Shown: piece by piece, positions 1 to 64,000 of the stretch | How the letters are laid out: the number at the start of each line of letters is the position of its first letter | How positions within the stretch are numbered: the first letter of the stretch is position 1 | Origin: Promethearchaeota archaeon | GTDB taxonomy: Archaea; Asgardarchaeota; Lokiarchaeia; Sigyniarchaeales; SOKP01 | Length of the DNA: 64,000 nt | Assembly: GCA_048937405.1 (NCBI GenBank) | Contig: JBHLNF010000004.1 | Location: 64,001-128,000 of the forward strand | Reading direction: 5' to 3' | Translations under genes and position numbers: made by a program | The notes under the pieces: generated by a model | The model's database searches: none | What the model was told of the DNA's origin: nothing | Seen by the model: the letters and a program-made list of their open reading frames with translations, nothing else

Positions 1-1137
1 ATTCAAAAAAATCTTGGAAAATTCATATTTATTTCCGAAATATGGTGCTTTGTCTAATTCTCTTTTCACATATATCGTTCTATGCGATATTACATAAGGA
101 GCAATTGTATTAACAATATGAATATCAACTTTATTAAAACCTAATAACCATGTTAAAGCCTTGGAATATCTTAATAGATCCTTGGCAACTCTCACACTTA
201 AAATCGAATCAATTTTATTACAAACATTTTGAGCCGTATTAAAATGACATCCTGAACATAACCCTGTACTGGGTTTTAAGTCTTCTGTATTCCCTTTATC
301 AACACGATCACATAAGGTAAATTCTCTCACTATAGCATGTATATAGTTATTAACTTCAGAGGGGAAAGTAATTTTATTAATATAAAAATGAATTTCCATT
401 AACTCATCTATATTTAAAACTTTAGGTACTTGGATTAATTCATCATAACCACTATATTTTTCATCTTTCCCAGTTAAAATTAGTCGCAAATCATGACTTC
501 CAGGCATTGAAATAGGCACAGAGATTCCAAATCTGTCTAAAAATGGTTGAGATAATTCAAAAGTACCAATATCATGAGGATTTATTGTGGCAAACAGACA
601 GTATTTATTTATAGTAGTAATTGTGTCATAATATTTAACAGTACCTTCTGCAAGCAAAGAGAGTAATATATCTTGAGCATATGGAGTTAGACGGTTTACT
701 TCATCGATTATTTTCCAAAAGTTAGTAACAAATTGACGCCATACAACTTCTTCTTCTCCTTCCTTCATTAGTTTCCCAAGTTTTAAGGTACCTATAAGTT
801 TCTCTTCAGTTAATTGTGGATGTCCTCTTATAATTGAGTTCTCAATTTCATTAAGGGAATTGGAAGTAAACATCCGACCAAGATATTTACAGATTGAGGT
901 TTTCCCCCCACCATGACCACCGATCAACAACATCGCAGAATTAGGAACTAGGGCATTTAAAACATTTAAAGTCAAAATTTCGGGCAAATTTTTCGGTTCA
1001 ATCTTCTTATTTTTTTCATTATAGTATTTTATTTCTAAGTTCTTGGAATGGACGAATAACTGATTTGCTTGTATCAAATTAATGATTTTCCAGACCTTTT
1101 TTCTAAGTGAATCTTCTTCTTCTAATTTTGTCGACAT
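1..1137 (-). CDS. MoxR-like AAA+ ATPase (runs off the left edge of the window)
   Basis: Not in ORF track; manual translation from ATG at 1137 (MSTKLEEEDSLRKKVWK...) gives Walker A GGHGGGKT, Walker B IIDEVNR, ATINP and FLDRF motifs. Confidence 0.85.
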   Translation of the reverse strand, partial: MSTKLEEEDSLRKKVWKIINLIQANQLFVHSKNLEIKYYNEKNKKIEPKNLPEILTLNVLNALVPNSAMLLIGGHGGGKTSICKYLGRMFTSNSLNEIENSIIRGHPQLTEEKLIGTLKLGKLMKEGEEEVVWRQFVTNFWKIIDEVNRLTPYAQDILLSLLAEGTVKYYDTITTINKYCLFATINPHDIGTFELSQPFLDRFGISVPISMPGSHDLRLILTGKDEKYSGYDELIQVPKVLNIDELMEIHFYINKITFPSEVNNYIHAIVREFTLCDRVDKGNTEDLKPSTGLCSGCHFNTAQNVCNKIDSILSVRVAKDLLRYSKALTWLLGFNKVDIHIVNTIAPYVISHRTIYVKRELDKAPYFGNKYEFSKIFLN

Positions 1138-1380
1138 ATGGAGGATTCTCTTTAGATTTTCAATATTAAATAAAAGTTAGTTTGGAAATTTATTTTTAAC
1201 TCTTAATACATTAAGATTTATAAAAAATCCTGAATGTATTATTTTTTTATTACTTAAATATTTTCGATGTTTAAACGAGAATTAAACAAATTTTTCACTC
1301 GATAAAAATTAGTTATTCAGATTCTTTATACCCTCTAAAATTTTGATTTTTTTTATCGTAATAATTTTACAAATTTCTAA

Positions 1381-2154
1381 TTAGGTTTTTTGAGCGTAAA
1401 CAATTGAAGAACCCCCAAAAATATCGATTTTTTTCTCATATTCTTTTAAAACCTTATTAATAACACCTGATTTTATATCTTTTCGTAATTTTTCGCATCC
1501 AGCTTCTATTTGATCCTCTGTTAATAGTGCGAACATCGAATCTCCATCGCGGAAATTCTTATCTAAATATTTTTCTGGTCTCTGATTCAAAATTACTGAA
1601 TCTTTATAGCATACTTTTACTCCTATATTTAAAAATCCAATCTTTTTAAGTAGCAGAGTTAATTCATTTGTATCAAGAAATCGTTTTAATTCCCATTTTA
1701 AACCCTCTGGAAAATAATAAGTATACCAATATGTTTTGATTTGATTATGAGAACATGTATGTATTGCTATAAAACCTTTTTTACGAAGAATACGATAGGC
1801 TTCTTTTAAAAAGACAAATTTATCTCTAATATGATGAATAACTTGAATGGCATATAATCCATCAAAAAGATCTGAACAGAAAGGAAGATTTATGATATTA
1901 CCATTAATAAATTCTAAATTAGGAAACTTAGACACAGCTTTCTTAATCATAGCCAAAGAAAGATCTATACCAATAACATTTTTTGTAAACTGTTTTAGAC
2001 CAGCAGTATAATTTCCGGTACCACATCCCATATCTAAAACTAACGAATTAGAATCTATGTAGGTTAATTTTATTAAAGCATCTAACGTCTTATCATTAAT
2101 ACCTCTACTTAAATCGTAAATTTGGCTAAGTTTATCGTATTTTATTTCTCTCAT
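1381..2154 (-). CDS. Class I SAM-dependent methyltransferase (UbiE/Methyltransf_11-like)
   Basis: VLDMGCGTG motif I, GIDLS, FD..Y motif. Confidence 0.85.
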   Translation of the reverse strand: MREIKYDKLSQIYDLSRGINDKTLDALIKLTYIDSNSLVLDMGCGTGNYTAGLKQFTKNVIGIDLSLAMIKKAVSKFPNLEFINGNIINLPFCSDLFDGLYAIQVIHHIRDKFVFLKEAYRILRKKGFIAIHTCSHNQIKTYWYTYYFPEGLKWELKRFLDTNELTLLLKKIGFLNIGVKVCYKDSVILNQRPEKYLDKNFRDGDSMFALLTEDQIEAGCEKLRKDIKSGVINKVLKEYEKKIDIFGGSSIVYAQKT

Positions 2155-2229
2155 TAATATTCTAAATAAAATTTAACTAGTTTACAAATTTTTCGAATAA
2201 AAAACTATAAAAACAGAAATTCTATTTGT

Positions 2230-2916
2230 TTATAAATCTATTAATTCAGTTAAACTCTCTATAACATAATCTGGTTGAAATTCCCACTGGTCATAGGGTT
2301 TTGTTTCAATTTTAAATTGTCTTTTAATTAGGCATGATGAAATATTTGCTTTTTTTGCAGCTATTATATCGACAATTGAATCCCCAATCATTAAGGCTTT
2401 AGAATTCTTAGGATTATAATTGAACTTTCTTAAAATTGAAAAAATACCTTTAGGAGATGGTTTTGCAAAACTTTCATTAATTCCAGGACCCATACTAAAG
2501 ATGTCATGAAAAAAATCGATTATGTTAAATTTTTTTAAGATATAGTCTACAACATAACCGGTTGTATTAGTTAAAATAGCAAGTCTATTAGATTTTTTAT
2601 AAATCTCTTGGAGTATTTCAATAACATCATTAAATAATCCTATTTTGTTTTGTTTAATTAGGACTTTTCGTTGCTCAAAATCAATTTTATCATATATTTT
2701 CCAAAAATTACGTGGTTCAAGAATACCCCACTTATTCAATATCTTTATAAATTCATTTCCTGCTAACCAAAATTTTAGTCTTTCTTCTCTATTTGGTATT
2801 TTAGGAGCATTCAATGTAAGTAAAGTAAGTGTAAAAATTTTTTCTGCATAAGCACGAATATTTCCCAGATCTAATAAAGTTCCATCTAAATCAAAAATAT
2901 AAAATTTAAAGGTCAT
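2230..2916 (-). CDS. HAD-superfamily hydrolase (phosphoglycolate phosphatase-like)
   Basis: FDLDGTL, LTN, KPSP, MIGDS..DI motifs. Confidence 0.9.
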   Translation of the reverse strand: MTFKFYIFDLDGTLLDLGNIRAYAEKIFTLTLLTLNAPKIPNREERLKFWLAGNEFIKILNKWGILEPRNFWKIYDKIDFEQRKVLIKQNKIGLFNDVIEILQEIYKKSNRLAILTNTTGYVVDYILKKFNIIDFFHDIFSMGPGINESFAKPSPKGIFSILRKFNYNPKNSKALMIGDSIVDIIAAKKANISSCLIKRQFKIETKPYDQWEFQPDYVIESLTELIDL

Positions 2917-2943
2917 TTTCTTACTAAAAAAATGAAAAATTAT

Positions 2944-3297
2944 TTAAAAATAGCCTATATGCCCTAAATTCTTCTTGTTCTCATCTAAAGCGTATACCAA
3001 TCCCATCGATAAAGGTTCTTCATCTTTATTTTTAGTAGATTTAGCTACTTTTTTTATAGTATCTAATTTTAAAATGAAAATACCATTACATTTTTTGCAT
3101 TTAATGTATATTTCTTTTGTTTGTATCTTATCATCTTCATATTCTTCTTTCTTAAAAGCTTTTAATAATTCACCATTCTCATTATCACAATTTGGCAAAA
3201 AACATTGATCTAAAGAGATCTTTTCCATACCTCGTCTAGCTAAAGCAATATATGCATAACTTGGAATTTCAAGCTTAAAATCTTCCTTATTTTCCAT
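2944..3297 (-). CDS. Hypothetical protein, possible zinc-binding (CxxxxC...CxxC)
   Basis: 117-aa ORF with CFLPNC and CKKC; co-oriented with HAD gene. Confidence 0.6.
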   Translation of the reverse strand: MENKEDFKLEIPSYAYIALARRGMEKISLDQCFLPNCDNENGELLKAFKKEEYEDDKIQTKEIYIKCKKCNGIFILKLDTIKKVAKSTKNKDEEPLSMGLVYALDENKKNLGHIGYF

Positions 3298-3418
3298 AAT
3301 TAAATAAGAAATAACTATTACTTAATACTTATCATTATTTTTTAAAGCATTTTAGAAATTTTAAGTATGGTAGTTAATCTTAATTATTATTTAGTATTAT
3401 TATTTATTGAACGAAGAT

Positions 3419-3724
3419 ATGTCAGATAAGGAAGAATTCTCAAAGGAGACTATTGATCATATTTCAAAGTTAGCTTTATTAGATTTATCAGAAGATGAAA
3501 AGGAAAAATTATCTCAAGAATTAGGAGATATTTTAAATTATTTTAAAAAACTCGATGATTTAGATACTAGTAATGTCAAACCCACTACACATCCAATAGA
3601 GGGTTTGAAAAATGTTTTTCGTGAAGATATTCCTAGAAAATCATTAACAATTGAAGAAGCTTTGAAAAATGCAAAACATAAAAAAGATGGATATTTTAAA
3701 GCTCCAAGAATACTGAAAGAATAA
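3419..3724 (+). CDS. gatC: Asp/Glu-tRNA amidotransferase subunit C
   Basis: HISKLALL, LDTSNVKPT, FREDIP, GYFKAPRI; ATG at 3419 preferred over TTG 3407. Confidence 0.92.
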   Translation: MSDKEEFSKETIDHISKLALLDLSEDEKEKLSQELGDILNYFKKLDDLDTSNVKPTTHPIEGLKNVFREDIPRKSLTIEEALKNAKHKKDGYFKAPRILKE

Positions 3725-3731
3725 TAACAGT

Positions 3732-4742
3732 CTATTTTTTATATTCTTCAGTTAATTCTCTTATTGCTTGAGCCATGTCTTTGAGTGCCTTTCTTCTTTC
3801 TTTTGAGGTCATATCATAGAAATCGTCTTCTAAGTCAGATCCTACTTTTTGTGTAGTTGCCATGTCTCTATATTTTGTGTATACTAAACTTGTTATATAT
3901 TTATCGTACCTTTCTAAAGCTCTATTTAACTTGGGATCATCTTTAATTTCGTTCCAAAGTTGTAAAGTTTCTAAAGATCTAAGCCCTAAATCTATTCTAA
4001 ACCAACTTATTGGAAACAATAATTCTCGCTGAATTCCCATTTCAATGATAGCTAGATTATCCTCATCAATATATAGTTCTGGAATTTCATCTTCCCTATA
4101 TACTATGTTATCACTCATTATATAAAGATTTGCTGCACCTCGCGATGTGCAAACAATTCCCGTTGCAAAGCCTTTGGCCATCCTTAAAGTATCAGCTAAA
4201 TCTTCCAGTTTATTTCCTCTAATATGGAGCTTATGTTTTTTAGTTCCTTGAATTTCAACATAAATTGTTTTCGTACCTTTTGAATCAGAAAGGATTTTCG
4301 GAAATAAATCTTTATCCCGTGTTCTTTTATGAGCTTCTAAAAGTTTATTTATAATTTCATAATCTAATTTTAATCCAGGTATTACTGTGTTTTGATTAAG
4401 AAACGCATCTACTTCAAAATCAGCAATTCCGTAAAATAATTTTCCATTATTAATAATGTTATAAATTGTTTCTTCAATAGTTTTAATTAAAGCTTTAGGA
4501 TCTTCTCGAATAGAATCATATTCTTTTGTAGTAAATGTATCTATTTGGTCAGTTAGCCCTTCTTCTTGATAAAAAGCACCCCAGCTTAATTCAGTAAAAA
4601 TTATACTCTCTGAATATAAATTGTGGTGCGAATCAAAACTTAAAATGGTTTTAGTGCCACCTAATTCAACACCCAATTTAGATCCCGAGGCTAAAATCGT
4701 TGAAGGAGGATTAAAAAATGTGATTGGCAACGATAAAAACAC
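3732..4742 (-). CDS. Hypothetical protein
   Basis: 336-aa ORF with GTG start and globular-protein composition; no motif recognised. Confidence 0.7.
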   Translation of the reverse strand: MFLSLPITFFNPPSTILASGSKLGVELGGTKTILSFDSHHNLYSESIIFTELSWGAFYQEEGLTDQIDTFTTKEYDSIREDPKALIKTIEETIYNIINNGKLFYGIADFEVDAFLNQNTVIPGLKLDYEIINKLLEAHKRTRDKDLFPKILSDSKGTKTIYVEIQGTKKHKLHIRGNKLEDLADTLRMAKGFATGIVCTSRGAANLYIMSDNIVYREDEIPELYIDEDNLAIIEMGIQRELLFPISWFRIDLGLRSLETLQLWNEIKDDPKLNRALERYDKYITSLVYTKYRDMATTQKVGSDLEDDFYDMTSKERRKALKDMAQAIRELTEEYKK

Positions 4743-4867
4743 TTAATTCTAATTTAATTTTCTTATATCCAAGTAAACTTTTTGAACTAATTCTAATAAT
4801 TAAAGATAAAAAACATATTTATAATTAGTGAAACAAATAGGGATTATACAATTTCAATTTTAAATTT

Positions 4868-6391
4868 TCAAATTTCAAATTTAGGGTTTGAATTTTTACG
4901 ATATTCTGCATAACGACATAAAATGCTTAAGCATTTAGTTATATTATCCCACATACTAAATATAGGAATGTTGTGTTCTACAAATTTTTGCATCCAGCGA
5001 TATCTATAAGGAAATGGTCCAGCAAAAAATAACGGTTTTGAATATTTTCTCAGAAATCTTTTTACAGATTTTGAAATAATATTTTCAAAGATCTCATCTC
5101 TATTTTTCATGGTTTCATCTAATTCCATACCTGATTTTTCAATTATATCAAGTATATCATCAAAATCATAGACTCCAAAAACTAGAACTGCATCAACTTC
5201 GTTAGATTTCAGTAATAATTTTGGAAATTTTATAAACATGTTCATAAAGTTATTGTGAAAAGTAATATCAATAGGATTCACTGAACTTGCAGTTTTAGGA
5301 ATATCCTTTTTAATTATTGATTGTAATTCTTGTGAAAATTCAGGTACCTCCAATCCATATAGTTCAGAAGATTTAGTCATCATGGCACCAGGACCTCCAG
5401 AATCTGTTATAATTCCGACTCTATTCCCTTTTGGAAAGATGTTGTATGATTGAGCTTGTGACAAAGTTCTAAGATAAAACAAAAAATCCATAATTGAATT
5501 TGTCGAAATAATCCCTGTTTCTTTAAATACAGCTTCATAAATTTTATTGTCAGAACTAATTGATCCTGTATGACTCATTATAGATCTTGCTGCAGCTTTT
5601 GTACCTCCAGCATAAATTGCAACAATCGGCTTTTTGGGAGTAATTTTCCTCGATAATTTAATGAAATCCTTTCCACGTTTGATTTCTTCAATATAAAGCC
5701 CTATAACCTCTGTTTGAGGATCATTTTTAAAATACTGTAAGACATCAACTAAATCTATGTTTCTTTCATTCCCTACTGAAATAGATTTTCCTACTTTAAT
5801 TCCTAGATCATTTGTATAAAAAGCAGTTTGAGCCGCAACTGTACCTGATTGACTTATTAAGGAAATATTTCCTCGTTTATGAGGAAGATAAATCCAGAAA
5901 GTGTTAAAATAATTATCTTTTCTATTAGGATAACCATACCATCCATTATATATACCCAGACAGTTAGGTCCAATGAACCTCATTTTATATTTCTTAGCTA
6001 TTTTGTCAATTTGTTTAGATAATTCTATTCCATCAGCTCCAATTTCTCGAAATCCACCTGATGTAATAATCAAATGTTTTACACCTTTTTGACCACATTC
6101 TTCCATAACTTGGGGTACTATTCTAGTTGGCAATATAATAAATGCTAGGTCTGGTATAATTGGGATATCAAAAATAGTTTTATAAGCTTGAATTCCTTGC
6201 ACTTTTTCTAATCTTGGATGCACAGGGAATATATTTCCATTAAGTCCACCACCAGCAATAATATTTCTTAGTTGCATTGACCCCATTGTTGTCATAAGAT
6301 TATTATTAGCACCAAAAACACAAATACTCTTAGGATTAAGAATTTTTTCAAGAAAATGATCTTTAAGAGATTCTGACTTACTCTCACTCAT
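4868..6391 (-). CDS. Acyl-CoA synthetase (NDP-forming), alpha subunit
   Basis: NPKSICVFGA CoA-binding fold, GPNCLG, SQSG, SHTGS phospho-His, NPID. Confidence 0.9.
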   Translation of the reverse strand: MSESKSESLKDHFLEKILNPKSICVFGANNNLMTTMGSMQLRNIIAGGGLNGNIFPVHPRLEKVQGIQAYKTIFDIPIIPDLAFIILPTRIVPQVMEECGQKGVKHLIITSGGFREIGADGIELSKQIDKIAKKYKMRFIGPNCLGIYNGWYGYPNRKDNYFNTFWIYLPHKRGNISLISQSGTVAAQTAFYTNDLGIKVGKSISVGNERNIDLVDVLQYFKNDPQTEVIGLYIEEIKRGKDFIKLSRKITPKKPIVAIYAGGTKAAARSIMSHTGSISSDNKIYEAVFKETGIISTNSIMDFLFYLRTLSQAQSYNIFPKGNRVGIITDSGGPGAMMTKSSELYGLEVPEFSQELQSIIKKDIPKTASSVNPIDITFHNNFMNMFIKFPKLLLKSNEVDAVLVFGVYDFDDILDIIEKSGMELDETMKNRDEIFENIISKSVKRFLRKYSKPLFFAGPFPYRYRWMQKFVEHNIPIFSMWDNITKCLSILCRYAEYRKNSNPKFEI

Positions 6392-6460
6392 AGGATATTT
6401 TGAACCATATTTTTAACAAAGAAAATTAATAAAAGAACAAAAATATTATGAATGAAAAAT

Positions 6461-6682
6461 TTATGAAAGTTCTTCATCTCTTAGTAATTCAATTTCGGCA
6501 GAAAAACCAGGAATCATACCTTCATAATCAACATATGTTTTTTCCTTCAATTTCTTTAAAACCAGTCTTACACCTTCAAATTTCTCCTCACATAGAGCTT
6601 GTAATTCTTTGTAATTAATTTTACCACCATGTTCTTTTATCTTTTCAATGATAAATATTTCTTCTTGAGATAAATCTGACAT
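6461..6682 (-). CDS. Small winged-helix-like protein
   Basis: MSDLSQEEIFIIEKIKEHGGKINYKEL...LKKLKEKTYV wHTH-like pattern; alternative start 6697. Confidence 0.6.
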   Translation of the reverse strand: MSDLSQEEIFIIEKIKEHGGKINYKELQALCEEKFEGVRLVLKKLKEKTYVDYEGMIPGFSAEIELLRDEELS

Positions 6683-6721
6683 AATAAAATTTTTCATTTT
6701 TTAACTTATATAAATTTGTAT

Positions 6722-6942
6722 TCAATTTTTCCCTGTACTCCCAAATCCCCCTTGTCCACGTTCTGATCCAGTAAATTATCCGTTTCAACGAATTTATAAT
6801 TATATAATTTAGATAAAATAATTTGACAGATTCTTTCACCTTTTTTCAATGTAACTTCTTTATTTGAAAGGTTTACTACAATTGCCATCCATTCATTTCT
6901 ATAACCTGTATCATTCATATTAGGAGAATTCACAATTGATAT
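6722..6942 (-). pseudogene. dut: Displaced 3' half of a dUTPase gene (remnant)
   Basis: Reads ISIVNSPNMNDTGYRNEW...KGERICQII... then a 1-nt deletion, then SERGQGGFGSTGKN*; colinear with 8960..9181 of the intact dut; motif III GTID changed to NMND. Confidence 0.9.
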
Positions 6943-7218
6943 ATTATTCTATAAAAAGATGTAGTTTAAATATAATCTTTTGAAGATTGCTTTAATTAAA
7001 TAGAAAATTATTGGTAACACCTCACTTTTTCGCTTTCTTTGATAATCCATCAATTTGTACAGATTTATACATGATCATTACATCTATGAAAAATCAATGT
7101 ACTTTCTTAATTTATATGAGTTATACTCCACTTAGATAGTTATGATCGCCTATTTTTGTGAAAGAGATTTTCTTAGCTTTATCGCATTATTATATAAAAA
7201 AATGATTCCAATTATGAT

Positions 7219-8808
7219 ATGACTAAAAAATATTGTAAAAAAGCCCAACAAGAAGATAAAGTTAAAAATGTTCCATTAAAATTCAGAGAACCGAATAGGA
7301 TAGCTATTAAATTCATTTGGACTGAAATCGATAATTTCATAATCCTGGAAAGAGAAAAATTTGACAAAAAATTGAAATATTTAGAAGAAATTAAAGGATA
7401 TTATCTTCTGAAAAAAATTGTGATAAAATATTTAGATAGTATTAATTTAATTAGTGAAAATTTAAACTCTAGAAGTAAAATATTAATAGAACGTTCAATA
7501 GTGATGATATATTTATTAAGAGCCAAAAATCCTCCTTCAGATCGACAAATTGCACTTAAAGCAGGCTATAGACAAAGAGCATCTATTATTAAAAAGATAA
7601 AAATTCATTTAGGGATTTTAGAAGAAACTATAACTAACCATATTTGGATGGAAATTGATAATTTTATAACTCAAGAAAGAGAGATGCTTTATAGAAAATT
7701 AGGACATTTAGAAGAGAACGAAAAATATCACCTTATAAAGCAGATAATTATGAAATACTTAATTAATAAAACAAATTTAGTAGATAGAAATCTTTCCCTA
7801 ACCAAGAGAACATCCATAGAGCGAGTTATAGTGATAATTTACTTATTAAGATCTAAAAACTCTCTAAGATTTACTGACATAATGATAAAGTCAGGACATA
7901 AAGATGAAAAACTGATAAGAGATATTGCTAATTATTTTGGAATACATACTCAATTAGAAATTGATTATATAAATCAGACGAGAGTGTGTGCTAGATGTAA
8001 AAAGATGCTTAGTTTTGATAATTTTAATATTTATAATGGAAAAATAAGATCTATGTGTATAAAATGTGATAATATACGAGATGGAATAAACCGATTTCAA
8101 AAAAAATTATTAGCAACAATTTTTATCACATTAAAACACGAAAAAGGGATGACCGTCAAAGAATTCCTTCTGAGAGTGAATCGAGGTGAAAAATTCGATA
8201 TTGAAATTAAATGTCCAGAATGTGGACTTGATTTGTATTTCTTGCCTTCCTATGTTTTTCATCATCCTAATCCTGCACTAAAAACTATTTCCTGGAAAAT
8301 GTTAGCAGTTAAAAAAGTTGAAGACATTATCAGTAATTTAGATGAAGAACAATGTGTTTTTATATGTGGTAATTGTCATAGATTAAAAAAGTCAAAATTT
8401 ATTACGGAACATTTAGATGAAATTTTAACTGAGAATATTGATTGGAAGCATTATAATGACAATGAAAAAAAAAATCTTCGACGTTTAATTAGAAAGAAAA
8501 AGATTTTTGAAGATTTGTATAATGGTGTTTGTTTTTATTGTAAGAAACTAATGGTTGATAAACTTGCTATAATTGATTTTCATCATACTATTGAAGAACT
8601 TAAGGAATATAGTTGGAGTAAAGATCTTAGGGATAATGAAGATATCGAGTATGTTAAAAGGATATTATTAAAAGAAAAACAAGTAGGGGTTTGTCATAAT
8701 TGCCATTACATGGAAACTGCTATATATTTCAATAACAATAAGTATGAGATATTTAGTAAATACTTATCAGATAATATAGTAAATAAACTTAGATTAGAGA
8801 ATAAATGA
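7219..8808 (+). CDS. Free-standing double-HNH endonuclease-like protein with duplicated N-terminal helical domain
   Basis: Two CxxC...FHH...CxNCH modules, a CARC/CIKC zinc finger, and two ~105-aa repeats starting IW.EIDNFI..ERE. Confidence 0.75.
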   Translation: MTKKYCKKAQQEDKVKNVPLKFREPNRIAIKFIWTEIDNFIILEREKFDKKLKYLEEIKGYYLLKKIVIKYLDSINLISENLNSRSKILIERSIVMIYLLRAKNPPSDRQIALKAGYRQRASIIKKIKIHLGILEETITNHIWMEIDNFITQEREMLYRKLGHLEENEKYHLIKQIIMKYLINKTNLVDRNLSLTKRTSIERVIVIIYLLRSKNSLRFTDIMIKSGHKDEKLIRDIANYFGIHTQLEIDYINQTRVCARCKKMLSFDNFNIYNGKIRSMCIKCDNIRDGINRFQKKLLATIFITLKHEKGMTVKEFLLRVNRGEKFDIEIKCPECGLDLYFLPSYVFHHPNPALKTISWKMLAVKKVEDIISNLDEEQCVFICGNCHRLKKSKFITEHLDEILTENIDWKHYNDNEKKNLRRLIRKKKIFEDLYNGVCFYCKKLMVDKLAIIDFHHTIEELKEYSWSKDLRDNEDIEYVKRILLKEKQVGVCHNCHYMETAIYFNNNKYEIFSKYLSDNIVNKLRLENK

Positions 8809-8959
8809 GACATTTTTTATTAACCATGAAAAGAATAAATGTTAGGGGAATTATTTAAAACTAGAACTCAGAAATTGATCTATTCCCACCATTTTCTGTA
8901 TCTAATTAAAAAATTATTCTAACGAATCAGATTATTTTTTGAAAGAAGAAAAAGGATTA

Positions 8960-9466
8960 TTATTTTTTACCAGTTGACCCAAATCCCTCTAAACCGCGTT
9001 CTGAATTAGGTAATTCCTCCATTTCAATAAATTCGTATTCATACATTTTAGCGAGTATTATTTGACAAATTCTATCTCTCTTTTTCAAAATAATCTTTTT
9101 ATTAGAAAGATTTATAACAATAGCGATCCATTCGTTTCTATAACCTGAATCAATTGTACCCGGAGAATTAACAATGGATAATCCTTCAAGTGCAAATCCA
9201 CTTCGAGGTACAACCTTAAAATAATAGCCTTCTGGTATGGCTGTTGAAAAACCTAAAGAGCACCCTACAAGTTCTAAAGATTTTAATGTGTAAGAATCTG
9301 AGTGCACATCAATTAGTTCTTTTTTCCCATTTTTAGAGACTATTTTTTTAAATCCTATAATTCTAGCATCTGCCCCAGCATCCCCAGGTCTAGAGTGATT
9401 GGGGGGAGATACACCTACAGCTAATGTTTTGATGGGGATTGATATTTTCCCATTACTATCTTCCAT
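8960..9466 (-). CDS. dut: Trimeric dUTP diphosphatase
   Basis: GDAGAD, PRSG, NSPGTIDSGYR, RICQ, RGLEGFGSTG (motifs I-V); start uncertain (9466/9487/9499). Confidence 0.93.
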   Translation of the reverse strand: MEDSNGKISIPIKTLAVGVSPPNHSRPGDAGADARIIGFKKIVSKNGKKELIDVHSDSYTLKSLELVGCSLGFSTAIPEGYYFKVVPRSGFALEGLSIVNSPGTIDSGYRNEWIAIVINLSNKKIILKKRDRICQIILAKMYEYEFIEMEELPNSERGLEGFGSTGKK

Positions 9467-9891
9467 TTCTATCTGATTACGTTTCATAATATATATCAAT
9501 ATTTTGTTGTATATTTATATAAAAAAAAATTTTTATTAACTCCTCATTAAACTTAAAGAAAGCAATATATCTCTTGTGAATTATATTTATTCTCAATATA
9601 CAATCAATTATAAAATAAATAAATAATAATAGGGATATAATTTTGTCATTTAAATTGTATAAGAATTTGTATAATTTTGCATTAATATAATAATTAATTG
9701 AGAGTATTTTCAATTTATCGAATGAATATCTTTTTCATTTTTATAAGGGAGTAAATCATTCTTCATTCTAAAAATCAACTCTTCAAAAATTGAGAATTAT
9801 TCTAAAAAATATAATACCTTCAATGATAATTTGAGCAATAACTAATTATGCTAATTCAATAAGAAAACAAAGTCTAAAATATCTCCATAAA

Positions 9892-10063
9892 TCAATAATG
9901 ATAAATATCAAAAATCCACGCTTTTCCACTTGTATTTTCTATTGCTTTTGCAACTTCTTTTTGCCTTCCTGGAGCAATCGCAAGCATACAACCACCACCA
10001 CCAGCTCCCATTTGTTTTGCTCCAAGTGCACCAGCATTTTTAGCGGCTTCACATAATTTTAAA
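9892..10063 (-). pseudogene. C-terminal fragment of a GHMP kinase (galactokinase/mevalonate kinase family)
   Basis: Translates LKLCEAAKNAGALGAKQMGAGGGGCMLAIAPGRQKEVAKAIENTSGKAWIFDIYHY*; no N-terminal part upstream. Confidence 0.8.
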
Positions 10064-10163
10064 ATTTTTCAAAATAAGAAAAAAAGTCGAGATATCATTT
10101 TAATGGATAACTCTAATAAAAACATTATTCATTTAAACATATTATAAATCATTATATTCCCTA

Positions 10164-10301
10164 TGGTGAAAAAATTGATTAATATCGATAGATACGACCC
10201 TAAAAAAAGATTAAGAAGTATTAAAGGCAATTTTTAAAGATTTTATAGGGATCTTATCTTTTTTCTTTTCTCTTTGGGAAATCTATGGAAAGTAATTAAA
10301 C
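10164..10301 (+). pseudogene. Decayed copy of the RBS and first ~40 codons of the GNAT-like gene at 12187
   Basis: tggtgaaaaaattgattaatatcgatagatacgaccct... aligns with 12176..12313 (tggtgaaaaaaatgattgttatcgatagatacgaccct...); +1 insertion and in-frame stops. Confidence 0.88.
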
Positions 10302-10311
10302 TATACAAAAA

Positions 10312-11790
10312 TTAATTACAGTAAATTGGAGGTTTTTTGTCGATCCATGGTCTATCTTGTTCTAATTGTGCTGCTAAACGGAAGAGAGTAGCTTCATCAC
10401 CAAAAGGAGCTGCAAATTGAATACCTATTGGGATATTATCAGCAGTCCAATATAAAGGAACTGACATAGCAGGTTGACCACTTATATTATAAATTGTAGC
10501 AAAAGCGTTAAGTTTGGTTAATAATTGAATAATCTTTCCTGCTTTTGATAAATTAACTGAAGAGAAAGAGCCAGATTTTATTGGAGGAATTGTAAGAGAT
10601 GTGTTCAGTAGTAGATCAAAATTTCCTTTATGAAACCAATATGCTAATTTCCGTGAGAAACGTTGACAATGTTCTACTGCTATTAGATAATCAGTCCCCG
10701 TCTGAGTTGCTGCCATCTGATAAATTAACCATGTAAGAGGCTCTAATTCATTCTGGGTTATTTTTTTATTTAGCTTTCTTTCCCAATATCTAATTATCTG
10801 ACCAGTAGAGCTGGAAAATATAATACCAAAATGTAAGAAAAGGTTTTCATAACTTAATTCTTCAGAATTTACTTCTTCAACGTTATGACCTAGTGTTTCA
10901 CAGAGTTGAGCTGTATCTCTTATTGCTTTTTCACATTCTGGATGAACTTTTGTCTTAAAGCTCCAGCCACTAGGAATTGAGGTTAAATATCCAATTTTCA
11001 GACGACCTACATCCTCTTCAACTTCTTCTAAGAAAGCACGTTTCTTTGGGGGTGCATAATATGGATCCCCTATGTCTGGTCCCGATGTTGCATCTAAAAG
11101 AGCAGCAGAATCTCTTACAGTGCGAGAAAGAGCATGATCTACGGCGATTCCATTAGCATAATCTCCAAGATATGGACCAAGAGGATTTCTAGCACGAGTA
11201 GGTTTCAACCCAAAAACCCCACAACAAGAAGCAGGTATACGAATAGATCCTCCTCCATCGTTTCCGTGAGCTATAGGTACGATCCCTGTTGCTACAGCTA
11301 CTGCTGATCCACCACTTGAACCACCAGGGATTATATTCGGATCCCAAGGATTTAAAGTAGGACCAAATAACTTAGGTTCAGTTGTCGGAAGACACCCAAA
11401 TTCAGGGGTATTTGTCTTTCCAACCGTGATTAATCCAGCTGTTTTATGCCGTTTTACTAATTCTGTATCTAAAGGCGCAATATATCCATGAACTACTGCA
11501 GAACCCTCACTTAATGGAGCATTACCATATTCTGCAATAAGATCTTTTAATAAAAATGGAACTCCACCAAAAATCACATCAGTCTTTTTACCTGAACTAA
11601 TATCATTATCCCATTTTTTCGCTTTTTTACGTGCAGTATTATACATCTTATGGATTACAGCATTAATTTTAGGATTAATCTTTTCAATTCGTTCGATAGT
11701 TATCTCTACTAATTCAGATGACTTAATTTCTCCGTCTCGTATCATTTTTGCTAAGCCTAATGCATCATATTCAACCAATTTAGTTTCCAA
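10312..11790 (-). CDS. Amidase-signature family amidase
   Basis: [36 protein letters not shown] (Lys-cisSer-Ser triad); TTG start. Confidence 0.92.
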
Positions 11791-11881
11791 TAAGTCTCAC
11801 GCTTAATATTTGTTTTTTATTGGATTATTTTTTTAATAGTTATAAATTAAGATAAATAGGCTTTTATAGATATGTGTATAT

Positions 11882-12037
11882 AAATCAGATTATAAATCAG
11901 TTCTCTAATTTATCGATAATTTACATGAATTAGTAGATAAATATTAAAAATTAGTAAAGGAACTTGAAAAAACAGAAAAACCTAAAAAAAGTAAAAATTA
12001 TATAGAATTGGTGGAAAAATTACCTGAATTTTTATGA
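11882..12037 (+). pseudogene. Possible decayed 3' gene fragment of unknown family
   Basis: Protein-like frame KSDYKSVL*FIDNLHELVDKY*KLVKELEKTEKPKKSKNYIELVEKLPEFL* with two internal stops. Confidence 0.4.
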
Positions 12038-12186
12038 TATTTCCATCATATTATAAGTTTTTTGCATTCTCAAGTTGAATTTTTAATCTATCCTTTTTTG
12101 TTTCTATTTTAAACAAAGATTTTCATAAAAAATTAATAATATTTTTAATTATTTTGATAAATATTAAAATTTCATTGGTGAAAAAA

Positions 12187-12642
12187 ATGATTGTTATCGA
12201 TAGATACGACCCTAGAAAGGATAAAGAAGCATTACAAGAAATTTTTAAAGAATTTATCGCTAATAAAGCTTATTTCTTCTCTCATTGGGAAAAGTTTGAG
12301 GAAGAACTAAATCGGAGAACTCTCGATCTTCAATATAGAAATTCAATGGTTATTGCAAAAGAAGATGGAAAAATTTTAGGTTTTGGAACGTATACCCTTT
12401 TTAGAGATTATTTAGGAAATGATAGAGTACTTATTCATCAAGTTCTTACAAGAAAGATTGATTCTTTTAAATTAGGGATAGAAGAGAAAATAGTGCGGGA
12501 ATTGCAATTATATGTTAAAAGAACCCTAAAAATTGATAAAGTCTATTTTATTTGTCCTGATTCTGATGGGGCTTCAAGAAGTCTTTTCCTAAAACTTGGA
12601 ATAAAGAAATCACGTTATATTTGGTATGAAAATGAAATTTAA
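12187..12642 (+). CDS. GNAT-fold protein
   Basis: VIAKEDGKILGFG, SLFLKLG pattern; GGTGA RBS before ATG 12187. Confidence 0.7.
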   Translation: MIVIDRYDPRKDKEALQEIFKEFIANKAYFFSHWEKFEEELNRRTLDLQYRNSMVIAKEDGKILGFGTYTLFRDYLGNDRVLIHQVLTRKIDSFKLGIEEKIVRELQLYVKRTLKIDKVYFICPDSDGASRSLFLKLGIKKSRYIWYENEI

Positions 12643-12683
12643 TTAAGATTCTATTTTTTTCTTAAAGAAAGTGAAAAATCTTC

Positions 12684-13211
12684 ATGACAAATTTAAATAA
12701 TGCTAAAGATCTTATTAAAAAAGTTAAAGAATTAAGAAATCAAGAAAATTTTGAAGAAGCTCTAAAAATAATTGAAGATTTATTTGAAAATTTTCCCAAT
12801 TCTGAAGAAATTAAAGAAGTATTAATTGACACATTATTTGATTATGGAGGATATCTCAATGATTATTATACAATTGGATATGAAAAAGCTCAACAATATT
12901 TTGAGAGAATTACTATTCTAAGCCCACAAAATTATAGAGCACACTATAATTTAGGATTGGCTTATTTTAATTTAGGAAAAATTGAAAACGCTAAGATATC
13001 TTTCGAAAAAGCTTTAATAATCAAACCAGATTATAAGTATTGTCTTTATAATCTAGGAATAGTCTATGAAACTTTAGGACAATATGAAAAAGCGTTAGAT
13101 TATTTTGAACAAGTATTAGAAATCGATTCGGATTTTAAATATGCATTATCAGCAAGATCTCAAATAAGAGAAATATTAGATAAATTAAAATATAAGAAGA
13201 GAAGGGATTAA
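12684..13211 (+). CDS. Tetratricopeptide repeat protein
   Basis: AHYNLGLAY...FEKAL...P; LYNLGIVY...ALDYFEQVL. Confidence 0.9.
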   Translation: MTNLNNAKDLIKKVKELRNQENFEEALKIIEDLFENFPNSEEIKEVLIDTLFDYGGYLNDYYTIGYEKAQQYFERITILSPQNYRAHYNLGLAYFNLGKIENAKISFEKALIIKPDYKYCLYNLGIVYETLGQYEKALDYFEQVLEIDSDFKYALSARSQIREILDKLKYKKRRD

Positions 13212-13232
13212 TCTTAAAAATAGATAAAGAAG

Positions 13233-13367
13233 TTAATCTTCCATTAATTTCCGATGAATTGCACAGCAAACTATAATAATCACTAATACTACTATTCCAC
13301 CTATAAGATATCGAAAAATTATTGGGTCGGATAAGATATCTAAGATATCACCAATTGACTGAAACAT
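13233..13367 (-). CDS. 44-aa single-pass membrane microprotein
   Basis: MFQSIGDILDILSDPIIFRYLIGGIVVLVIIIVCCAIHRKLMED*; AAAGGGGT RBS 4 nt upstream; below ORF-track cutoff. Confidence 0.7.
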   Translation of the reverse strand: MFQSIGDILDILSDPIIFRYLIGGIVVLVIIIVCCAIHRKLMED

Positions 13368-13485
13368 ATTTACCCCTTTCTTATAATTATTTAAATCTAA
13401 ATAGAATTCGTTATATTTAAAATTTAAGCATAATTGGATTAAAAATCTTTATAAAATGAAAAAAAATTAGTAATAGATTAATTTT

Positions 13486-13692
13486 TTATCTTTCTAATTG
13501 GAAATTTACTTGAACGCGAACTCTGTATATCAATTTATCAATATCTTCTTTTACCTTCACATCCGATTCAATAATTTGTATGTTTCGGATACCACGGAGA
13601 GTTTTTTTGGCTTCATTATAACAATTCTTTACGGCGTCAGCCCAATTTTTATCAGAGGTTCCAACTAATTGAATACTTTTATAAACTGTCAT
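13486..13692 (-). CDS. Dodecin (flavin-binding)
   Basis: VYKSIQLVGTS..WADAV...A.KTLRGI...YRVRVQVNF. Confidence 0.9.
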   Translation of the reverse strand: MTVYKSIQLVGTSDKNWADAVKNCYNEAKKTLRGIRNIQIIESDVKVKEDIDKLIYRVRVQVNFQLER

Positions 13693-13861
13693 TTTGATTT
13701 CACTTCTAAATTGTTTTCTTTGTAAGTTTATTTGTTATAGTTTAGTATTTAAATATTTCGCAGAAAACGGATTAAATTAAGAGTTTTAAGATAATAATAA
13801 CAAATTTACTAAATCTTACAGCAGAATATAGAAAAAAAAGAAAATTAGAATTTATATAAAG

Positions 13862-15151
13862 TTAGACATCTAAATTCTCTAATATAGTAGCAACGCCTTG
13901 ACCACCACCGCAACAGGCGTTAGCAATACCATATTTAGCCTTTTTATCCTTTAAAATTCGGGCAAGAGTCCCTGGTAATCTTATCATTGTTGATCCTAAT
14001 GGATGTCCAATTGCAGTTGATCCACCCATAATATTAACCTTTTCTTCAGGAATGTTAAATGCTTTCATACAGTTGAGAGTTACAATTGTAAATGCCTCAT
14101 TTATTTCCCAATAGTCAATATCATCAGCTTTTAATCCAGCAAAATCTAAAGCTTTTTGTGTGGCGGGTACTGGACCTCTCCCCATAACGCTGGGATCTAC
14201 ACCCGCCCAACCAATTGATACAATTCTAGCCATTGGTTCAAGTCCTCTTTTCTTGGCTTCCTCTGCTTCCATTAATAGACATGTGGTAGCTCCCGCATTA
14301 AGAGGTGAAGAATTTCCAGGAGTAATTACTCCCTTATCAGTTCCTTCTCGTTCCATATAACCCTCTTTACCACCATTTTTCTCTAAATAAAAAGGTCTCG
14401 AAAGCCTAGGTAATCCCGCAACTCCTTCCAAAGTAGATTTTCTAGCAGCCATGTCTCGATCAACCATCATTGGTTCTTCTACATTACCTTCGACGTGTCC
14501 CTCAACAGGAATAATTTCACCTTTAAACCAACCATCTTCAGTATTTTTTACTGTCAAATTATGTGCTCTTACTCCAAATTTGTCTAAGTCTTCCTTTGTA
14601 AAATTAGGAACTTCTTGTTCATATAATTTTTGAGCGGTTTGAATCATATTAATTGCATTCATTAAATCGTATTGGGGTCGATACCATTTGCTTTTCTTAT
14701 TAACAATATTTAAATTTGCATTAACATGGTCATTTTGCATTGGAATTCGAGTCATGTGTTCAACACCCCCGGCTAGACAGATTTTACTATTACCTGTCAT
14801 AATTTCCATTATCCCTACATGCATACCAGACCCTGCTGATCCACATTGTCTATCAACAAATAAACCAGGTACATGATCTGGAAAATCAGCTAAAAACAGT
14901 GGAATTCTGCCACCATATGTCCATGCTTCATATACACCCATTGCACTTCCTACAGTAAATTCATCTATATCCTTTTTCTCAACAGGTTTATTTCCTAGAT
15001 AATCAGGAGATTCAAAAAATTCCATTAATAATGTAGCAAGAAGTTCATCACCGCGAATTTCCCCGAAAACATCTCTCTCTGGTTGTCTTGGTCTTGAACG
15101 TGAAAAAGCAGTTCTCGCATAATCAATTAACCATACCTCTTTCATTTCCAT
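13862..15151 (-). CDS. Acetyl-CoA acyltransferase (thiolase)
   Basis: RQCGS catalytic Cys, EINEAF, GHPLG, CCGGGQG. Confidence 0.95.
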   Translation of the reverse strand: MEMKEVWLIDYARTAFSRSRPRQPERDVFGEIRGDELLATLLMEFFESPDYLGNKPVEKKDIDEFTVGSAMGVYEAWTYGGRIPLFLADFPDHVPGLFVDRQCGSAGSGMHVGIMEIMTGNSKICLAGGVEHMTRIPMQNDHVNANLNIVNKKSKWYRPQYDLMNAINMIQTAQKLYEQEVPNFTKEDLDKFGVRAHNLTVKNTEDGWFKGEIIPVEGHVEGNVEEPMMVDRDMAARKSTLEGVAGLPRLSRPFYLEKNGGKEGYMEREGTDKGVITPGNSSPLNAGATTCLLMEAEEAKKRGLEPMARIVSIGWAGVDPSVMGRGPVPATQKALDFAGLKADDIDYWEINEAFTIVTLNCMKAFNIPEEKVNIMGGSTAIGHPLGSTMIRLPGTLARILKDKKAKYGIANACCGGGQGVATILENLDV

Positions 15152-15250
15152 TATATATTATCCCTCAATTTTAAGTAATTTTACTAATTTATTTTTAAAA
15201 ATTTTAGATATTAAACTAGGAAGTGTTAAAATAATATTAAACTTTATTAT

Positions 15251-15270
15251 AATGACAATAAGTAGTCATT
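15251..15270. promoter_or_regulatory. Palindrome AATGAC-N8-GTCATT, candidate operator between thiolase and purE
   Basis: aatgacaataagtagtcatt. Confidence 0.4.
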
Positions 15271-15353
15271 GTAGACCCATTTGAAATAAATTTAATATAG
15301 GATAAACAGATATTTGGTTTAGTTACTATTAAGAAATTACTAGAATTATTTTT

Positions 15354-15797
15354 ATGCCTAGAAATTTTAGATTATTTATGTCCTATAAAAACAATAGTTC
15401 TACTAATAAACCATTAATCTCTATAATTGCAGGAAGTACCTCAGATAAAGAGGTATATGAAAAAGCAGAAAAAGTCTTAAAAGATAACAATTTAAAATAT
15501 GAACTTAAAATTATATCTGCTCATAGAAATCCAGAACTATTAGATGAATATTTGAAAAATTCTGACTCATTAATATATATTGCTGTTGCTGGTCTTTCTG
15601 CAGCTTTACCAGGAGTGATTGCATCGAAAACTAATAGACCTGTTATAGGAGTACCTGTAAGTGCTAAATTAGGGGGTTTTGACGCTTTATTATCAATCGT
15701 TCAAATGCCCCCTGGAGTTCCTGTTGCGACTGTTGGTATAGATAGGGGCGAAAATGCCGCATATTTGGCGATTAGAATATTAGATCTGTTAAAATAA
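15354..15797 (+). CDS. purE: N5-CAIR mutase / AIR carboxylase
   Basis: [37 protein letters not shown]; start may be 15378. Confidence 0.95.
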
Positions 15798-15807
15798 AAA
15801 ATAGTTT

Positions 15808-16524
15808 GTGATACAATTGACTGAAAATTTAATTGAGATAGGAAAAAAGAATGCTGCAATAAAAGCTGTTGAAGAAAATATTAAAAAAAATATGATAGTT
15901 GGAATTGGTAGTGGTTCTACAGTTGTATATGCTGTGAAAAGATTGGGAAAACTCAACAAAGAAAAGGCACTTAAGATAAAATGTATACCGAGTTCATTTC
16001 AAGCTTATCAGCTAATATTAGAAAATAATTTAGAGTTGGGATCTTTAGAACAATACCCAAAAATTGATGTGGACATTGATGGTGCTGATGAATTTGATAA
16101 GAATCTTAATCTAATTAAAGGAGGGGGAGGCTGCTTAGTACAAGAAAAAATAATCGCTTCAAATTCAAAACAACTTATTATAATTGTGGATTTTAGAAAA
16201 AAATCCGATATTTTAGGTAGTAATTGGAAAAGGGGAATTCCTATTGAGGTAATCCCAATGTCTTATTTTCCAATAATGAAAAAAATAAAAATGGAAGGTG
16301 GGAATCCTGTTCTACGTATGGCTCAATCTAAAAGTGGACCTTTAATTACAGATAATGGAAATTTTATAATAGATGCCGATTTTGGCGAAATAAACAATCC
16401 AAATGAGTTGAATTTGAAATTATTGAATATACCTGGAGTTGTTGATACAGGTTTATTTCTTAATATTACCACCAAAATATATGTCGGATTAGAAGATGGA
16501 AATGTATTGACTCTTACTAAATAA
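15808..16524 (+). CDS. rpiA: Ribose-5-phosphate isomerase A
   Basis: GIGSGSTV, DGADE, IKGGGG, QEKI, TDNGNFI. Confidence 0.96.
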   Translation: MIQLTENLIEIGKKNAAIKAVEENIKKNMIVGIGSGSTVVYAVKRLGKLNKEKALKIKCIPSSFQAYQLILENNLELGSLEQYPKIDVDIDGADEFDKNLNLIKGGGGCLVQEKIIASNSKQLIIIVDFRKKSDILGSNWKRGIPIEVIPMSYFPIMKKIKMEGGNPVLRMAQSKSGPLITDNGNFIIDADFGEINNPNELNLKLLNIPGVVDTGLFLNITTKIYVGLEDGNVLTLTK

Positions 16525-16549
16525 AAAATTTATATTAAAATTAAAAAAT

Positions 16550-19500
16550 TTAATCATTCTTCTCAGTAAAGGAAAGAGATTCACCACAACTTGGGCAGAA
16601 TTTTTTTGGTTGTCTTATTAAATGTCCACAGAATGGACAATAAAACTGTTCAAGATTGGATAAAGGTTCGGGAGTTATATAGGTTGTTTCAGATGGTTCA
16701 TAAGATGGTTCATAATAATAATCTTGATATCTTGGTTGGTATTCAGAAACTTTCACCCGTTTTTGTCTTTTTACTAAATAAATTAGAAAACCAATAACTA
16801 CAACAACACCAATCACAACTGGAATAATGTATATAAGAGAAGAAAAGTCAAATAATGGTCCTGAAATTAGTAATACTATGATAAAATCATCATATCCTCC
16901 TTCACTATCATATACCGTAATAATTAGTATCCCTAGATACCCTGAATTTGAGGCAGAATTATAGTTAGTAATAGTTGACACGGATCTTGTTCCTGAAATT
17001 GTGTTATATCTCATAGTCTTTGGTATAGTAAAAGTGCCTTGATATTTATTAGAGCCTGTTTGATAGGTTAACTCAGCAACTTCAAAAACATCTGGAAAAA
17101 TAACCATAATATGTCCATCCTCTTTTGCTACGGTAATAAAGAGATTAATGAAGACTCTCATATTAGATCTACTATCCTCATAATTAACTGTATCTGCTAC
17201 GTCTACAACGAAATTTAAGGTCTCATCTTGTTTTACTCTATAAACATATGATGCACCCTCAGATGCTGTATTGGCAAAACTGTCGTAATCAAAACTAGAA
17301 CTTTCATTCAAGATTTCTGGAGGATTATTTTTAATTCGAAAAGAAATTCTTGGTGAGTTTGAAGTAGAATAGTTAGAATTTGAAGGTTCTAAATAGAATA
17401 TAGCATATCCTGAGGGATCTGTTTCTTCTGGGTAAAATATTTCACTATAATTATTTCCTGGACCTGGAGAAAAACTAAATGTTAATGTTTTATTTATAGA
17501 TTGTTTAGTGTTATAAAATGAGTAAGAATAAATAGAAAGATATCCCTCAAAAGGATCATATGAATTATCATCCAGTTCTGCGATAATTAAATTTTGTTGA
17601 TTGTTAGCTCTAGTAATTGATGACTTATCTAATGATATTTCACTAATTTTAGGCATTTCATTATTGTTATAATACAATATTTTTGTAGTTTTATTAAATT
17701 CTATTGAATCAAATGTTAGATTTACAATTATCGTATAAGGTGTACTACTAGTATCGGGCAAATTAAAGGAATTATTAAAATATATTCCTTCACTTGCTTT
17801 TGAGATATTTAATGAAATCGTACCTTGAAATATTCCATTTTTAAACATCACACTCAAGGAACTATAATCACTATTAGTAATGGGTGTTTCAGAGGTTTGG
17901 TTTTTTATACAAATGGAAATTTTGTTTTCTGAATTTGAACTGCTTTCTTTTCCTAAATCAATGTTTATAGATATTTCATCTGGAGGTAACAAAAAATCAA
18001 TTATATTTGTCAATAAATTATGATGATCTTGAGCAAACGAACTTGCATCATATTGATCATAAAGCCAATACAAATCTCCAAATGCTAAAAATTTTCCTTT
18101 AGCATATTCTGTGCCATCATAAAGTGCCACTACGGTCTTATTGTCAATAGTAGCAATAGAATTAGCATTATCTGATATTGTAAAAGTATTACCATAAAAC
18201 CAATAAAATTGAGAGACATTATTAAAAATCTTCGAATCATTAAAATTATGTACAGTTTGAGAATTTACACTCGCACCTATACCCAACCACTCGTCATCTA
18301 ATATATTTTCTTCATTGACTTGAATATCAACTCCCAGTCTTGAGAAAAGATAATTAATATTTTCCACAATCATATCTTGATATCTGGTTCCTAAAAATAG
18401 TAGATTACCTCCATTATTGAAGTAAGTTTCTAAATTTCTTATTTCACTTGGACTGTAAGGCAAAATTGGATTTTGTAAAATTACTATATCATATTGTGCT
18501 AACCTTTCTTCCGTCAATAACGAATTGTTGATATTCTTATCATAATCAGGAGTCCAATATTCCATACTATAGTCAATAGAGATGTTCAATTCAGTAAGAT
18601 CATTCATAGCTTCATAGAATCCCATCTGGTAAAATGTATATCCAATATCTTCATCAGCAAACCAATCATTTAATCCATGATAAGATTCCATTAGAACTCG
18701 ATATTCTGGTAATCGAATATCTAATGTTATGTTTATAATATCATAGATTTTTATCCCAGATGTAAGATTTATTTGGAACATTTTTATCTCCGGAATAGCA
18801 TTCTGTTCTATTTCAATATCAAGTTCTATAAAACCAACTCCCGCTTTAGAAAAAATTAAAGGAGATTTATCAATGGAAAGAGATATACCTTGAATGTTAG
18901 ATGGGACTTCAATATTAAACGTTTTGGATTCTCCAGAAATAACAGTCAAATTAAATTTTTGGTGATCTCCAGGAAAATGTAATAAATCAAATGGTTTAAT
19001 AGGAAGGTTGTCTGGATAAATTTTTGCGGTGTTATTATAATTAGTAGAAAGACTCTCTAAATAGCTTAAAGAAGCAGTAACATTTATGATTCCTGTTCCT
19101 GATTTAAGAATATCATTATCACTATCATCTGAGAGTGGGCTAGCTCCTTCTAGTAAAGCTATCCTCGCTGTTTCTGGAGTTATATAGGGATAGGCGTCCA
19201 AGAGAATTGCTAATGCTCCTGCAACCATTGGACAAGAAAAACTCGTCCCACTCAATGGGATATAATCAGCATCACCTGAAAAATCGAAATAATCACCCTT
19301 ATAACGTTCCTCTCGAGAGAATGTAGAGCCCTTTGCTTCTGTTGAGATGATATTAACACCAGGTGCTACAACATCAGGATACCCAATATAGCTAAAAGTA
19401 GGTCCCCAACTACTAAAAGAAGCCAAACCATTACTTCTATTAGTGGCACCTACTGATATTACATCTATACCTGCTGCTGGTGTTGATCCTGAAAAATATT

Positions 19501-20545
19501 GTGGCCCAGAATTACCTGCAGATGCGACAAAGATTACACCATAATCATTTTTAGCTTTTGATATTGTATCTGTAATATTATCAGATATATAAGGATAACC
19601 GCCCCCAAAACTCATAGAAATTATATCTGCACCTGCTCCACCTACACTTGTAGGCTTTGAACTCCATTCAATTGCGGCTATAATATCAGATTCAGCTAAT
19701 CCACTTTCATTTCCTGCGCGTGCATTTATTAATAATGCTCCTGGAGCTACACCACGATATTCTCCAGAAGATCCACCACCATCGCCAGCAATAATCCCTG
19801 CAGCATGAGTTCCATGACCTGTGAGATCATTATAATCATCTTTCCCCTCTTCACTAATAAAATTGCGTTCGTTTATAATATTCAAATCAGGATGATGATA
19901 TATTCCTGTATCAATCACCGCTACTTTCACCCCTGTTCCGTTATATGGTAGATTTTCTGCTCCAATCGCTGGAAGCCACCAATTAGAATAGTCTTCACTA
20001 TTTAGAGCACTTAATTGAATAGTATCATCTTTAACATAAGGTAATTGATAAAATTTCGATTCATGAATTTCTTTTATTGAATAAATACCTTCTATTTCAT
20101 TTTTTTTTATTATAAGCTGATCAGGATTAATTTTTACATGAACAGCAGAAATAAGATCGTAATTATTTTTTAGTTCATAGTTATCAAAAACTGAATCTAA
20201 GATTGTGATACGTTCTTCTTTACTTAGAGATTCATCGAATGAGATAATAACGTCAATATCTTTATGGATACTTTGTGGCCTTTTAATTAGATTTGTAAGT
20301 AATTTATTAAGTTCACTATCAAATTTTGGATTCTGATGGCTTGAAAAACTTTCTTGATTAACATTTTTTGAATTGGAAATAGTTTTAATAGAGGATTTTA
20401 ACGAATTTATATCTATTGCCGTATTTTTATTTTGATTATTAGGAATAGAATTAGCTAATTGTATACCAATGAATGGAACAATAAAATAATTGATAATAAT
20501 TATTATTATGATTATTATTTTAGTTTTATTTTTTAAACTAGTCAT
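16550..20545 (-). CDS. Membrane-anchored S8 subtilisin-like protease with GIFT/DUF4350-like domain, C-terminal TM helix and cytoplasmic zinc ribbon
   Basis: N-terminal hydrophobic segment; VAVIDTG, GHGTH, GTSFSCP triad; YFNNGGNLLFLG; TM then CPFC..CPSC. Confidence 0.88.
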   Translation of the reverse strand: MTSLKNKTKIIIIIIIIINYFIVPFIGIQLANSIPNNQNKNTAIDINSLKSSIKTISNSKNVNQESFSSHQNPKFDSELNKLLTNLIKRPQSIHKDIDVIISFDESLSKEERITILDSVFDNYELKNNYDLISAVHVKINPDQLIIKKNEIEGIYSIKEIHESKFYQLPYVKDDTIQLSALNSEDYSNWWLPAIGAENLPYNGTGVKVAVIDTGIYHHPDLNIINERNFISEEGKDDYNDLTGHGTHAAGIIAGDGGGSSGEYRGVAPGALLINARAGNESGLAESDIIAAIEWSSKPTSVGGAGADIISMSFGGGYPYISDNITDTISKAKNDYGVIFVASAGNSGPQYFSGSTPAAGIDVISVGATNRSNGLASFSSWGPTFSYIGYPDVVAPGVNIISTEAKGSTFSREERYKGDYFDFSGDADYIPLSGTSFSCPMVAGALAILLDAYPYITPETARIALLEGASPLSDDSDNDILKSGTGIINVTASLSYLESLSTNYNNTAKIYPDNLPIKPFDLLHFPGDHQKFNLTVISGESKTFNIEVPSNIQGISLSIDKSPLIFSKAGVGFIELDIEIEQNAIPEIKMFQINLTSGIKIYDIINITLDIRLPEYRVLMESYHGLNDWFADEDIGYTFYQMGFYEAMNDLTELNISIDYSMEYWTPDYDKNINNSLLTEERLAQYDIVILQNPILPYSPSEIRNLETYFNNGGNLLFLGTRYQDMIVENINYLFSRLGVDIQVNEENILDDEWLGIGASVNSQTVHNFNDSKIFNNVSQFYWFYGNTFTISDNANSIATIDNKTVVALYDGTEYAKGKFLAFGDLYWLYDQYDASSFAQDHHNLLTNIIDFLLPPDEISINIDLGKESSSNSENKISICIKNQTSETPITNSDYSSLSVMFKNGIFQGTISLNISKASEGIYFNNSFNLPDTSSTPYTIIVNLTFDSIEFNKTTKILYYNNNEMPKISEISLDKSSITRANNQQNLIIAELDDNSYDPFEGYLSIYSYSFYNTKQSINKTLTFSFSPGPGNNYSEIFYPEETDPSGYAIFYLEPSNSNYSTSNSPRISFRIKNNPPEILNESSSFDYDSFANTASEGASYVYRVKQDETLNFVVDVADTVNYEDSRSNMRVFINLFITVAKEDGHIMVIFPDVFEVAELTYQTGSNKYQGTFTIPKTMRYNTISGTRSVSTITNYNSASNSGYLGILIITVYDSEGGYDDFIIVLLISGPLFDFSSLIYIIPVVIGVVVVIGFLIYLVKRQKRVKVSEYQPRYQDYYYEPSYEPSETTYITPEPLSNLEQFYCPFCGHLIRQPKKFCPSCGESLSFTEKND

Positions 20546-20747
20546 AGATTATATCAAATAAAACACGTATTTAAACCTAAAGATTTTGAGTTAAAATATT
20601 TTTAAAAATTATGAAATTTTTAATAAAATGAAAATATTACATGAATTAGCCCTATACAAAAAGAGTATTTATTTTTTGATTTAAAATAAATAAATAATTG
20701 TACTGCTTTATGTATTAAAAATTATAATCTAGCCTATCATACATCTT

Positions 20748-21272
20748 ATGAAAAAATATAATTTTAAAATCCTTCTTTTAGGTGGTCCTGCAGTAGGAAA
20801 AACTAGCATTTTATATCGATTTGTAAAAAATCAATTCTCTTATGATTATATAACTACTATAGGTCTTAATTATTTAACAAAAGAAGTCCATTTAGATGAT
20901 AAAAATTACGCTAAACTTGTTATATGGGATGTCGCTGGACAAGAGAAGTTTAAATTTCTTCGTAAAAAATATTATGAAGGAACTAATGGTGCTTTGCTAA
21001 TTTTTGATCTTACGAGACTTAACTCATATGAAGAGTTAAAAGATTGGCTTTCAGAAATGTTTGAAATAATACAGATAAAGATTCCTTTTGTAATAATAGG
21101 TAATAAATTAGACCTATTAAAAGAAGTTAATCGATCAATTGATATTGATATTGTTAAAGATTATGCTAAAAATCAAGACAGTATATATATAGAAACGTCT
21201 GCTAAAACTGGAGAAAATATCGAAGAAGCCTTTGAAGAATTAACAAAGCGCATGATTGCGCATATTTCCTAA
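20748..21272 (+). CDS. Rab/Ras-like small GTPase
   Basis: GGPAVGKT, TIG, WDVAGQE, GNKLD, ETSAK; no C-terminal prenylation Cys. Confidence 0.95.
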   Translation: MKKYNFKILLLGGPAVGKTSILYRFVKNQFSYDYITTIGLNYLTKEVHLDDKNYAKLVIWDVAGQEKFKFLRKKYYEGTNGALLIFDLTRLNSYEELKDWLSEMFEIIQIKIPFVIIGNKLDLLKEVNRSIDIDIVKDYAKNQDSIYIETSAKTGENIEEAFEELTKRMIAHIS

Positions 21273-21343
21273 AAAAAATCAGAACAGATCAATACAATGC
21301 ATCTAGATAAATATTACTTTTCTTATCTTTTCCTTTTTTTCTT

Positions 21344-21385
21344 AATGGTGGAAGTTTGATGATGGAAGTTTAATGGAGGAAGTTT
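21344..21385. repeat. Three tandem 14-bp imperfect repeats
   Basis: aatggtggaagttt / gatgatggaagttt / aatggaggaagttt. Confidence 0.75.
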
Positions 21386-21548
21386 GGTATCGAACAAGAT
21401 AAGAAGTAATACTAAGTTTTTCTCTTTTTTTCTTTTTACCTTAATACAGGTTTAATAATAAAACTGTTTAAAATTTTTTAAACATAAATTAAAATTCACG
21501 ATTCATTGGTTTACTTAAAATGTATCTGCCAATTTAAAGATTCGAAAA

Positions 21549-21620
21549 TGGACCTAGCGGGAATTGAACCCGCGGCCTTTCGCATGCCAAGCGAACGATC
21601 TTCCACTAATCCATAGGCCC
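21549..21620 (-). tRNA. tRNA-Ala(GGC), intronless, CCA not encoded
   Basis: GGGCCTA/TAGGTCC acceptor stem with G3:U70, anticodon arm TTCGC-TTGGCAT-GCGAA, T-arm GCGGG-TTCAATT-CCCGC. Confidence 0.95.
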
Positions 21621-21776
21621 AATATTATATATTAAAAAGCACTCCCAAATAATTAAATTTTATTATTTGAGGATTTATTTTATATTAAAATACATTTGAT
21701 TGAAGTTGTTTTATAGATTTTGATTATATTTGGAAAACCAGAATAATCGATAATGGAATGAAAAATTAAAAATAAA

Positions 21777-24401
21777 TTATCTCTTGAGGACTTTATGATT
21801 TTTTATGTTTTTTAACAGAATTAATGTAATTCCTATAAATGCGATTACCAGAAAGCTTATATCAAAACTAGGAATAAAGCTAGTTTCCCAATATTTTATT
21901 TCAAACTTGCTACTATAATCATAAATGTTAGCATCAGAGGAATCAATAATATTTATTTGATATTGTGTGGAATCAGACAGGTCGGAGGGTATTTTCCAAT
22001 AGTACACCCCATCATTTAAGATATTGGATTCTATTGTCTGAATAAAATATCCATTCCTATATAATGTAATGTCAACCATGGAAATATTACCTGTTGATTT
22101 CCATTCAATATAATAAAACTTGTTAGTTTCCCAAAAACTACTGCTGTTTGGACTATTTACATTTATATTCTTAAGGTTATAGATTTCGAAATATTCACTA
22201 TAATCATACTCAGTTGGATCCGTAGAATCTGTGATTTTTATTTGATATTGAGTAGAATTTTTCAAAGCAGTAGAAATTGACCAATTGAATTCACCTTCGT
22301 TTGATATCTCGGATACTATTGTCTGAACTAACGTTCCCTCTTTATACAGCGTGATATTAACATCTGAGATGTTGCCTGCTGAATTCCAATAGATGTAATG
22401 AGACGTGCCTGTTTCCCAAACTGATGAATTATTGGGAGAATTAATGGATATTTCATGTTCTATTTCAGTTATATTTAAAATCTCCAATCCATCCTCACCA
22501 TTAGCTACATAAGCATAAGAACCAGAAATATATACTCCCTCTGAAAATCCTCCATCAAAATAATCTCCTAATTTCGATGGAGCAGAAACATTAGAAATAT
22601 CAATAATCTCTAAACCCTCATTTTCATTAGCTACGTATGCATAAGAACCATTAACATACACTCCACGGGCAGATCCTGTACCGTAGTACTGTCCTAGTTC
22701 TGATGGCATAGAAGGATTGGAAATGTCAATAATCTCTAAACCCTCATATGCATCAGCTATATAAGCATAAGAGCCAGAAATATATACTCCATAGGCAAAT
22801 CCTCCATCATAGTAATGTCCTATTTCTGTTGGTGTGGATGGATCAGAAATATTAATAATCTCTAATCCATCTAAACCATCAGCTACGTAAGCATAAGAGC
22901 CATTAACATACACTCCATTGGCAGATCCTCCATCTGAATATTGCCCCACTTCTGAGGGTGTGGTCGAATTGGAAATGTCAATAATCTCTAATCCATCTGA
23001 TCCATCAGCTACGTAAGCGTAAGAACCATTAACATACACTCCATTGGCAGATCCTCCATCTGAATATTGCCCTACTTCTGAGGGTGTGGTCGGATTGGAA
23101 ATGTTAATAATCTTTAATCCAAAAATATTATCCACAACATAAGCATAAGAACCATTAACATACACTCCACGGGCAGATCCTGTACCATTATAATGTCCTA
23201 CTTCTGATGGTATAGAGGGATTGGAAATGTTAATAATCTCTAAACCATTATCTCCATCAGCCACATAAGCGTAAGAACCATTAACATATACTCCATAGGC
23301 ATATCCTCCATCAGAATATTGCCCCACTTCTGATGGTGCGGACGGATTGGAAATGTTAATAAATACTAATCCATCAAAAGCATCAGTAACATAAGCATAA
23401 GAGCCTGAAACACAAACTTCATACGCATCCCAATTATCATACTGTCCTACTTCTGATGGTGCAGACGGATTGGAAATATTAATAATCTCTAATCCATCAT
23501 ACCCATAAGCCAAATAAGCATAAGAACCATTAACATATACTCCATGGGCATATCCTCCATCTGAGTATTGTCCCACTTCTGATGGTGTGGACGGATTGGA
23601 AATGTTAATAATCTCTAATCCATCATACCGATCCGAAACATAAGCATAAGAATCAGAAACAAACACATCAACAACAGTTCCCCCATCATTGAATTGTGAT
23701 ATTTCTGAAGGTGCGGATGGATTGGAAATATCAATAATCTCTAATCCATCAGAGTAGTCTGTAACATAAGCGTAAGAACCATTAACATATATTCCATTGG
23801 CATATCCTCCATCTGAATATTGCCCCACTTCTGATGGTGTGAATGGATTAGAAATGTCAATAATCTCTAATCCATTATTCCAATCCGCAACGAAGGCATA
23901 TGAGCCTGAAACATATACTCCTTCAGCAGTTCCTCCATCATAGTACTTTCCTACTTCTGATGGTGCGAATGGATTGGAAATATTAAGAATCACTAAACCA
24001 TTATTTCCATAAGCCAAATAAGCATAAGGGCCAGAAATATATACTCCTAGGGCAAATCCTCCATTGTCATATTCTCCGACTTTATTTGGTGCAGAAGGAC
24101 TTGATATATTTATTATCTTTAATCCTCCATAACCATCTGCTACATAAGCTAATGACTTATTAACAACTACATCATGCGCGCCTTGATCTAAAATATCAGC
24201 TATTTTTGATATTTCTATAGAAACGGTAGACTTATTTAGGTCATCTTGAGTAATTTCTTTAATGATTTCGTTTCCATGATAATGTTCTCTACTAAATGAA
24301 TTTAAAACAAAAAAAGTAGAAAAAAGAAATAAGGAAATACCTAAAGTAAGACTTATCATCCTTTTCATTGATTTCAATTTGATATTAAAAAAATTTTTCA
24401 T
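21777..24401 (-). CDS. Surface LVIVD-repeat beta-propeller protein with two Ser/Thr-rich beta-sandwich domains and Loki-CTERM-like anchor
   Basis: 14 repeats of ~42 aa (GVYVNGSYAYVADG..GLEIIDISNP), two NSPN..S.WET domains, IPSFD+TM+basic tail; start 24401 or 24368. Confidence 0.88.
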   Translation of the reverse strand: MKNFFNIKLKSMKRMISLTLGISLFLFSTFFVLNSFSREHYHGNEIIKEITQDDLNKSTVSIEISKIADILDQGAHDVVVNKSLAYVADGYGGLKIINISSPSAPNKVGEYDNGGFALGVYISGPYAYLAYGNNGLVILNISNPFAPSEVGKYYDGGTAEGVYVSGSYAFVADWNNGLEIIDISNPFTPSEVGQYSDGGYANGIYVNGSYAYVTDYSDGLEIIDISNPSAPSEISQFNDGGTVVDVFVSDSYAYVSDRYDGLEIINISNPSTPSEVGQYSDGGYAHGVYVNGSYAYLAYGYDGLEIINISNPSAPSEVGQYDNWDAYEVCVSGSYAYVTDAFDGLVFINISNPSAPSEVGQYSDGGYAYGVYVNGSYAYVADGDNGLEIINISNPSIPSEVGHYNGTGSARGVYVNGSYAYVVDNIFGLKIINISNPTTPSEVGQYSDGGSANGVYVNGSYAYVADGSDGLEIIDISNSTTPSEVGQYSDGGSANGVYVNGSYAYVADGLDGLEIINISDPSTPTEIGHYYDGGFAYGVYISGSYAYIADAYEGLEIIDISNPSMPSELGQYYGTGSARGVYVNGSYAYVANENEGLEIIDISNVSAPSKLGDYFDGGFSEGVYISGSYAYVANGEDGLEILNITEIEHEISINSPNNSSVWETGTSHYIYWNSAGNISDVNITLYKEGTLVQTIVSEISNEGEFNWSISTALKNSTQYQIKITDSTDPTEYDYSEYFEIYNLKNINVNSPNSSSFWETNKFYYIEWKSTGNISMVDITLYRNGYFIQTIESNILNDGVYYWKIPSDLSDSTQYQINIIDSSDANIYDYSSKFEIKYWETSFIPSFDISFLVIAFIGITLILLKNIKNHKVLKR
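22470..24180. repeat. Coding tandem repeat array, ~126-bp unit, ~14 copies
   Basis: e.g. ccattaacatacactccattggcagatcctccatctgaatattgcc recurs at ~22900 and ~23026. Confidence 0.9.
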
Positions 24402-24566
24402 GATATATTTTCCTTTAAATTTGATTTTAAAAGAATAATTGGAAATACTGAATGAATTATATTTCAATTTTTGGGATATTTATATGCTTTATTTAAAAAT
24501 TATACTATTTAAATTATTTAGATAGATAGCAAAAATATTTACATCTCAACTTCAGTTTTATATATC

Positions 24567-25883
24567 TCAATTTTTTTTGTAATTTTCTGCTATCTTTTCA
24601 GCCATATGAGGTCTTAATATCCTTATTGCGGTAATATATAAAGGAATTAGAGACAATTCTATAAATATAGAGATGATAAAGGGAGATTGTGGTCCTAAAT
24701 GATCCCATGCTAATCCACCGACAATAGGTCCTATTATTGCTCCTAAAAAACTCATCCATTGAGTCATTCCAAATATTTTTCCACGATGTCCTTTCGAAAT
24801 TCGACTGAGGAGGTTTTGGAGGACTAAAGAACTTGCCCATGCTAAAGTGCTATCAAAGGTCAAAATAATACCAAATACTACACCAGAGGTGCTATTTACT
24901 ATTAACCAAGTTACGAGAGAACCAAATCCGCTTATTAAAATGATAGAAATTTCTGGATTAATTTTATCAGCAAGTTTACCCATTCTTGGAGACAGTAATA
25001 AGGAAATGATTTGGCTGGGAAAGTAGATGATCATAACTAATACAGGGTCGGTTACATCTAATTCATCTATTAAATATCGTTGAAAGAAGGGAGGAGCAAT
25101 AGTTTGATTAGCACTACTAGCCATAAAAGCAATTACTAAAAGAAGAAAACCGAGAATAAACCCTATTGATAATGTTAAATAAGTTTGGGTTGTTTCTACT
25201 TTGGTTTCTATTAGAATTTCATTATTGAGGTTAAGTTGACTCATATGGTTCTCATGAGTCAAATTTATATCGACATTTTTATTAAACACAATTCCAGCAT
25301 AAATATTAGCGACAGCGAATAAAATTAAAGGACTATAAACAATAATTAGATTTTCAGGTATATAGTAATTTGCAAAACCGAATATTAAGAAACTTATGAT
25401 TGACCCAACCAAATTTCCTTTACCTAACATTCCACCCTGTTTTCCAAATGCAGAAGAACGGAATGTTTTATGGGATTTTTCAGCGATAAGAGCATTTAAA
25501 GGACTCCAGAAAAAGCCAACAAAGAAACCCAATACAAATAAGCCTATTGCAAAAGTTAAAAGAGAAGAAAAAAGTATACCAAAAAATAATAATATATAAC
25601 AAGCTGCTCTCCCAAAACTCCCTATTAATACCAATAATTTTTTGGAAACTTTATCAGTAAGATATCCTACTATTGGTGTACTAATTAGACCACCTATAGT
25701 TTGACTCGCAAATGTTAAACCCATCTCGGTACCTGAAGCTTCCAACAATTGAGCTGTTACATATGGAATTAAAAATTGAAAGAAAAAGAATCCTAAGCTG
25801 TTCCAGAAGACAATTCGAATCATTGGAACAAAATCGGGAGTAATTTTAGAATTAGTATCTTCAGAGTTTTTTGTTCTTAACAT
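24567..25883 (-). CDS. MFS transporter
   Basis: ~12 hydrophobic segments; GYLTDKVSKK and GKLADKINP motif-A variants. Confidence 0.9.
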   Translation of the reverse strand: MLRTKNSEDTNSKITPDFVPMIRIVFWNSLGFFFFQFLIPYVTAQLLEASGTEMGLTFASQTIGGLISTPIVGYLTDKVSKKLLVLIGSFGRAACYILLFFGILFSSLLTFAIGLFVLGFFVGFFWSPLNALIAEKSHKTFRSSAFGKQGGMLGKGNLVGSIISFLIFGFANYYIPENLIIVYSPLILFAVANIYAGIVFNKNVDINLTHENHMSQLNLNNEILIETKVETTQTYLTLSIGFILGFLLLVIAFMASSANQTIAPPFFQRYLIDELDVTDPVLVMIIYFPSQIISLLLSPRMGKLADKINPEISIILISGFGSLVTWLIVNSTSGVVFGIILTFDSTLAWASSLVLQNLLSRISKGHRGKIFGMTQWMSFLGAIIGPIVGGLAWDHLGPQSPFIISIFIELSLIPLYITAIRILRPHMAEKIAENYKKN

Positions 25884-26296
25884 ATTAGTTAATGTAAATT
25901 TGAAAGGTTTCGTGTGATTATTTAAGTTTAATTGTGTATTTACCTATATTTTCATTTGAATAAGTTTCTTTAAATGTAATAAAGCAAATTTATTAAATCC
26001 TTTAAAGTTGACTATGAAATTAGTACATTTTGATATCATTTTAAAGCAGTAAACAAACAAGTGGAAAATCAATTAATATCTCTTATTTTCTCTGACTTAT
26101 TGAATTGTTTATTATTATCGATTATTTTAAATATGGATCTTATCTTTTAATGAATTAATTTTACTGTAATGATAGTAATTATCAATTATTTAATAAAAAT
26201 TGATTAAATACTACATAAAGATTATATTATTTTGATTCTAGGATAATGTTACAATATTGTATATAGAATTCTATAAAAAAATAGGAGTTGATCTAT

Positions 26297-27094
26297 TTGG
26301 CAGAAGAATGTAAGGTTTTGGAGAAAAAAGCTAAAGAATTAGAAATGAATAGTGTAGATGAAGCAATTAAAGTTTATAAACAAGCTGCTGAATGTTATAT
26401 TAATGTTGATAAACCAAAAAACAGAATTAGTTGTATGGAAAAAGTAGCAAAATTAATTAGAGAAAAAGCAAAATTAACCGAAGATCCTGTTAAAGCATTA
26501 GAAATCTTCAAATCTGCGTCAGAGGTTTATAATCAAATTAGTAAACAATCTGAGTCTGAAAAAGTAATGAATGAAGCTAATAAAAAGTTAATAGATTCTG
26601 CAAAAAATATAAGAGCAGAAGCAAAAAAAGCTGAAGATCCTGATTTTGCTGAATTACAATTAGCAAAAGCTTCTGATTATGCTTCTCAAGGGAAGGACGA
26701 TGATTTATTTAAAGCATGTTGGGTTGATTCTGGTGATTATTTTAGAAAAAAAGCAATAGAAATTGAAGATCCAAGAGAAGCTTTAGAAGTCTTCAAACAT
26801 GCTGTACAAAATTACACAAAAGGTGGAAATGAAGAATTAAAAAATAAAACCTTAGCAGAAGCAGCAGATAAATTTAATACAAAAGGTAATAATATTCAAA
26901 AATCGAAGAAAAATTTAATACTTGCAATTGACAGCTATCTTCAAGCAGCTACTATATATAAAGCCGCGAATTTAGATGAAAAAGCCAACAATTTAACAAA
27001 TATAATAAATGATTTATGCGAATTTATTGGTATGCCATTAGAAGAGATAACAAAATACTTAAATTCGCAGAATATAACAGCGATTTCGTTATAA
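26297..27094 (+). CDS. Alpha-helical TPR-like protein resembling alpha-SNAP/Sec17
   Basis: Repeats EAIKVYKQAAECY, EALEVFKHAVQNY, AIDSYLQAATIY; AGGAG RBS, TTG start (26297 or 26288). Confidence 0.6.
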   Translation: MAEECKVLEKKAKELEMNSVDEAIKVYKQAAECYINVDKPKNRISCMEKVAKLIREKAKLTEDPVKALEIFKSASEVYNQISKQSESEKVMNEANKKLIDSAKNIRAEAKKAEDPDFAELQLAKASDYASQGKDDDLFKACWVDSGDYFRKKAIEIEDPREALEVFKHAVQNYTKGGNEELKNKTLAEAADKFNTKGNNIQKSKKNLILAIDSYLQAATIYKAANLDEKANNLTNIINDLCEFIGMPLEEITKYLNSQNITAISL

Positions 27095-27192
27095 TTTTCA
27101 AAAATTCTAATGTCTAAATTCTTTTTCTCAGAAAAAAATATTTACCAAGAATTTTTTTTTTAGCCTTATATGAATAGGAATAGTTTATTTTT

Positions 27193-27214
27193 TCGTGAAA
27201 CAAGAATTTCACGA
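27193..27214. promoter_or_regulatory. Inverted repeat TCGTGAAA-N6-TTTCACGA, candidate operator
   Basis: Perfect 8-bp arms ~120 nt upstream of the crotonase gene. Confidence 0.45.
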
Positions 27215-27333
27215 TCAAAAATTAGCAACACTATTATCATTGTATTTTTAAAAAGCATAAATAATATATTTAGTTCAAATTAAGGTTTATTCATTAGGAT
27301 TTAAATAAAATAAAAAAAATGAGGGAGTAAAAT

Positions 27334-28131
27334 ATGGAATATGAAGAAATTATTTTTGAAAAAAAGGATAGAATTGCCTATATAACCATTAATCGACCTC
27401 AAAGATATAATGCTTGTAATCTCCGCACTGTTTATGAGTTAATCGATGCATTCGACCAATGCTGGGATAATGAAATTGGTGTTGTCATTTTTACTGGAAT
27501 AGGAGAAAAAGCCTTTTGTACTGGTGGAGATCAAACAACACGCGAGAAGGGGGGATATGAAGGGGAATTATTATTACCACTCGAAGTTGGTTGGCAACGT
27601 GTGACACATTTAATCCGTACCTTACCTAAACCTGTTATTGCTCGAGTTAATGGTTATGTAATTGGGGGTGGTCATGTTTGGCATGTTAATTGTGATCTCA
27701 GTATAGCAGCTGAGCATGCTCAATTTGGACAAGCGGGACCACGTGTGGGGTCATTTGATCCGGGATATGGAACAGGAGATTTAATGCGTGCTGTAGGAAT
27801 AAAACGTGCAAAAGAGATTTGGTATTTATGTCGCCGCTACACGGCACAACAAGCTTTACAAATGGGACTTGTGAATGCTGTTGTCCCTTATGAGAAATTA
27901 GATGAAGAAGTAAATCAATGGTGTCAAGAATTATTGGAAAAAAGCCCTATAGCCTTAAAAATGTTAAAATATGCCTTTCTAGCTGAAACTGATGGAGTAA
28001 CAGGTATTACTCAACTGGGTATTGGTGGTCTTTCTCTATATTATGGCACTGATGAAGCTGTAGAAGGAAAAAATGCATTTATAGAAAAAAGAAAAGCCGA
28101 TTTTAATCAATTTAGAAAGAAACAGTCATAA
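27334..28131 (+). CDS. Crotonase-family enzyme of the MenB/BadI clade
   Basis: FCTGGDQ, IGGGHV, GQAGPRVGSFDPGYG, AKEIWYLCRRY. Confidence 0.85.
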   Translation: MEYEEIIFEKKDRIAYITINRPQRYNACNLRTVYELIDAFDQCWDNEIGVVIFTGIGEKAFCTGGDQTTREKGGYEGELLLPLEVGWQRVTHLIRTLPKPVIARVNGYVIGGGHVWHVNCDLSIAAEHAQFGQAGPRVGSFDPGYGTGDLMRAVGIKRAKEIWYLCRRYTAQQALQMGLVNAVVPYEKLDEEVNQWCQELLEKSPIALKMLKYAFLAETDGVTGITQLGIGGLSLYYGTDEAVEGKNAFIEKRKADFNQFRKKQS

Positions 28132-28138
28132 TGGAGAA

Positions 28139-29887
28139 TTATTTCTTTATTAGGATAAGCTTATTTTCATCTATTATAATTTTATTCTTATTTAAAGGAC
28201 TAAGGTTATAAGTGTTCTTCATTGCATTTACAATGAGATTTCCAATAAACTTAAGCTTAAGTGTGTTGAATAAGTCATTAATCATTTGTAGATCTTCGGG
28301 AATTGATACACCCAAAAATGGATTTAAAAATAAGTAAATACTTGCACAAATTATTATCCCTATGATTAAACTTATCGTTCCATCAAAAGGAAAGATTAAT
28401 AGAATGAAGAACAAAATCAATAAATTGGGAATTAATCTATATAATTTAAAATTATATTTGATATCCAATTTTATTTTGAGTTGAATTAAAATGTAGGGCA
28501 ATAGAAAAACTGAAGAAATAATCATAACAATTCCTATCCCTAAGATTTTAAAAAGGAAAATAAAAAAAGGAGTAGTTACAATTATTATTATTAGAGTTAT
28601 TCCAAAGCCTTTAGCTGCCAAGTCAGCATTTCCTGACCCAATTAGAGCATTACCAAATAATGTTGCATATCCATAAATAAATTGCCCTGAAATAATAAGA
28701 ATGAATAATAATTGAGCCATATTGAATAAATCTCTATTAAAAACACCATTTTCTATAAAAAAGTTTCTATGTAAGTAAAATAATAATTCTCCAGAAAGAG
28801 CTATCATTGCTGTCATAAAACCTAATGCTAAAATACTCGAGATTCGTGTAGATGCATTTATTGACTCCTCTACAGTCTCATGATTCTCTTTTACACATGC
28901 TTCAGCTATTTCAATATTCAATGGAGCAGAATAATAAAGAATTACAGATTTTACAGCACCATAAGTTAACAAAACAGTTAATAAACTCAAACCAAATCCT
29001 TGGGTTGAAGGATCGGTAAAAATTGCAAGGTAAATTGCAGCAAAAAAGAATAAAATATCTTCAAAAAATCTAGAGTTTTGAATATTCGTTATCATAGAAT
29101 ACACAGAATTTTTCATATAATACCAAATCTGATGTTTTTTAATCAAATTTCTGTATTTTGGGGGTGCTCTCTCTCTCATAGCTTGAGATTTTAGATTAGA
29201 CTTCAAAATCTCAAAAATAGAATAAGGTGCTAATCGTATAAAGAAATAAATTAAGAGAATTAAGGTAATTATATTGAAAAATGGATAAAATGCAAATAAA
29301 AAAGGATTCAGATTAAATGATATGAAAATATAGGCAAATATTAATAAAAAGATTCCATTAAATATTGATGTAAAAGCAATTATATCGTATCTATTTCTAA
29401 TTTCAATTCCAATTTGAAACATTAATGTACCATAAATTAAAAAAGTAGAGAACCCTGAAGCGAAAATGCATTCTCTTAATAATGAATTCGTTAAAAAAAA
29501 CCAAAAGATAAAAGGAATAGTTATCATGATTAATCCCAATCCCAATCCAATTAATAATAATAGTTTGGAGTAAGTTGTAGCTTTCAATCGTCCAATTTCC
29601 TTATCAATAACAAATGCAGCTTTAATTTCTGCGATAAAGGATCTAGAAATCCCAATTCCAATTAAACTAATAATCCCATTAATTGCTGTTGTTAATCCAA
29701 AATATTGTAACCCATCCCAACCTGTACCTAATATCACAAAAATCCAGATACATCCCGCATTAATTAAGGAGAAGAATATATTAAGAGATCCAGAAGTGAT
29801 TACTCGCGAACTACCTTCTTTTTCAAAAAAATTATGTTCTCTTATGAATTCAATTTGAAGTTTTTCTCTATCTGGTTTTTTTTCCAT
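28139..29887 (-). CDS. Polytopic membrane protein, MOP/flippase (Wzx/MATE-like)
   Basis: Many (~14) hydrophobic segments; ...SINASTRISSILAL..., LFGNALIGSG pattern. Confidence 0.6.
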   Translation of the reverse strand: MEKKPDREKLQIEFIREHNFFEKEGSSRVITSGSLNIFFSLINAGCIWIFVILGTGWDGLQYFGLTTAINGIISLIGIGISRSFIAEIKAAFVIDKEIGRLKATTYSKLLLLIGLGLGLIMITIPFIFWFFLTNSLLRECIFASGFSTFLIYGTLMFQIGIEIRNRYDIIAFTSIFNGIFLLIFAYIFISFNLNPFLFAFYPFFNIITLILLIYFFIRLAPYSIFEILKSNLKSQAMRERAPPKYRNLIKKHQIWYYMKNSVYSMITNIQNSRFFEDILFFFAAIYLAIFTDPSTQGFGLSLLTVLLTYGAVKSVILYYSAPLNIEIAEACVKENHETVEESINASTRISSILALGFMTAMIALSGELLFYLHRNFFIENGVFNRDLFNMAQLLFILIISGQFIYGYATLFGNALIGSGNADLAAKGFGITLIIIIVTTPFFIFLFKILGIGIVMIISSVFLLPYILIQLKIKLDIKYNFKLYRLIPNLLILFFILLIFPFDGTISLIIGIIICASIYLFLNPFLGVSIPEDLQMINDLFNTLKLKFIGNLIVNAMKNTYNLSPLNKNKIIIDENKLILIKK

Positions 29888-30018
29888 TTATGGAGCGTTC
29901 TCAAAACTCTTTATTGATATGGAATTAAAGAGAGATAAAAAAGTTTTAGAAATTAAAAAATCGAAGAGAAAACAATATATTAAAAATGTTTGTTCATCGT
30001 CTAATAAAACATATTTTT

Positions 30019-30035
30019 ATGAAAGCTGCTTTCAT
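30019..30035. promoter_or_regulatory. Palindrome ATGAAAGC-T-GCTTTCAT, candidate operator
   Basis: Perfect 8-bp arms ending 36 nt before ATG 30072. Confidence 0.5.
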
Positions 30036-30071
30036 TAGCATATTTATTATTCAAATAAAAGAATTATCAAT

Positions 30072-30245
30072 ATGAACGAAGAAGAAATTATATGCGAGAA
30101 TTGTGGAGAAAATACATCTAATGAAATTTATGAATGTGCAGACTGTTTTAATCAAATTTGTGAAGAATGCGGTAATATCTGCAAGAAGTGTGGAAAATAT
30201 CTGTGTGATGGATGTTATCATGATCATAAAAAGAATTGCAGATAG
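30072..30245 (+). CDS. 57-aa Cys-rich zinc-binding microprotein (B-box-like)
   Basis: MNEEEIICENCGENTSNEIYECADCFNQICEECGNICKKCGKYLCDGCYHDHKKNCR*; stop abuts next ATG (TAGATG). Confidence 0.85.
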   Translation: MNEEEIICENCGENTSNEIYECADCFNQICEECGNICKKCGKYLCDGCYHDHKKNCR

Positions 30246-30650
30246 ATGAAGGGCACTTATATTTTAGTTATATATTATGGAAAAGCAAATGAAATCAAGA
30301 TTGGAGCACTCGGTAACATATTCTTTTCAAAGGGTTATTATTTTTATGTTGGATCCGGAATGGGGGCTATTGGTTCTTCTACATTATTAAACCGAGTAAA
30401 AAGACATCTACTAAATCATAAAGAAAAGAGTATTCATTGGCATATAGATTATTTATTAGCAGACAAAATGTCCTTCATAACAAGAATCTACTTAATTCCT
30501 TCTATTGCTCCATTGGAATGTAAGATTGCTCAAGACTTAGCTAGTAACTCTGATAATATCATAGATAATTTTGGATCATCCGATTGCAGTTGCAAAAGTC
30601 ATTTAATATATTTTGCAAATTTTACAGAATTAAGTAAAATATTCCAATAA
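30246..30650 (+). CDS. DUF123 / GIY-YIG (Uri) family endonuclease
   Basis: KGTYIL, YYFYVGS, RVKRH, HWHIDYL, FGSSDCSCKSHL. Confidence 0.9.
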   Translation: MKGTYILVIYYGKANEIKIGALGNIFFSKGYYFYVGSGMGAIGSSTLLNRVKRHLLNHKEKSIHWHIDYLLADKMSFITRIYLIPSIAPLECKIAQDLASNSDNIIDNFGSSDCSCKSHLIYFANFTELSKIFQ

Positions 30651-30793
30651 TTAAGAATACGATGATTAATTCCACATAAAAAACAATAATTATAAAAATT
30701 CTTAAGTTTAGAAATAATTTTTTATTAGTACATATTATTTAGAAAAGAGGAATTATACTCAAATAATTAAAATTTAGAAGAGTGAAAATTATT

Positions 30794-31729
30794 ATGGGAA
30801 TGTTAGATGGGAAGGTAGCCATTATAACTGGGGCTGGAAGGGGTTTAGGTCGTGAAGAAGCATTACTTTTTGCTAAAGAAGGATGTAATTTAGTAATTAA
30901 CGATTTAGGCGCAGGTTTTGATGGGAGTGGTGCCGAAACAAAGGTTGCGGATCAAATAGTTGAAGAATGTAAAAATCTGGGGATTAAAGCTGTTGCCAAT
31001 TATGATTCAGTTACAGATTTTAATAAAGCTAAAGCCATGATTGATCAAGCAGTTTCTGAATTTGGAAAATTGAACATACTTGTCAATAATGCTGGTATTC
31101 TTAGAGACCGAATGCTTTTTAATATGACAGAGCAAGAATTTGATGATGTTTTAGCAGTGCATTTAAAAGGTACGTTTAATATGACACGTCACGCTGCTGC
31201 ATATTTTAGAACTACTGTAAAAGCAAATGAATCACTTGGCAATTTCGGGAGAATAATTAATACAGCATCAGATGCAGGTTTAACCGGAAATTTGGGACAA
31301 ACTAATTATGGAGCAGCCAAAGCTGGTATTGCTGCATTTACTATGAATGCTTCGATGGAATTAAAAAAGTATGCTACAGTTAATTGTATCGTTCCATTAG
31401 CAAGAACTCGTTTAACAGTTGATGCTACTCCACAAACTGCTGAATTTATGAAAAAACTCGATAAATCAGGATATGATATTTTTAATCCTGTTAATGTGGC
31501 ACCAATGGTTGCATTTCTTGCATCAGATAAAGCTTCAAAAATTAATGGTGAAGTATATAGAGTCGTAGGTGATCGTATTATGCTATTCCAAGGATGGCAT
31601 ACTGTTAATCAAATTGATAACAATCATAAACCATTTACTCCACAATTAATAGCTGAAAGAATCGACGAATTAATGAAAGGAGCACCTAAGAGGGAAAGTT
31701 TATTTGGTCTTTTAGGAGATTTGGTATAG
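30794..31729 (+). CDS. SDR oxidoreductase (MFE-2/HSD17B4 dehydrogenase-domain-like)
   Basis: TGAGRGLG, VINDLG, NNAGILRD, NYGAAK. Confidence 0.92.
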   Translation: MGMLDGKVAIITGAGRGLGREEALLFAKEGCNLVINDLGAGFDGSGAETKVADQIVEECKNLGIKAVANYDSVTDFNKAKAMIDQAVSEFGKLNILVNNAGILRDRMLFNMTEQEFDDVLAVHLKGTFNMTRHAAAYFRTTVKANESLGNFGRIINTASDAGLTGNLGQTNYGAAKAGIAAFTMNASMELKKYATVNCIVPLARTRLTVDATPQTAEFMKKLDKSGYDIFNPVNVAPMVAFLASDKASKINGEVYRVVGDRIMLFQGWHTVNQIDNNHKPFTPQLIAERIDELMKGAPKRESLFGLLGDLV

Positions 31730-31740
31730 AGATAATTTAA

Positions 31741-31770
31741 ATTTCTTTTTTTCATTATTTTTTTTTTTCT
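31741..31770 (+). terminator. Oligo-T tract, likely archaeal terminator of the SDR gene
   Basis: atttctttttttcattattttttttttct just after the stop. Confidence 0.4.
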
Positions 31771-31797
31771 GTTCTACATATAATTTATCTGAAATAT

Positions 31798-32076
31798 TTA
31801 TTGTAAATTATTGATTATTTCTCTGAAAATATTATAAACAAGCAAAATTATTCTATCAAAATCCATTTCGGATATATTAGAGTAATTATTTTTTAATCTA
31901 TTTAACAAAAAATCCAATTTATCTAATCCCTTTTTTAGATAAGATATTTCTTCCTTCATTTTTGTTCCTTCTAATCGAGCTTTTAAAAAGATTATCTCAC
32001 TTAAAAGCATTTTTAGCACTTTTTCTTTTCTTAGTGAAATAACTTCATTATATGGCCACAAGACTGTTTTATTCAT
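31798..32076 (-). CDS. Hypothetical helical protein
   Basis: 92-aa ORF with AGAGGT RBS. Confidence 0.55.
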   Translation of the reverse strand: MNKTVLWPYNEVISLRKEKVLKMLLSEIIFLKARLEGTKMKEEISYLKKGLDKLDFLLNRLKNNYSNISEMDFDRIILLVYNIFREIINNLQ

Positions 32077-32305
32077 TTTTTAACCTCTAAAATTGATATT
32101 TTTCCTAAATTATAATAACTAAAAAGAGAATTAATATCTTAGAGAGACCAATCTTTAAGATTCAATTTATCATTAAAATTCAAAATATTCTCAGATTTGC
32201 AACTAAACTAACTTAAGAATTTGATATTGGTTTTAAATGAAAATCTGGATGTATGATTTTATAAGATTTAATCTTTTACTCATCCTGCTTATAATCTTAT
32301 TATCA

Positions 32306-32776
32306 CTAATCCTCAATTAAATCTTTATAGAAATCTTCATCATACCTATCTTCTTCAACATTTTCTCTTTTCATGTCTAAATACATATAGTAAGCACTGA
32401 TTATACCCCCCCCAAGTAATCCAACAGGAATTGCCGTTAAAACTATATAAAGAAAAAAGACCAAAAAAACAATTATATTAGGAGCATAAATCAAGGTATA
32501 TAATAATGAAATTAATAATGCTGAAATAATACCTCCAATAATTCCTACTAACATACCACATGTTAGTATTTTTTGATTCCGAGTTCTATTTTTTAAAGCA
32601 AAAAAAACTCCAATAACAGTACCAATTAAAAATTGAACATCATAAATAAGATATAAACCCTGAAAATGAAGATAAAGAGTTAATAAATAAGCTAAAGTTG
32701 AGGTAATAGCATTAAAAATTAAACCTCTTTTAACATTACGTTCTCGAAAATATTCAATAAAATTCAAAATATCCAC
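32306..32776 (-). CDS. Four-TM membrane protein with acidic tail
   Basis: Gly-rich hydrophobic helices; GTG start. Confidence 0.7.
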   Translation of the reverse strand: MDILNFIEYFRERNVKRGLIFNAITSTLAYLLTLYLHFQGLYLIYDVQFLIGTVIGVFFALKNRTRNQKILTCGMLVGIIGGIISALLISLLYTLIYAPNIIVFLVFFLYIVLTAIPVGLLGGGIISAYYMYLDMKRENVEEDRYDEDFYKDLIED

Positions 32777-32855
32777 TAAAAATATTGATTTTTCAAAATA
32801 CTTGAATTAAGAAAATGAAAAAACAATAATATAAGAAATTTTTCAATATAATTTA

Positions 32856-33647
32856 TTATCTATCAGCACCAGGTATATCTTTACCTTTTGTTATTACCTT
32901 TGTTATTCCCTTTTTTACTAATTTTGTTGGATCCACTAAATTTTTAAGCCCCTGCACTGCGGCATCCCCAGCTTGTCCAATAACATCTCCGCTAATAGTT
33001 CCCCCTCCAATCAATTCTTCTGCAATCACGCCAACTGCTGGAGTTAATGCTGCTGAAACGATGGCTGTTACTGCTGCTACTGCTACAAACTTAGCAATCT
33101 TAAGTGCAATTGGACTGTCTTCTCCTTTCGTAGATTTTTCATCATCTCCCACAGCTTCTAATGACCTCGTAAGCCCTTTTATTAATATATTTAAAGCATC
33201 TTCTTTCTTTTCTTTATTTCCTTTATAATATATCCCATCCTTGTATGCAGATTCTAAAAATTTAGTCAAAGATTTGTATTTTTCAATTTTTTTGTACCCA
33301 TTCCAATCCTCTTCTTTGAAATTTGTCAAGATGGTATTACATGGCTTTCCGTTAGTGACATTGAAAACATATATTTTTGGTTCCTTTTTATCACTTAAGT
33401 AAATAGCTTCATAAATAAAATCTCCAAGCTCTTTCTTATTTCCAATCAAGATCCTGAAATTAATTTTATCAGTAGTACCAATCAAACCCTTAGAAAATTT
33501 TGCTAATGCTACTTTACCTTTTTTTGCTTTCTTTTCATCCTCCAAAACAGTATCAGAACGTTTTTCTTCAAAATAATCATTTAGAACATCAAAAGCATCT
33601 TTAAATAGCTTTTTAGCTTTATCAATCTCCTTTCCCATAAATTTCAC
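32856..33647 (-). CDS. Hypothetical protein with C-terminal Ala/Gly-rich hydrophobic segment
   Basis: 263-aa ORF; FVAVAAVTAIVSAALTPAVGVIA. Confidence 0.7.
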   Translation of the reverse strand: MKFMGKEIDKAKKLFKDAFDVLNDYFEEKRSDTVLEDEKKAKKGKVALAKFSKGLIGTTDKINFRILIGNKKELGDFIYEAIYLSDKKEPKIYVFNVTNGKPCNTILTNFKEEDWNGYKKIEKYKSLTKFLESAYKDGIYYKGNKEKKEDALNILIKGLTRSLEAVGDDEKSTKGEDSPIALKIAKFVAVAAVTAIVSAALTPAVGVIAEELIGGGTISGDVIGQAGDAAVQGLKNLVDPTKLVKKGITKVITKGKDIPGADR

Positions 33648-33938
33648 TTCATTTTAATAGATTCGAGTTACAATAAATATTAAAATTAAGATATTTATGT
33701 TTATTTCTTTTGAAAAGCGAAATTGAACATATTAGACATTTCCTTCTTAGTTGTCTTGTTTATAATATCGCTAAATTATATTTTTATTTTTTGTATTCTA
33801 TTCTCTTTGAATTTTTCTGACAAGAAAAAGGCAAAATTTTGCTTTTTTAAACAAGATTCCTATACTTAAATAATATTAAATCTTAAATAATAATTAAAGA
33901 ATTAATTTTCTCAATAACATAAATACAAATTGAGTTAA

Positions 33939-34292
33939 ATGAGTGAAAGAATAACTGAAATACTCGATAGTTTAAAGTCGATAAAGGGTGTTCACGGTGC
34001 GGCTTTAATTGAGAAATTTGGGCTAATAAAAGGGAGTGCTCTGCCTGGTTGGGTTGATCCCGAAGCTGTTGCCGCAATGGTGACATTAATATTAAAGGCG
34101 AGTCAGAGAGCAACCAAAGAACTGGAACAAGGTCAATTCTTTAGCGCTATAATAGAATCTGAAAAAGGTAAAATCCTTTTTAGCGAAATTAAAGGAAATA
34201 TTTTGACCATAATTACCACTCGTGAGGCAAAATTAGGTATAATTAACTTAAAATTAGATGCTGCTAGTACAGCATTAGGCGAATTGATTTAA
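33939..34292 (+). CDS. Roadblock/LC7 (MglB-like) protein
   Basis: IKGVHGAALI..FGLI, EAVAAM, IIESEKGKI, AKLGII. Confidence 0.9.
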   Translation: MSERITEILDSLKSIKGVHGAALIEKFGLIKGSALPGWVDPEAVAAMVTLILKASQRATKELEQGQFFSAIIESEKGKILFSEIKGNILTIITTREAKLGIINLKLDAASTALGELI

Positions 34293-34311
34293 TTTTTTAT
34301 ATTTCTTTTTT

Positions 34312-34420
34312 TTAAAAACTTGTATATTAGTTTATTTCTGTTTCTCATAAAATTCTTTTCTTAAGATTAAAATCCACTAATATTAATTTTCAAAGTTAAT
34401 TTTCTATAAGAATATCAAAT
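34312..34420 (-). pseudogene. Probable decayed copy of the promoter and 5' end of the membrane gene 32306..32776
   Basis: Colinear anchors ttaaaaa..ttctc..(25 nt)..atccactaa..tatt.atttt.caaa shared with 32712..32820. Confidence 0.5.
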
Positions 34421-34580
34421 AGCGTTTCATGAAAGATTAAAAATAGAAACCAGAGTTATTTATACTAATTTTAATAGCTTTCCATATATTAACTGTTTTC
34501 AATCGATTAAACCTCTGGGTGAATGTAAAATTCAGTGAAACAACCTTAAAAAGTAATTTAAACAATTTTTTAGTAAATGT

Positions 34581-35150
34581 CTATTTCTGGAGTAGTTTTG
34601 CGACTTTTAGAATATTAAGTCCAAGAATTTCTGCTTGTCTTAACCGATTCTCTTGGTTTAAAATATCACCTGGTTCGTCAGCTGTAGCCGTTACTCCATT
34701 TAATTCACCAGGAACACATATTATCCCACACGAGAGCATCCATGTATAAATGGCATTAATTGTGATTGTTTGACCTCCACATGTTCCACGACCAACTGCG
34801 ATGGCTCCACCTACTTTCCCTTCTAAAGGTCTATCAAATTTTTGTGAATAATGTCTATCAAGTACAGAGAGTAATTGGGAACTCATATTTCGAGAATAAA
34901 CAGGACTTGAGATTATGATGGCATTACACCATCGAAACGCTTCATAAATACTTTGCATATCATCATTAATAATACAAGTACCAGTCTCTCTACATGACTC
35001 GCATGCATTACAAGGTTTTATTGTTAATTTACTTAAAAGAAAAATTTTAACATCCCATTCATTATTTTCAAAAGGTTTAAGAGCATACCTTAAAAGAATT
35101 TCACTATTCCCTTTATTCCTAGGAGTCCCTGATATACCCATAACATTCAT
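34581..35150 (-). CDS. Iron-sulfur flavoprotein (flavodoxin-like)
   Basis: GISGTPR..GNS, CNACESC....C..DD, SPVY, GGQ. Confidence 0.9.
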   Translation of the reverse strand: MNVMGISGTPRNKGNSEILLRYALKPFENNEWDVKIFLLSKLTIKPCNACESCRETGTCIINDDMQSIYEAFRWCNAIIISSPVYSRNMSSQLLSVLDRHYSQKFDRPLEGKVGGAIAVGRGTCGGQTITINAIYTWMLSCGIICVPGELNGVTATADEPGDILNQENRLRQAEILGLNILKVAKLLQK

Positions 35151-35318
35151 TTTTTTTGACCTTAATATTATTTTTATCAATAGATTATTTTACAAATATA
35201 TAAAATTATTTCTATACTCTTTTTTTAATGAATTAAATTTTAGTGAGTTAATTTTACTTTCTAAATTTATAACTTAAGATTTAAATCGTAATAAAGATAA
35301 TTTTCTTATGAAAAAATT

Positions 35319-36239
35319 TTGAAGGTGATCAATATAGTAATTATAAATTCTGAGGGTAAATATGATGATAATTATTATTTATTAGATGGTATGACTATGG
35401 GACTGCAGAAATTTCTTTCAATTTATATTGTAGAACATAATGAAATGCGATTAATGATTGATGTCGGAGAAACTTTAAAAATTCGCAAAATTTTAAAAAA
35501 ACTCAAAGAGATGGGATTATATCCAATCCATAAAATCTTATTAACTCATTCTCATTGGGATCATGCTCAAGGACTTTCAAAAATAAGAAGTTCAATGAAA
35601 GATTTGGATATTGAAATATTAGCTTCTGAAAATGCTATTGAGAATTTAAAGCATCCTGAAAATATGATTGAAGGATTTGAAAATATGGGTGATTTATATC
35701 CTTTTGACGAAGAGATTACTCCTTTGAAGGAAGGAGACATTATTGATATAAATGGATTAGAATTAGAAGTAGTCAACTTATTTGGACATACTATGGATTC
35801 TATAGGGATTATTGATAAAATCAATAAAAATATATTTGTGGGAGATGCAATTTTGATGAGATTAGATCAAAATGCTTTTTTTGTACCTCTCATGCCACCT
35901 GATTTTCATGAAACAGAACTTTTGAAAACATTTGATAAATTGAGAAATATGAAGGATGATTTTAATTCCCTCTCTTTAGCGCATTTTGGGGTTTGGAAAG
36001 ATGATCATTTCGTTCAAATTTTAGAAGAGATGGAAGATCTCTATTTTAAAGTTAAAAACTCCTTAATTAAATGGTATAATGAAGATTCATCAATTGAAGT
36101 TATAACAAATAAATATTTTAAAACTATAGTGCCTAATTCAAAAGTTTGGAACGAGAAACTATTTATATTTCTCGTAGATATGATGATAAATGGTTTAAAG
36201 TATAGTGGATTAATAAATGAAAAAATTATTTCTCATTAA
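35319..36239 (+). CDS. Metallo-beta-lactamase-fold hydrolase
   Basis: THSHWDH, GHT, FVGDA, LAHFG; start uncertain. Confidence 0.9.
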   Translation: MKVINIVIINSEGKYDDNYYLLDGMTMGLQKFLSIYIVEHNEMRLMIDVGETLKIRKILKKLKEMGLYPIHKILLTHSHWDHAQGLSKIRSSMKDLDIEILASENAIENLKHPENMIEGFENMGDLYPFDEEITPLKEGDIIDINGLELEVVNLFGHTMDSIGIIDKINKNIFVGDAILMRLDQNAFFVPLMPPDFHETELLKTFDKLRNMKDDFNSLSLAHFGVWKDDHFVQILEEMEDLYFKVKNSLIKWYNEDSSIEVITNKYFKTIVPNSKVWNEKLFIFLVDMMINGLKYSGLINEKIISH

Positions 36240-37733
36240 TCATTTCTTTTTTTTGATTATCCCTTTCTCTCTTAATAGTTTAAGTACAATATTTCTAGAA
36301 ATATGAGGATCAGCTTGTCCTTTAGTTTTTTGCATTATTTTTCCAATTAACGCTTCTTTTGCTTTTGGATTTGCACGACAATCTTCCACAATCTTTGGAT
36401 TCTCTTCTATAACATCATTCCCTAATTTTATAAGAAAATTTTCATCGGATATTCTTTTTTTACCTTTTATTTCAAGAATTTCTGAAATGGAAAAACCTTC
36501 TATCATATCTTCTATTATAGTTTTTGCAATTTTGGTCGTAATTTTTCCTTCATTAATGTATCTGATAATATCAATGATTTGATGCGGGTGCAATTTTGTG
36601 TCTTTTATTGATTTATTTTGTTCATTTAATACTCTTAAAACATCATTCATTAACCAATTGCAGTATTGTTTATATTCATTGGACCCGAATGAAGCATCAG
36701 AATTTACACCTTCCTCGTAAAAATCGGCGATATCTTTATCCAGAACTAGGTTATCTGAATCAAATTCCGACAAATTGTATTCTCTCCTAAGCCTTAATGA
36801 TCTCTCATTTGGCATTTCAGGTAATTCATCTTTAACTTTTTGTATAAAAAGATTATCTATTTCTATTGGAACTAAATCTTGTTCAGGAAAATAACGATAA
36901 TCTGCTTCAAATTCTTTTGTTCTTAAAGAAATTGTAATTCTTCTTTTATCATCCCAATGTCTTGTTTCCTGCTGTAATTTCTTTCCTCGTTTAAGTGAGT
37001 TCTTTTGTCTTACAATTTCATGTCTTAAGGCTCGTTCTACTTCTTTAAAACTATTAATATTTTTAACTTCACTACGCTCATACCCCTTAATTGAGATATT
37101 AGCATCCACCCTTACTGATCCTTCAAGATCCAAACTCGAGATTCCTGTATACTGAACTATTGATTTTAATTGCTTTAGAAATTCACGTGCTTCTTCAGGT
37201 GAACTCATAACTGGTTCAGTCACTATTTCTATTAAAGTGACTCCTGATCTATTATAATCAACGAGCGTATAAGGTGAAGTTGCTATACTTCCTTTATGAA
37301 CTAGTCTTGCGGGGTCTTCTTCTAAGTGAATTCGATTGAGAATTATATCTTTCTTATGAGAATTTAATTTAATAGTAATTTTTCCACCATCTGCAAAAGC
37401 CTTTCCCCCCGCCTTATTATATTGACTTATCTGAAATCCTTTCGGAAGGTCTGGATAAAAGTAATTCTTTCTAAAGAACCAAAAAGAATCGTTTATATCA
37501 CAATCTAAAGCTAGAGCTAATCGTGTAGCAAATTCTATCGCCTTTCTGTTTATTACTGGCAATGAACCAGGAAGTCCGATACATATTGGACAGATATAAG
37601 TGTTTGACTCTGCACCTCGGTAATCAGTACTACAGCTACAAAAAAATTTCGTTTTTAGTTTTGTTAATTGGATATGTATTTCTAAACCAATTATTACTTC
37701 TTTATCTTTATATTCTAAATTAGAAAGCGTCAA
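36240..37733 (-). CDS. gatB: Asp/Glu-tRNA amidotransferase subunit B
   Basis: IGLEIHIQL, RKNYFYPDLPKGFQISQY, HLEED, DYNRSG, DYRYFPE; TTG start. Confidence 0.96.
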   Translation of the reverse strand: MTLSNLEYKDKEVIIGLEIHIQLTKLKTKFFCSCSTDYRGAESNTYICPICIGLPGSLPVINRKAIEFATRLALALDCDINDSFWFFRKNYFYPDLPKGFQISQYNKAGGKAFADGGKITIKLNSHKKDIILNRIHLEEDPARLVHKGSIATSPYTLVDYNRSGVTLIEIVTEPVMSSPEEAREFLKQLKSIVQYTGISSLDLEGSVRVDANISIKGYERSEVKNINSFKEVERALRHEIVRQKNSLKRGKKLQQETRHWDDKRRITISLRTKEFEADYRYFPEQDLVPIEIDNLFIQKVKDELPEMPNERSLRLRREYNLSEFDSDNLVLDKDIADFYEEGVNSDASFGSNEYKQYCNWLMNDVLRVLNEQNKSIKDTKLHPHQIIDIIRYINEGKITTKIAKTIIEDMIEGFSISEILEIKGKKRISDENFLIKLGNDVIEENPKIVEDCRANPKAKEALIGKIMQKTKGQADPHISRNIVLKLLREKGIIKKKK

Positions 37734-37805
37734 AGCTGATAAATTATAAAGTATAAAAATATAAAAAATTCACTCTTAACTTAAAAAATTAATTATAAAT
37801 AAATT

Positions 37806-39548
37806 TTAAAAATTTTGAGAGTATTTATCCATAATTTGTCTATAACTTAAAGTCCTAACACCATTTTTTTCAAAAAGTCTCTCATAAAATTCATGAACTT
37901 CATCCCAAGTCATTTTTTTATATGATTTTAACTTAAATTTTTCTCCAATAATATTCCTCGGATTCATTCCACAACCCAATGACTTAATAGCTACATCCCG
38001 TCTTAATTTCTTTTGAATGCTGTCGAAAGATAAACCTCTAGTTCCTACTAACAAATGGGAAATCTGTTGATATATATAATATACCATTTCTCTTGATGTA
38101 CCAATTTTTTTCCCTATAATAATACCTGTTTTTCCTTCTATTATCCATTCTTTATATTGACCAATATCAACTCCTCTCATAAGAGTTTTTAATTTATAAC
38201 TTGAAGTACCTAAAAGATCATTTTCTTTTTTTTTTGATTCAATATGTGTTTTAACAATTTTAACGTCTAAATATCCATATTTTTTAATTATTTCCTTTAA
38301 ACATTTAATTGAACCGAAATATCGGTCAAATTTATTATTTGACCAATCCAATAAATCCAAAATATCTTTTTTCATGATATTTCTATCATATTTTAATAAT
38401 TTTTCCAGAATTGGTAACATAAATTTTAAGTATACATTTTGTTGCTTACCCAACATATTTTTGATTTGTCGATTTAATTCTCTGATTTTAAGATGCTCTA
38501 AATTTCTGTATTGTTTTTTTATTATTTCAGTAATAGAAATGTATTTTACACCAAGAGATAGCATTCCTAAAATATCCAACCAAGGAAGTTTGTAAACTAT
38601 ACCGCTTATACCACGCCCTCCTCCACCTTCTCGTTCATTTAATCCATTCTCTACGGTTCCAATAGTTCCATCATCATTTCTATATGAACGGGTATATTCT
38701 CTCTCTCTATCCCGTGCTATTCCTACACCTCTAGTTATTTCTACTCTGACAATATCAAAACAACATTTAATAATATCCTCTCTAATATAGTATAACCGTA
38801 TTTTATACTCTTTAGTACCTTTAATTTCAACTAAATCAGTATAAATTTCCTCAAAAGTTACCCCTTTTGACAAGAGTCTACTATATTTAATATTTAATTT
38901 TATTGCTTTCCTAATTGCGCTATGCAATTTTATAAGCGATACATGCATGTGATTTTCCTTACAAATCCCACGGGGTGCTAAAGATTCCATAATATGTTCT
39001 TCAATTCTTCTATTTAAATCATCAGTAAATCCAAAATATGACATCCCCTTAAATGGTTTTATTTTGCATTTTAATTGATATACCATGTGGGTTATTCCTA
39101 AAATAAATCTATTTCTCCAAATATCTTCATTGTAATCCATAAACAATTTCTCACCTTCTGGTGTATAACTGTCTAATGTCCTTTGAGAACCTTGATGTGA
39201 TTTAGAATTTCTGAATCCATATTCAAGCTTGATTAAATAGGACTTTTTATCATTATACCAACGTTCTATAAAAGATTTAGATGATTGTAAGAGTTTTTTA
39301 ACTTTTGGGCTACCTTCATGTTTTACAAAAATTGATTTTCTAACCAAAGAATAACCTTTTAAAAAGCCAACACCATCAATGGATATTTGTAACTCTATTT
39401 CTGGGTCATAAGTTTTTCTCACTAATTTATTAATCTGGGTAGAATCATCATTTTGGTGAGATTGGATATTTTCATCAAAAAATGTATTATTTTTATAATT
39501 ATTCAGTTTTTTTTTTGGGTTATCAGTACAATATAGTTTATCATTCAT
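37806..39548 (-). CDS. Free-standing GIY-YIG endonuclease-like protein with C-terminal HTH-like region
   Basis: VYQL...SYFGFTDDLNRRIEEH, ERE, GLNEREGG; IGKKIGTSREMVY HTH-like. Confidence 0.65.
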   Translation of the reverse strand: MNDKLYCTDNPKKKLNNYKNNTFFDENIQSHQNDDSTQINKLVRKTYDPEIELQISIDGVGFLKGYSLVRKSIFVKHEGSPKVKKLLQSSKSFIERWYNDKKSYLIKLEYGFRNSKSHQGSQRTLDSYTPEGEKLFMDYNEDIWRNRFILGITHMVYQLKCKIKPFKGMSYFGFTDDLNRRIEEHIMESLAPRGICKENHMHVSLIKLHSAIRKAIKLNIKYSRLLSKGVTFEEIYTDLVEIKGTKEYKIRLYYIREDIIKCCFDIVRVEITRGVGIARDREREYTRSYRNDDGTIGTVENGLNEREGGGGRGISGIVYKLPWLDILGMLSLGVKYISITEIIKKQYRNLEHLKIRELNRQIKNMLGKQQNVYLKFMLPILEKLLKYDRNIMKKDILDLLDWSNNKFDRYFGSIKCLKEIIKKYGYLDVKIVKTHIESKKKENDLLGTSSYKLKTLMRGVDIGQYKEWIIEGKTGIIIGKKIGTSREMVYYIYQQISHLLVGTRGLSFDSIQKKLRRDVAIKSLGCGMNPRNIIGEKFKLKSYKKMTWDEVHEFYERLFEKNGVRTLSYRQIMDKYSQNF

Positions 39549-39920
39549 ATTTGAAATTGATTCCTCCCAATTAATTTTTGGTTGTTTCTAGGGTATTAAA
39601 ACATACTTTTCATTAGCTATACTATTTTCGCTTATACTGATAAATCAGTTAATTAGTCTATTTAAATATTATAATCTATCTAATTTAGTAATTTTTAATC
39701 CTTTTCATAAATACAATATGTAGAATTTACTTTTTTATTGGACTAATTAATTTATTTGCATATTCTGATTATATAAGCCGTTGAAACGACAATTTAAAAC
39801 TTTTAGAAAGCTAGCTTATCTTACCAATCTATAGTTTATTAGAATTTAGAAGTTCAATAATATAATTTAGTTCTGGTTTTCGAATTAAGAGTAATAAATC
39901 TTTATAACTAAATAGGGTAT

Positions 39921-40691
39921 TTAGTTAGTAGAAGGAAATAATAATTTCATCTGTGATTGAATTTCACGTTTATTCCATATAGAAATCTCATATAATATCT
40001 TGTAAAAGAAATTTATGATTACTTTTGGATCTTTAGTATCTTTTATTTTATCAAATTCATCCAATTTTTGTTCTAAAGACTGAAAATTGAATTTATTATT
40101 AGGATAAAATTTTTGAATAAATCGTTTTGCTTTTCTAAGATAATTTTTTACACTAATAAAATACTCATGATTTTTCATTTTATCTATAATTTTTAAAGAT
40201 AAATAATATCCTATAATTGTTTTATAACTATGAACAATGTTTATTGGTTCACCTTTAATATTACCTTTATTCTTAGCATCTTTCCATAAATGAGCATCAT
40301 CAATATATAATTCATATAGTCCTTTAAATTGAATCAGATTATAATCGACAAAACAATCTAGTAAATGATTTAAAATTAAAAAAAGACCTTCAAATATCTT
40401 ATTTTTTTTTATACCAGATCCTGCAAAATACATGTAATCTGTTTTTTTTGTTAAAAAAATATGACCTAATTCATGAATTGGTGTAAAATCATTGTCTGAA
40501 GGAAGTAAATATATACCCCATTTTTTCTCTTTTTCGTACCATTGCAAAAAAGCCCTATTTTTTGCAGAAATCCCAATATCGATGTCTTCTTTTTCTAAAC
40601 CTAAAATATTTTTATATTTCATTAAGAGTTGTTCCAATTCTTTGAGTCTTTTTACTTCTTTAGAGGTTAATAAGATTGGTTTTTTCGACAT
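39921..40691 (-). CDS. HExxH zinc metallopeptidase-like protein
   Basis: IHELGH followed by NHLLDCFVD. Confidence 0.6.
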   Translation of the reverse strand: MSKKPILLTSKEVKRLKELEQLLMKYKNILGLEKEDIDIGISAKNRAFLQWYEKEKKWGIYLLPSDNDFTPIHELGHIFLTKKTDYMYFAGSGIKKNKIFEGLFLILNHLLDCFVDYNLIQFKGLYELYIDDAHLWKDAKNKGNIKGEPINIVHSYKTIIGYYLSLKIIDKMKNHEYFISVKNYLRKAKRFIQKFYPNNKFNFQSLEQKLDEFDKIKDTKDPKVIINFFYKILYEISIWNKREIQSQMKLLFPSTN

Positions 40692-40980
40692 ATTGAGTCT
40701 ATTGTTTACTTTCTCTGTCTTTAATTAATATTTAGTTTACCAATTATAATTGCATTTTTTAGAACGACTTAATTAATTGTTCTTTGCAACTATTAAATAA
40801 TTATAACTCTCAGATGATTTACTAAATATTAGTAGAATTCTTAATCACAAAGATAATTGATTTATTCAATGCTTAAAAAAAATTGAATTCTGAAATTTTC
40901 TTCAATATCCGATCTGATTATAAAAAAGATACATTTTAATCTGGAATATTTAATTGATTCTTATACTATTATAGAAAATC

Positions 40981-41037
40981 GACTAATTAAATATGAACTT
41001 CTAAACCAATGATAACATCATTATTTTGAATGCTGAT
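40981..41037 (-). pseudogene. gatB: Displaced original 5' end of gatB immediately after gatA
   Basis: GGAGGT-8nt-ATC AGC ATT CAA AAT AAT GAT GTT ATC ATT GGT TTA GAA GTT CAT ATT TAA TTA = (M)SIQNNDVIIGLEVHI*L versus intact KEVIIGLEIHIQL. Confidence 0.85.
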
Positions 41038-41039
41038 AT

Positions 41040-42521
41040 TTAATTACCTCCTCTGGTTACTGGTGCAATTTTACGATAGATGTTCAATTCTTGTTCTAGC
41101 TGATAAGCTATGTTAAGTATTCCTTTCTCATCAAAATAATCCCCAATTATTTGAAATCCCACAGGCAAGTTATTACCATCAAAACCACAGGGGATAGATA
41201 CTGCTGGAATACCTGCTAAATTAACAGGACAAGTCAGTATATCTGCGAGGTACATCTGTAAAGGATCATCAATTAACTCTCCAATTTTGAAAGCTGTTGA
41301 AGGCATTGTTGGAGAGACAATAGCATCACATTTTTTAAAAGCTTCTGAAAAATCATTTTTTATTAAAGTCCTAACCTTTAAAGCTTTCATATAGAACATA
41401 TCATAATATCCCGCAGATAAGGCATAAGTACCTAAAAAAATTCTTCTTCGTACCTCACTCCCTAATTTTTCAACTCTAGTCCTACTAAATACATCGTAAA
41501 CATCCCCTGAAAGATTTTCACTCATATTTCCATATCTTAAACCGTCATATCTCGCTAAATTTGAACTAGCTTCGCTCATACAAATTAAATAATAAGTTGC
41601 AACAGTGTATTCTAAGTGAGGTATTGAAATGGGTATTATTTTTGCCCCCAATCCTTCTAATTTAGTAATTGCTTTTTTAATAATATTCTCTACTTCCTTA
41701 TTTACACCCTCTCCAAAAAATTCTTTTGGGACACCCAATACTTTCTTATTAATAGGATTATCTAATTCTTCTGTATAATTATCAACTTTTTTATCTACTG
41801 ATGTAGAATCAAGGAGATCCTTACCTGAAATTATTTCAAGCATTAGAGCAGAATCATTTACACATTTAGTAATTGTGCCAATCTGATCTAACGAATTCGC
41901 GAATGCTACTAATCCAAATCTAGAAACTCTACCATATGTAGGTTTTAATCCAACAGTTCCACAGAATGAAGCAGGACAACGAATGCTCCCGCCAGTGTCA
42001 CTCCCTAAAGCTAGTATTGTTTGTCCTGATGCTATACTAGCGGCAGAACCACCACTCGAGCCCCCTGGTACTCTTGTTAGATCCCAAGGATTATATGTAG
42101 GGCCATAACAACTGTTTTCTGTAGAACTTCCCATTGCAAATTCATCCATATTTGTATTTCCTATATGAATTGCTCCCTGATCCTCAATGAGACGTTCAAT
42201 AACAAATGCATTATAAGGTGGACAATAATCTTTCAATATTTTTGAACTACAAGTTGTTGGAAAATCTTTAATGCATATAAGATCTTTATTGGCCAAAGGC
42301 AAACCATACAAATCCCCTACTTTTTTACCATTTTTAAGATCCTTATCAATTCTTTTTGCTTTTGCTAAAGCTTTTTCTTTCGATAATTTAACAAAGGAGT
42401 GAAGTAAATCCTCTTTCTCTTCTGTCCTTTCAAAACACGTTTCTAATAACTCTTGAACTGAGATATCCCTATTTTTTATCATTTCAATTAATTCATATCC
42501 CATATATTCAAAGAGTTTCAT
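41040..42521 (-). CDS. gatA: Asp/Glu-tRNA amidotransferase subunit A
   Basis: NMDEFAMGSSTE, GGSSGGS, SDTGGSIR, SSNLARYDG, LSAGYYD. Confidence 0.96.
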   Translation of the reverse strand: MKLFEYMGYELIEMIKNRDISVQELLETCFERTEEKEDLLHSFVKLSKEKALAKAKRIDKDLKNGKKVGDLYGLPLANKDLICIKDFPTTCSSKILKDYCPPYNAFVIERLIEDQGAIHIGNTNMDEFAMGSSTENSCYGPTYNPWDLTRVPGGSSGGSAASIASGQTILALGSDTGGSIRCPASFCGTVGLKPTYGRVSRFGLVAFANSLDQIGTITKCVNDSALMLEIISGKDLLDSTSVDKKVDNYTEELDNPINKKVLGVPKEFFGEGVNKEVENIIKKAITKLEGLGAKIIPISIPHLEYTVATYYLICMSEASSNLARYDGLRYGNMSENLSGDVYDVFSRTRVEKLGSEVRRRIFLGTYALSAGYYDMFYMKALKVRTLIKNDFSEAFKKCDAIVSPTMPSTAFKIGELIDDPLQMYLADILTCPVNLAGIPAVSIPCGFDGNNLPVGFQIIGDYFDEKGILNIAYQLEQELNIYRKIAPVTRGGN

Positions 42522-42611
42522 TTAAATCAGATCAAAATCAATTGAAAGTTTTATGATAAATAAAAAATTGATAACAATTAATACTTAAGCATGAAAATCA
42601 AAATTAATTTC

Positions 42612-43913
42612 TTAAGGTGATTTTCTAATCATAGTTCTGGGAAATGGTATGGCATCTTTAATATTCTCTATTCCACATAGCCACATAACAACTCTTTCAA
42701 CTCCTACGCCATAACCAGAGTGGGGAACACTACCATAGCGTCTTAATTCAAAATACCACTCATAATTTTTAGGATTTTCACCATCAGATTCTAATCTTCT
42801 AATCATATCATCAATTAATAAAGAGCGTTCAGATCCCCCTACAATTTCACAATATCCTTCTGGTGCGAGCATATCAAAACATAATGCTTCTTTAGGATTA
42901 TCATTACTTGGTGGTTTATAAAATCCCATGATCTCAGTGGGATAATGCGTAACTACAACAGGCACCTTAAAATGATCTGCTATTTTTGCTTCTTCAATAG
43001 TTCTTAAATCCTTACCCCAAGGAACATTCATCTTATATTTAGAATTAAGAATTTCTAATGCTTCTGCATATTTAATAGTAGGATATTCTGCTTGAACATA
43101 ATGCTCTAATAATGTAATATCTCTCTCTAAGATTTCTAATTCTTTTCGATTATGTTGTAAAACTTGCTTAACAATAAATCGAATCTCATCCTTTGCAACT
43201 TCGGTAACTTCATCTAATTGCATCCAAGCAGCTTCCATTTCAGCCATCCAAAATTCTGATAGATGTCTTGAGGTTTTAGATTTTTCTGCTCTGAACGTTG
43301 GTCCCATATTATATATTTTCCCTAATGAAAAAATACCTGCTTCCGCATACAATTGCCATGTTTGGCTAAGATATATGATATCGTTGAAATATTTTACTTC
43401 AAATAAGGTAGCTCCTCCCTCAGATTGGCTAGGTTGAAAAATCGGAGCATCAAACTCATAATATCCATTATTTCTAAAAAATTCATGTATCGCTCCAACA
43501 ATAGTATGTCGTATTTTTAAAATAGCATTCAATTTTCTGGATCTCAACCATAAATGTCTATTATCATACAACAATTCTGGAGATTGGTGTTCTGTAATCG
43601 GAAACGGTTCAGCAATTTGAATTATTTCCAAATCTGAAACTGAAACTTCGTAACCTGTAGGTGCTCTATCATCTTTCTTTAATTCACCTGATACTTTTAC
43701 TGAAGATTCAATTGTTAGTTTTTCAGCCATTTCAAAGATCTCTGGATTTTTAGCTTTAGAAACAACACACTGAATTATATCTGATTCATCTCTTAATACA
43801 ATGAAAATGAATTTATTCGATTTTCGTTCTCTGTAAATCCAACCTCTTAAATTTACCTTCACTGTGCCTTTCTTAAGAGCATCATCAATTGTTGTGTATT
43901 TTGAATCTCTCAT
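42612..43913 (-). CDS. asnS: Asparaginyl-tRNA synthetase
   Basis: OB-fold N-terminus; FRAEKSKTSRHLSEFWMAEME; RRYGSVPHSGYGVGVER (AsnRS-type, not the AspRS QSPQLYKQ/PPHGG type). Confidence 0.88.
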   Translation of the reverse strand: MRDSKYTTIDDALKKGTVKVNLRGWIYRERKSNKFIFIVLRDESDIIQCVVSKAKNPEIFEMAEKLTIESSVKVSGELKKDDRAPTGYEVSVSDLEIIQIAEPFPITEHQSPELLYDNRHLWLRSRKLNAILKIRHTIVGAIHEFFRNNGYYEFDAPIFQPSQSEGGATLFEVKYFNDIIYLSQTWQLYAEAGIFSLGKIYNMGPTFRAEKSKTSRHLSEFWMAEMEAAWMQLDEVTEVAKDEIRFIVKQVLQHNRKELEILERDITLLEHYVQAEYPTIKYAEALEILNSKYKMNVPWGKDLRTIEEAKIADHFKVPVVVTHYPTEIMGFYKPPSNDNPKEALCFDMLAPEGYCEIVGGSERSLLIDDMIRRLESDGENPKNYEWYFELRRYGSVPHSGYGVGVERVVMWLCGIENIKDAIPFPRTMIRKSP

Positions 43914-44016
43914 TATTAAATAAAAGGGTATCTATATATATTTACATTGTATATTCAAAAATTATAACTAAATTAATAGGAGCTATCTAAAAAATTTGAC
44001 TGTAATATTAAAAAAT

Positions 44017-44802
44017 CTAATCTTCTTCTTGTTTTTTGAGAAGATATTTGGAGAAAATATTCATGTAAAGACACTCTTCTGGGCTCATCTCCGGAGTTAG
44101 CTGAGGATTATCTGTAAATACTACACTACTATTCCTGATTATAACTACTGGTGTTTGTTGATCAGCTTCACTTAATAGAAATTGAGCAGCACTCGCAAGA
44201 TCATCCGCTATTGCTCTCATTGTTATTTCCATAGGTCTATTAAAAAGATCAGGATGTCCGCGTAAATCTTCAACTGGTTCAAAACCTGCTGTTGCTATAG
44301 CTATTCCAATAGTCCCTTTTCTAAGGGGTTGAACTCTTGAATCTGCAATAATTACACCAAAATTATTAACTTTAAACTCTTTCTTTAAATCTCTCCAATA
44401 TCTCCAAGCAACTTCATTTAGATCTTTTGGTAACAGCACAACATTTCCCATACCTGCATTTGATTGATCAATTCCAGCATTAGCTATTAAAAAATCATTA
44501 ATTTTTGCTAAAATAACATGCCTCATCCCACCAAGAATCATGGAAGATTCTTGCAAGATTAATTCGACAAATCTTTCGTCCATATCATATTCTTTTGCTA
44601 ATATTTTAGCTCTTTGTGATACTTTTTCTACTTCTGATAAATTAATTACCCTACCCTGAGATATAGCAATTACTTTCTCAGCAATTACAATGATATCTCC
44701 TTCGATTATTGATTTTCCTTGATCCTTAATAGTTTGAATAATAATTTCCAATAAAGGATCTTGTTTCTTAATGAGAGGTAACTTGATTGAAAATAATTCC
44801 AT
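44017..44802 (-). CDS. cofE: CofE-family gamma-glutamyl ligase
   Basis: GDIIVIAEKV, ANAGIDQSN, IIADS, PLRKGT, DLRG.PDLF. Confidence 0.88.
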   Translation of the reverse strand: MELFSIKLPLIKKQDPLLEIIIQTIKDQGKSIIEGDIIVIAEKVIAISQGRVINLSEVEKVSQRAKILAKEYDMDERFVELILQESSMILGGMRHVILAKINDFLIANAGIDQSNAGMGNVVLLPKDLNEVAWRYWRDLKKEFKVNNFGVIIADSRVQPLRKGTIGIAIATAGFEPVEDLRGHPDLFNRPMEITMRAIADDLASAAQFLLSEADQQTPVVIIRNSSVVFTDNPQLTPEMSPEECLYMNIFSKYLLKKQEED

Positions 44803-44859
44803 AGCAGATAATAGAATAATACTTATTTGAAATATTTTGTTGCATTTAATAGATAAGTA

Positions 44860-45723
44860 ATGAAGAAGATATATACAAAACTATTTAATTTTTTAGAGAT
44901 CGGTGATGATTTCCCCCCTATAATAGTTGGAGTTATAAATCTCAGTCCTGAATCATTTTATAAAGGTTCAATTTATTTAAAACCTGAAAAAGTTAAAAAA
45001 GCTGCTTTAGAAATGATACAAAATGGTGCCCAGATTCTGGATTTAGGGGGGCGTTCTACTGCCCCTTGGTCTGAGAAAATTACGATAGAAGAAGAAATAA
45101 ATCGTATAAAAACTGCTATGGAATCTGTATGTAAAGTTATTCCAGATAATATTATAATATCTGTGGATACTCAATACCGCAAAGTTGCTGAAGTTGCCTT
45201 TGATATTGCTAATAAAACAAACAAAAGAATAATTATCAACGATGTAAGTTGTTTAAAAACAGATCCTTCTTTAGAAGATTATATAGTTTCTAAAGATCTT
45301 CCAATTATTATAATGGCATCAAAAAAAATTCCTGGAGATTTATGTACTATTGAGGAGATTTTAGATGAATTCCATAATACTATTAAATCTCTAAAAAACA
45401 AGGGTTATGATGATAATAAAATTATATTGGATCCTGGAATTGGTCATTGGATTGAAAAAAAAATTCATATATATGATTTAAAGATAATAGGAAACTTATC
45501 TAAATTTAAAGAATTGGAAAAACCAATATTAGTTGCAATATCTAGAAAATCCTTTATAGGAACGACTCTAAATATCCCTGAACCTGAAAAAAGATTAGAT
45601 GGGACACTAGCTGCTACTGCAATTGCGATTTTTAATGGTGCGCATTTAGTGCGAACTCATGATGTTAATACACAACTTTTAGACTTTGTTAAAATGGCAG
45701 AAGAACTTCGAAAAAATAAGTAA
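44860..45723 (+). CDS. folP: Dihydropteroate synthase
   Basis: GVINLSPESF, SVDT, INDVS, LDPGIG, SRKSFIG, VRTHDV. Confidence 0.93.
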   Translation: MKKIYTKLFNFLEIGDDFPPIIVGVINLSPESFYKGSIYLKPEKVKKAALEMIQNGAQILDLGGRSTAPWSEKITIEEEINRIKTAMESVCKVIPDNIIISVDTQYRKVAEVAFDIANKTNKRIIINDVSCLKTDPSLEDYIVSKDLPIIIMASKKIPGDLCTIEEILDEFHNTIKSLKNKGYDDNKIILDPGIGHWIEKKIHIYDLKIIGNLSKFKELEKPILVAISRKSFIGTTLNIPEPEKRLDGTLAATAIAIFNGAHLVRTHDVNTQLLDFVKMAEELRKNK

Positions 45724-45886
45724 TTTTGTTATTTTTACATTCTAAAACATTCAGTAATTTTGTGAATTTTATATATGTCTACTTTTATCATAATAGTAAT
45801 ATATTAATATAGAAGATCTTATCTATTATAGATAAATTTATAAAAAAATTGTATTTTTTTAGTTACCTAGTTAATCAAATCAATTA

Positions 45887-46633
45887 GTGAAAAAAATGGG
45901 TTTTGATCAACTTTCTGATATTGATAGAGTGAATGGTATTTTTGCTCTAATTTTTATTACAATTTCAATCATAATAGGCTTTAGAATTCTACTTAAATAT
46001 ATAACTCTGAAAAGAAAAGAACTGTTTACAATTGGTTTAGCATGGATTTTTTTGAGTTCAGCATGGTGGGGTGGAGCTGCTTCCTTTCTTTGGATGATAT
46101 TTACTGATGAAAGATTAAGCCTTATTCCATTCTTAATAATGAGTAATATGTTTATTCCAATCGCATTGATATGCTGGATTTACTCTGTAGTACACATTTT
46201 TTATACTGAAAGCGAAAAAATAATTACTTTTTTAGTTATTATTGTCTGTGCAATCTATGATCTATTAATTTTGGTATTTCTTTTTATTGATACTGATTTA
46301 GTTGGACATATTGAAGGTGATATCAATGCCGTACCTACACTTTTTCCACTAATTTTTCAAATTGGTGCAATCCTTACAGCGTTAATAACTGGTTCTCTTT
46401 TCTCAATAAAATCAATTAAAATTGATGATCCTGAAGTAAAATTAAAAGGAAAAATATTATTAATTGGGTTCATCTCTTTTAGTTTTGCTGCGTTTATGGA
46501 TGCTATAATTGCGGATATAACTGTATTCTTAATTATAACTCGGATAATCCTAATTTCAAGCTCAATTGAATATTATATCGGATTTTTTTTACCTAAAATA
46601 TTAGCCAATAAAGTAAATAAAGTTAAAAACTAG
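45887..46633 (+). CDS. Seven-TM membrane protein
   Basis: About seven hydrophobic segments ending YIGFFLP. Confidence 0.7.
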   Translation: MKKMGFDQLSDIDRVNGIFALIFITISIIIGFRILLKYITLKRKELFTIGLAWIFLSSAWWGGAASFLWMIFTDERLSLIPFLIMSNMFIPIALICWIYSVVHIFYTESEKIITFLVIIVCAIYDLLILVFLFIDTDLVGHIEGDINAVPTLFPLIFQIGAILTALITGSLFSIKSIKIDDPEVKLKGKILLIGFISFSFAAFMDAIIADITVFLIITRIILISSSIEYYIGFFLPKILANKVNKVKN

Positions 46634-46685
46634 TCAACTTTTTTAAATTTAATATTTTAAATTCCTAAAATCGAAGTGAGACCCT

Positions 46686-47096
46686 CTGGTAAAGATTTTT
46701 CAAGATTTGTGGATTATGTCTGAAGAAGGAATTGTCTTATTCAGTCGTGTATTTGATCCCAAGGTTGATGCTCAATTATTTGGAGGGCTTATGAGTGCTT
46801 TGAATACTATTGCAGAGACTCTCTCTGAGGGGGGTTTATCTAATTTTCAACTAAGCGATATGCGATTTACGATAATGAAAATGAATAAACTCATATTTGT
46901 AGCAAATGCTTCATTATCGGTAAAAGATAAAAAACTTCGAGAAGAAATACAAAAGATTGCTGAAAAATTCTTTACAAAATATCCAGAGAATATAATTAAA
47001 AACTGGGATTATGATATCAGCATATTCGATGATTTTGAAAAGGATATTGAAGATACCTTAAAAAATCCTATGAAGAAGTTCTGGAATGGATTTTAG
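46686..47096 (+). CDS. Longin-like domain protein
   Basis: LWIMSEEGIVLFSR, QLFGGLMSAL, IAEKFF..Y...W..D..IFDDF; in-frame CTG at 46686 follows GAAGTGAG (ORF-track start 46707). Confidence 0.7.
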   Translation: MVKIFQDLWIMSEEGIVLFSRVFDPKVDAQLFGGLMSALNTIAETLSEGGLSNFQLSDMRFTIMKMNKLIFVANASLSVKDKKLREEIQKIAEKFFTKYPENIIKNWDYDISIFDDFEKDIEDTLKNPMKKFWNGF

Positions 47097-47399
47097 GTGG
47101 AAATTATTAATAAATCTTCAAAATTCAATTGAAGAAAATTATGATAATTTCTAATTTTGCAGAAAAACAACTTTGAAAATTATGATTAGTGGATTGAATA
47201 TCTGGAAAAAATGTAACGATTTCTAGTAAATCATAATATTTAATTAAAAAATATTTCTTTTGAGTGTATAGATTCCAAGAAACCTTATTTTTGAGCGTTG
47301 AAAAACTGCAGATATATTTAAATGCGTGGATTTCCATTATTTATATGTAGATCAATAAAATTTCATAGTATTTTGAATATTTTTATGACTTCAAATTAA

Positions 47400-49445
<2,046 letters not shown>

Positions 49446-49493
49446 TTCTTAATTAAAAATCTAAAATAATTTAAAATTGAGATGGTGTCATAA

Positions 49494-51932
49494 TTGACTT
49501 CAGAACAAATTGAAGAAATTTTATTAAAAGATGAAATGCAAAGTGCCTACATCGATTATGCTATGAGCGTGGTTGTTGGGAGGGCCATTCCAGATGTTAG
49601 AGATGGACTCAAACATGTACATAGACGTATTATCTATGCTATGGCAGAAAGTAATTGGAATTATAATAGTTCACATGTTAAATGTGCTAAAATTGTAGGG
49701 CAAGTTTTAGGGAATTATCATCCTCATGGGGATATGGCTGTTTATAATGCATTAGTTCGAATGGGACAAGATTTTTCTTTAAGATATCCATTAATCCATC
49801 CACAGGGGAATTTTGGGTCAATAGATGGAGATCCTCCCGCAGCTTATAGGTATACTGAAGCAAGATTGTCTCAAATTTCAAATGAATTAATTGAAGATAT
49901 TGATAAAGAAACAGTAGAATTTGTACCTAATTTTGATAATAGTACTGTTGAACCACTATATTTACCAGCAAAACTTCCAAATATTTTGTTAAATGGTACA
50001 AAAGGTATTGCTGTAGGAATGGCAACATCTATGGCACCACATAATTTAACAGAAGTTTGTAATGGTATTATCGCAACTATTAATGAGCCTGATATTTCAA
50101 TAGAGGAATTAATGGAGATAATAAAAGGACCTGATTTTCCAACAGGTGGTATTATTACTGATACTAATGGAATCTCAAATGCATATCATACTGGTAATGG
50201 GACCATAAATATTAGCGGTAGAATCGAAACTGAAACAACTGCGAAAAAGACTAGTCTTATCATTACAGAGATCCCATATTTGGTGAATAAAACCGATTTA
50301 ATTGAATCTATTGCCAAATTGATTAAGGATGGTATTCTTAAAGATGTTAGAGATTTGAGAGATGAGTCAGATAGGAAAGGTATGCGTATTGTATTAGATT
50401 TAGCTAAAAATGCTCAACCAGTCATAGTAAAAAATATTCTCTTTAAGAGAACGAGACTTCTCACAACTTTCAACATAACAAATTTAGTTTTAATTAATGA
50501 AGGTAAACAACCTAAAATCCTCAATCTAAAAGAGATAATTAATGAATATATTGAGCACCGATTAATAATCATTCAAAAAAGGACAGAGTATCTTCTCAAA
50601 AAGGCAAAAGATCGGCTTCATAGGGTTGAGGGGCTTTTAATTGCATTAAATGATATTGATAATGTAGTGAATTTGATAAAAAGTTCAAAAGATACTAATG
50701 AAGCTAAAACTAAATTAAAAACCACTTATAAGTTAAGTGACATACAAGTCCAATCAATTTTGAGTATGCCATTATCAAGATTAACAAATTTGGAACAGCA
50801 AAAGTTAGTTGATGAGCAAAAATCATTACAAGCTAGTATTAAGGAATACAATAAAATTCTGAAAGAAAAACAAGTTCGCTTAAACATTATCAAAAATGAT
50901 TTAATGGAATTAAACAAAAAGTATGGTGATGATAGAAAGACTGAAATCAAAATGGTGGAGCATCATGAAATAAAAGAAATTGAAAAGATTGATTTAATCA
51001 AAAAAGAAACCACCATAGTAATTTTTACAAAAAACCAATACATTAAAAGAATCTCGTTAGAAGAATATCAAGCTCAAAGACGAGGAGGTCGTGGGAAAAA
51101 GAGTATGACTATTCGTGAGGAAGATTTTATTACAGATCTATTTGTTAGTACAACTCATGATACCATTCTAATTTTCACTTCGAAAGGAAGGGTTTATTCC
51201 ATTAGATGTTTTGATATACCGTTACAAAAGCGAACTGCGCGAGGAAAGCCAATTATTAATTTTATCCCTCTACAATCAGGTGAAAATATTTCTGCTATGA
51301 TACCAATTAATAACTTCAATACGAATGAAATGCTTATTATGACTACAAAGAAAGGGATTATCAAAAAAGTCCCTTTAAAATTATTCTCTAAATTTAAAAC
51401 CACAGGAGTAAGAGCACAAAGAATCAGACCAGATGATGAATTGGTAAGTGCTAAAAGACTCTCAAATGAACTCCAAGATATTTTTATAGCTACAAAATTA
51501 GGATATGCAGTAAGATTCGATGAATCAGAATTACGTGAATTAGGTAGAAATTCTATGGGAGTAAAGGGAGCAGAATTAAGAGAAAATGATGAAGTTATCG
51601 ATACACTCCTTGTATCTGATGATGAGATAATATTGACTCTTACCCAAAATGCATATGGTCAAAGAACCTACGTTAAAGAATATCGAAAAACTGGACGAGG
51701 GGCAAAAGGAGTAAAAAATATAACGCTTGATAAAACTAAAGATGATAGGGTCATTGCCACAAAAATTGCTAAAAACATGGACTTATTAATTGGAACAGAA
51801 CAAGGACAAATGATCCGACTGCCAGTAGATTCTATAAGAATCACTCATAGAACAGCTAAGGGTGTTCGAGTAATTAAACTTTACGAAGATGATTTCGTAG
51901 TAGCAATTGGAAAGTGTGAACAAGAACCATAA
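49494..51932 (+). CDS. gyrA: DNA gyrase subunit A
   Basis: YHPHGD, AAYRYTEAR catalytic Tyr, GyrA-box QRRGGRG, C-terminal pinwheel repeats. Confidence 0.97.
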   Translation: MTSEQIEEILLKDEMQSAYIDYAMSVVVGRAIPDVRDGLKHVHRRIIYAMAESNWNYNSSHVKCAKIVGQVLGNYHPHGDMAVYNALVRMGQDFSLRYPLIHPQGNFGSIDGDPPAAYRYTEARLSQISNELIEDIDKETVEFVPNFDNSTVEPLYLPAKLPNILLNGTKGIAVGMATSMAPHNLTEVCNGIIATINEPDISIEELMEIIKGPDFPTGGIITDTNGISNAYHTGNGTINISGRIETETTAKKTSLIITEIPYLVNKTDLIESIAKLIKDGILKDVRDLRDESDRKGMRIVLDLAKNAQPVIVKNILFKRTRLLTTFNITNLVLINEGKQPKILNLKEIINEYIEHRLIIIQKRTEYLLKKAKDRLHRVEGLLIALNDIDNVVNLIKSSKDTNEAKTKLKTTYKLSDIQVQSILSMPLSRLTNLEQQKLVDEQKSLQASIKEYNKILKEKQVRLNIIKNDLMELNKKYGDDRKTEIKMVEHHEIKEIEKIDLIKKETTIVIFTKNQYIKRISLEEYQAQRRGGRGKKSMTIREEDFITDLFVSTTHDTILIFTSKGRVYSIRCFDIPLQKRTARGKPIINFIPLQSGENISAMIPINNFNTNEMLIMTTKKGIIKKVPLKLFSKFKTTGVRAQRIRPDDELVSAKRLSNELQDIFIATKLGYAVRFDESELRELGRNSMGVKGAELRENDEVIDTLLVSDDEIILTLTQNAYGQRTYVKEYRKTGRGAKGVKNITLDKTKDDRVIATKIAKNMDLLIGTEQGQMIRLPVDSIRITHRTAKGVRVIKLYEDDFVVAIGKCEQEP

Positions 51933-51937
51933 AAAAC

Positions 51938-52300
51938 TTATTCTTTCTTTTTCAAGTATGGAATTAGACAGAGAAAGATTAGATTATCTTCACCGATATT
52001 ATCTATTCCATGTCTTTCATTAGGCGGAATATATACAAAATCACCCTCATTTGCAATTTCAACTTTACCTTCATCATTATAGAATTTTCCTTGTCCAGAT
52101 AACACATATATTTCATGATCCTCAGAATGATTATGAAGAGGAACTTTTTGCCCTTTTCCAACCTTTATTCTTCTCATTGCAAAATTCTTAGCCCCTAAAT
52201 TTTCATCAATTAACCATCTAATAGAAATTCCATCTGCTTTTGTTCCATCAGCTAATATAGCTTCTTTTTCTTCGATTTCTTTATAATTCTTTTTTAGCAT
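51938..52300 (-). CDS. Cupin domain protein
   Basis: PLHNH...HEIYVLSG, GDFVYIPPNERH. Confidence 0.9.
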   Translation of the reverse strand: MLKKNYKEIEEKEAILADGTKADGISIRWLIDENLGAKNFAMRRIKVGKGQKVPLHNHSEDHEIYVLSGQGKFYNDEGKVEIANEGDFVYIPPNERHGIDNIGEDNLIFLCLIPYLKKKE

Positions 52301-52484
52301 AAATTAATTAAAATACTTGATCTATTAAAACTATAGTTTATTTATTTGTATACTTCTTATATGAGAGTTTTATCAATTAAGAATTTTTTACATAAGAAAT
52401 GACACTAAAAATAATTATTTAAGTTATAATTTAAATAGCTAATAATAAATCAATATTATATACCAAAATTACCATCTAGAAATT

Positions 52485-53417
52485 ATGACTAAGAATATAG
52501 CAATAGGTTTCGATCACTCCCATAATAATAAATTAACAATTGAAAACAATGCGTTTACTGATTTTATTCAGTATCTTTTTGATTCTGATTTTAAATTGGG
52601 AAAAATTGAAGCAGGTCTAACCTGTGAAAAGTTAAATAATTATGATCTCTTTATAATCGGTGTACCTCATCTTGGTCCAGATCTTGATCCTGACGAAATC
52701 GACGATTTAGTTGAATATGTTAAGAATGGTGGAAGCCTCCTTATCATTAATGATGGGGGTGGGGATTATGAAAATAAAAATAATCTTTCTGAATTAACCA
52801 AAAACTTTGGTATTGCTTTTAATTCAGATATATTATTTGATGATAAAAGTTTCTCGAAAGAGAATTCTCACCCCATAATTAGAGATTTTAGAAGTCACTT
52901 TATCACAAGAGATATTACTCAGATTATTCATTCTAATGGCTGTTCTATAAAAATCGATAAATCGATTGAAGATGAAGATATTGATGTGAATGGCTTAGCA
53001 TTTTCTTCAGCAAATTCTTCATGGCAAAAGTATTTCAATGGGGATGAATGGTTAGAAAAATCTGAACAACATCTTCCAATCGCGGGGGTTTCACATTACA
53101 ACTCTGGAAAAGTCGTTGCTATCGGAAATTTATCACTATTTTCAAGTTTGAATAAATCTTACGGAATATTAGCGGGTGATAATTTTAAATTTGTTACAAA
53201 CATTGTTTCTTGGTTGTTAAATAAAATAGACTCTGATCAAGAGCTAGAATTAAAGCCAATACTTACTACTGTTGCTATTAACCAAGACTTATACTATTGG
53301 ATTAAAGAAATGGTTAACAAAGGGAGATGGGCAAATCTCGAGGAATTAGTCAATTTTGCTTTAAGAGTTGTAAAAATTAGATTGAAAGATGCAGAGAAAG
53401 ATGTCAGAGATGAATGA
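52485..53417 (+). CDS. GIFT/DUF4350 (IFT52/GldG-like) domain protein with C-terminal ribbon-helix-helix
   Basis: FDHSHN, YDLFIIGVP, YVKNGGSLLI, GKVVAIGN..LF; TVAINQDLYYWIKEMV..G..NLEELVNFAL. Confidence 0.65.
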   Translation: MTKNIAIGFDHSHNNKLTIENNAFTDFIQYLFDSDFKLGKIEAGLTCEKLNNYDLFIIGVPHLGPDLDPDEIDDLVEYVKNGGSLLIINDGGGDYENKNNLSELTKNFGIAFNSDILFDDKSFSKENSHPIIRDFRSHFITRDITQIIHSNGCSIKIDKSIEDEDIDVNGLAFSSANSSWQKYFNGDEWLEKSEQHLPIAGVSHYNSGKVVAIGNLSLFSSLNKSYGILAGDNFKFVTNIVSWLLNKIDSDQELELKPILTTVAINQDLYYWIKEMVNKGRWANLEELVNFALRVVKIRLKDAEKDVRDE

Positions 53418-53931
53418 AGAACAAGTATTAATAGGACTTATAAGCGATACACATGTACACTCAAATTTTCCAACCATCTTAAATAAAATTATAGATGATT
53501 TTAAAGAAAAGAAAATTGATTATTTAATTCATTTAGGAGATTATACAAGTTATACCATATATGAAAACTTCCAGAATATATTCAGTAAGGAGAAATTTAT
53601 TGGAATTAAAGGTAATATGGATGATTCAAATTTGAAGGAAGAACTTCCAGAAAAAATGGAATTAGAATTATTTGGACATAAAATATTTATTACTCATGGT
53701 GAGGGTGGACCTCACAATATTATAAAGCTTTTAAACAGAAGATTTGATTTATCTAATTATGATGTCATAATTTTTGGACATGCACACCGACCTTTTAATG
53801 AAACTTGGGAAGATGGAAAATTATATATCAACCCTGGCTCTCCAACAGATAAAAGATTTACTAAAATTAACTCCTATGGATACTTAAAACTCTCTCATGA
53901 AAAAATTGAGCCAGAAATAATATATTTATAG
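53410..53931 (+). CDS. YfcE/Vps29-family metallophosphoesterase
   Basis: ISDTH, HLGD, GNMD, THG, FGHAH, NPGS. Confidence 0.92.
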   Translation: MNEEQVLIGLISDTHVHSNFPTILNKIIDDFKEKKIDYLIHLGDYTSYTIYENFQNIFSKEKFIGIKGNMDDSNLKEELPEKMELELFGHKIFITHGEGGPHNIIKLLNRRFDLSNYDVIIFGHAHRPFNETWEDGKLYINPGSPTDKRFTKINSYGYLKLSHEKIEPEIIYL

Positions 53932-54256
53932 CTGAATATTCTCTTAAAAATAAAATTTATATTTAATAAATTTCTATAAAATTAAATCCTAACAAAATAA
54001 ATCTAGTCCAAATCATAAAATCTTCAATAAATGAGCGATCAAAATTAGACAGATAAAATACATTAAAAATTACTTTTGGGTTATAATTCTAATTAGCGGT
54101 ATAATACTATTAATATCTTCATTTATTAATAAAGGTGAAAAAAAAGAAGAGTCAACTAGTAAATCATTAGATTATAGAAGATACATCTGGATTCTACCTC
54201 TTATCGCGGGTATCCTCACTTTTATCTCGTTTTTTACTCCATCGGCTTATTTTGAT

Positions 54257-54751
54257 ATGATGGGTATTAAGGAATATTATTGGATGTGGGGATTATATTA
54301 TAATAAGATTCCTGGGTTTAGTACTACTACAACTTTATTACCTTTGGAGGAACCAGCACAATATATGATACCTATATTTTTATCAGGTATTTTTAGTGCT
54401 ATAATAATATTTTTTTGCTCATTAATACCTATAGGTGAAGCAAATAGACTAAAAAAGAATAGAAAAGACTCTAAAAATATTGGTATTAGATTAATTGGAG
54501 AAGGAATTTTAATACTTATAGCTATAATTGTCTATGTCATCGCAATAGAAATCACTACGACAAATTACACTGAATTTATTTTCTCTGACTTATATGATGA
54601 TGACTATATCAGTCTTTTTAGATATGAATTTGAATTTTGGGATATATATGATCCTGGTTTCGCTATTATTGGACCAATAATAGGCGCTTCGCTCAATATT
54701 ATTGCGGGCGGAGTTATCATATATCTTAATTCCAGAGAAAATGTTATGTAA
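54257..54751 (+). CDS. Membrane protein; frame is open upstream to 54035, so true start uncertain
   Basis: Hydrophobic helices, PGFAIIGP; upstream in-frame TM segment YIWILPLIAGILTFISFFTP. Confidence 0.6.
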   Translation: MMGIKEYYWMWGLYYNKIPGFSTTTTLLPLEEPAQYMIPIFLSGIFSAIIIFFCSLIPIGEANRLKKNRKDSKNIGIRLIGEGILILIAIIVYVIAIEITTTNYTEFIFSDLYDDDYISLFRYEFEFWDIYDPGFAIIGPIIGASLNIIAGGVIIYLNSRENVM

Positions 54752-54999
54752 ATCGGAAAAATGAGAGATTTTATACATAAAAGACCGATTCAATAAACAA
54801 TTTTTTATCTTAAATATTTTCCGGAGCTTGGATAAAAAATTTTATATAAAGAAAGTTAATCTTATAGAATTTATGAATTTAACTCCCAATCTTAGAAGAT
54901 AAGGCTTAAATGATTTGTAAGGAATTAAATTTATGAATATCTTAGATTTTTAGAGTTATCTGAATCAAATTCATTTTAATTTAATAGAAAAAAATTAGA

Positions 55000-55623
55000 T
55001 TAAGCACTCTCCATAGATTTTCCAGAGAGTTTTTTGTAATGATTGAGCACTGCTTGACGAGCAGCATAAACAAAAGCTCTTTTTACATTAACTCCTTGAA
55101 TAGCAATAGTCTCATATATTAGTACATGGTTCAGTTTTGCAGTATCAAGTGCTTGACGTATTTTAGATATCTCTACAATGTCCTCTAAATCCCTTTTATT
55201 AGCTAAAACTACTGTTGGTACTTCTGGGGGATCAAATTCTTTAGCGGGTATTAATTTATCTCCGTAGAATCGGAGTAATTCTTTTAAACTCCAAATGTTC
55301 TCGCCCCATTGATCTATTAACGAATCCCAGGTAAAAATACATGCATCAGTTCCTTTGAGAACTGTTTGTCGTTGAAATTTATGTCTTCGCTGCCCAGCTA
55401 CGGTATAAACTTGAAATACTACATTTGAAACCCTTGCAACTACACGATCGAAAAAGAGTGTTCGGCCAGTTGGGTCTTGTATCTGTTGCATATCTCCTGT
55501 GGCTAATCCCTCTTTTTTATAAACCCAGTCCAACGCCGTAGTCTTTCCTCCTAAACTTGGGCCATAAAAACAAATTTTGAAAACAAGTGTTCCGTCTCCC
55601 CGACGACTTGGCAAATATATCAA
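55000..55623 (-). CDS. MglA-like small GTPase
   Basis: KICFYGPSLGGKTT, RTLFFD, YTVAGQ, NKRDL, ETIA..G.NV. Confidence 0.9.
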   Translation of the reverse strand: MIYLPSRRGDGTLVFKICFYGPSLGGKTTALDWVYKKEGLATGDMQQIQDPTGRTLFFDRVVARVSNVVFQVYTVAGQRRHKFQRQTVLKGTDACIFTWDSLIDQWGENIWSLKELLRFYGDKLIPAKEFDPPEVPTVVLANKRDLEDIVEISKIRQALDTAKLNHVLIYETIAIQGVNVKRAFVYAARQAVLNHYKKLSGKSMESA

Positions 55624-55888
55624 TCCTCGCTTTTAAATTATCAAAAATTATTAATTAAATCTTATTAAATCTATAACACTCTTGTAATATAAAAATTTGC
55701 ATAAGAAAAGTTTTGCGATTTATAAATAATGAAGGCATTGTTTTTATATGTATTTAGCTTTATTATCTGAATACTATATGAAAATTGATGTATTATAAAA
55801 AACGAAAAGAGATAAAAACTACAGGTAATTAGGTTAAGAATCTAAAATCTAATATCATAAAATAATATTTTTAATCATAAGAAACGAT

Positions 55889-58129
55889 TTAGACTATTTC
55901 TGGAATTAAGAGGATAAATTTACTTCCTTTTGAGTAATCACTTTTTACTTTATTCTCAACCCATATTTTTCCCTTGTATCCCTTAATTATTTTTTTCACA
56001 AGAGATAAACCTATTCCCATACCTTTTGACCCTTTTAATTCTCTATTACCTCGGTTAAATATTATTTCCTTTCTATCGTCTGGGACTCCTATTCCATTGT
56101 CACTGAATTCCATTCTGATATATTTTTTCCCTTCAATTTGAGTTTCTGTTGCATTAACATCAATCTCAATACTTAGGTGCTCATTATACTTAGCACTATT
56201 TATTAAAATATTATCAAATACATCTTGGAGAAGCTCATTAGCATCAGCAATTAAATGATCTATATCACATTTTATAGTGATATTAATGTTTTTATCATCA
56301 TATGCTTTATTGACAAACTCAATTGATTGTTCCATTAATTTGCATATTTTTGTAGGACTAGTATAAATTTTTTCTTCCTCAAGTTGAGATAAAGTATTTA
56401 CATTTTGAACTAATTTAGCACCTCTCTCAACTTGTTTTCTTATAATATTTGAAATATCTTCTATAACTTTAGATTTTTCAGATCCACCTACATGATAAGG
56501 AATAAGTTCTGCTGAAGAGTTAATAATATGAAGAATATTATTTATATCGTGAGCAAAGAGATCTTTATAAAAATTAGCTCTATTAAAAGCTCTGCGGTAT
56601 TTCTCTTCAGATAAAATTAGAGCTTTTTCTGCCTTTTTGCGTTCGGTTATATCTAATACCATAGATCGAGATTCAATGATATTTCCTTCTTGATCAAAAA
56701 CAGGTTTTACAGTTAAACTGACCCAAATTGTTGTCCCATCTTTTTTTTTTATCATTAATTCTTGATCTTGAACTTTTTCTCCTTTTAGGAACCTTTTAAA
56801 AAGTTGTTTAGCTTTTGTTAAACTATTCTCATCGTTAATATATAAATCTAACACACTCATTTCCTTAAATTCATTTTTTGTATAACCAAGAAGGTTCTCT
56901 GCTGCTTTATTGCAATTTGTAATTTTATTTTCTTTTCCGATTGAAAAGTAGGCATTAGGGGCATCTTCATAAAGTTCTCGATATTTTTCTTCTGATTCTT
57001 TTATTTTCCTATCAATTCTTTTACGTTCTGTTATATCTCTTGAAATAATAAGTGCTTTGAATTCTCCATCTATATCATAAAAACCTTTTCCCTTTGATTC
57101 AATCCATACCCAATGACCATCTTTATGTCGAAAACGTAATTCCGCTCCACCTTCACCATGTTTAAATCCTTCAAATAGTGTTCGAGATATTCTTGTTAAA
57201 TCATCAGGGTGAATGAATTTCAAAGCAGATTTTCCAATAATATCTTCTTCTGTGTACCCCAAAATTTGTTGAAATGCATTAATATTCATATATTCATATT
57301 TAAATTTCTTATTTAATACTCCAATTAAATCATAAGCAGTCTCGGAGATTAATCTATATTTTTCTTCGGATTCTCTTAATTTTTCCTCTGCCAATTTGCG
57401 GTCATTAATATCTCTCGCTATTGAGAGAATCTTCTTATGCCCTTTACCATTATAAAAATATTTACCCGCAAATTCAAACCATTTATAATTTCCAAATTTA
57501 TCCTTAAATCTGGCTTCATACGAGCCTTTTCCTCTTTTTAAATTCTTAACTGTAGACCGAATAGCATGTCTGATATCTTCAGGATGGAGAAATGGAAGGT
57601 GAGTTTGACCAATCAAGTCTTTTTCTGTAAATTCTAATAAACGTTTATGTACATTTTCATTGATATATTCGAATTCGAATCTATCATTTAAAACTCTAAT
57701 TAAATCATTAGCATTTTCAGATATCAGTCTATATTTCTCTTCTGACTCTTTCAACTTATCCTCGGCTATCTTTCTTTTTGTAATGTCTCTTGATATTATG
57801 AGAAATTTTAATTCTCCATCTTTATCTACAAATTGTCTACCATTTGATTCAATCCAAATAAAGTGCCCTTCTTTATGCTTGAATCTTAATGCAAGATAAG
57901 GGATACTAGTATGTAATAAATTATCGAATTCATATATAACGTTATTATGATCTTCAAGATATATAAAATCCAAGAGTTTTCTGCCTATTAAATCTTTACT
58001 AGAATAGCCTGTTAACTTATAGTGCATACTTTCATTCACAAATTCATAGATTAAATCCTGATTTATAATCGAAACTAAATCGTTTATTTGTTTTACTATA
58101 ATTTCATTTATTTCTCCCGATCTAATCAA
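55889..58129 (-). CDS. Cytoplasmic multi-PAS sensor histidine kinase
   Basis: Four PAS/PAC units (RDIT/LDIT ends), H-box AHDINN, NSAKY, DNGIG, GMGIGL. Confidence 0.93.
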   Translation of the reverse strand: MIRSGEINEIIVKQINDLVSIINQDLIYEFVNESMHYKLTGYSSKDLIGRKLLDFIYLEDHNNVIYEFDNLLHTSIPYLALRFKHKEGHFIWIESNGRQFVDKDGELKFLIISRDITKRKIAEDKLKESEEKYRLISENANDLIRVLNDRFEFEYINENVHKRLLEFTEKDLIGQTHLPFLHPEDIRHAIRSTVKNLKRGKGSYEARFKDKFGNYKWFEFAGKYFYNGKGHKKILSIARDINDRKLAEEKLRESEEKYRLISETAYDLIGVLNKKFKYEYMNINAFQQILGYTEEDIIGKSALKFIHPDDLTRISRTLFEGFKHGEGGAELRFRHKDGHWVWIESKGKGFYDIDGEFKALIISRDITERKRIDRKIKESEEKYRELYEDAPNAYFSIGKENKITNCNKAAENLLGYTKNEFKEMSVLDLYINDENSLTKAKQLFKRFLKGEKVQDQELMIKKKDGTTIWVSLTVKPVFDQEGNIIESRSMVLDITERKKAEKALILSEEKYRRAFNRANFYKDLFAHDINNILHIINSSAELIPYHVGGSEKSKVIEDISNIIRKQVERGAKLVQNVNTLSQLEEEKIYTSPTKICKLMEQSIEFVNKAYDDKNINITIKCDIDHLIADANELLQDVFDNILINSAKYNEHLSIEIDVNATETQIEGKKYIRMEFSDNGIGVPDDRKEIIFNRGNRELKGSKGMGIGLSLVKKIIKGYKGKIWVENKVKSDYSKGSKFILLIPEIV

Positions 58130-58460
58130 TATTAATCCTCTTCTTATCTTTTTATATTGTTTTCCTCTTCGAGTGATGTTAGGAATATTTTTAAAATTAG
58201 ATAGAAATTTGTCTTTCTTTCCAAATACAGAATAAATTGAGATTATTTATGTTTTTATTTTTCGACAAAAGGAAAAATGAAAAGGAAAAGTCAATATAAT
58301 TGATTCTTAATAGCTTATTTGGAAATTCATAAAATGATGTTAAATTTAAGAGAATTTTATGATATTGTAAAATCATTTGTTTTTGAGAATATTAAAAAAT
58401 AAGTTTTTTCATGATATAATAAGCAATTTAATTGTTTTAGATAACAAAATATTTTAGGTC

Positions 58461-61400
58461 ATGAAAATGAAAACTTTTTTAAAGTCAAATGGGTTATCTG
58501 ATAATGCTATTAAAATATATCTTGATGGATTAGGGAGACTACCTTATACTTTTAGTGAAATTCAATGTATTCTCCCAAATCTTTCAGAAAACGATGTAAA
58601 AGAAATTATTGATGAGCTTATTTCAAAAAAATTGATTATAATTATTACTCCAAAATATTCAAAATCATTACCTCACTATATTATTATCCCTCCATTTGCA
58701 TTGTTAATTAATAGTTTATCTGGATCAGCAAATAGTTCTGAAGAGAATGATACTCAAAATCCTAAAAATACTTTTTCATTAGAGGGATTTCAGGAAGCTA
58801 TTTATCAAGATTTTGAAAGTATTACGGAAGATTTAATTGATACTATTAGTAAACAAGAAAGTTCTATTCAAACAACAGAGATTTTAGCTGAAGTTGAAAA
58901 TAATGTAAAAAAGTTTGCTCAAGTAATATTAAATGAAGTTATAGAATTAATTTCCCCTCTTAAAATGCAATCGGGTATAGATGGTCGCGACTTAAATAAA
59001 CTTATTAGTTTAGTTAAACAAAAAATTTCAGAATCAGAAGAAATTGTAACTAATATGTTCACCCAATTTAAGGATGTCGTAAATGAAATGACCCCATCTA
59101 ATAATATATCGCATATTGAGGGACTTAAAGTCTTTATACGTAGATTAGGAGAATCAATCGAGCAGCGAGTTGATCAAATTTCTTTAGGAACTGATTTAGT
59201 CTCTTTAAATAAAATAAAATCAATTAAATCTTCTATAAATAATATATTAACAAATTATCTTAGCATTTTTAAAGTTTCAACAGAAAAATTTTGGGAAATT
59301 GATAATAATGAGAAAATTAAAGAGATTATTTCAATATTATTAGAAATATGTACTAGTAATTTGACTATAATAGTGCCTCATATTGAAGATTTTATCCCAT
59401 TAGAGAAATTAGCATTGGATTACTCAAAAGGTCTCGAAATAGAGAGGAAAGATACTAAAAAAACAAAAATCTCTAAAAAACCAGGATATAAAGGGCAATT
59501 AATTACAAAAAAGCAAAAAAAGGAAATTGAAGATAAACTTGATCTTACTGCTAAAAAAGTAGCAGAATTAAAGGGATTTGAATTAAGTCATGATATTGCA
59601 GAGATATTATCAATTATTTCTGAAATAAATCCAGAGTCTATGGCTATAGAAAGTATTCAAGGCTGGTTGAATAGACTCCTAGTTATCAGAAAACATCTGG
59701 ATTCAAACACTCAATATCTTCTCCTAGAAAATATTGAAAAATGGAAAAAAAATTTTGCCAAAGTAAAGAAAAAAGAGGAAAAGCCAAAAGAGGAATTGAT
59801 TGATGAGTTAAAAGAGAAAATTTCTAAAGAAAAACCTTCTTCTATTGGTTTACAAATAAAAATTATTTCATCGGAATCTCATGATAATAAGCATGCCATA
59901 GCTTTGGCAAATATAACGAATATTGAATATTTACAAATAAAAAGTAATGAAACTATTGCGATTATAGGGGATAATTCTTATTTAGTTATTGGAATCTGCC
60001 ATCATCTAAATAATAAATCAACTTATGAAATTGGAGGATTTTTTACAACATATTTACCTATACTCAAAATTTTTCAACCTTTTATTGAGAGAATTAAAAA
60101 TAAAGCAATTTATTCAAAAGAAATTGAAATTAACAGAGGTTTTAATGAAATCATTGAAAATATTAATGATTATACAGGAAAAAAAATCAGCAGGAAATTA
60201 AAGAGGTTATTAGATGTTGCCTTTGAACAGGACGGAATCTCTCTTGATATTTTAGAATTAAAATTATTAGTAGGGAAATTAGAGAAACACTATCATCCAT
60301 TAGATGATGAAATGAAGGAATATGTGATCAATGAACTCAATAAATTAAATAAGAAATTTTCTAACTTAGAATTAATTTATCCTCCAGATTTTAGACCAAC
60401 AATTATAGAAGCAGATACTAAAGGTGAATTAGAGTTTGAGATTACACCTGCTGAGATTGAACCTCTTGATCCAGAAAAAATTAATAACCTATTCGAATTA
60501 TTGATGGATAAAATAGATGATCTTAAGGGCACGGAAATAGGCGAGCAAATTGATAAATTTATAGAAGTAATTTTGAAATTACAGGGCTATTCCGAAATTA
60601 TTGAATGGAAAAAGAGTCTACGCTCCGTTAATGAGACTTTAGAAGAACCATTTAAAGAAAAAATTAAGAAGGATTTATTAAGTTGGAAAGAGGGAATATT
60701 GCACCAATCAATATCTTCTGATGAATCAACAAGAGAGGAAGCAATTGGAAAAGATGTACAATCACAAAGCATCCATTCTGAAAAGATGACAGCATCATCA
60801 ATTTATGAAGAAGAATATACTAGTCCAGGAATGGCACAATCACAATTTGGGAATGAAGATGAATCGGCTTCTACTGATGATTCAGATAAATCTGATTCTG
60901 AAAAAGAAATGAGAGAATTATTTAATACTATTGAGGAAAACTTAGGGGAATTAAGTGGAACTGAAATAAGTAAGAAATTGCAAAATATTGTTGATATTAT
61001 ATTAGAAAATGAAGGATATTCTATGGCTCTTAAGGAAATTAAAGACTGGATTAGCAAACTACGAATGATTAGAACTCCACTTGAAACTGAAATTAAGGAA
61101 GATTTTGAATTAGAATTTTTAAAGTTAAAACAAAAATATATTGTTGAAGATGGCAAAACTAATTTAGATTTTAGTCCATCATTTGAGAAGTTTGAAGAAT
61201 CTGTAGAGGAAAGTGGAAAAGGAGGAAGCTTAAGTGAAAAATTTAACAACTTGTCACAAACCACAGCTACTCAGAATGGTAATAAATTAAGTGAAGATTT
61301 ACAAGTGATCGCCGATATTGTATTACAATCGCACGGTGCTGTAGCTGTAAATGTTATTAGGCAATGGATCAGTCGATTAAGGTCAATAAAAGAACCATTG

Positions 61401-61463
61401 GAAGAAGATATAAAAGAAGAGTTTTTAGCTGAAGTTGAAAAATGGAAGGAGAAATTTACTTAG
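58461..61463 (+). CDS. Large helical protein: TrmB-like N-terminal wHTH plus five ~70-aa helical repeats
   Basis: GLSDNAIKIYL...TFSEI...ELISKKLI; repeated F..l...l..l.G.el...l..i...i....G.....i..Wi..L....L....k...W unit. Confidence 0.7.
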   Translation: MKMKTFLKSNGLSDNAIKIYLDGLGRLPYTFSEIQCILPNLSENDVKEIIDELISKKLIIIITPKYSKSLPHYIIIPPFALLINSLSGSANSSEENDTQNPKNTFSLEGFQEAIYQDFESITEDLIDTISKQESSIQTTEILAEVENNVKKFAQVILNEVIELISPLKMQSGIDGRDLNKLISLVKQKISESEEIVTNMFTQFKDVVNEMTPSNNISHIEGLKVFIRRLGESIEQRVDQISLGTDLVSLNKIKSIKSSINNILTNYLSIFKVSTEKFWEIDNNEKIKEIISILLEICTSNLTIIVPHIEDFIPLEKLALDYSKGLEIERKDTKKTKISKKPGYKGQLITKKQKKEIEDKLDLTAKKVAELKGFELSHDIAEILSIISEINPESMAIESIQGWLNRLLVIRKHLDSNTQYLLLENIEKWKKNFAKVKKKEEKPKEELIDELKEKISKEKPSSIGLQIKIISSESHDNKHAIALANITNIEYLQIKSNETIAIIGDNSYLVIGICHHLNNKSTYEIGGFFTTYLPILKIFQPFIERIKNKAIYSKEIEINRGFNEIIENINDYTGKKISRKLKRLLDVAFEQDGISLDILELKLLVGKLEKHYHPLDDEMKEYVINELNKLNKKFSNLELIYPPDFRPTIIEADTKGELEFEITPAEIEPLDPEKINNLFELLMDKIDDLKGTEIGEQIDKFIEVILKLQGYSEIIEWKKSLRSVNETLEEPFKEKIKKDLLSWKEGILHQSISSDESTREEAIGKDVQSQSIHSEKMTASSIYEEEYTSPGMAQSQFGNEDESASTDDSDKSDSEKEMRELFNTIEENLGELSGTEISKKLQNIVDIILENEGYSMALKEIKDWISKLRMIRTPLETEIKEDFELEFLKLKQKYIVEDGKTNLDFSPSFEKFEESVEESGKGGSLSEKFNNLSQTTATQNGNKLSEDLQVIADIVLQSHGAVAVNVIRQWISRLRSIKEPLEEDIKEEFLAEVEKWKEKFT

Positions 61464-61473
61464 GACTTTAACC

Positions 61474-62622
61474 TTAATAAAAAGGATTATGATATTTCTC
61501 TTTCTTTTTATTATATAAGGTTCTTAATTTAATTTCTTTCCCGATTAGGCCTTCAATATGACATAAATATTCATATTCATCTTTTAAACAAAGAGTAATT
61601 GCAATTCCCTTTTTACGCATTCGTGAGGTCCGCCCTATTCGATGAACATAATTATCGGGAAACTTTGGTATGTCATAATTTATCACATGAGATATATTAT
61701 CTATATCAAGACCTCTTGCCGCCACATCAGTTGCAATAAGTAAATTAATCTCATGATCCCTAAATTTCTGTAAAATTTTCTCTCTCTTAAATTGAGATAA
61801 ATCCCCTGAGATAACACCTATTTTTAAATTGATACCTTTGTATGATTTTAGTCTTTTTTCTAACCACGATGAGGTTTTTTTTGTATTAACAAATACTAAC
61901 GCATGTTTTGGTTTTTCAAGCTTTAAAATTTTGATAAATGTCCTTAACTTTTCCTCAAATCTTTCAATTAAATAATAGACCTGTAATGTACTTCCAACAG
62001 TTAGATTGTCTCTGCTTAAATTTAAAAATTCAAATTTGTTTCCTGTATGCGTTTTAACCAATTTTCTCATATCTGAATCTAAAGTTGCTGAAAAAAGCAT
62101 AAATTGAAAATCTGATCTTATTTTGCTTAAAATATATTTCACATCAGGAGCAAATCCCATGTCCCAAAGGCGATCTCCTTCATCTAAACAAACAAAACGA
62201 ATATTGTTAAGCCTAAGTTCCTTTCTTTTGTAAAGGTCAATTATTCTACCTGGTGTACCGACAATTATATTAACTCCATTCTTTAATTTTTGAATTTGAT
62301 TGTTAATAGAGACACCACCATAAATTGTCATTGATTTGACTTTAGGATTTCTTAAATCCTTAATAACTTTATTTATTTGTTTGGCAAGCTCTCTTGTAGG
62401 GACTAAAATTAAAGCTTCATTATTAAGATATTTTAACTGCTCAATAATGGGGAGAATAAAAGCTAGTGTTTTCCCACTCCCAGTTCGAGATTGGGTCATT
62501 AAATGATTGCCTTTTAAAACAAGAGGAATCGCTTTTTTCTGTACAGGTGTCGGTTTTAAAATATTTAACTTTTTTAAAGCAATATTATTTTTTTTACTAA
62601 TACCTAAATCTATAAAACTCAA
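61474..62622 (-). CDS. DEAD-box RNA helicase
   Basis: PTPVQ, TGSGKT, PTRELA, TPGR, DEGD, SAT, ARGLD, HRIGRTSR. Confidence 0.95.
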   Translation of the reverse strand: MSFIDLGISKKNNIALKKLNILKPTPVQKKAIPLVLKGNHLMTQSRTGSGKTLAFILPIIEQLKYLNNEALILVPTRELAKQINKVIKDLRNPKVKSMTIYGGVSINNQIQKLKNGVNIIVGTPGRIIDLYKRKELRLNNIRFVCLDEGDRLWDMGFAPDVKYILSKIRSDFQFMLFSATLDSDMRKLVKTHTGNKFEFLNLSRDNLTVGSTLQVYYLIERFEEKLRTFIKILKLEKPKHALVFVNTKKTSSWLEKRLKSYKGINLKIGVISGDLSQFKREKILQKFRDHEINLLIATDVAARGLDIDNISHVINYDIPKFPDNYVHRIGRTSRMRKKGIAITLCLKDEYEYLCHIEGLIGKEIKLRTLYNKKKEKYHNPFY

Positions 62623-62717
62623 TTTTATTATTCTCTATTACTTTTACTTTTTCACACATTGTCATATTAGATAAATTAATCAAGACAGATAAAGGTTCGC
62701 AAATCAATAATAAAATC

Positions 62718-64000
62718 TTATTCAAATAAAACTTTTTCAGATAAATTTTGTATTTTTTTTAATTTTTGATGCAAAAACGTTTTTACTTTTTCCGAGTTTA
62801 TATTCGGATTATTCATATATAAATCATAGACTAATAACTCACATTTCTTACTAATTTTTGCTAATTGTTTATGTAGAGGATTTGATTTATCATAGAGAGG
62901 GATTGGAAATAAAAAGGGTCTCTTATGGATATGTCTTGAACTTTTTATTAATCTAATTTTTTTTGATAAATTAGGATCATTTAACAGTGCTGATAAGTAA
63001 TAAGCTTCATTCTTTGAATCAGTGGAGTAATAATAATTCTCAGATCCAATAATCATTTTTTGATTATCATTGTCTATAACTGCTGCTTTTAAGGTAGATC
63101 CACTTGCATTATAAACAACAATATATGACTTATTATTAACTTGTTTTGTAAGTTTATTCCAATAATTTATGTTATCAAATAAAGTGCTAATACTACTAGT
63201 TTCTTTCTTATTTTGTTGATAAATCTTATTCATTTCTTTATAAAACCGCAAAGCTTTGGGGTACTTCTTTAGGAAATTAAAGTTCAATTCAAATTGATCA
63301 TTTATTGGAAGAAATATATTTCTTGTATGTTTGACAAAAAAAGGAAGAAGATCTAAATTTAGAAAAGTTTTAAATTTAAACCTTTGCTCAATTTCTTTAT
63401 CTATAAATTGAAAAGACCATTTTTTTTTAGCTCGAGATAATACGTCTGGATCGGATGAAATTATGAAATAATTTTCTTTTTTTTCTTTTTTTTTAAAAAA
63501 GATCAAAGTACTTGGAACGATTGTAGCACCTTGGAAAAATTTACCTTTATAGGGACTTTTTCCTAAAGAATTTAAAAACTCTAATTGCTGTGTAGGTAGT
63601 ATTAATTTTGCACCATCCTTTTCAATTTTTAAACTGGAGTAGTATGTTTCTTCTTTTATTTCAAGTTTATCATCAAATAATTTGGTCTTTATTGGATATC
63701 TATCTTCAACTGAAATATCATTATTTTTACCGATATATTCTGCTTTTAAACAAATATGATTCACATTAAAAAAATAATTATCTGGAAAATCCCAAATTTC
63801 TAGATTTTTACCAAAAATAGAAAATGCTCTAAATTTAAGGCAATGATCTCCATTTAATACGCTTTTTGGCATAACAAAAAAGACTTGTCGATTCTTTTTT
63901 AAAAATGTTTCTGGAATAGCGTAAAAAAATATCCCCGCTAATTCAATGTGGGTAATATATTGGCTTTCTGGTTTAATTCCTAAAATTTCTGATAATTCAC
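62718..64000 (-). CDS. C-terminal part of an N6-adenine DNA methyltransferase / type IIG-like R-M protein (begins beyond the right edge)
   Basis: Frame open to the edge (ELSEILGIKPESQYITHIELAGIFF...FFVMPKSVL); FQGATIVP, VVYNASG, EAYYLSALLN target-recognition-region pattern. Confidence 0.65.
   Translation of the reverse strand, partial: ELSEILGIKPESQYITHIELAGIFFYAIPETFLKKNRQVFFVMPKSVLNGDHCLKFRAFSIFGKNLEIWDFPDNYFFNVNHICLKAEYIGKNNDISVEDRYPIKTKLFDDKLEIKEETYYSSLKIEKDGAKLILPTQQLEFLNSLGKSPYKGKFFQGATIVPSTLIFFKKKEKKENYFIISSDPDVLSRAKKKWSFQFIDKEIEQRFKFKTFLNLDLLPFFVKHTRNIFLPINDQFELNFNFLKKYPKALRFYKEMNKIYQQNKKETSSISTLFDNINYWNKLTKQVNNKSYIVVYNASGSTLKAAVIDNDNQKMIIGSENYYYSTDSKNEAYYLSALLNDPNLSKKIRLIKSSRHIHKRPFLFPIPLYDKSNPLHKQLAKISKKCELLVYDLYMNNPNINSEKVKTFLHQKLKKIQNLSEKVLFE

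Follow-up and report, generated by a model that had tools for sequence, protein, structure and literature searches.

Duplicated gene ends beside inserted genes in this Asgard archaeal genome probably arise by two processes that produce a single layout. Predicted homing cassettes would account for dut and gatB, and a nuclease-free, target-duplicating insertion for the GNAT/amidase locus, an FMN-reductase insert and most of approximately 50 other loci. We analysed a window of 64,000 nucleotides from the genome under study (G000; an assembly of 29 contigs with 5.7% contamination), used its sister species (G036) as the native reference, and counted end scars genome-wide. The evidence consists of the layouts, junctions, empty sites in relatives, origins of the alleles and genome-wide polarity of the scars. 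The original prediction was that four loci in the window share an arrangement of intact gene, accessory cargo and decayed copy of one end of that gene; this arrangement was found at dut, the GNAT gene and gatB, but not at the proposed membrane-gene locus.

Table 1. Positions of features in the window, with strand and supporting evidence.
Feature	Position	Strand	Evidence
Native dut 3' half left behind by cassette insertion	6706..6945	-	83.6% to G036; continuous with native wHTH gene
Predicted HNH-dut homing cassette (complete dut allele and convergent HNH gene, each with its upstream region)	6946..9701	.	Alignment to L428
Double-HNH endonuclease gene (predicted; two helical repeats, zinc finger, two CxxC..HH..CxNCH units)	7219..8808	+	phrog_2255, E 7.7e-16; alignment
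Cassette-borne dut allele, foreign along its entire length	8960..9499	-	69% (5') and 75% (3') nt to G036
Remnant of GHMP-kinase C-terminus	9916..10059	-	42% aa, E 5e-5, to a G000 ORF
Decayed 5' copy of GNAT gene with upstream DNA (coding from 10165)	10112..10300	+	77% to intact copy and to G036
Amidase cargo	10312..11790	-	PF01425
Intact GNAT gene, native along its whole length (probable start 12187)	12154..12642	+	95% to G036 in duplicated part
FMN-reductase insert, the actual insert at the fourth locus	34373..35203	-	PF03358; missing from the site in relatives
Native 3' part of gatB	36240..37385	-	90.7% to G036; sister to G036 at 100/100
Foreign 5' part of gatB, nt 1-348	37386..37733	-	75.2% to G036
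Free-standing GIY-YIG endonuclease gene (predicted)	37806..39548	-	PF01541, E 1e-4; catalytic-type Y, R, E, N residues
Passenger gene, zincin-like hypothetical	39921..40691	-	Structural neighbours only; no Pfam match
Native gatB 5' stub (~16 codons) behind gatA stop	40984..41039	-	~93% over 56 nt to G036

The dut locus and its HNH gene

The dut scar (6697-6941) aligned to the 3' end of the intact gene with a score of 208, compared to a shuffle maximum of 71, and carries a single 1-nt deletion near 6777. In the tree it was sister to G036 (99/88) and did not group with the live copy. As predicted, the scar is thus a distinct allele, the scar being native and the intact dut foreign. The intact allele is 82-87% identical at the amino-acid level to other cassette-borne alleles and at most 74% over near-full length across 130 genomes, and the cassette-borne alleles cluster at 100/99, separate from host alleles. 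No breakpoint was detected within it (p 0.09), so that it is foreign throughout and not a hybrid of the type formed by fungal mitochondrial mORFs. The proposal that the 3' end of dut had been replaced is therefore correct as to the native 3' scar but not as to a chimeric live gene.

The foreign allele and the HNH gene form a 2.76-kb unit, which has an 84% match over 2824 nt in contig L428, where native dut halves are found on both sides in the order native codons 20-104, cassette, and remaining native 3' part. The cassette is inserted into native dut at a Leu-Trp codon pair, and the junction falls at the identical base in G000, L171/L428 and L174. The junction Trp codon is present in 41 of 42 genomes and is missing, exactly at the junction, from the cassette dut alleles (near 9187 in G000). 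L171 and L428 are apparently the same element and several contigs share one sample series, so the independent cases are few. Loci resembling later stages were also found: L429 has a chimeric dut with a foreign terminus and a native scar, L430 has a truncated HNH gene adjoining an intact, Trp-bearing dut, and G034 has a Trp-less dut allele but no HNH gene.

The HNH gene looks like a free-standing homing endonuclease based on its sequence, being a patchily distributed, stand-alone ORF of known fold with catalytic motifs and a fixed association with one site. The gene adjoins dut in all four close homologues and on three further contigs. These homologues begin approximately 22 codons upstream of the G000 start, where the upstream extension in G000 contains stops; the AlphaFold model (pLDDT 53) was too low in confidence for a fold search. 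An improbable alternative is that one nuclease-independent route, by homology-facilitated illegitimate recombination or single-crossover integration, produced all of the loci, with the nucleases as linked passengers. Common descent from a single event could account for the shared dut junction, but this alternative does not predict a base-exact junction at a codon deleted in the carried allele.

The native dut 5' half was not detectable in G000 at 9700-10100 (p 0.22) or 11790-12150 (p 0.42), and the history of this locus is consequently reconstructed in part from L428. The place expected for this half is occupied by the GHMP-kinase remnant. We rejected a single block that split dut and carried the GNAT scar along with it, because the native dut 5' half was undetected and the codons of the GNAT scar belong to the native clade.

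The chimeric gatB gene

The live gatB is a true chimera of the mORF type, with a foreign 5' part and a native scar, as had been predicted. A change point was found at nt 348 (p<0.002; triplet test p 1e-10), although an AU test for the 5' part did not reject the grouping of G000 with G036 (p 0.07). The native stub was clear against G036 (score 97, shuffle maximum 32); against the intact gatB copy it scored 52, below the shuffle maximum of 61. The target region differs between G000 and G036 mainly by synonymous changes, so that immunity of the carried allele is not evident at the protein level. Of the breakpoint tests called for in the intact genes, only that of gatB gave a breakpoint, and the more general claim that core genes become chimeric was demonstrated only for a minority, most of the scars tested showing no foreign terminus.

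The GIY-YIG gene also looks like a free-standing homing endonuclease, although its association with the site is weaker than that of the HNH gene with dut. Both nuclease assignments made originally were confirmed by profile matches (PHROGs for HNH, Pfam for GIY-YIG) and by the presence of the motifs. The homologues P0007 and P0008 occupy the same gatA-gatB site with different passengers; the closest homologue, P0006 (71%), has no gatB downstream within 1.3 kb on its short contig. On L178 native gatB is broken at codons ~104-106 and the carried target is altered, and the L175 stub terminates at the same motif as the G000 stub. That the L178 break matches the G000 crossover is again not predicted by a nuclease-independent route. 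The layout is also seen at other genes, beside distant GIY homologues (L210, L226). Searching PDB sequences with the GIY alignment yielded no significant match, and a GIY scan over the genome contigs gave no match. The 256-aa passenger, originally called a metallopeptidase, retains that assignment only as far as its zincin-like structural neighbours.

Insertions lacking a nuclease

At the GNAT locus both copies are of native lineage and no nuclease is present. The predicted 5'-end scar is real (10097-10300; score 171, shuffle value 84), but the intact 5' end is native and not a replacement. The first 45 nt of the scar are 89% identical to the G000/G036/G001/G031 clade, compared to 64-80% for others, and the intact gene showed no breakpoint (p 0.09) and is not an mORF-type hybrid. 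A close homologue of the amidase was found in 1 of 53 genus genomes, in a different context. Alignment to cargo-free relatives gave the expected empty sites, with dut and the GNAT gene adjacent in 20 of 20 relatives' loci, gatA and gatB likewise in 20 of 20, and cargo in none.

The membrane gene was rejected as a fourth insertion locus. Its scar did not exceed the shuffles (p 0.11, 0.71), and the roadblock and hypothetical genes taken for cargo are ancestral, the order membrane gene-hypothetical-roadblock being found in relatives, including G036. The FMN-reductase insert at this locus is flanked by a short intergenic duplication (~34292-34372 and 35204-35290), with an 81-bp overlap in G036.

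Across the genome, end scars with insertion polarity outnumbered those without by 51 to 5, a count that leaves out 30-nt matches from overlap into tandem paralogues; 22 scars are of 5' ends and 29 of 3' ends, for a density of approximately 11 per Mb. The predicted recurrence is thus confirmed, but the single acquisition route is not supported: the dut cassette brings in a whole gene, and the live GNAT 5' end is native. Empty sites in relatives have single-copy overlaps of 47-309 bp at about ten loci, and the GNAT and FMN-reductase loci behave likewise, which fits insertion with long target duplication as defined by direct repeats longer than 30 bp around inserts shorter than 20 kb; this range rules out a fixed repeat length near 210 bp. 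For the crossed locus C22, no orthologue was found in the three relatives searched.

The cargo consists of ordinary genes (MCP, Ras/Roc GTPases, TPR, glycyl-radical enzymes). Consistent with the original observation, no integrase, transposase or terminal repeat was found among the inserts of the window: these hold no recombinase gene that would mark an integrase-driven island or transposon, and none of the 25 longest inverted repeats listed lies at a cassette end. Among 84 cargo proteins genome-wide, for which the top 25 families were listed, there was at least one transposase match. Restriction-modification genes were absent from the top Pfam families of the cargo, the window's own cargo being the amidase and the FMN reductase. 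A sigma-70 promoter scan, based on a model ill-suited to archaea, gave matches at chance level.

Involvement of an endonuclease is supported at dut and gatB, where homologues are locus-specific, but not at the GNAT gene or most of the genome-wide scars. A nuclease is found at ~6 of ~52 loci and is missing from ~45. The identical layout with and without a nuclease supports the nuclease-independent route for all loci, as do nested cargo at one gene end and the documentation of the mechanism in bacteria (PMC3240628, PMC5361080). That route does not predict that 6 of the 14 endonuclease-like genes found in G000 lie inside scars, against a background of ~90 of ~3,800 ORFs.

The originally proposed single endonuclease route, in which nucleases also act in trans or were later lost, anticipates foreign ends at nearly all loci and many chimeric core genes. 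It holds for gatB, G000 has at least 14 endonuclease-like genes, and the passengers of the gatB cassette vary. Most of the 24 scars tested, however, showed no drop from core to terminus, in a test of low power (18-82 third positions) that is blind to conspecific donors; the signals at infB (p 0.018) and dinB (p 0.027) were weak and uncorrected. Several scars match the live copy at 93-95% identity, derived changes are common to both copies at several loci, and the cargo is ordinary. We consider this route quite unlikely, and favor two processes, with the short duplicated ends around the other ~50 inserted genes resembling, for the most part, DNA of the cell itself.

A potential concern is that the layouts represent local tandem duplication followed by decay, or assembly chimeras of co-occurring strains. 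The fragmentation and contamination of the assembly and the involvement of tandem paralogues at some loci lend this explanation some support, and tandem paralogues that have eroded may account for some of the 51 scars. The scars contain stops and frameshifts, however, some are common to G000 and G036, and both G036 and the single-contig genome G006 have loci of this layout (3 and 2 per 0.4 Mb). The explanation is contradicted for both dut and gatB, whose layouts recur in independent assemblies, and by the dut scar not being sister to the live copy. As a general account it is very improbable.

Proposed mechanism and relation to known systems

For the cassettes we infer a cycle in which the nuclease would cut an uninvaded host gene at a conserved site, predicted to be the Leu-Trp codons after the RSG motif in dut and a site near codons 104-106 in gatB, and in which a donor chromosome would template repair of the break. 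Because such a cassette could not splice, it would carry its own allele with an altered target so that the host survives: an entire dut together with its upstream region or, in gatB, the first ~116 codons. What is displaced of the native gene would decay into the scar. Scar and flanking genes would then serve as homology arms as DNA moves from cell to cell, so that the same junction may recur across lineages with passengers traveling along. In the second process, nuclease-free cargo would enter by homology-anchored additive recombination, which would duplicate about 50-310 bp of the target, using DNA of the recipient itself or of a close relative as the source. The gene would stay intact only if the duplicated interval includes the gene end or spacer, and the survivors would thus resemble gene-end scars.

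Both mechanisms are already known, from fungal mORFs, phage intronless homing and bacterial insertions; the literature that we searched, which covered few subscription journals, held no description of such cassettes in Asgard archaea. Phage free-standing endonuclease elements lie between genes and replace an allele, usually leaving no scar, and the target of SegF is gene 56, a dCTPase/dUTPase. Intronless homing is represented by SegF, SegG and MobE of T4 (PMC6083498). The dut cassette is similar in that a free-standing nuclease adjoins the gene whose uninvaded allele it is predicted to cut, with its own allele co-transferred, but it differs in lying inside the native gene, like an unspliceable intron, with both halves left flanking. 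Fungal mitochondrial mORFs form gene hybrids, as in atp6 of Allomyces macrogynus and atp6, atp9, cox2 and nad3 of Glomus (PMC3630166). In those systems too, the incoming free-standing gene (GIY-YIG or LAGLIDADG) brings a foreign terminus with it, and the displaced native terminus is closer to a near relative than the inserted one is. Here, in contrast, the setting is an archaeal chromosome, the piece carried is the gatB 5' end or a whole dut with its upstream region instead of a C-terminus, the enzyme at dut is of the HNH type, and passenger genes vary.

The nuclease-free loci resemble insertion with long target duplication (Nobusato et al. 2000; Furuta, Abe and Kobayashi 2010, PMC2853133), in which cargo lacking an integrase or transposase is flanked by long, variable direct repeats (~45-420 bp) that are single at the empty site. 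That survey concerned bacterial restriction-modification genes, with 9 of 760 locus pairs and no archaeal case past the screen (PMC2853133), whereas here we find metabolic and signalling cargo at the density given above. Homology-facilitated illegitimate recombination, described in Acinetobacter, Streptococcus and Pseudomonas (PMC3240628, PMC5361080), likewise combines one homologous anchor with one non-homologous join, adds DNA from a donor and can leave part of a resident gene stranded, but is known from transformable or conjugating bacteria and does not give a fixed site.

The dut cassette provides a testable nuclease-target pair: the sequences already supply a predicted cut site, presumably sensitive alleles as well as altered ones, and several stages of the proposed homing cycle. 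At gatB, the ~116 foreign codons in a translation gene can distort Asgard marker trees. Recombinase-free insertion has been described as rare in bacteria; the genome-wide count points to its being common in this lineage, where it leaves a countable record of gene gain. We raise as a tentative possibility, itself rather doubtful, that short-homology additive recombination, partly primed by an abundance of free-standing homing endonucleases, is a main route of gene gain in this Asgard lineage and moves signalling genes such as small GTPases; the nuclease units would then act as 'introns' with a spare gene in place of splicing, and may spread immune core-gene alleles between genera.

Recurrence of gene-end scars

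The assembly of the source genome (G000; 4.47 Mb in 29 contigs, low GC) was scanned for copies of gene ends after masking of ORFs, insertion polarity being defined as a 5′ copy upstream or a 3′ copy downstream of the gene on the same strand. This was the count proposed in the original prediction, and it bore out the claim that scars recur across the genome. At distances of up to 15 kb, 51 gene-end copies had insertion polarity, whereas the six other arrangements together accounted for 5; between 15 and 30 kb the numbers were 1 and 5, respectively. The scars comprise 22 5′ ends and 29 3′ ends, with medians of 106 nt for length, 83% for identity and 2 kb for the gap. The same scan, covering 0.4 Mb of each, yielded 3 scars in the sister species G036 and 2 in the single-contig genome G006, and relatives show the layout at other genes near this locus (see table). 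Empty sites in relatives revealed overlaps of 47–309 bp, the site at the ribD-like gene being empty in five relatives. The duplication covers the ends of both neighbour genes at three loci, and live and scar copies have derived changes in common at several. At locus L148 the relative G033 has one cargo gene but lacks the other, indicating sequential insertion.

Most of the 84 cargo proteins belong to ordinary families (TPR, Ras/Roc, MCP, glycyl-radical and glycosyltransferase), and at least one transposase match occurs among the top 25 families listed. The match of the L142 cargo gene (see table) suggests that it may have moved within the lineage. About six scar loci contain an endonuclease (dut, gatB, infB, the ribD-like gene, C20:1786 and the lpd-like gene on C11, the last not part of the automated count), these representing 6 of the 14 endonuclease-like genes found in G000. 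When third codon positions were analyzed for 24 scars, a foreign end was found at dut and gatB and, weakly and without correction, at infB, dinB and uvrA; none was detected in the remaining scars, at low power.

Features of the scar loci and neighbouring DNA (positions without a prefix are those of the window; L, extracted locus; C, contig of G000, the window being C17:64001-128000)
Position	Position in G000	Feature
6946-9701		dut cassette: foreign dut and double-HNH gene
21777-24467		896-aa gene with at least 13 copies of a 126-nt repeat
34371-34421 / 47145-47195		51-nt inverted pair, 78% complementary, bordering the FMN-reductase insert
45887-46633		248-aa membrane gene; only its last 21 codons remain in G036
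54170-54247		26-codon fragment resembling the N-terminus of the gene at C17:222683, directly upstream of ORF 54257
	C11:17722-21718	630-aa HNH gene between lpd-like gene and 190-nt copy of its 3′ end, still in frame
L135:1018-3235	C7:328017-330235	ribD-like gene; 47-bp 5′ duplication around 360-aa endonuclease-like gene
L168:787-3385	C20:1786-4385	LAGLIDADG-like gene between 296-aa gene and its 5′ scar
L158:962-12865	C28:480461-492365	10.4-kb block of glycosyltransferase-type genes behind hisS-like gene; 129-bp duplication
L148:1157-4638	C25:108156-111638	3′ end of one gene present as two successive scars
L142:1554-3139		514-aa cargo gene, 88% identical to gene on another contig of G001
L069:3086-10707		G005: wHTH gene and three cargo genes
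L078:1198-5030		G014: same layout, HAD gene and TPR gene
L072:7205-7729		G034: Trp-less dut site, divergent 5′ part, host-like 3′ part, without HNH
L081:13445-15319		G036: separate 1.9-kb insert, lying between its gatA and aspS; 29-bp overlap
L201:2566-6095		distant GIY homologue adjoining group II intron-type reverse transcriptase gene

The dut cassette

The dut and GNAT scars are real, both scoring far above shuffled sequences when aligned to the intact copies. The dut and GNAT genes are neighbours in 20 loci of relatives, as are gatA and gatB in 20 others, and the HNH, amidase, GIY-YIG and 256-aa genes are absent from all of these. The dut scar, 83.6% identical to G036 and running on into the native wHTH gene, is sister to G036 (99/88) and is the native allele. 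Live dut shows identities to G036 of 69% and 75% for its two parts, no change point was found within it, and it is foreign from end to end. The expectation of a scar allele distinct from the intact copy was thus upheld, whereas replacement of the 3′ end alone was not.

Four close HNH homologues (69–82%) and those on three more contigs all lie tail-to-tail with a dut. Most of these dut alleles are 82–87% like that of G000, whereas near-full-length matches across 130 genomes reach no more than 74%, and the cassette-borne alleles form one group (100/99). Locus L428 retains the complete layout, in which native dut codons 20–104 are followed by a unit 84% like the G000 cassette and then by the native 3′ rest; L428 and L171 seem to represent a single element. 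The junction base is identical in G000, L171/L428 and L174, at Leu-Trp codons downstream of an RSG motif, with TTTAT present at each end. The carried allele reads RSGFALEG; of the 42 genomes sampled, 41 have RSGLALW or a close Trp-containing variant. The insertion point therefore falls on precisely the codon that the carried allele is missing, as expected if this allele escapes its own predicted nuclease. A dut with host-like start and cassette-like remainder (L429), a truncated HNH adjoining an intact Trp-bearing dut (L430) and a Trp-less allele with the nuclease absent (G034) may represent stages of a homing cycle, the last being a possible resolved cassette. The DNA between the cassette and the GNAT scar includes a GHMP-kinase remnant, and the native dut 5′ half, sought there, was not found, indicating that further rearrangement took place.

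The gatB, GNAT and membrane-gene loci

G036 is the closest relative among the genomes compared (amino acid identity of 89% for GatB and 92% for GNAT), and only in comparison with it does the gatB stub reach significance. With approximately 93% identity to G036 over 56 nt, the stub is native. At nt 348 the identity of live gatB to G036 rises from 75.2% to 90.7% (permutation p<0.002; triplet p 1e-10); the G036–G001 control comparison shows no break at this position. The 3′ part is sister to G036 (100/100) and the 5′ part is not, the AU test for the latter (p 0.07) not being decisive taken alone. A native terminus left as a scar and a breakpoint within the live gene, both predicted, are therefore present. 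Two GIY homologues (53–55%) occupy the same gatA–gatB place with other passengers. L175 has the order stub, four cargo genes, GIY, gatB, its stub ending at the same motif as that of G000; L178 has gatB codons 6–104, DUF5677, GIY, a second, complete gatB and, beyond it, native remnants, the native gene being broken at about codons 104–106, slightly upstream of the G000 crossover. The closest GIY homologue (71%) has no gatB downstream on its 2.5-kb contig.

Replacement of the GNAT end by a foreign copy was not supported. Identity to G036 is 95% at the live 5′ end; the scar matches both the live copy and G036 at 77%, its first 45 nt place it in the same clade, and no nuclease gene lies at the locus. 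A close homologue of the amidase was found in one of the 53 genus genomes, in a different gene context. We read this as an older insertion that carries a duplication of the cell's own DNA or that of a close relative.

The roadblock and Ras-type genes found in the window suggest a Loki-type Asgard archaeon. At the membrane gene, proposed as a fourth case, the order membrane gene–hypothetical–roadblock is retained in relatives, so that the latter two genes were rejected as cargo, and a search for a scar there found none. The sole insert is the gene for an FMN reductase, accompanied by an 81-bp duplication of the spacer.

Proposed processes

The layouts and allele origins described here are observed, and from these we infer cleavage, immunity and a route of DNA transfer. 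At the nuclease loci, a cut would be repaired from the donor, the carried allele would maintain gene function, and the scars may later act as homology arms. The proposed mode of action resembles that of fungal mORF gene hybrids (PMC3630166) at gatB and that of phage intronless homing (PMC6083498) at dut, although the dut cassette, unlike the phage system, is located inside its target and brings a full gene. At the other loci, additive recombination would generate a long target duplication, selection leaving only those duplications that cover a gene end or spacer. The majority of loci fit insertion with long target duplication (PMC2853133), for which homology-facilitated illegitimate recombination (PMC3240628, PMC5361080) is a possible route. 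No description of such cassettes was found in the Asgard mobile-element literature checked. With no foreign end detected at most of the 24 scars analyzed, the single new route envisaged for all loci is not supported; gene-end scars in this genome are real and recurrent, and are the product of two known kinds of process.

Follow-up and report, generated by a model that had tools for sequence, protein, structure and literature searches.

Homing elements are usually thought to spare their hosts by splicing, as introns or inteins. In the "intronless homing" of the T4 Seg and Mob nucleases, a free-standing nuclease gene sits beside a nucleotide-metabolism gene; double-strand-break repair spreads it and co-converts flanking markers, the donor allele being protected by sequence differences. 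These elements lie between genes and are not known to duplicate or split their target or to carry a second copy of it. Synthetic "home-and-rescue" and "cleave-and-rescue" drives (HomeR and ClvR) have been built in insects with engineered Cas9. Splicing-free homing has also been described for the WHO elements of Torulaspora and Lachancea, in which an endonuclease gene lies beside an essential metabolic gene, the target being FBA1. The WHO nuclease is LAGLIDADG/intein-derived, with cleavage shown for WHO6, and the replacement target sequence differs at the cleavage site while the old target is left as a dead fragment (Coughlan et al., 2020, PMC7282813; Osborne et al., 2026, bioRxiv 10.64898/2026.08.13.744650). 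In fungal mitochondria, mORFs that carry a foreign gene end are known from atp6 of Allomyces macrogynus and from atp6, atp9, cox2 and nad3 of Glomus (Beaudet et al., 2013, PMC3630166).

We studied a 64,000-nucleotide stretch of DNA (the window) from an Asgard-type archaeon, in which positions ~6952-9700 form a cassette of ~2.75 kb at the dUTPase gene, dut. We consider it likely that this is a homing-type selfish cassette, composed of a gene for a site-specific double-HNH endonuclease and a complete, promoter-bearing dUTPase gene (dut'). Comparisons with related loci place its insertion in the host dut within a Leu-Trp codon pair after motif II (...PRSGLAL/WDG...), with the host gene left as two dead halves. 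An earlier note on this DNA had listed an intact dut, a convergent HNH gene, a dut 3' scar and a winged-helix-turn-helix (wHTH) gene, and all four parts, including a 529-aa nuclease ORF and a frameshift in the dut remnant, were found as described by the ORFs and Pfam (Table 1). The Pfam match of the wHTH-like gene was just E = 0.07, its HTH assignment being that of the earlier note.

Table 1. Parts of the dut locus in the window, with positions, strand and the observations on each.
Feature	Positions	Strand	Observation
Host wHTH-like gene	6461..6697	-	Original downstream neighbour of dut; host flank, outside the cassette
Scar: native host dut 3' half	6722..6951	-	Former Trp codon to original stop
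Right cassette end and region upstream of nuclease gene	6952..7218		Similarity to L037
Nuclease gene, 529 aa	7219..8808	+	HNH profiles and motifs; convergent with dut'
Spacer, nuclease gene to dut'	8809..8959		62% nt identity to L037; length varies
dut', the complete dUTPase gene of the cassette, 175 aa	8960..9487	-	All five motifs
Altered putative target site within dut'	9176..9199	-	G-F-A-L-E-G-L-S versus host G-L-A-L-W-D-G-L-S
Region upstream of dut' and left cassette end	9488..9700	-	Homology to other copies

The likeness of this locus to the WHO elements lies in a nuclease gene next to a metabolic gene, a replacement altered at the site and a dead fragment of the old target. In addition, repeated homing stacks fragments, comparable to the two scars at the related locus L087, and the target site diversifies. 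The WHO 3' half forms an in-frame fusion with the host 5' half, whereas here a whole promoter-bearing gene is brought in and the host gene split; the nuclease is of the double HNH type, the host is an archaeon, the target is dut and cleavage is predicted. Shared with the mORFs are an endonuclease ORF in a conserved gene, the use of a foreign, diverged C-terminal part, the persistence downstream of the native C-terminal part, which clusters with the host lineage, and a horizontal origin inferred from phylogeny. The mORF genes, however, are hybrids in organelle genomes, and their LAGLIDADG or GIY-YIG ORFs often share the reading frame of the host gene; here the replacement is of a whole gene, and the HNH gene is free-standing, convergent and located in an archaeal chromosome. 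The cassette resembles the T4 Seg and Mob elements in having a free-standing nuclease gene by a nucleotide-metabolism gene, but differs in that the target is split and a spare copy carried. HomeR and ClvR share its logic, that of a nuclease directed against an essential gene and linked to a resistant, recoded copy; the present system would be natural, protein-guided and archaeal, unlike those drives.

The dut' ORF was intact, and its product matched the Pfam dUTPase family (PF00692, E = 8.5e-20) and passed the NCBIfam equivalog for dUTP diphosphatase (NF001862; 106.2 bits versus a cut-off of 103). All the motifs were present (GDAG.D, PRSG, GTID.GYR, RICQ and RG..GFGSTG), and the curated thresholds together with these five motifs identify the predicted product as a dUTP diphosphatase of the trimeric family. 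The start is likely the ATG at 9487 (MKRN...), kept in other copies, rather than 9466; a TATA-like box is situated ~35 nt before this ATG. A search of its own genome with the dut query found dut' to be the sole intact dUTPase. The N-terminal part of dut' was 88% identical to the cassette copy at the related locus L037 versus 62-73% to genus relatives, and the C-terminal part was 85% identical to the L037 dut' versus 67-82% to genus relatives. In the tree, dut' and the L037 copy formed a clade on a long stem (support 100/99). The presumed target site was altered in dut' by deletion of the Trp codon and three substitutions in flanking codons. The Trp codon was deleted in all six cassette dut' copies (GFALE-GLS), and Trp-x-Gly (GLALWxG) was kept in 29 of 29 host-type dut genes of the order.

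The scar was still recognizable as part of a dUTPase gene, with a 75-aa ORF piece that matched the Pfam dUTPase family (E = 1.4e-8) and a match in the own-genome search at E = 7e-22. It reads ...SIVNSPNMNDTGYRNEW...KKGERICQ...ETDNLL and, after a 1-nt frameshift near 6756-6786, SERGQGGFGSTGKN-stop; motif III is degraded from GTID to NMND. The scar was 71-85% identical to the C-terminal part of relatives versus 67% to the intact copy, which bears out its earlier description as consensus-like. In the closest relative, G001, the dut-wHTH-acs locus aligned colinearly with it at ~83% nucleotide identity. Judged by these comparisons, the scar is the native 3' end of the host dut. Its DNA was ~75-79% identical to the intact copy from the S-I-V-N-S-P codons on; upstream of these, four degenerate codons lead back to a TAG at 6949-6951, which occupies the position of the host Trp codon TGG.

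In ~20 genomes of the same genus dut is uninterrupted and the wHTH gene follows within ~30 bp, with an acs-like gene next in about two thirds of them. This adjacency indicates that the original dut-wHTH order had been inferred correctly in the earlier note. At one locus (L018) the sequence between dut and the wHTH gene holds an unrelated insert coding for a 362-aa exported repeat protein. The layout seen in the window recurs at dut in ~8 independent assemblies from different samples, where the parts follow in the same order and share their junction sequences. Based on this recurrence, and on the scar being colinear with the host flank, an assembly or binning artefact that joined the dut alleles of two strains is scarcely credible, even for an assembly of 29 contigs with an estimated contamination of 5.7%.

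Related contigs supplied the picture of the complete insertion, the window itself being without the host 5' half. In three metagenomic loci (L086, L087 and L088) both host halves were kept, with the 5' half upstream of the complete cassette dut. The host 5' fragment of L086 comprises residues 1-101 and ends in PRSGLAL, and that of L087 is the same; the 5' half is partly deleted in L088, and a 36-nt remnant of it is left in L090. In all four the host 5' remnant is followed by the same left end of the cassette. The 3' scars begin at the Trp codon, as WDGLS in L041 and with TAG for TGG in the window, L037, L040 and L088. The host remnants are accordingly complementary, with residues 1-101 on one side and 102 to the end on the other of the same codon boundary. 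The L086 fragment was 95.5% identical in nucleotide sequence to the intact dut of G022 (dS 0.19), and we interpret the pair as one filled and one empty site in hosts that are nearly conspecific. The comparisons indicate that the precise insertion site is the same across hosts and empty in close relatives, as in a homing element. L087 contains two successive dut 3' scars and L090 two full-length dut genes; the HNH gene is frameshifted in L088 and truncated in L090, and these broken genes appear to represent the decay stages expected of a homing gene.

These loci bear on the claim in the earlier note that the element carries a dut C-terminus and that the resident dut is chimeric. This would be an end replacement of the WHO or mORF type, with a cassette of the HNH gene and a dut 3' half and a resident dut that is a host/foreign hybrid. 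Such a layout is known for WHO elements (PMC7282813) and fungal mORFs (PMC3630166), and the window, where a 3' scar alone is seen and the similarity of the two copies begins mid-gene, would agree with it. We regard it as very improbable. The 5' half of the resident gene is cassette-type, as is the 215 bp upstream of it (86% nucleotide identity to L037), and a separate host 5' half precedes the complete dut' in L086, L087 and L088; together, these observations indicated that the element brings in a complete gene and divides that of the host. Moreover, the 5' fragment stops, and the 3' scar begins, at one and the same codon boundary, consistent with a single simple insertion. The beginning of clear similarity at S-I-V-N-S-P was observed as had been claimed, but the insertion and the presumed cut lie five codons upstream, at the Leu-Trp pair after motif II (PRSG). 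The broader claim of a nuclease-borne mobile element aimed at dut and bringing a site-altered replacement was supported.

At the right end of the cassette, the junction ...TTTTTATA/G is common to the window, L037, L040 and L088, with the exact junction ambiguous by up to 5 nt (TTA, TG). This end is non-coding, yet has 82% nucleotide identity to L037, and includes an A/T-rich TATA-like box at ~7186-7204 (repeat D4/D10), which may be the promoter of the nuclease gene. On the left, homology to the other copies ends at 9700, ~6 nt short of the left end in L086, L087, L088 and L090. A search for the host dut 5' half upstream of dut' in the window found none, and positions 9701-10131, where it was sought, are occupied by the orphan 3' fragment of a GHMP-kinase gene. 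The cassette ends showed no terminal repeats, inverted or direct, just A/T-rich chance pairs, and the 2.75-kb unit contained no integrase or transposase gene. There was no match to Rfam families, including introns, in 6000-12800. A group I/II intron or an intein was rejected on the basis of the lack of an Rfam intron, the uninterrupted dut' ORF and the separate nuclease ORF on the opposite strand.

Divergence between hosts differed between the cassette and its flank. Between-host dS was 0.09-0.6 for dut' and 0.2-0.6 for the HNH gene, versus a saturated pS of 0.6-0.9 for the wHTH gene in the same host pairs, a contrast that is large but noisy because the wHTH gene has only ~40 synonymous sites. 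In addition, non-coding cassette DNA was 82-86% identical to L037 versus 78% for the wHTH coding sequence, and a close HNH homologue was present in one of 54 genus genomes (G000). Together, these comparisons indicate that the cassette has moved between long-diverged hosts and is younger than the host flanks. The dN/dS values (0.13-0.23 for the more diverged pairs of dut', 0.23-0.38 for the nuclease gene) point to both cassette genes being kept by purifying selection. A local tandem duplication of dut, with the nuclease gene landing between the copies, decay of one copy and vertical inheritance without homing, would explain why two directly oriented sequences derived from dut enclose a gene, and also the two full-length genes of L090. 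We think this highly unlikely, as the host remnants are complementary halves rather than a decayed full copy, divergence is far lower in the cassette than in the host flanks, and the cassette is present in one of 54 genus genomes, with an empty site in a near-conspecific genome.

The product of the nuclease gene has two ~105-aa helical N-terminal repeats (residues ~30-240), a CxxC...CxxC zinc ribbon (~257-283) and two HNH modules (~332-387 and ~438-496). Pfam and NCBIfam searches with the 529-aa protein identified no significant family, including HNH (PF01844); one relative (P0012) passed PF01844 at 26.7 bits versus a cut-off of 21.4. Two phage protein families of PHROG matched the nuclease itself, phrog_2255 "HNH endonuclease" (E = 7.7e-16, 59 bits, residues 224-395) and the HNH endonuclease family phrog_3106 (E = 2.3e-10). 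Both modules are complete (CxxC...HH...CxNCH), with C98/C101, H114 H115 and C149 N151 C152 H153 in module 1 and C204/C207, H221 H222 and C258 N260 C261 H262 in module 2 (P0001:235-529 numbering). Among 30 members of the family, which comprises 174 clusters, these Cys, His and Asn columns were either invariant or conserved at 90% or more, and the same conservation was seen when 42 single HNH modules were aligned. In addition, both halves of Escherichia coli McrA aligned colinearly with the nuclease (E = 0.019), and profile searches of PDB sequences gave only marginal matches, to Hpy99I, McrA, PacI and Stc1 zinc fingers.

The C-terminal nuclease model had a pLDDT of 94; a Foldseek search with it found nothing in the PDB at E <= 0.001. 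VIA-align matches of module 2 were mostly HNH domains, at low Z scores of 2.5-3.9 (Cas9 HNH, Cap5, T4 endonuclease VII, Gme HNH, IscB and ZRANB3), and the zinc ribbon matched Hpy99I at Z 5.2. The N-terminal repeat model (pLDDT 81) had no recognizable fold match, the best Z being 6.2 to unrelated helical proteins; we assume that these repeats bind DNA. Based on the profile matches and the catalytic and zinc motifs, the protein is assigned as an HNH (beta-beta-alpha-Me) endonuclease. A single chain of it is probably enough to cleave both strands.

Relatives of the nuclease beside other genes are relevant to whether it is the agent of movement. P0007 is flanked by a PAP2 gene on one side and by a PAP2 3' fragment of 71 aa on the other. 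P0010 likewise has a gene on one side and, on the other, a degenerate repeat of the last 26 codons of that gene. The check proposed in the earlier note, a search for HNH homologues beside duplicated gene ends, was therefore positive, with the ~8 dut assemblies, the PAP2 gene and a third gene. The G013 copy of the PAP2-associated gene had no PAP2 fragment, and for this relative, where a PAP2 5' fragment is missing, a hybrid formed by end replacement may fit. Flank duplication was sought in ~0.2-1.5 kb on each side, with seven loci having little or no left flank; wherever the flanks allowed comparison, none was found for 28 distant genus paralogues, two own-genome paralogues, or P0006 and P0008. 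P0006 (49% identity) sits between two fatty-acid genes. The lack of duplication in distant members means that the flanking habit is shown for the closer clade.

These members agree with an alternative in which the cassette was moved by another agent (general recombination, an integrase in trans or a virus) and the HNH protein is cargo, such as a nuclease that serves defence or repair, as does the fact that cleavage by the nuclease is a prediction. We consider this alternative unlikely, though less so than the two involving an end replacement or a tandem duplication. The unit lacks an integrase or transposase, inverted repeats and Rfam matches; its one precise site is in a conserved gene and is altered in the carried copy; and the nuclease is under purifying selection, with relatives beside the duplicated ends of three different genes.

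For a homing cassette, we propose that the nuclease would cut a cassette-free dut at or near TTA/TGG, each of the two HNH modules cutting one strand. Repair of the break would then copy the allele that bears the cassette, the two halves of the host dut acting as homology arms. dut' would escape cutting through its 3-nt deletion and neighbouring substitutions and would supply dUTPase to the cell, so the insertion may cost little. Once the host halves had decayed, dut' could no longer be lost. A later local rearrangement in this genome would have removed the host 5' half and left the 3' scar alone.

We are inclined, with some reservation, to a wider reading of the cassette as a natural whole-gene "home-and-rescue" drive in archaea, in which an undescribed family of single-chain double-HNH nucleases would spread from one Asgard species to another through cleavage of an essential housekeeping gene. 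The cassette would carry a whole, promoter-bearing copy of that gene, recoded by deletion of a conserved Trp, and host genes would be replaced wholesale by horizontal alleles, with stacks of dead halves left behind. If this reading is correct, bringing the whole gene would be a third solution beside splicing and the end-patching of WHO elements and mORFs, found in archaeal chromosomes, with a different nuclease fold and moved between species. Being compact and having a defined candidate target, the nuclease family is directly testable. The cassette would account for orphan gene halves in Asgard genomes and may provide a concrete route for the horizontal replacement of Asgard core metabolic genes.

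Analyses of the open reading frames and their Pfam matches placed the intact dUTPase gene, the convergent HNH gene, the second dut 3' part and the wHTH gene at the positions that the earlier note had read from the sequence (see table). For the intact gene (dut'), the ATG at 9487 (MKRN...), conserved in all other copies, is a likelier start than position 9466. The second 3' part, or scar, reads SIVNSP-NMND-TGYRNEW...KKGERICQ...ETDNLL, with a 1-nt frameshift and the ending SERGQGGFGSTGKN-stop, and from the S-I-V-N-S-P codons onwards its DNA is ~75-79% identical to that of dut'.

Features of the dut locus in the window and of the region beyond the left end of the cassette
Feature	Position	Strand	Remarks
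wHTH-like gene, small	6461-6697		beyond scar; acs-like gene next
second dut 3' part (scar)	6722-6951		DNA similarity to dut'
nuclease ORF, 529 aa	7219-8808		convergent with dut'
intact dUTPase ORF (dut')	end at 8960	minus	Pfam dUTPase E 8.5e-20; above NCBIfam equivalog cut-off
orphan GHMP-kinase 3' fragment	9892-10062	minus	56 codons, C-terminal
dead GNAT-like gene copy	10132-10301		RBS and first ~50 codons; 77% nt identical to 12144-12292; frameshift, stops
amidase gene	10312-11790	minus	36% G+C vs 29% for the window
intact GNAT-like gene	12154-12642		

The ancestral arrangement was evident from ~20 genomes of the same genus, in which dut is uninterrupted, with the wHTH gene no more than ~30 bp downstream, acs next to that in about two thirds of them, and a divergently transcribed GNAT-like gene upstream of dut. 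The window and the closest relative, G001, are colinear at ~83% nucleotide identity over acs, wHTH and the scar as far as ~6935-6954, and colinearity resumes from 12150. This identifies the scar as the native 3' end of the host dut and 6952-12149 as extra DNA. Two other relatives have their own peculiarities at dut. In G009 (locus L018, 2059-3147) a gene for a 362-aa exported repeat protein, unrelated to the cassette, lies between dut and wHTH. In the single-contig relative G023 (L085, C1:498455-498709) the dut match covers only residues 85-168, in an open frame of 121 aa; a truncation, a frameshift or some other break could account for this.

Close homologues of the 529-aa protein (69-82% identity) were found on metagenomic contigs, every one of them at dut, and the full anatomy of the cassette was visible at three of these loci, L086 (from the same organism as L037), L087 and L088. 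In L086 and L087 a host dut 5' fragment comprises residues 1-101 and ends ...VVPRSGLAL; in L088 it is shorter and decayed. After the fragment, all three loci have ~250 bp of conserved non-coding DNA, a complete dUTPase gene with the nuclease gene convergent to it, a conserved right end and then the host 3' part from the Trp codon on. The right junction reads ...|WDGLSIINTP in L041, and TAG replaces TGG there in the window copy, L037, L040 and L088; that four copies share it is consistent with co-conversion of flanking bases in the course of homing. The two host remnants complement each other, and their meeting point lies no more than 5 nt from the Leu|Trp codon boundary, the signature of a single, simple insertion of a cassette carrying a whole gene.

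The earlier note had proposed a hybrid dut of which only the 3' half had been replaced. The intact gene in the window is, however, of cassette type over its full length: identity to the L037 copy is 88% for its N-terminal part and 85% for its C-terminal part, compared with 62-73% and 67-82% to genus relatives, and the 215 bp upstream are 86% identical to L037. Phylogenetically, the dut' genes of the window and L037 (the two full-length cassette genes) formed a clade with support of 100/99 and a long stem inside the genus radiation. Together with the complementary host halves, this full-length identity indicates that the hybrid-gene picture is wrong for this locus.

The carried gene is altered precisely where the host gene is split. 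At the insertion point, 29/29 host-type genes of the order have G-[LMN]-[AS]-L-W-x-G, whereas 6/6 cassette copies have G-F-A-L-E-G, the Trp codon having been deleted and three substitutions having occurred in the flanking codons. This sole departure of the cassette gene from an otherwise invariant feature coincides with the place of cassette insertion.

Comparisons of copies in different hosts show horizontal spread of the cassette. Synonymous divergence was 0.09-0.6 for dut' and 0.2-0.6 for the nuclease gene, whereas that of the flanking wHTH gene was saturated (pS 0.6-0.9); wHTH has only ~40 synonymous sites, so its figures are noisy, but the contrast with the cassette is still large, as in the pair L086/L088 (dut' dS 0.09 versus wHTH pS 0.91). 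Between the window and L037, even the non-coding cassette DNA (82-86% nucleotide identity) exceeded the wHTH coding sequence (78%). A close nuclease homologue was present in only 1 of 54 genus genomes, the window's own (G000). The site is empty in G022, which is near-conspecific with the L086 host, the L086 5' fragment being 95.5% identical to it at the nucleotide level (dS 0.19, dN 0.026).

Both genes are under purifying selection, with dN/dS of 0.13-0.23 for diverged pairs of dut' and 0.23-0.38 for the nuclease. In L088 (8001-9575) the nuclease gene is a pseudogene broken at three points, with at least two frameshifts, and dut' is intact; in L090 it is reduced to the last HNH module (94 aa) beside a full host-type dut. 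Decayed genes of this kind fit the life cycle that homing genes usually go through. The order in L090 (1-1650) is a full-length host-type dut, the abutting nuclease remnant, dut' and finally 36 nt left over from the host 5' half; its host-type dut reads GLALWNS rather than the usual GLALWDG at the site, and upstream lies a 1455-aa ORF that is P-loop ATPase-like by its GxxGxGKT motif.

By its sequence the nuclease belongs to the HNH family. Pfam and NCBIfam assigned no family, and PHROG profiles of phage HNH endonucleases matched it (E 7.7e-16 and 2.3e-10). An exhaustive search found 174 related clusters. In their alignment a CxxC...CxxC zinc ribbon precedes two modules, CxxC-(L)P-x-FHH-...-CxNCH, with all Cys, His and Asn positions invariant or nearly so; both modules align colinearly with the McrA HNH domain. 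The predicted fold of the C-terminal 295 residues (pLDDT 94) gave weak structural matches (Z 3-5), mostly to HNH domains, and the zinc ribbon matched Hpy99I. With two complete HNH modules in its chain, a single monomer could plausibly cut both strands. The N-terminal half consists of two ~105-aa helical repeats (one in shorter relatives), which gave no informative fold match and are putatively the DNA-recognition part.

Duplicated gene ends, which the earlier note had proposed seeking beside HNH homologues, were found for three target genes: dut, PAP2 and the neighbour of P0010. The relative P0007 (38% identical) is convergent with a PAP2 phosphatase gene and has a 71-aa PAP2 3' fragment (44% identical) on its other side, and P0010 has a gene on one side and, on the other, a degenerate copy of the last 26 codons of that gene. 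The habit is not universal, as within the flanks available no duplication was detected at P0006, P0008 or 28 distant paralogues, and no PAP2 fragment accompanies the PAP2-associated gene in G013. The original interpretation is supported in part: the association of the nuclease family with duplicated gene ends holds, and the hybrid dut does not. G000 also encodes much larger ORFs of 899 and 666 aa (C29:23843-25579; C11:19634-19936; L002-L005, L003), in which the CxxC...HH...CxNCH region is matched three times and once, respectively; their flanks tested negative for duplication.

The left side of the cassette in the window differs from the related loci. Homology to other cassettes ends at 9700, ~6 nt before the left end would be reached, and a search beyond this point found no host dut 5' half. 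Its expected place is occupied by the GHMP-kinase fragment, which shares 78% nucleotide identity with the final 170 nt of a gene for a 324-aa kinase located elsewhere in the relative G015; G000 itself lacks a close intact copy (best 43% aa). Beyond it, the amidase gene, found at this locus in 0/5 closest relatives, is flanked by two copies of the GNAT-like gene start (10132-12292), and this unit contains no nuclease gene. We interpret the loss of the host 5' half as the result of either a later rearrangement at this locus or a second cassette event. A 30-nt inverted match (87%) between 10055-10084, just left of the dead GNAT start, and 12142-12171, around the intact one, may be a mark of recombination or a promoter feature.

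Among described systems, those most similar are the yeast WHO elements (PMC7282813; bioRxiv 10.64898/2026.08.13.744650) and the fungal mitochondrial mORFs (PMC3630166), in which one end of the target is replaced and the old end is left behind. The cassette works in the same way in outline, but it lacks their defining hybrid gene, bringing instead a whole gene with its promoter; in addition, its nuclease is HNH rather than LAGLIDADG or GIY-YIG, and it resides in an archaeal chromosome. Within limited literature coverage, we came across no account of elements of this kind from archaea. In L087 (5300-7787), the dut 3' scar occurs twice in succession at a distance of ~2 kb, as scar A beside wHTH and scar B beside the nuclease gene, with a DUF362-like 267-aa ORF between them; such stacked scars suggest that the locus was invaded repeatedly, as is the case for WHO clusters.

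Based on these comparisons, we consider the element to be probably a whole-gene "home-and-rescue" homing cassette with a predicted cleavage activity. The nuclease would cut cassette-free dut at or near TTA|TGG, and the cassette would be copied from the donor allele during repair, with the dut halves serving as arms. The Trp-less dut' would be both immune to cutting and enzymatically active. In G000, dut' is the only dUTPase found with the query used, and after decay of the host halves its loss would be impossible.
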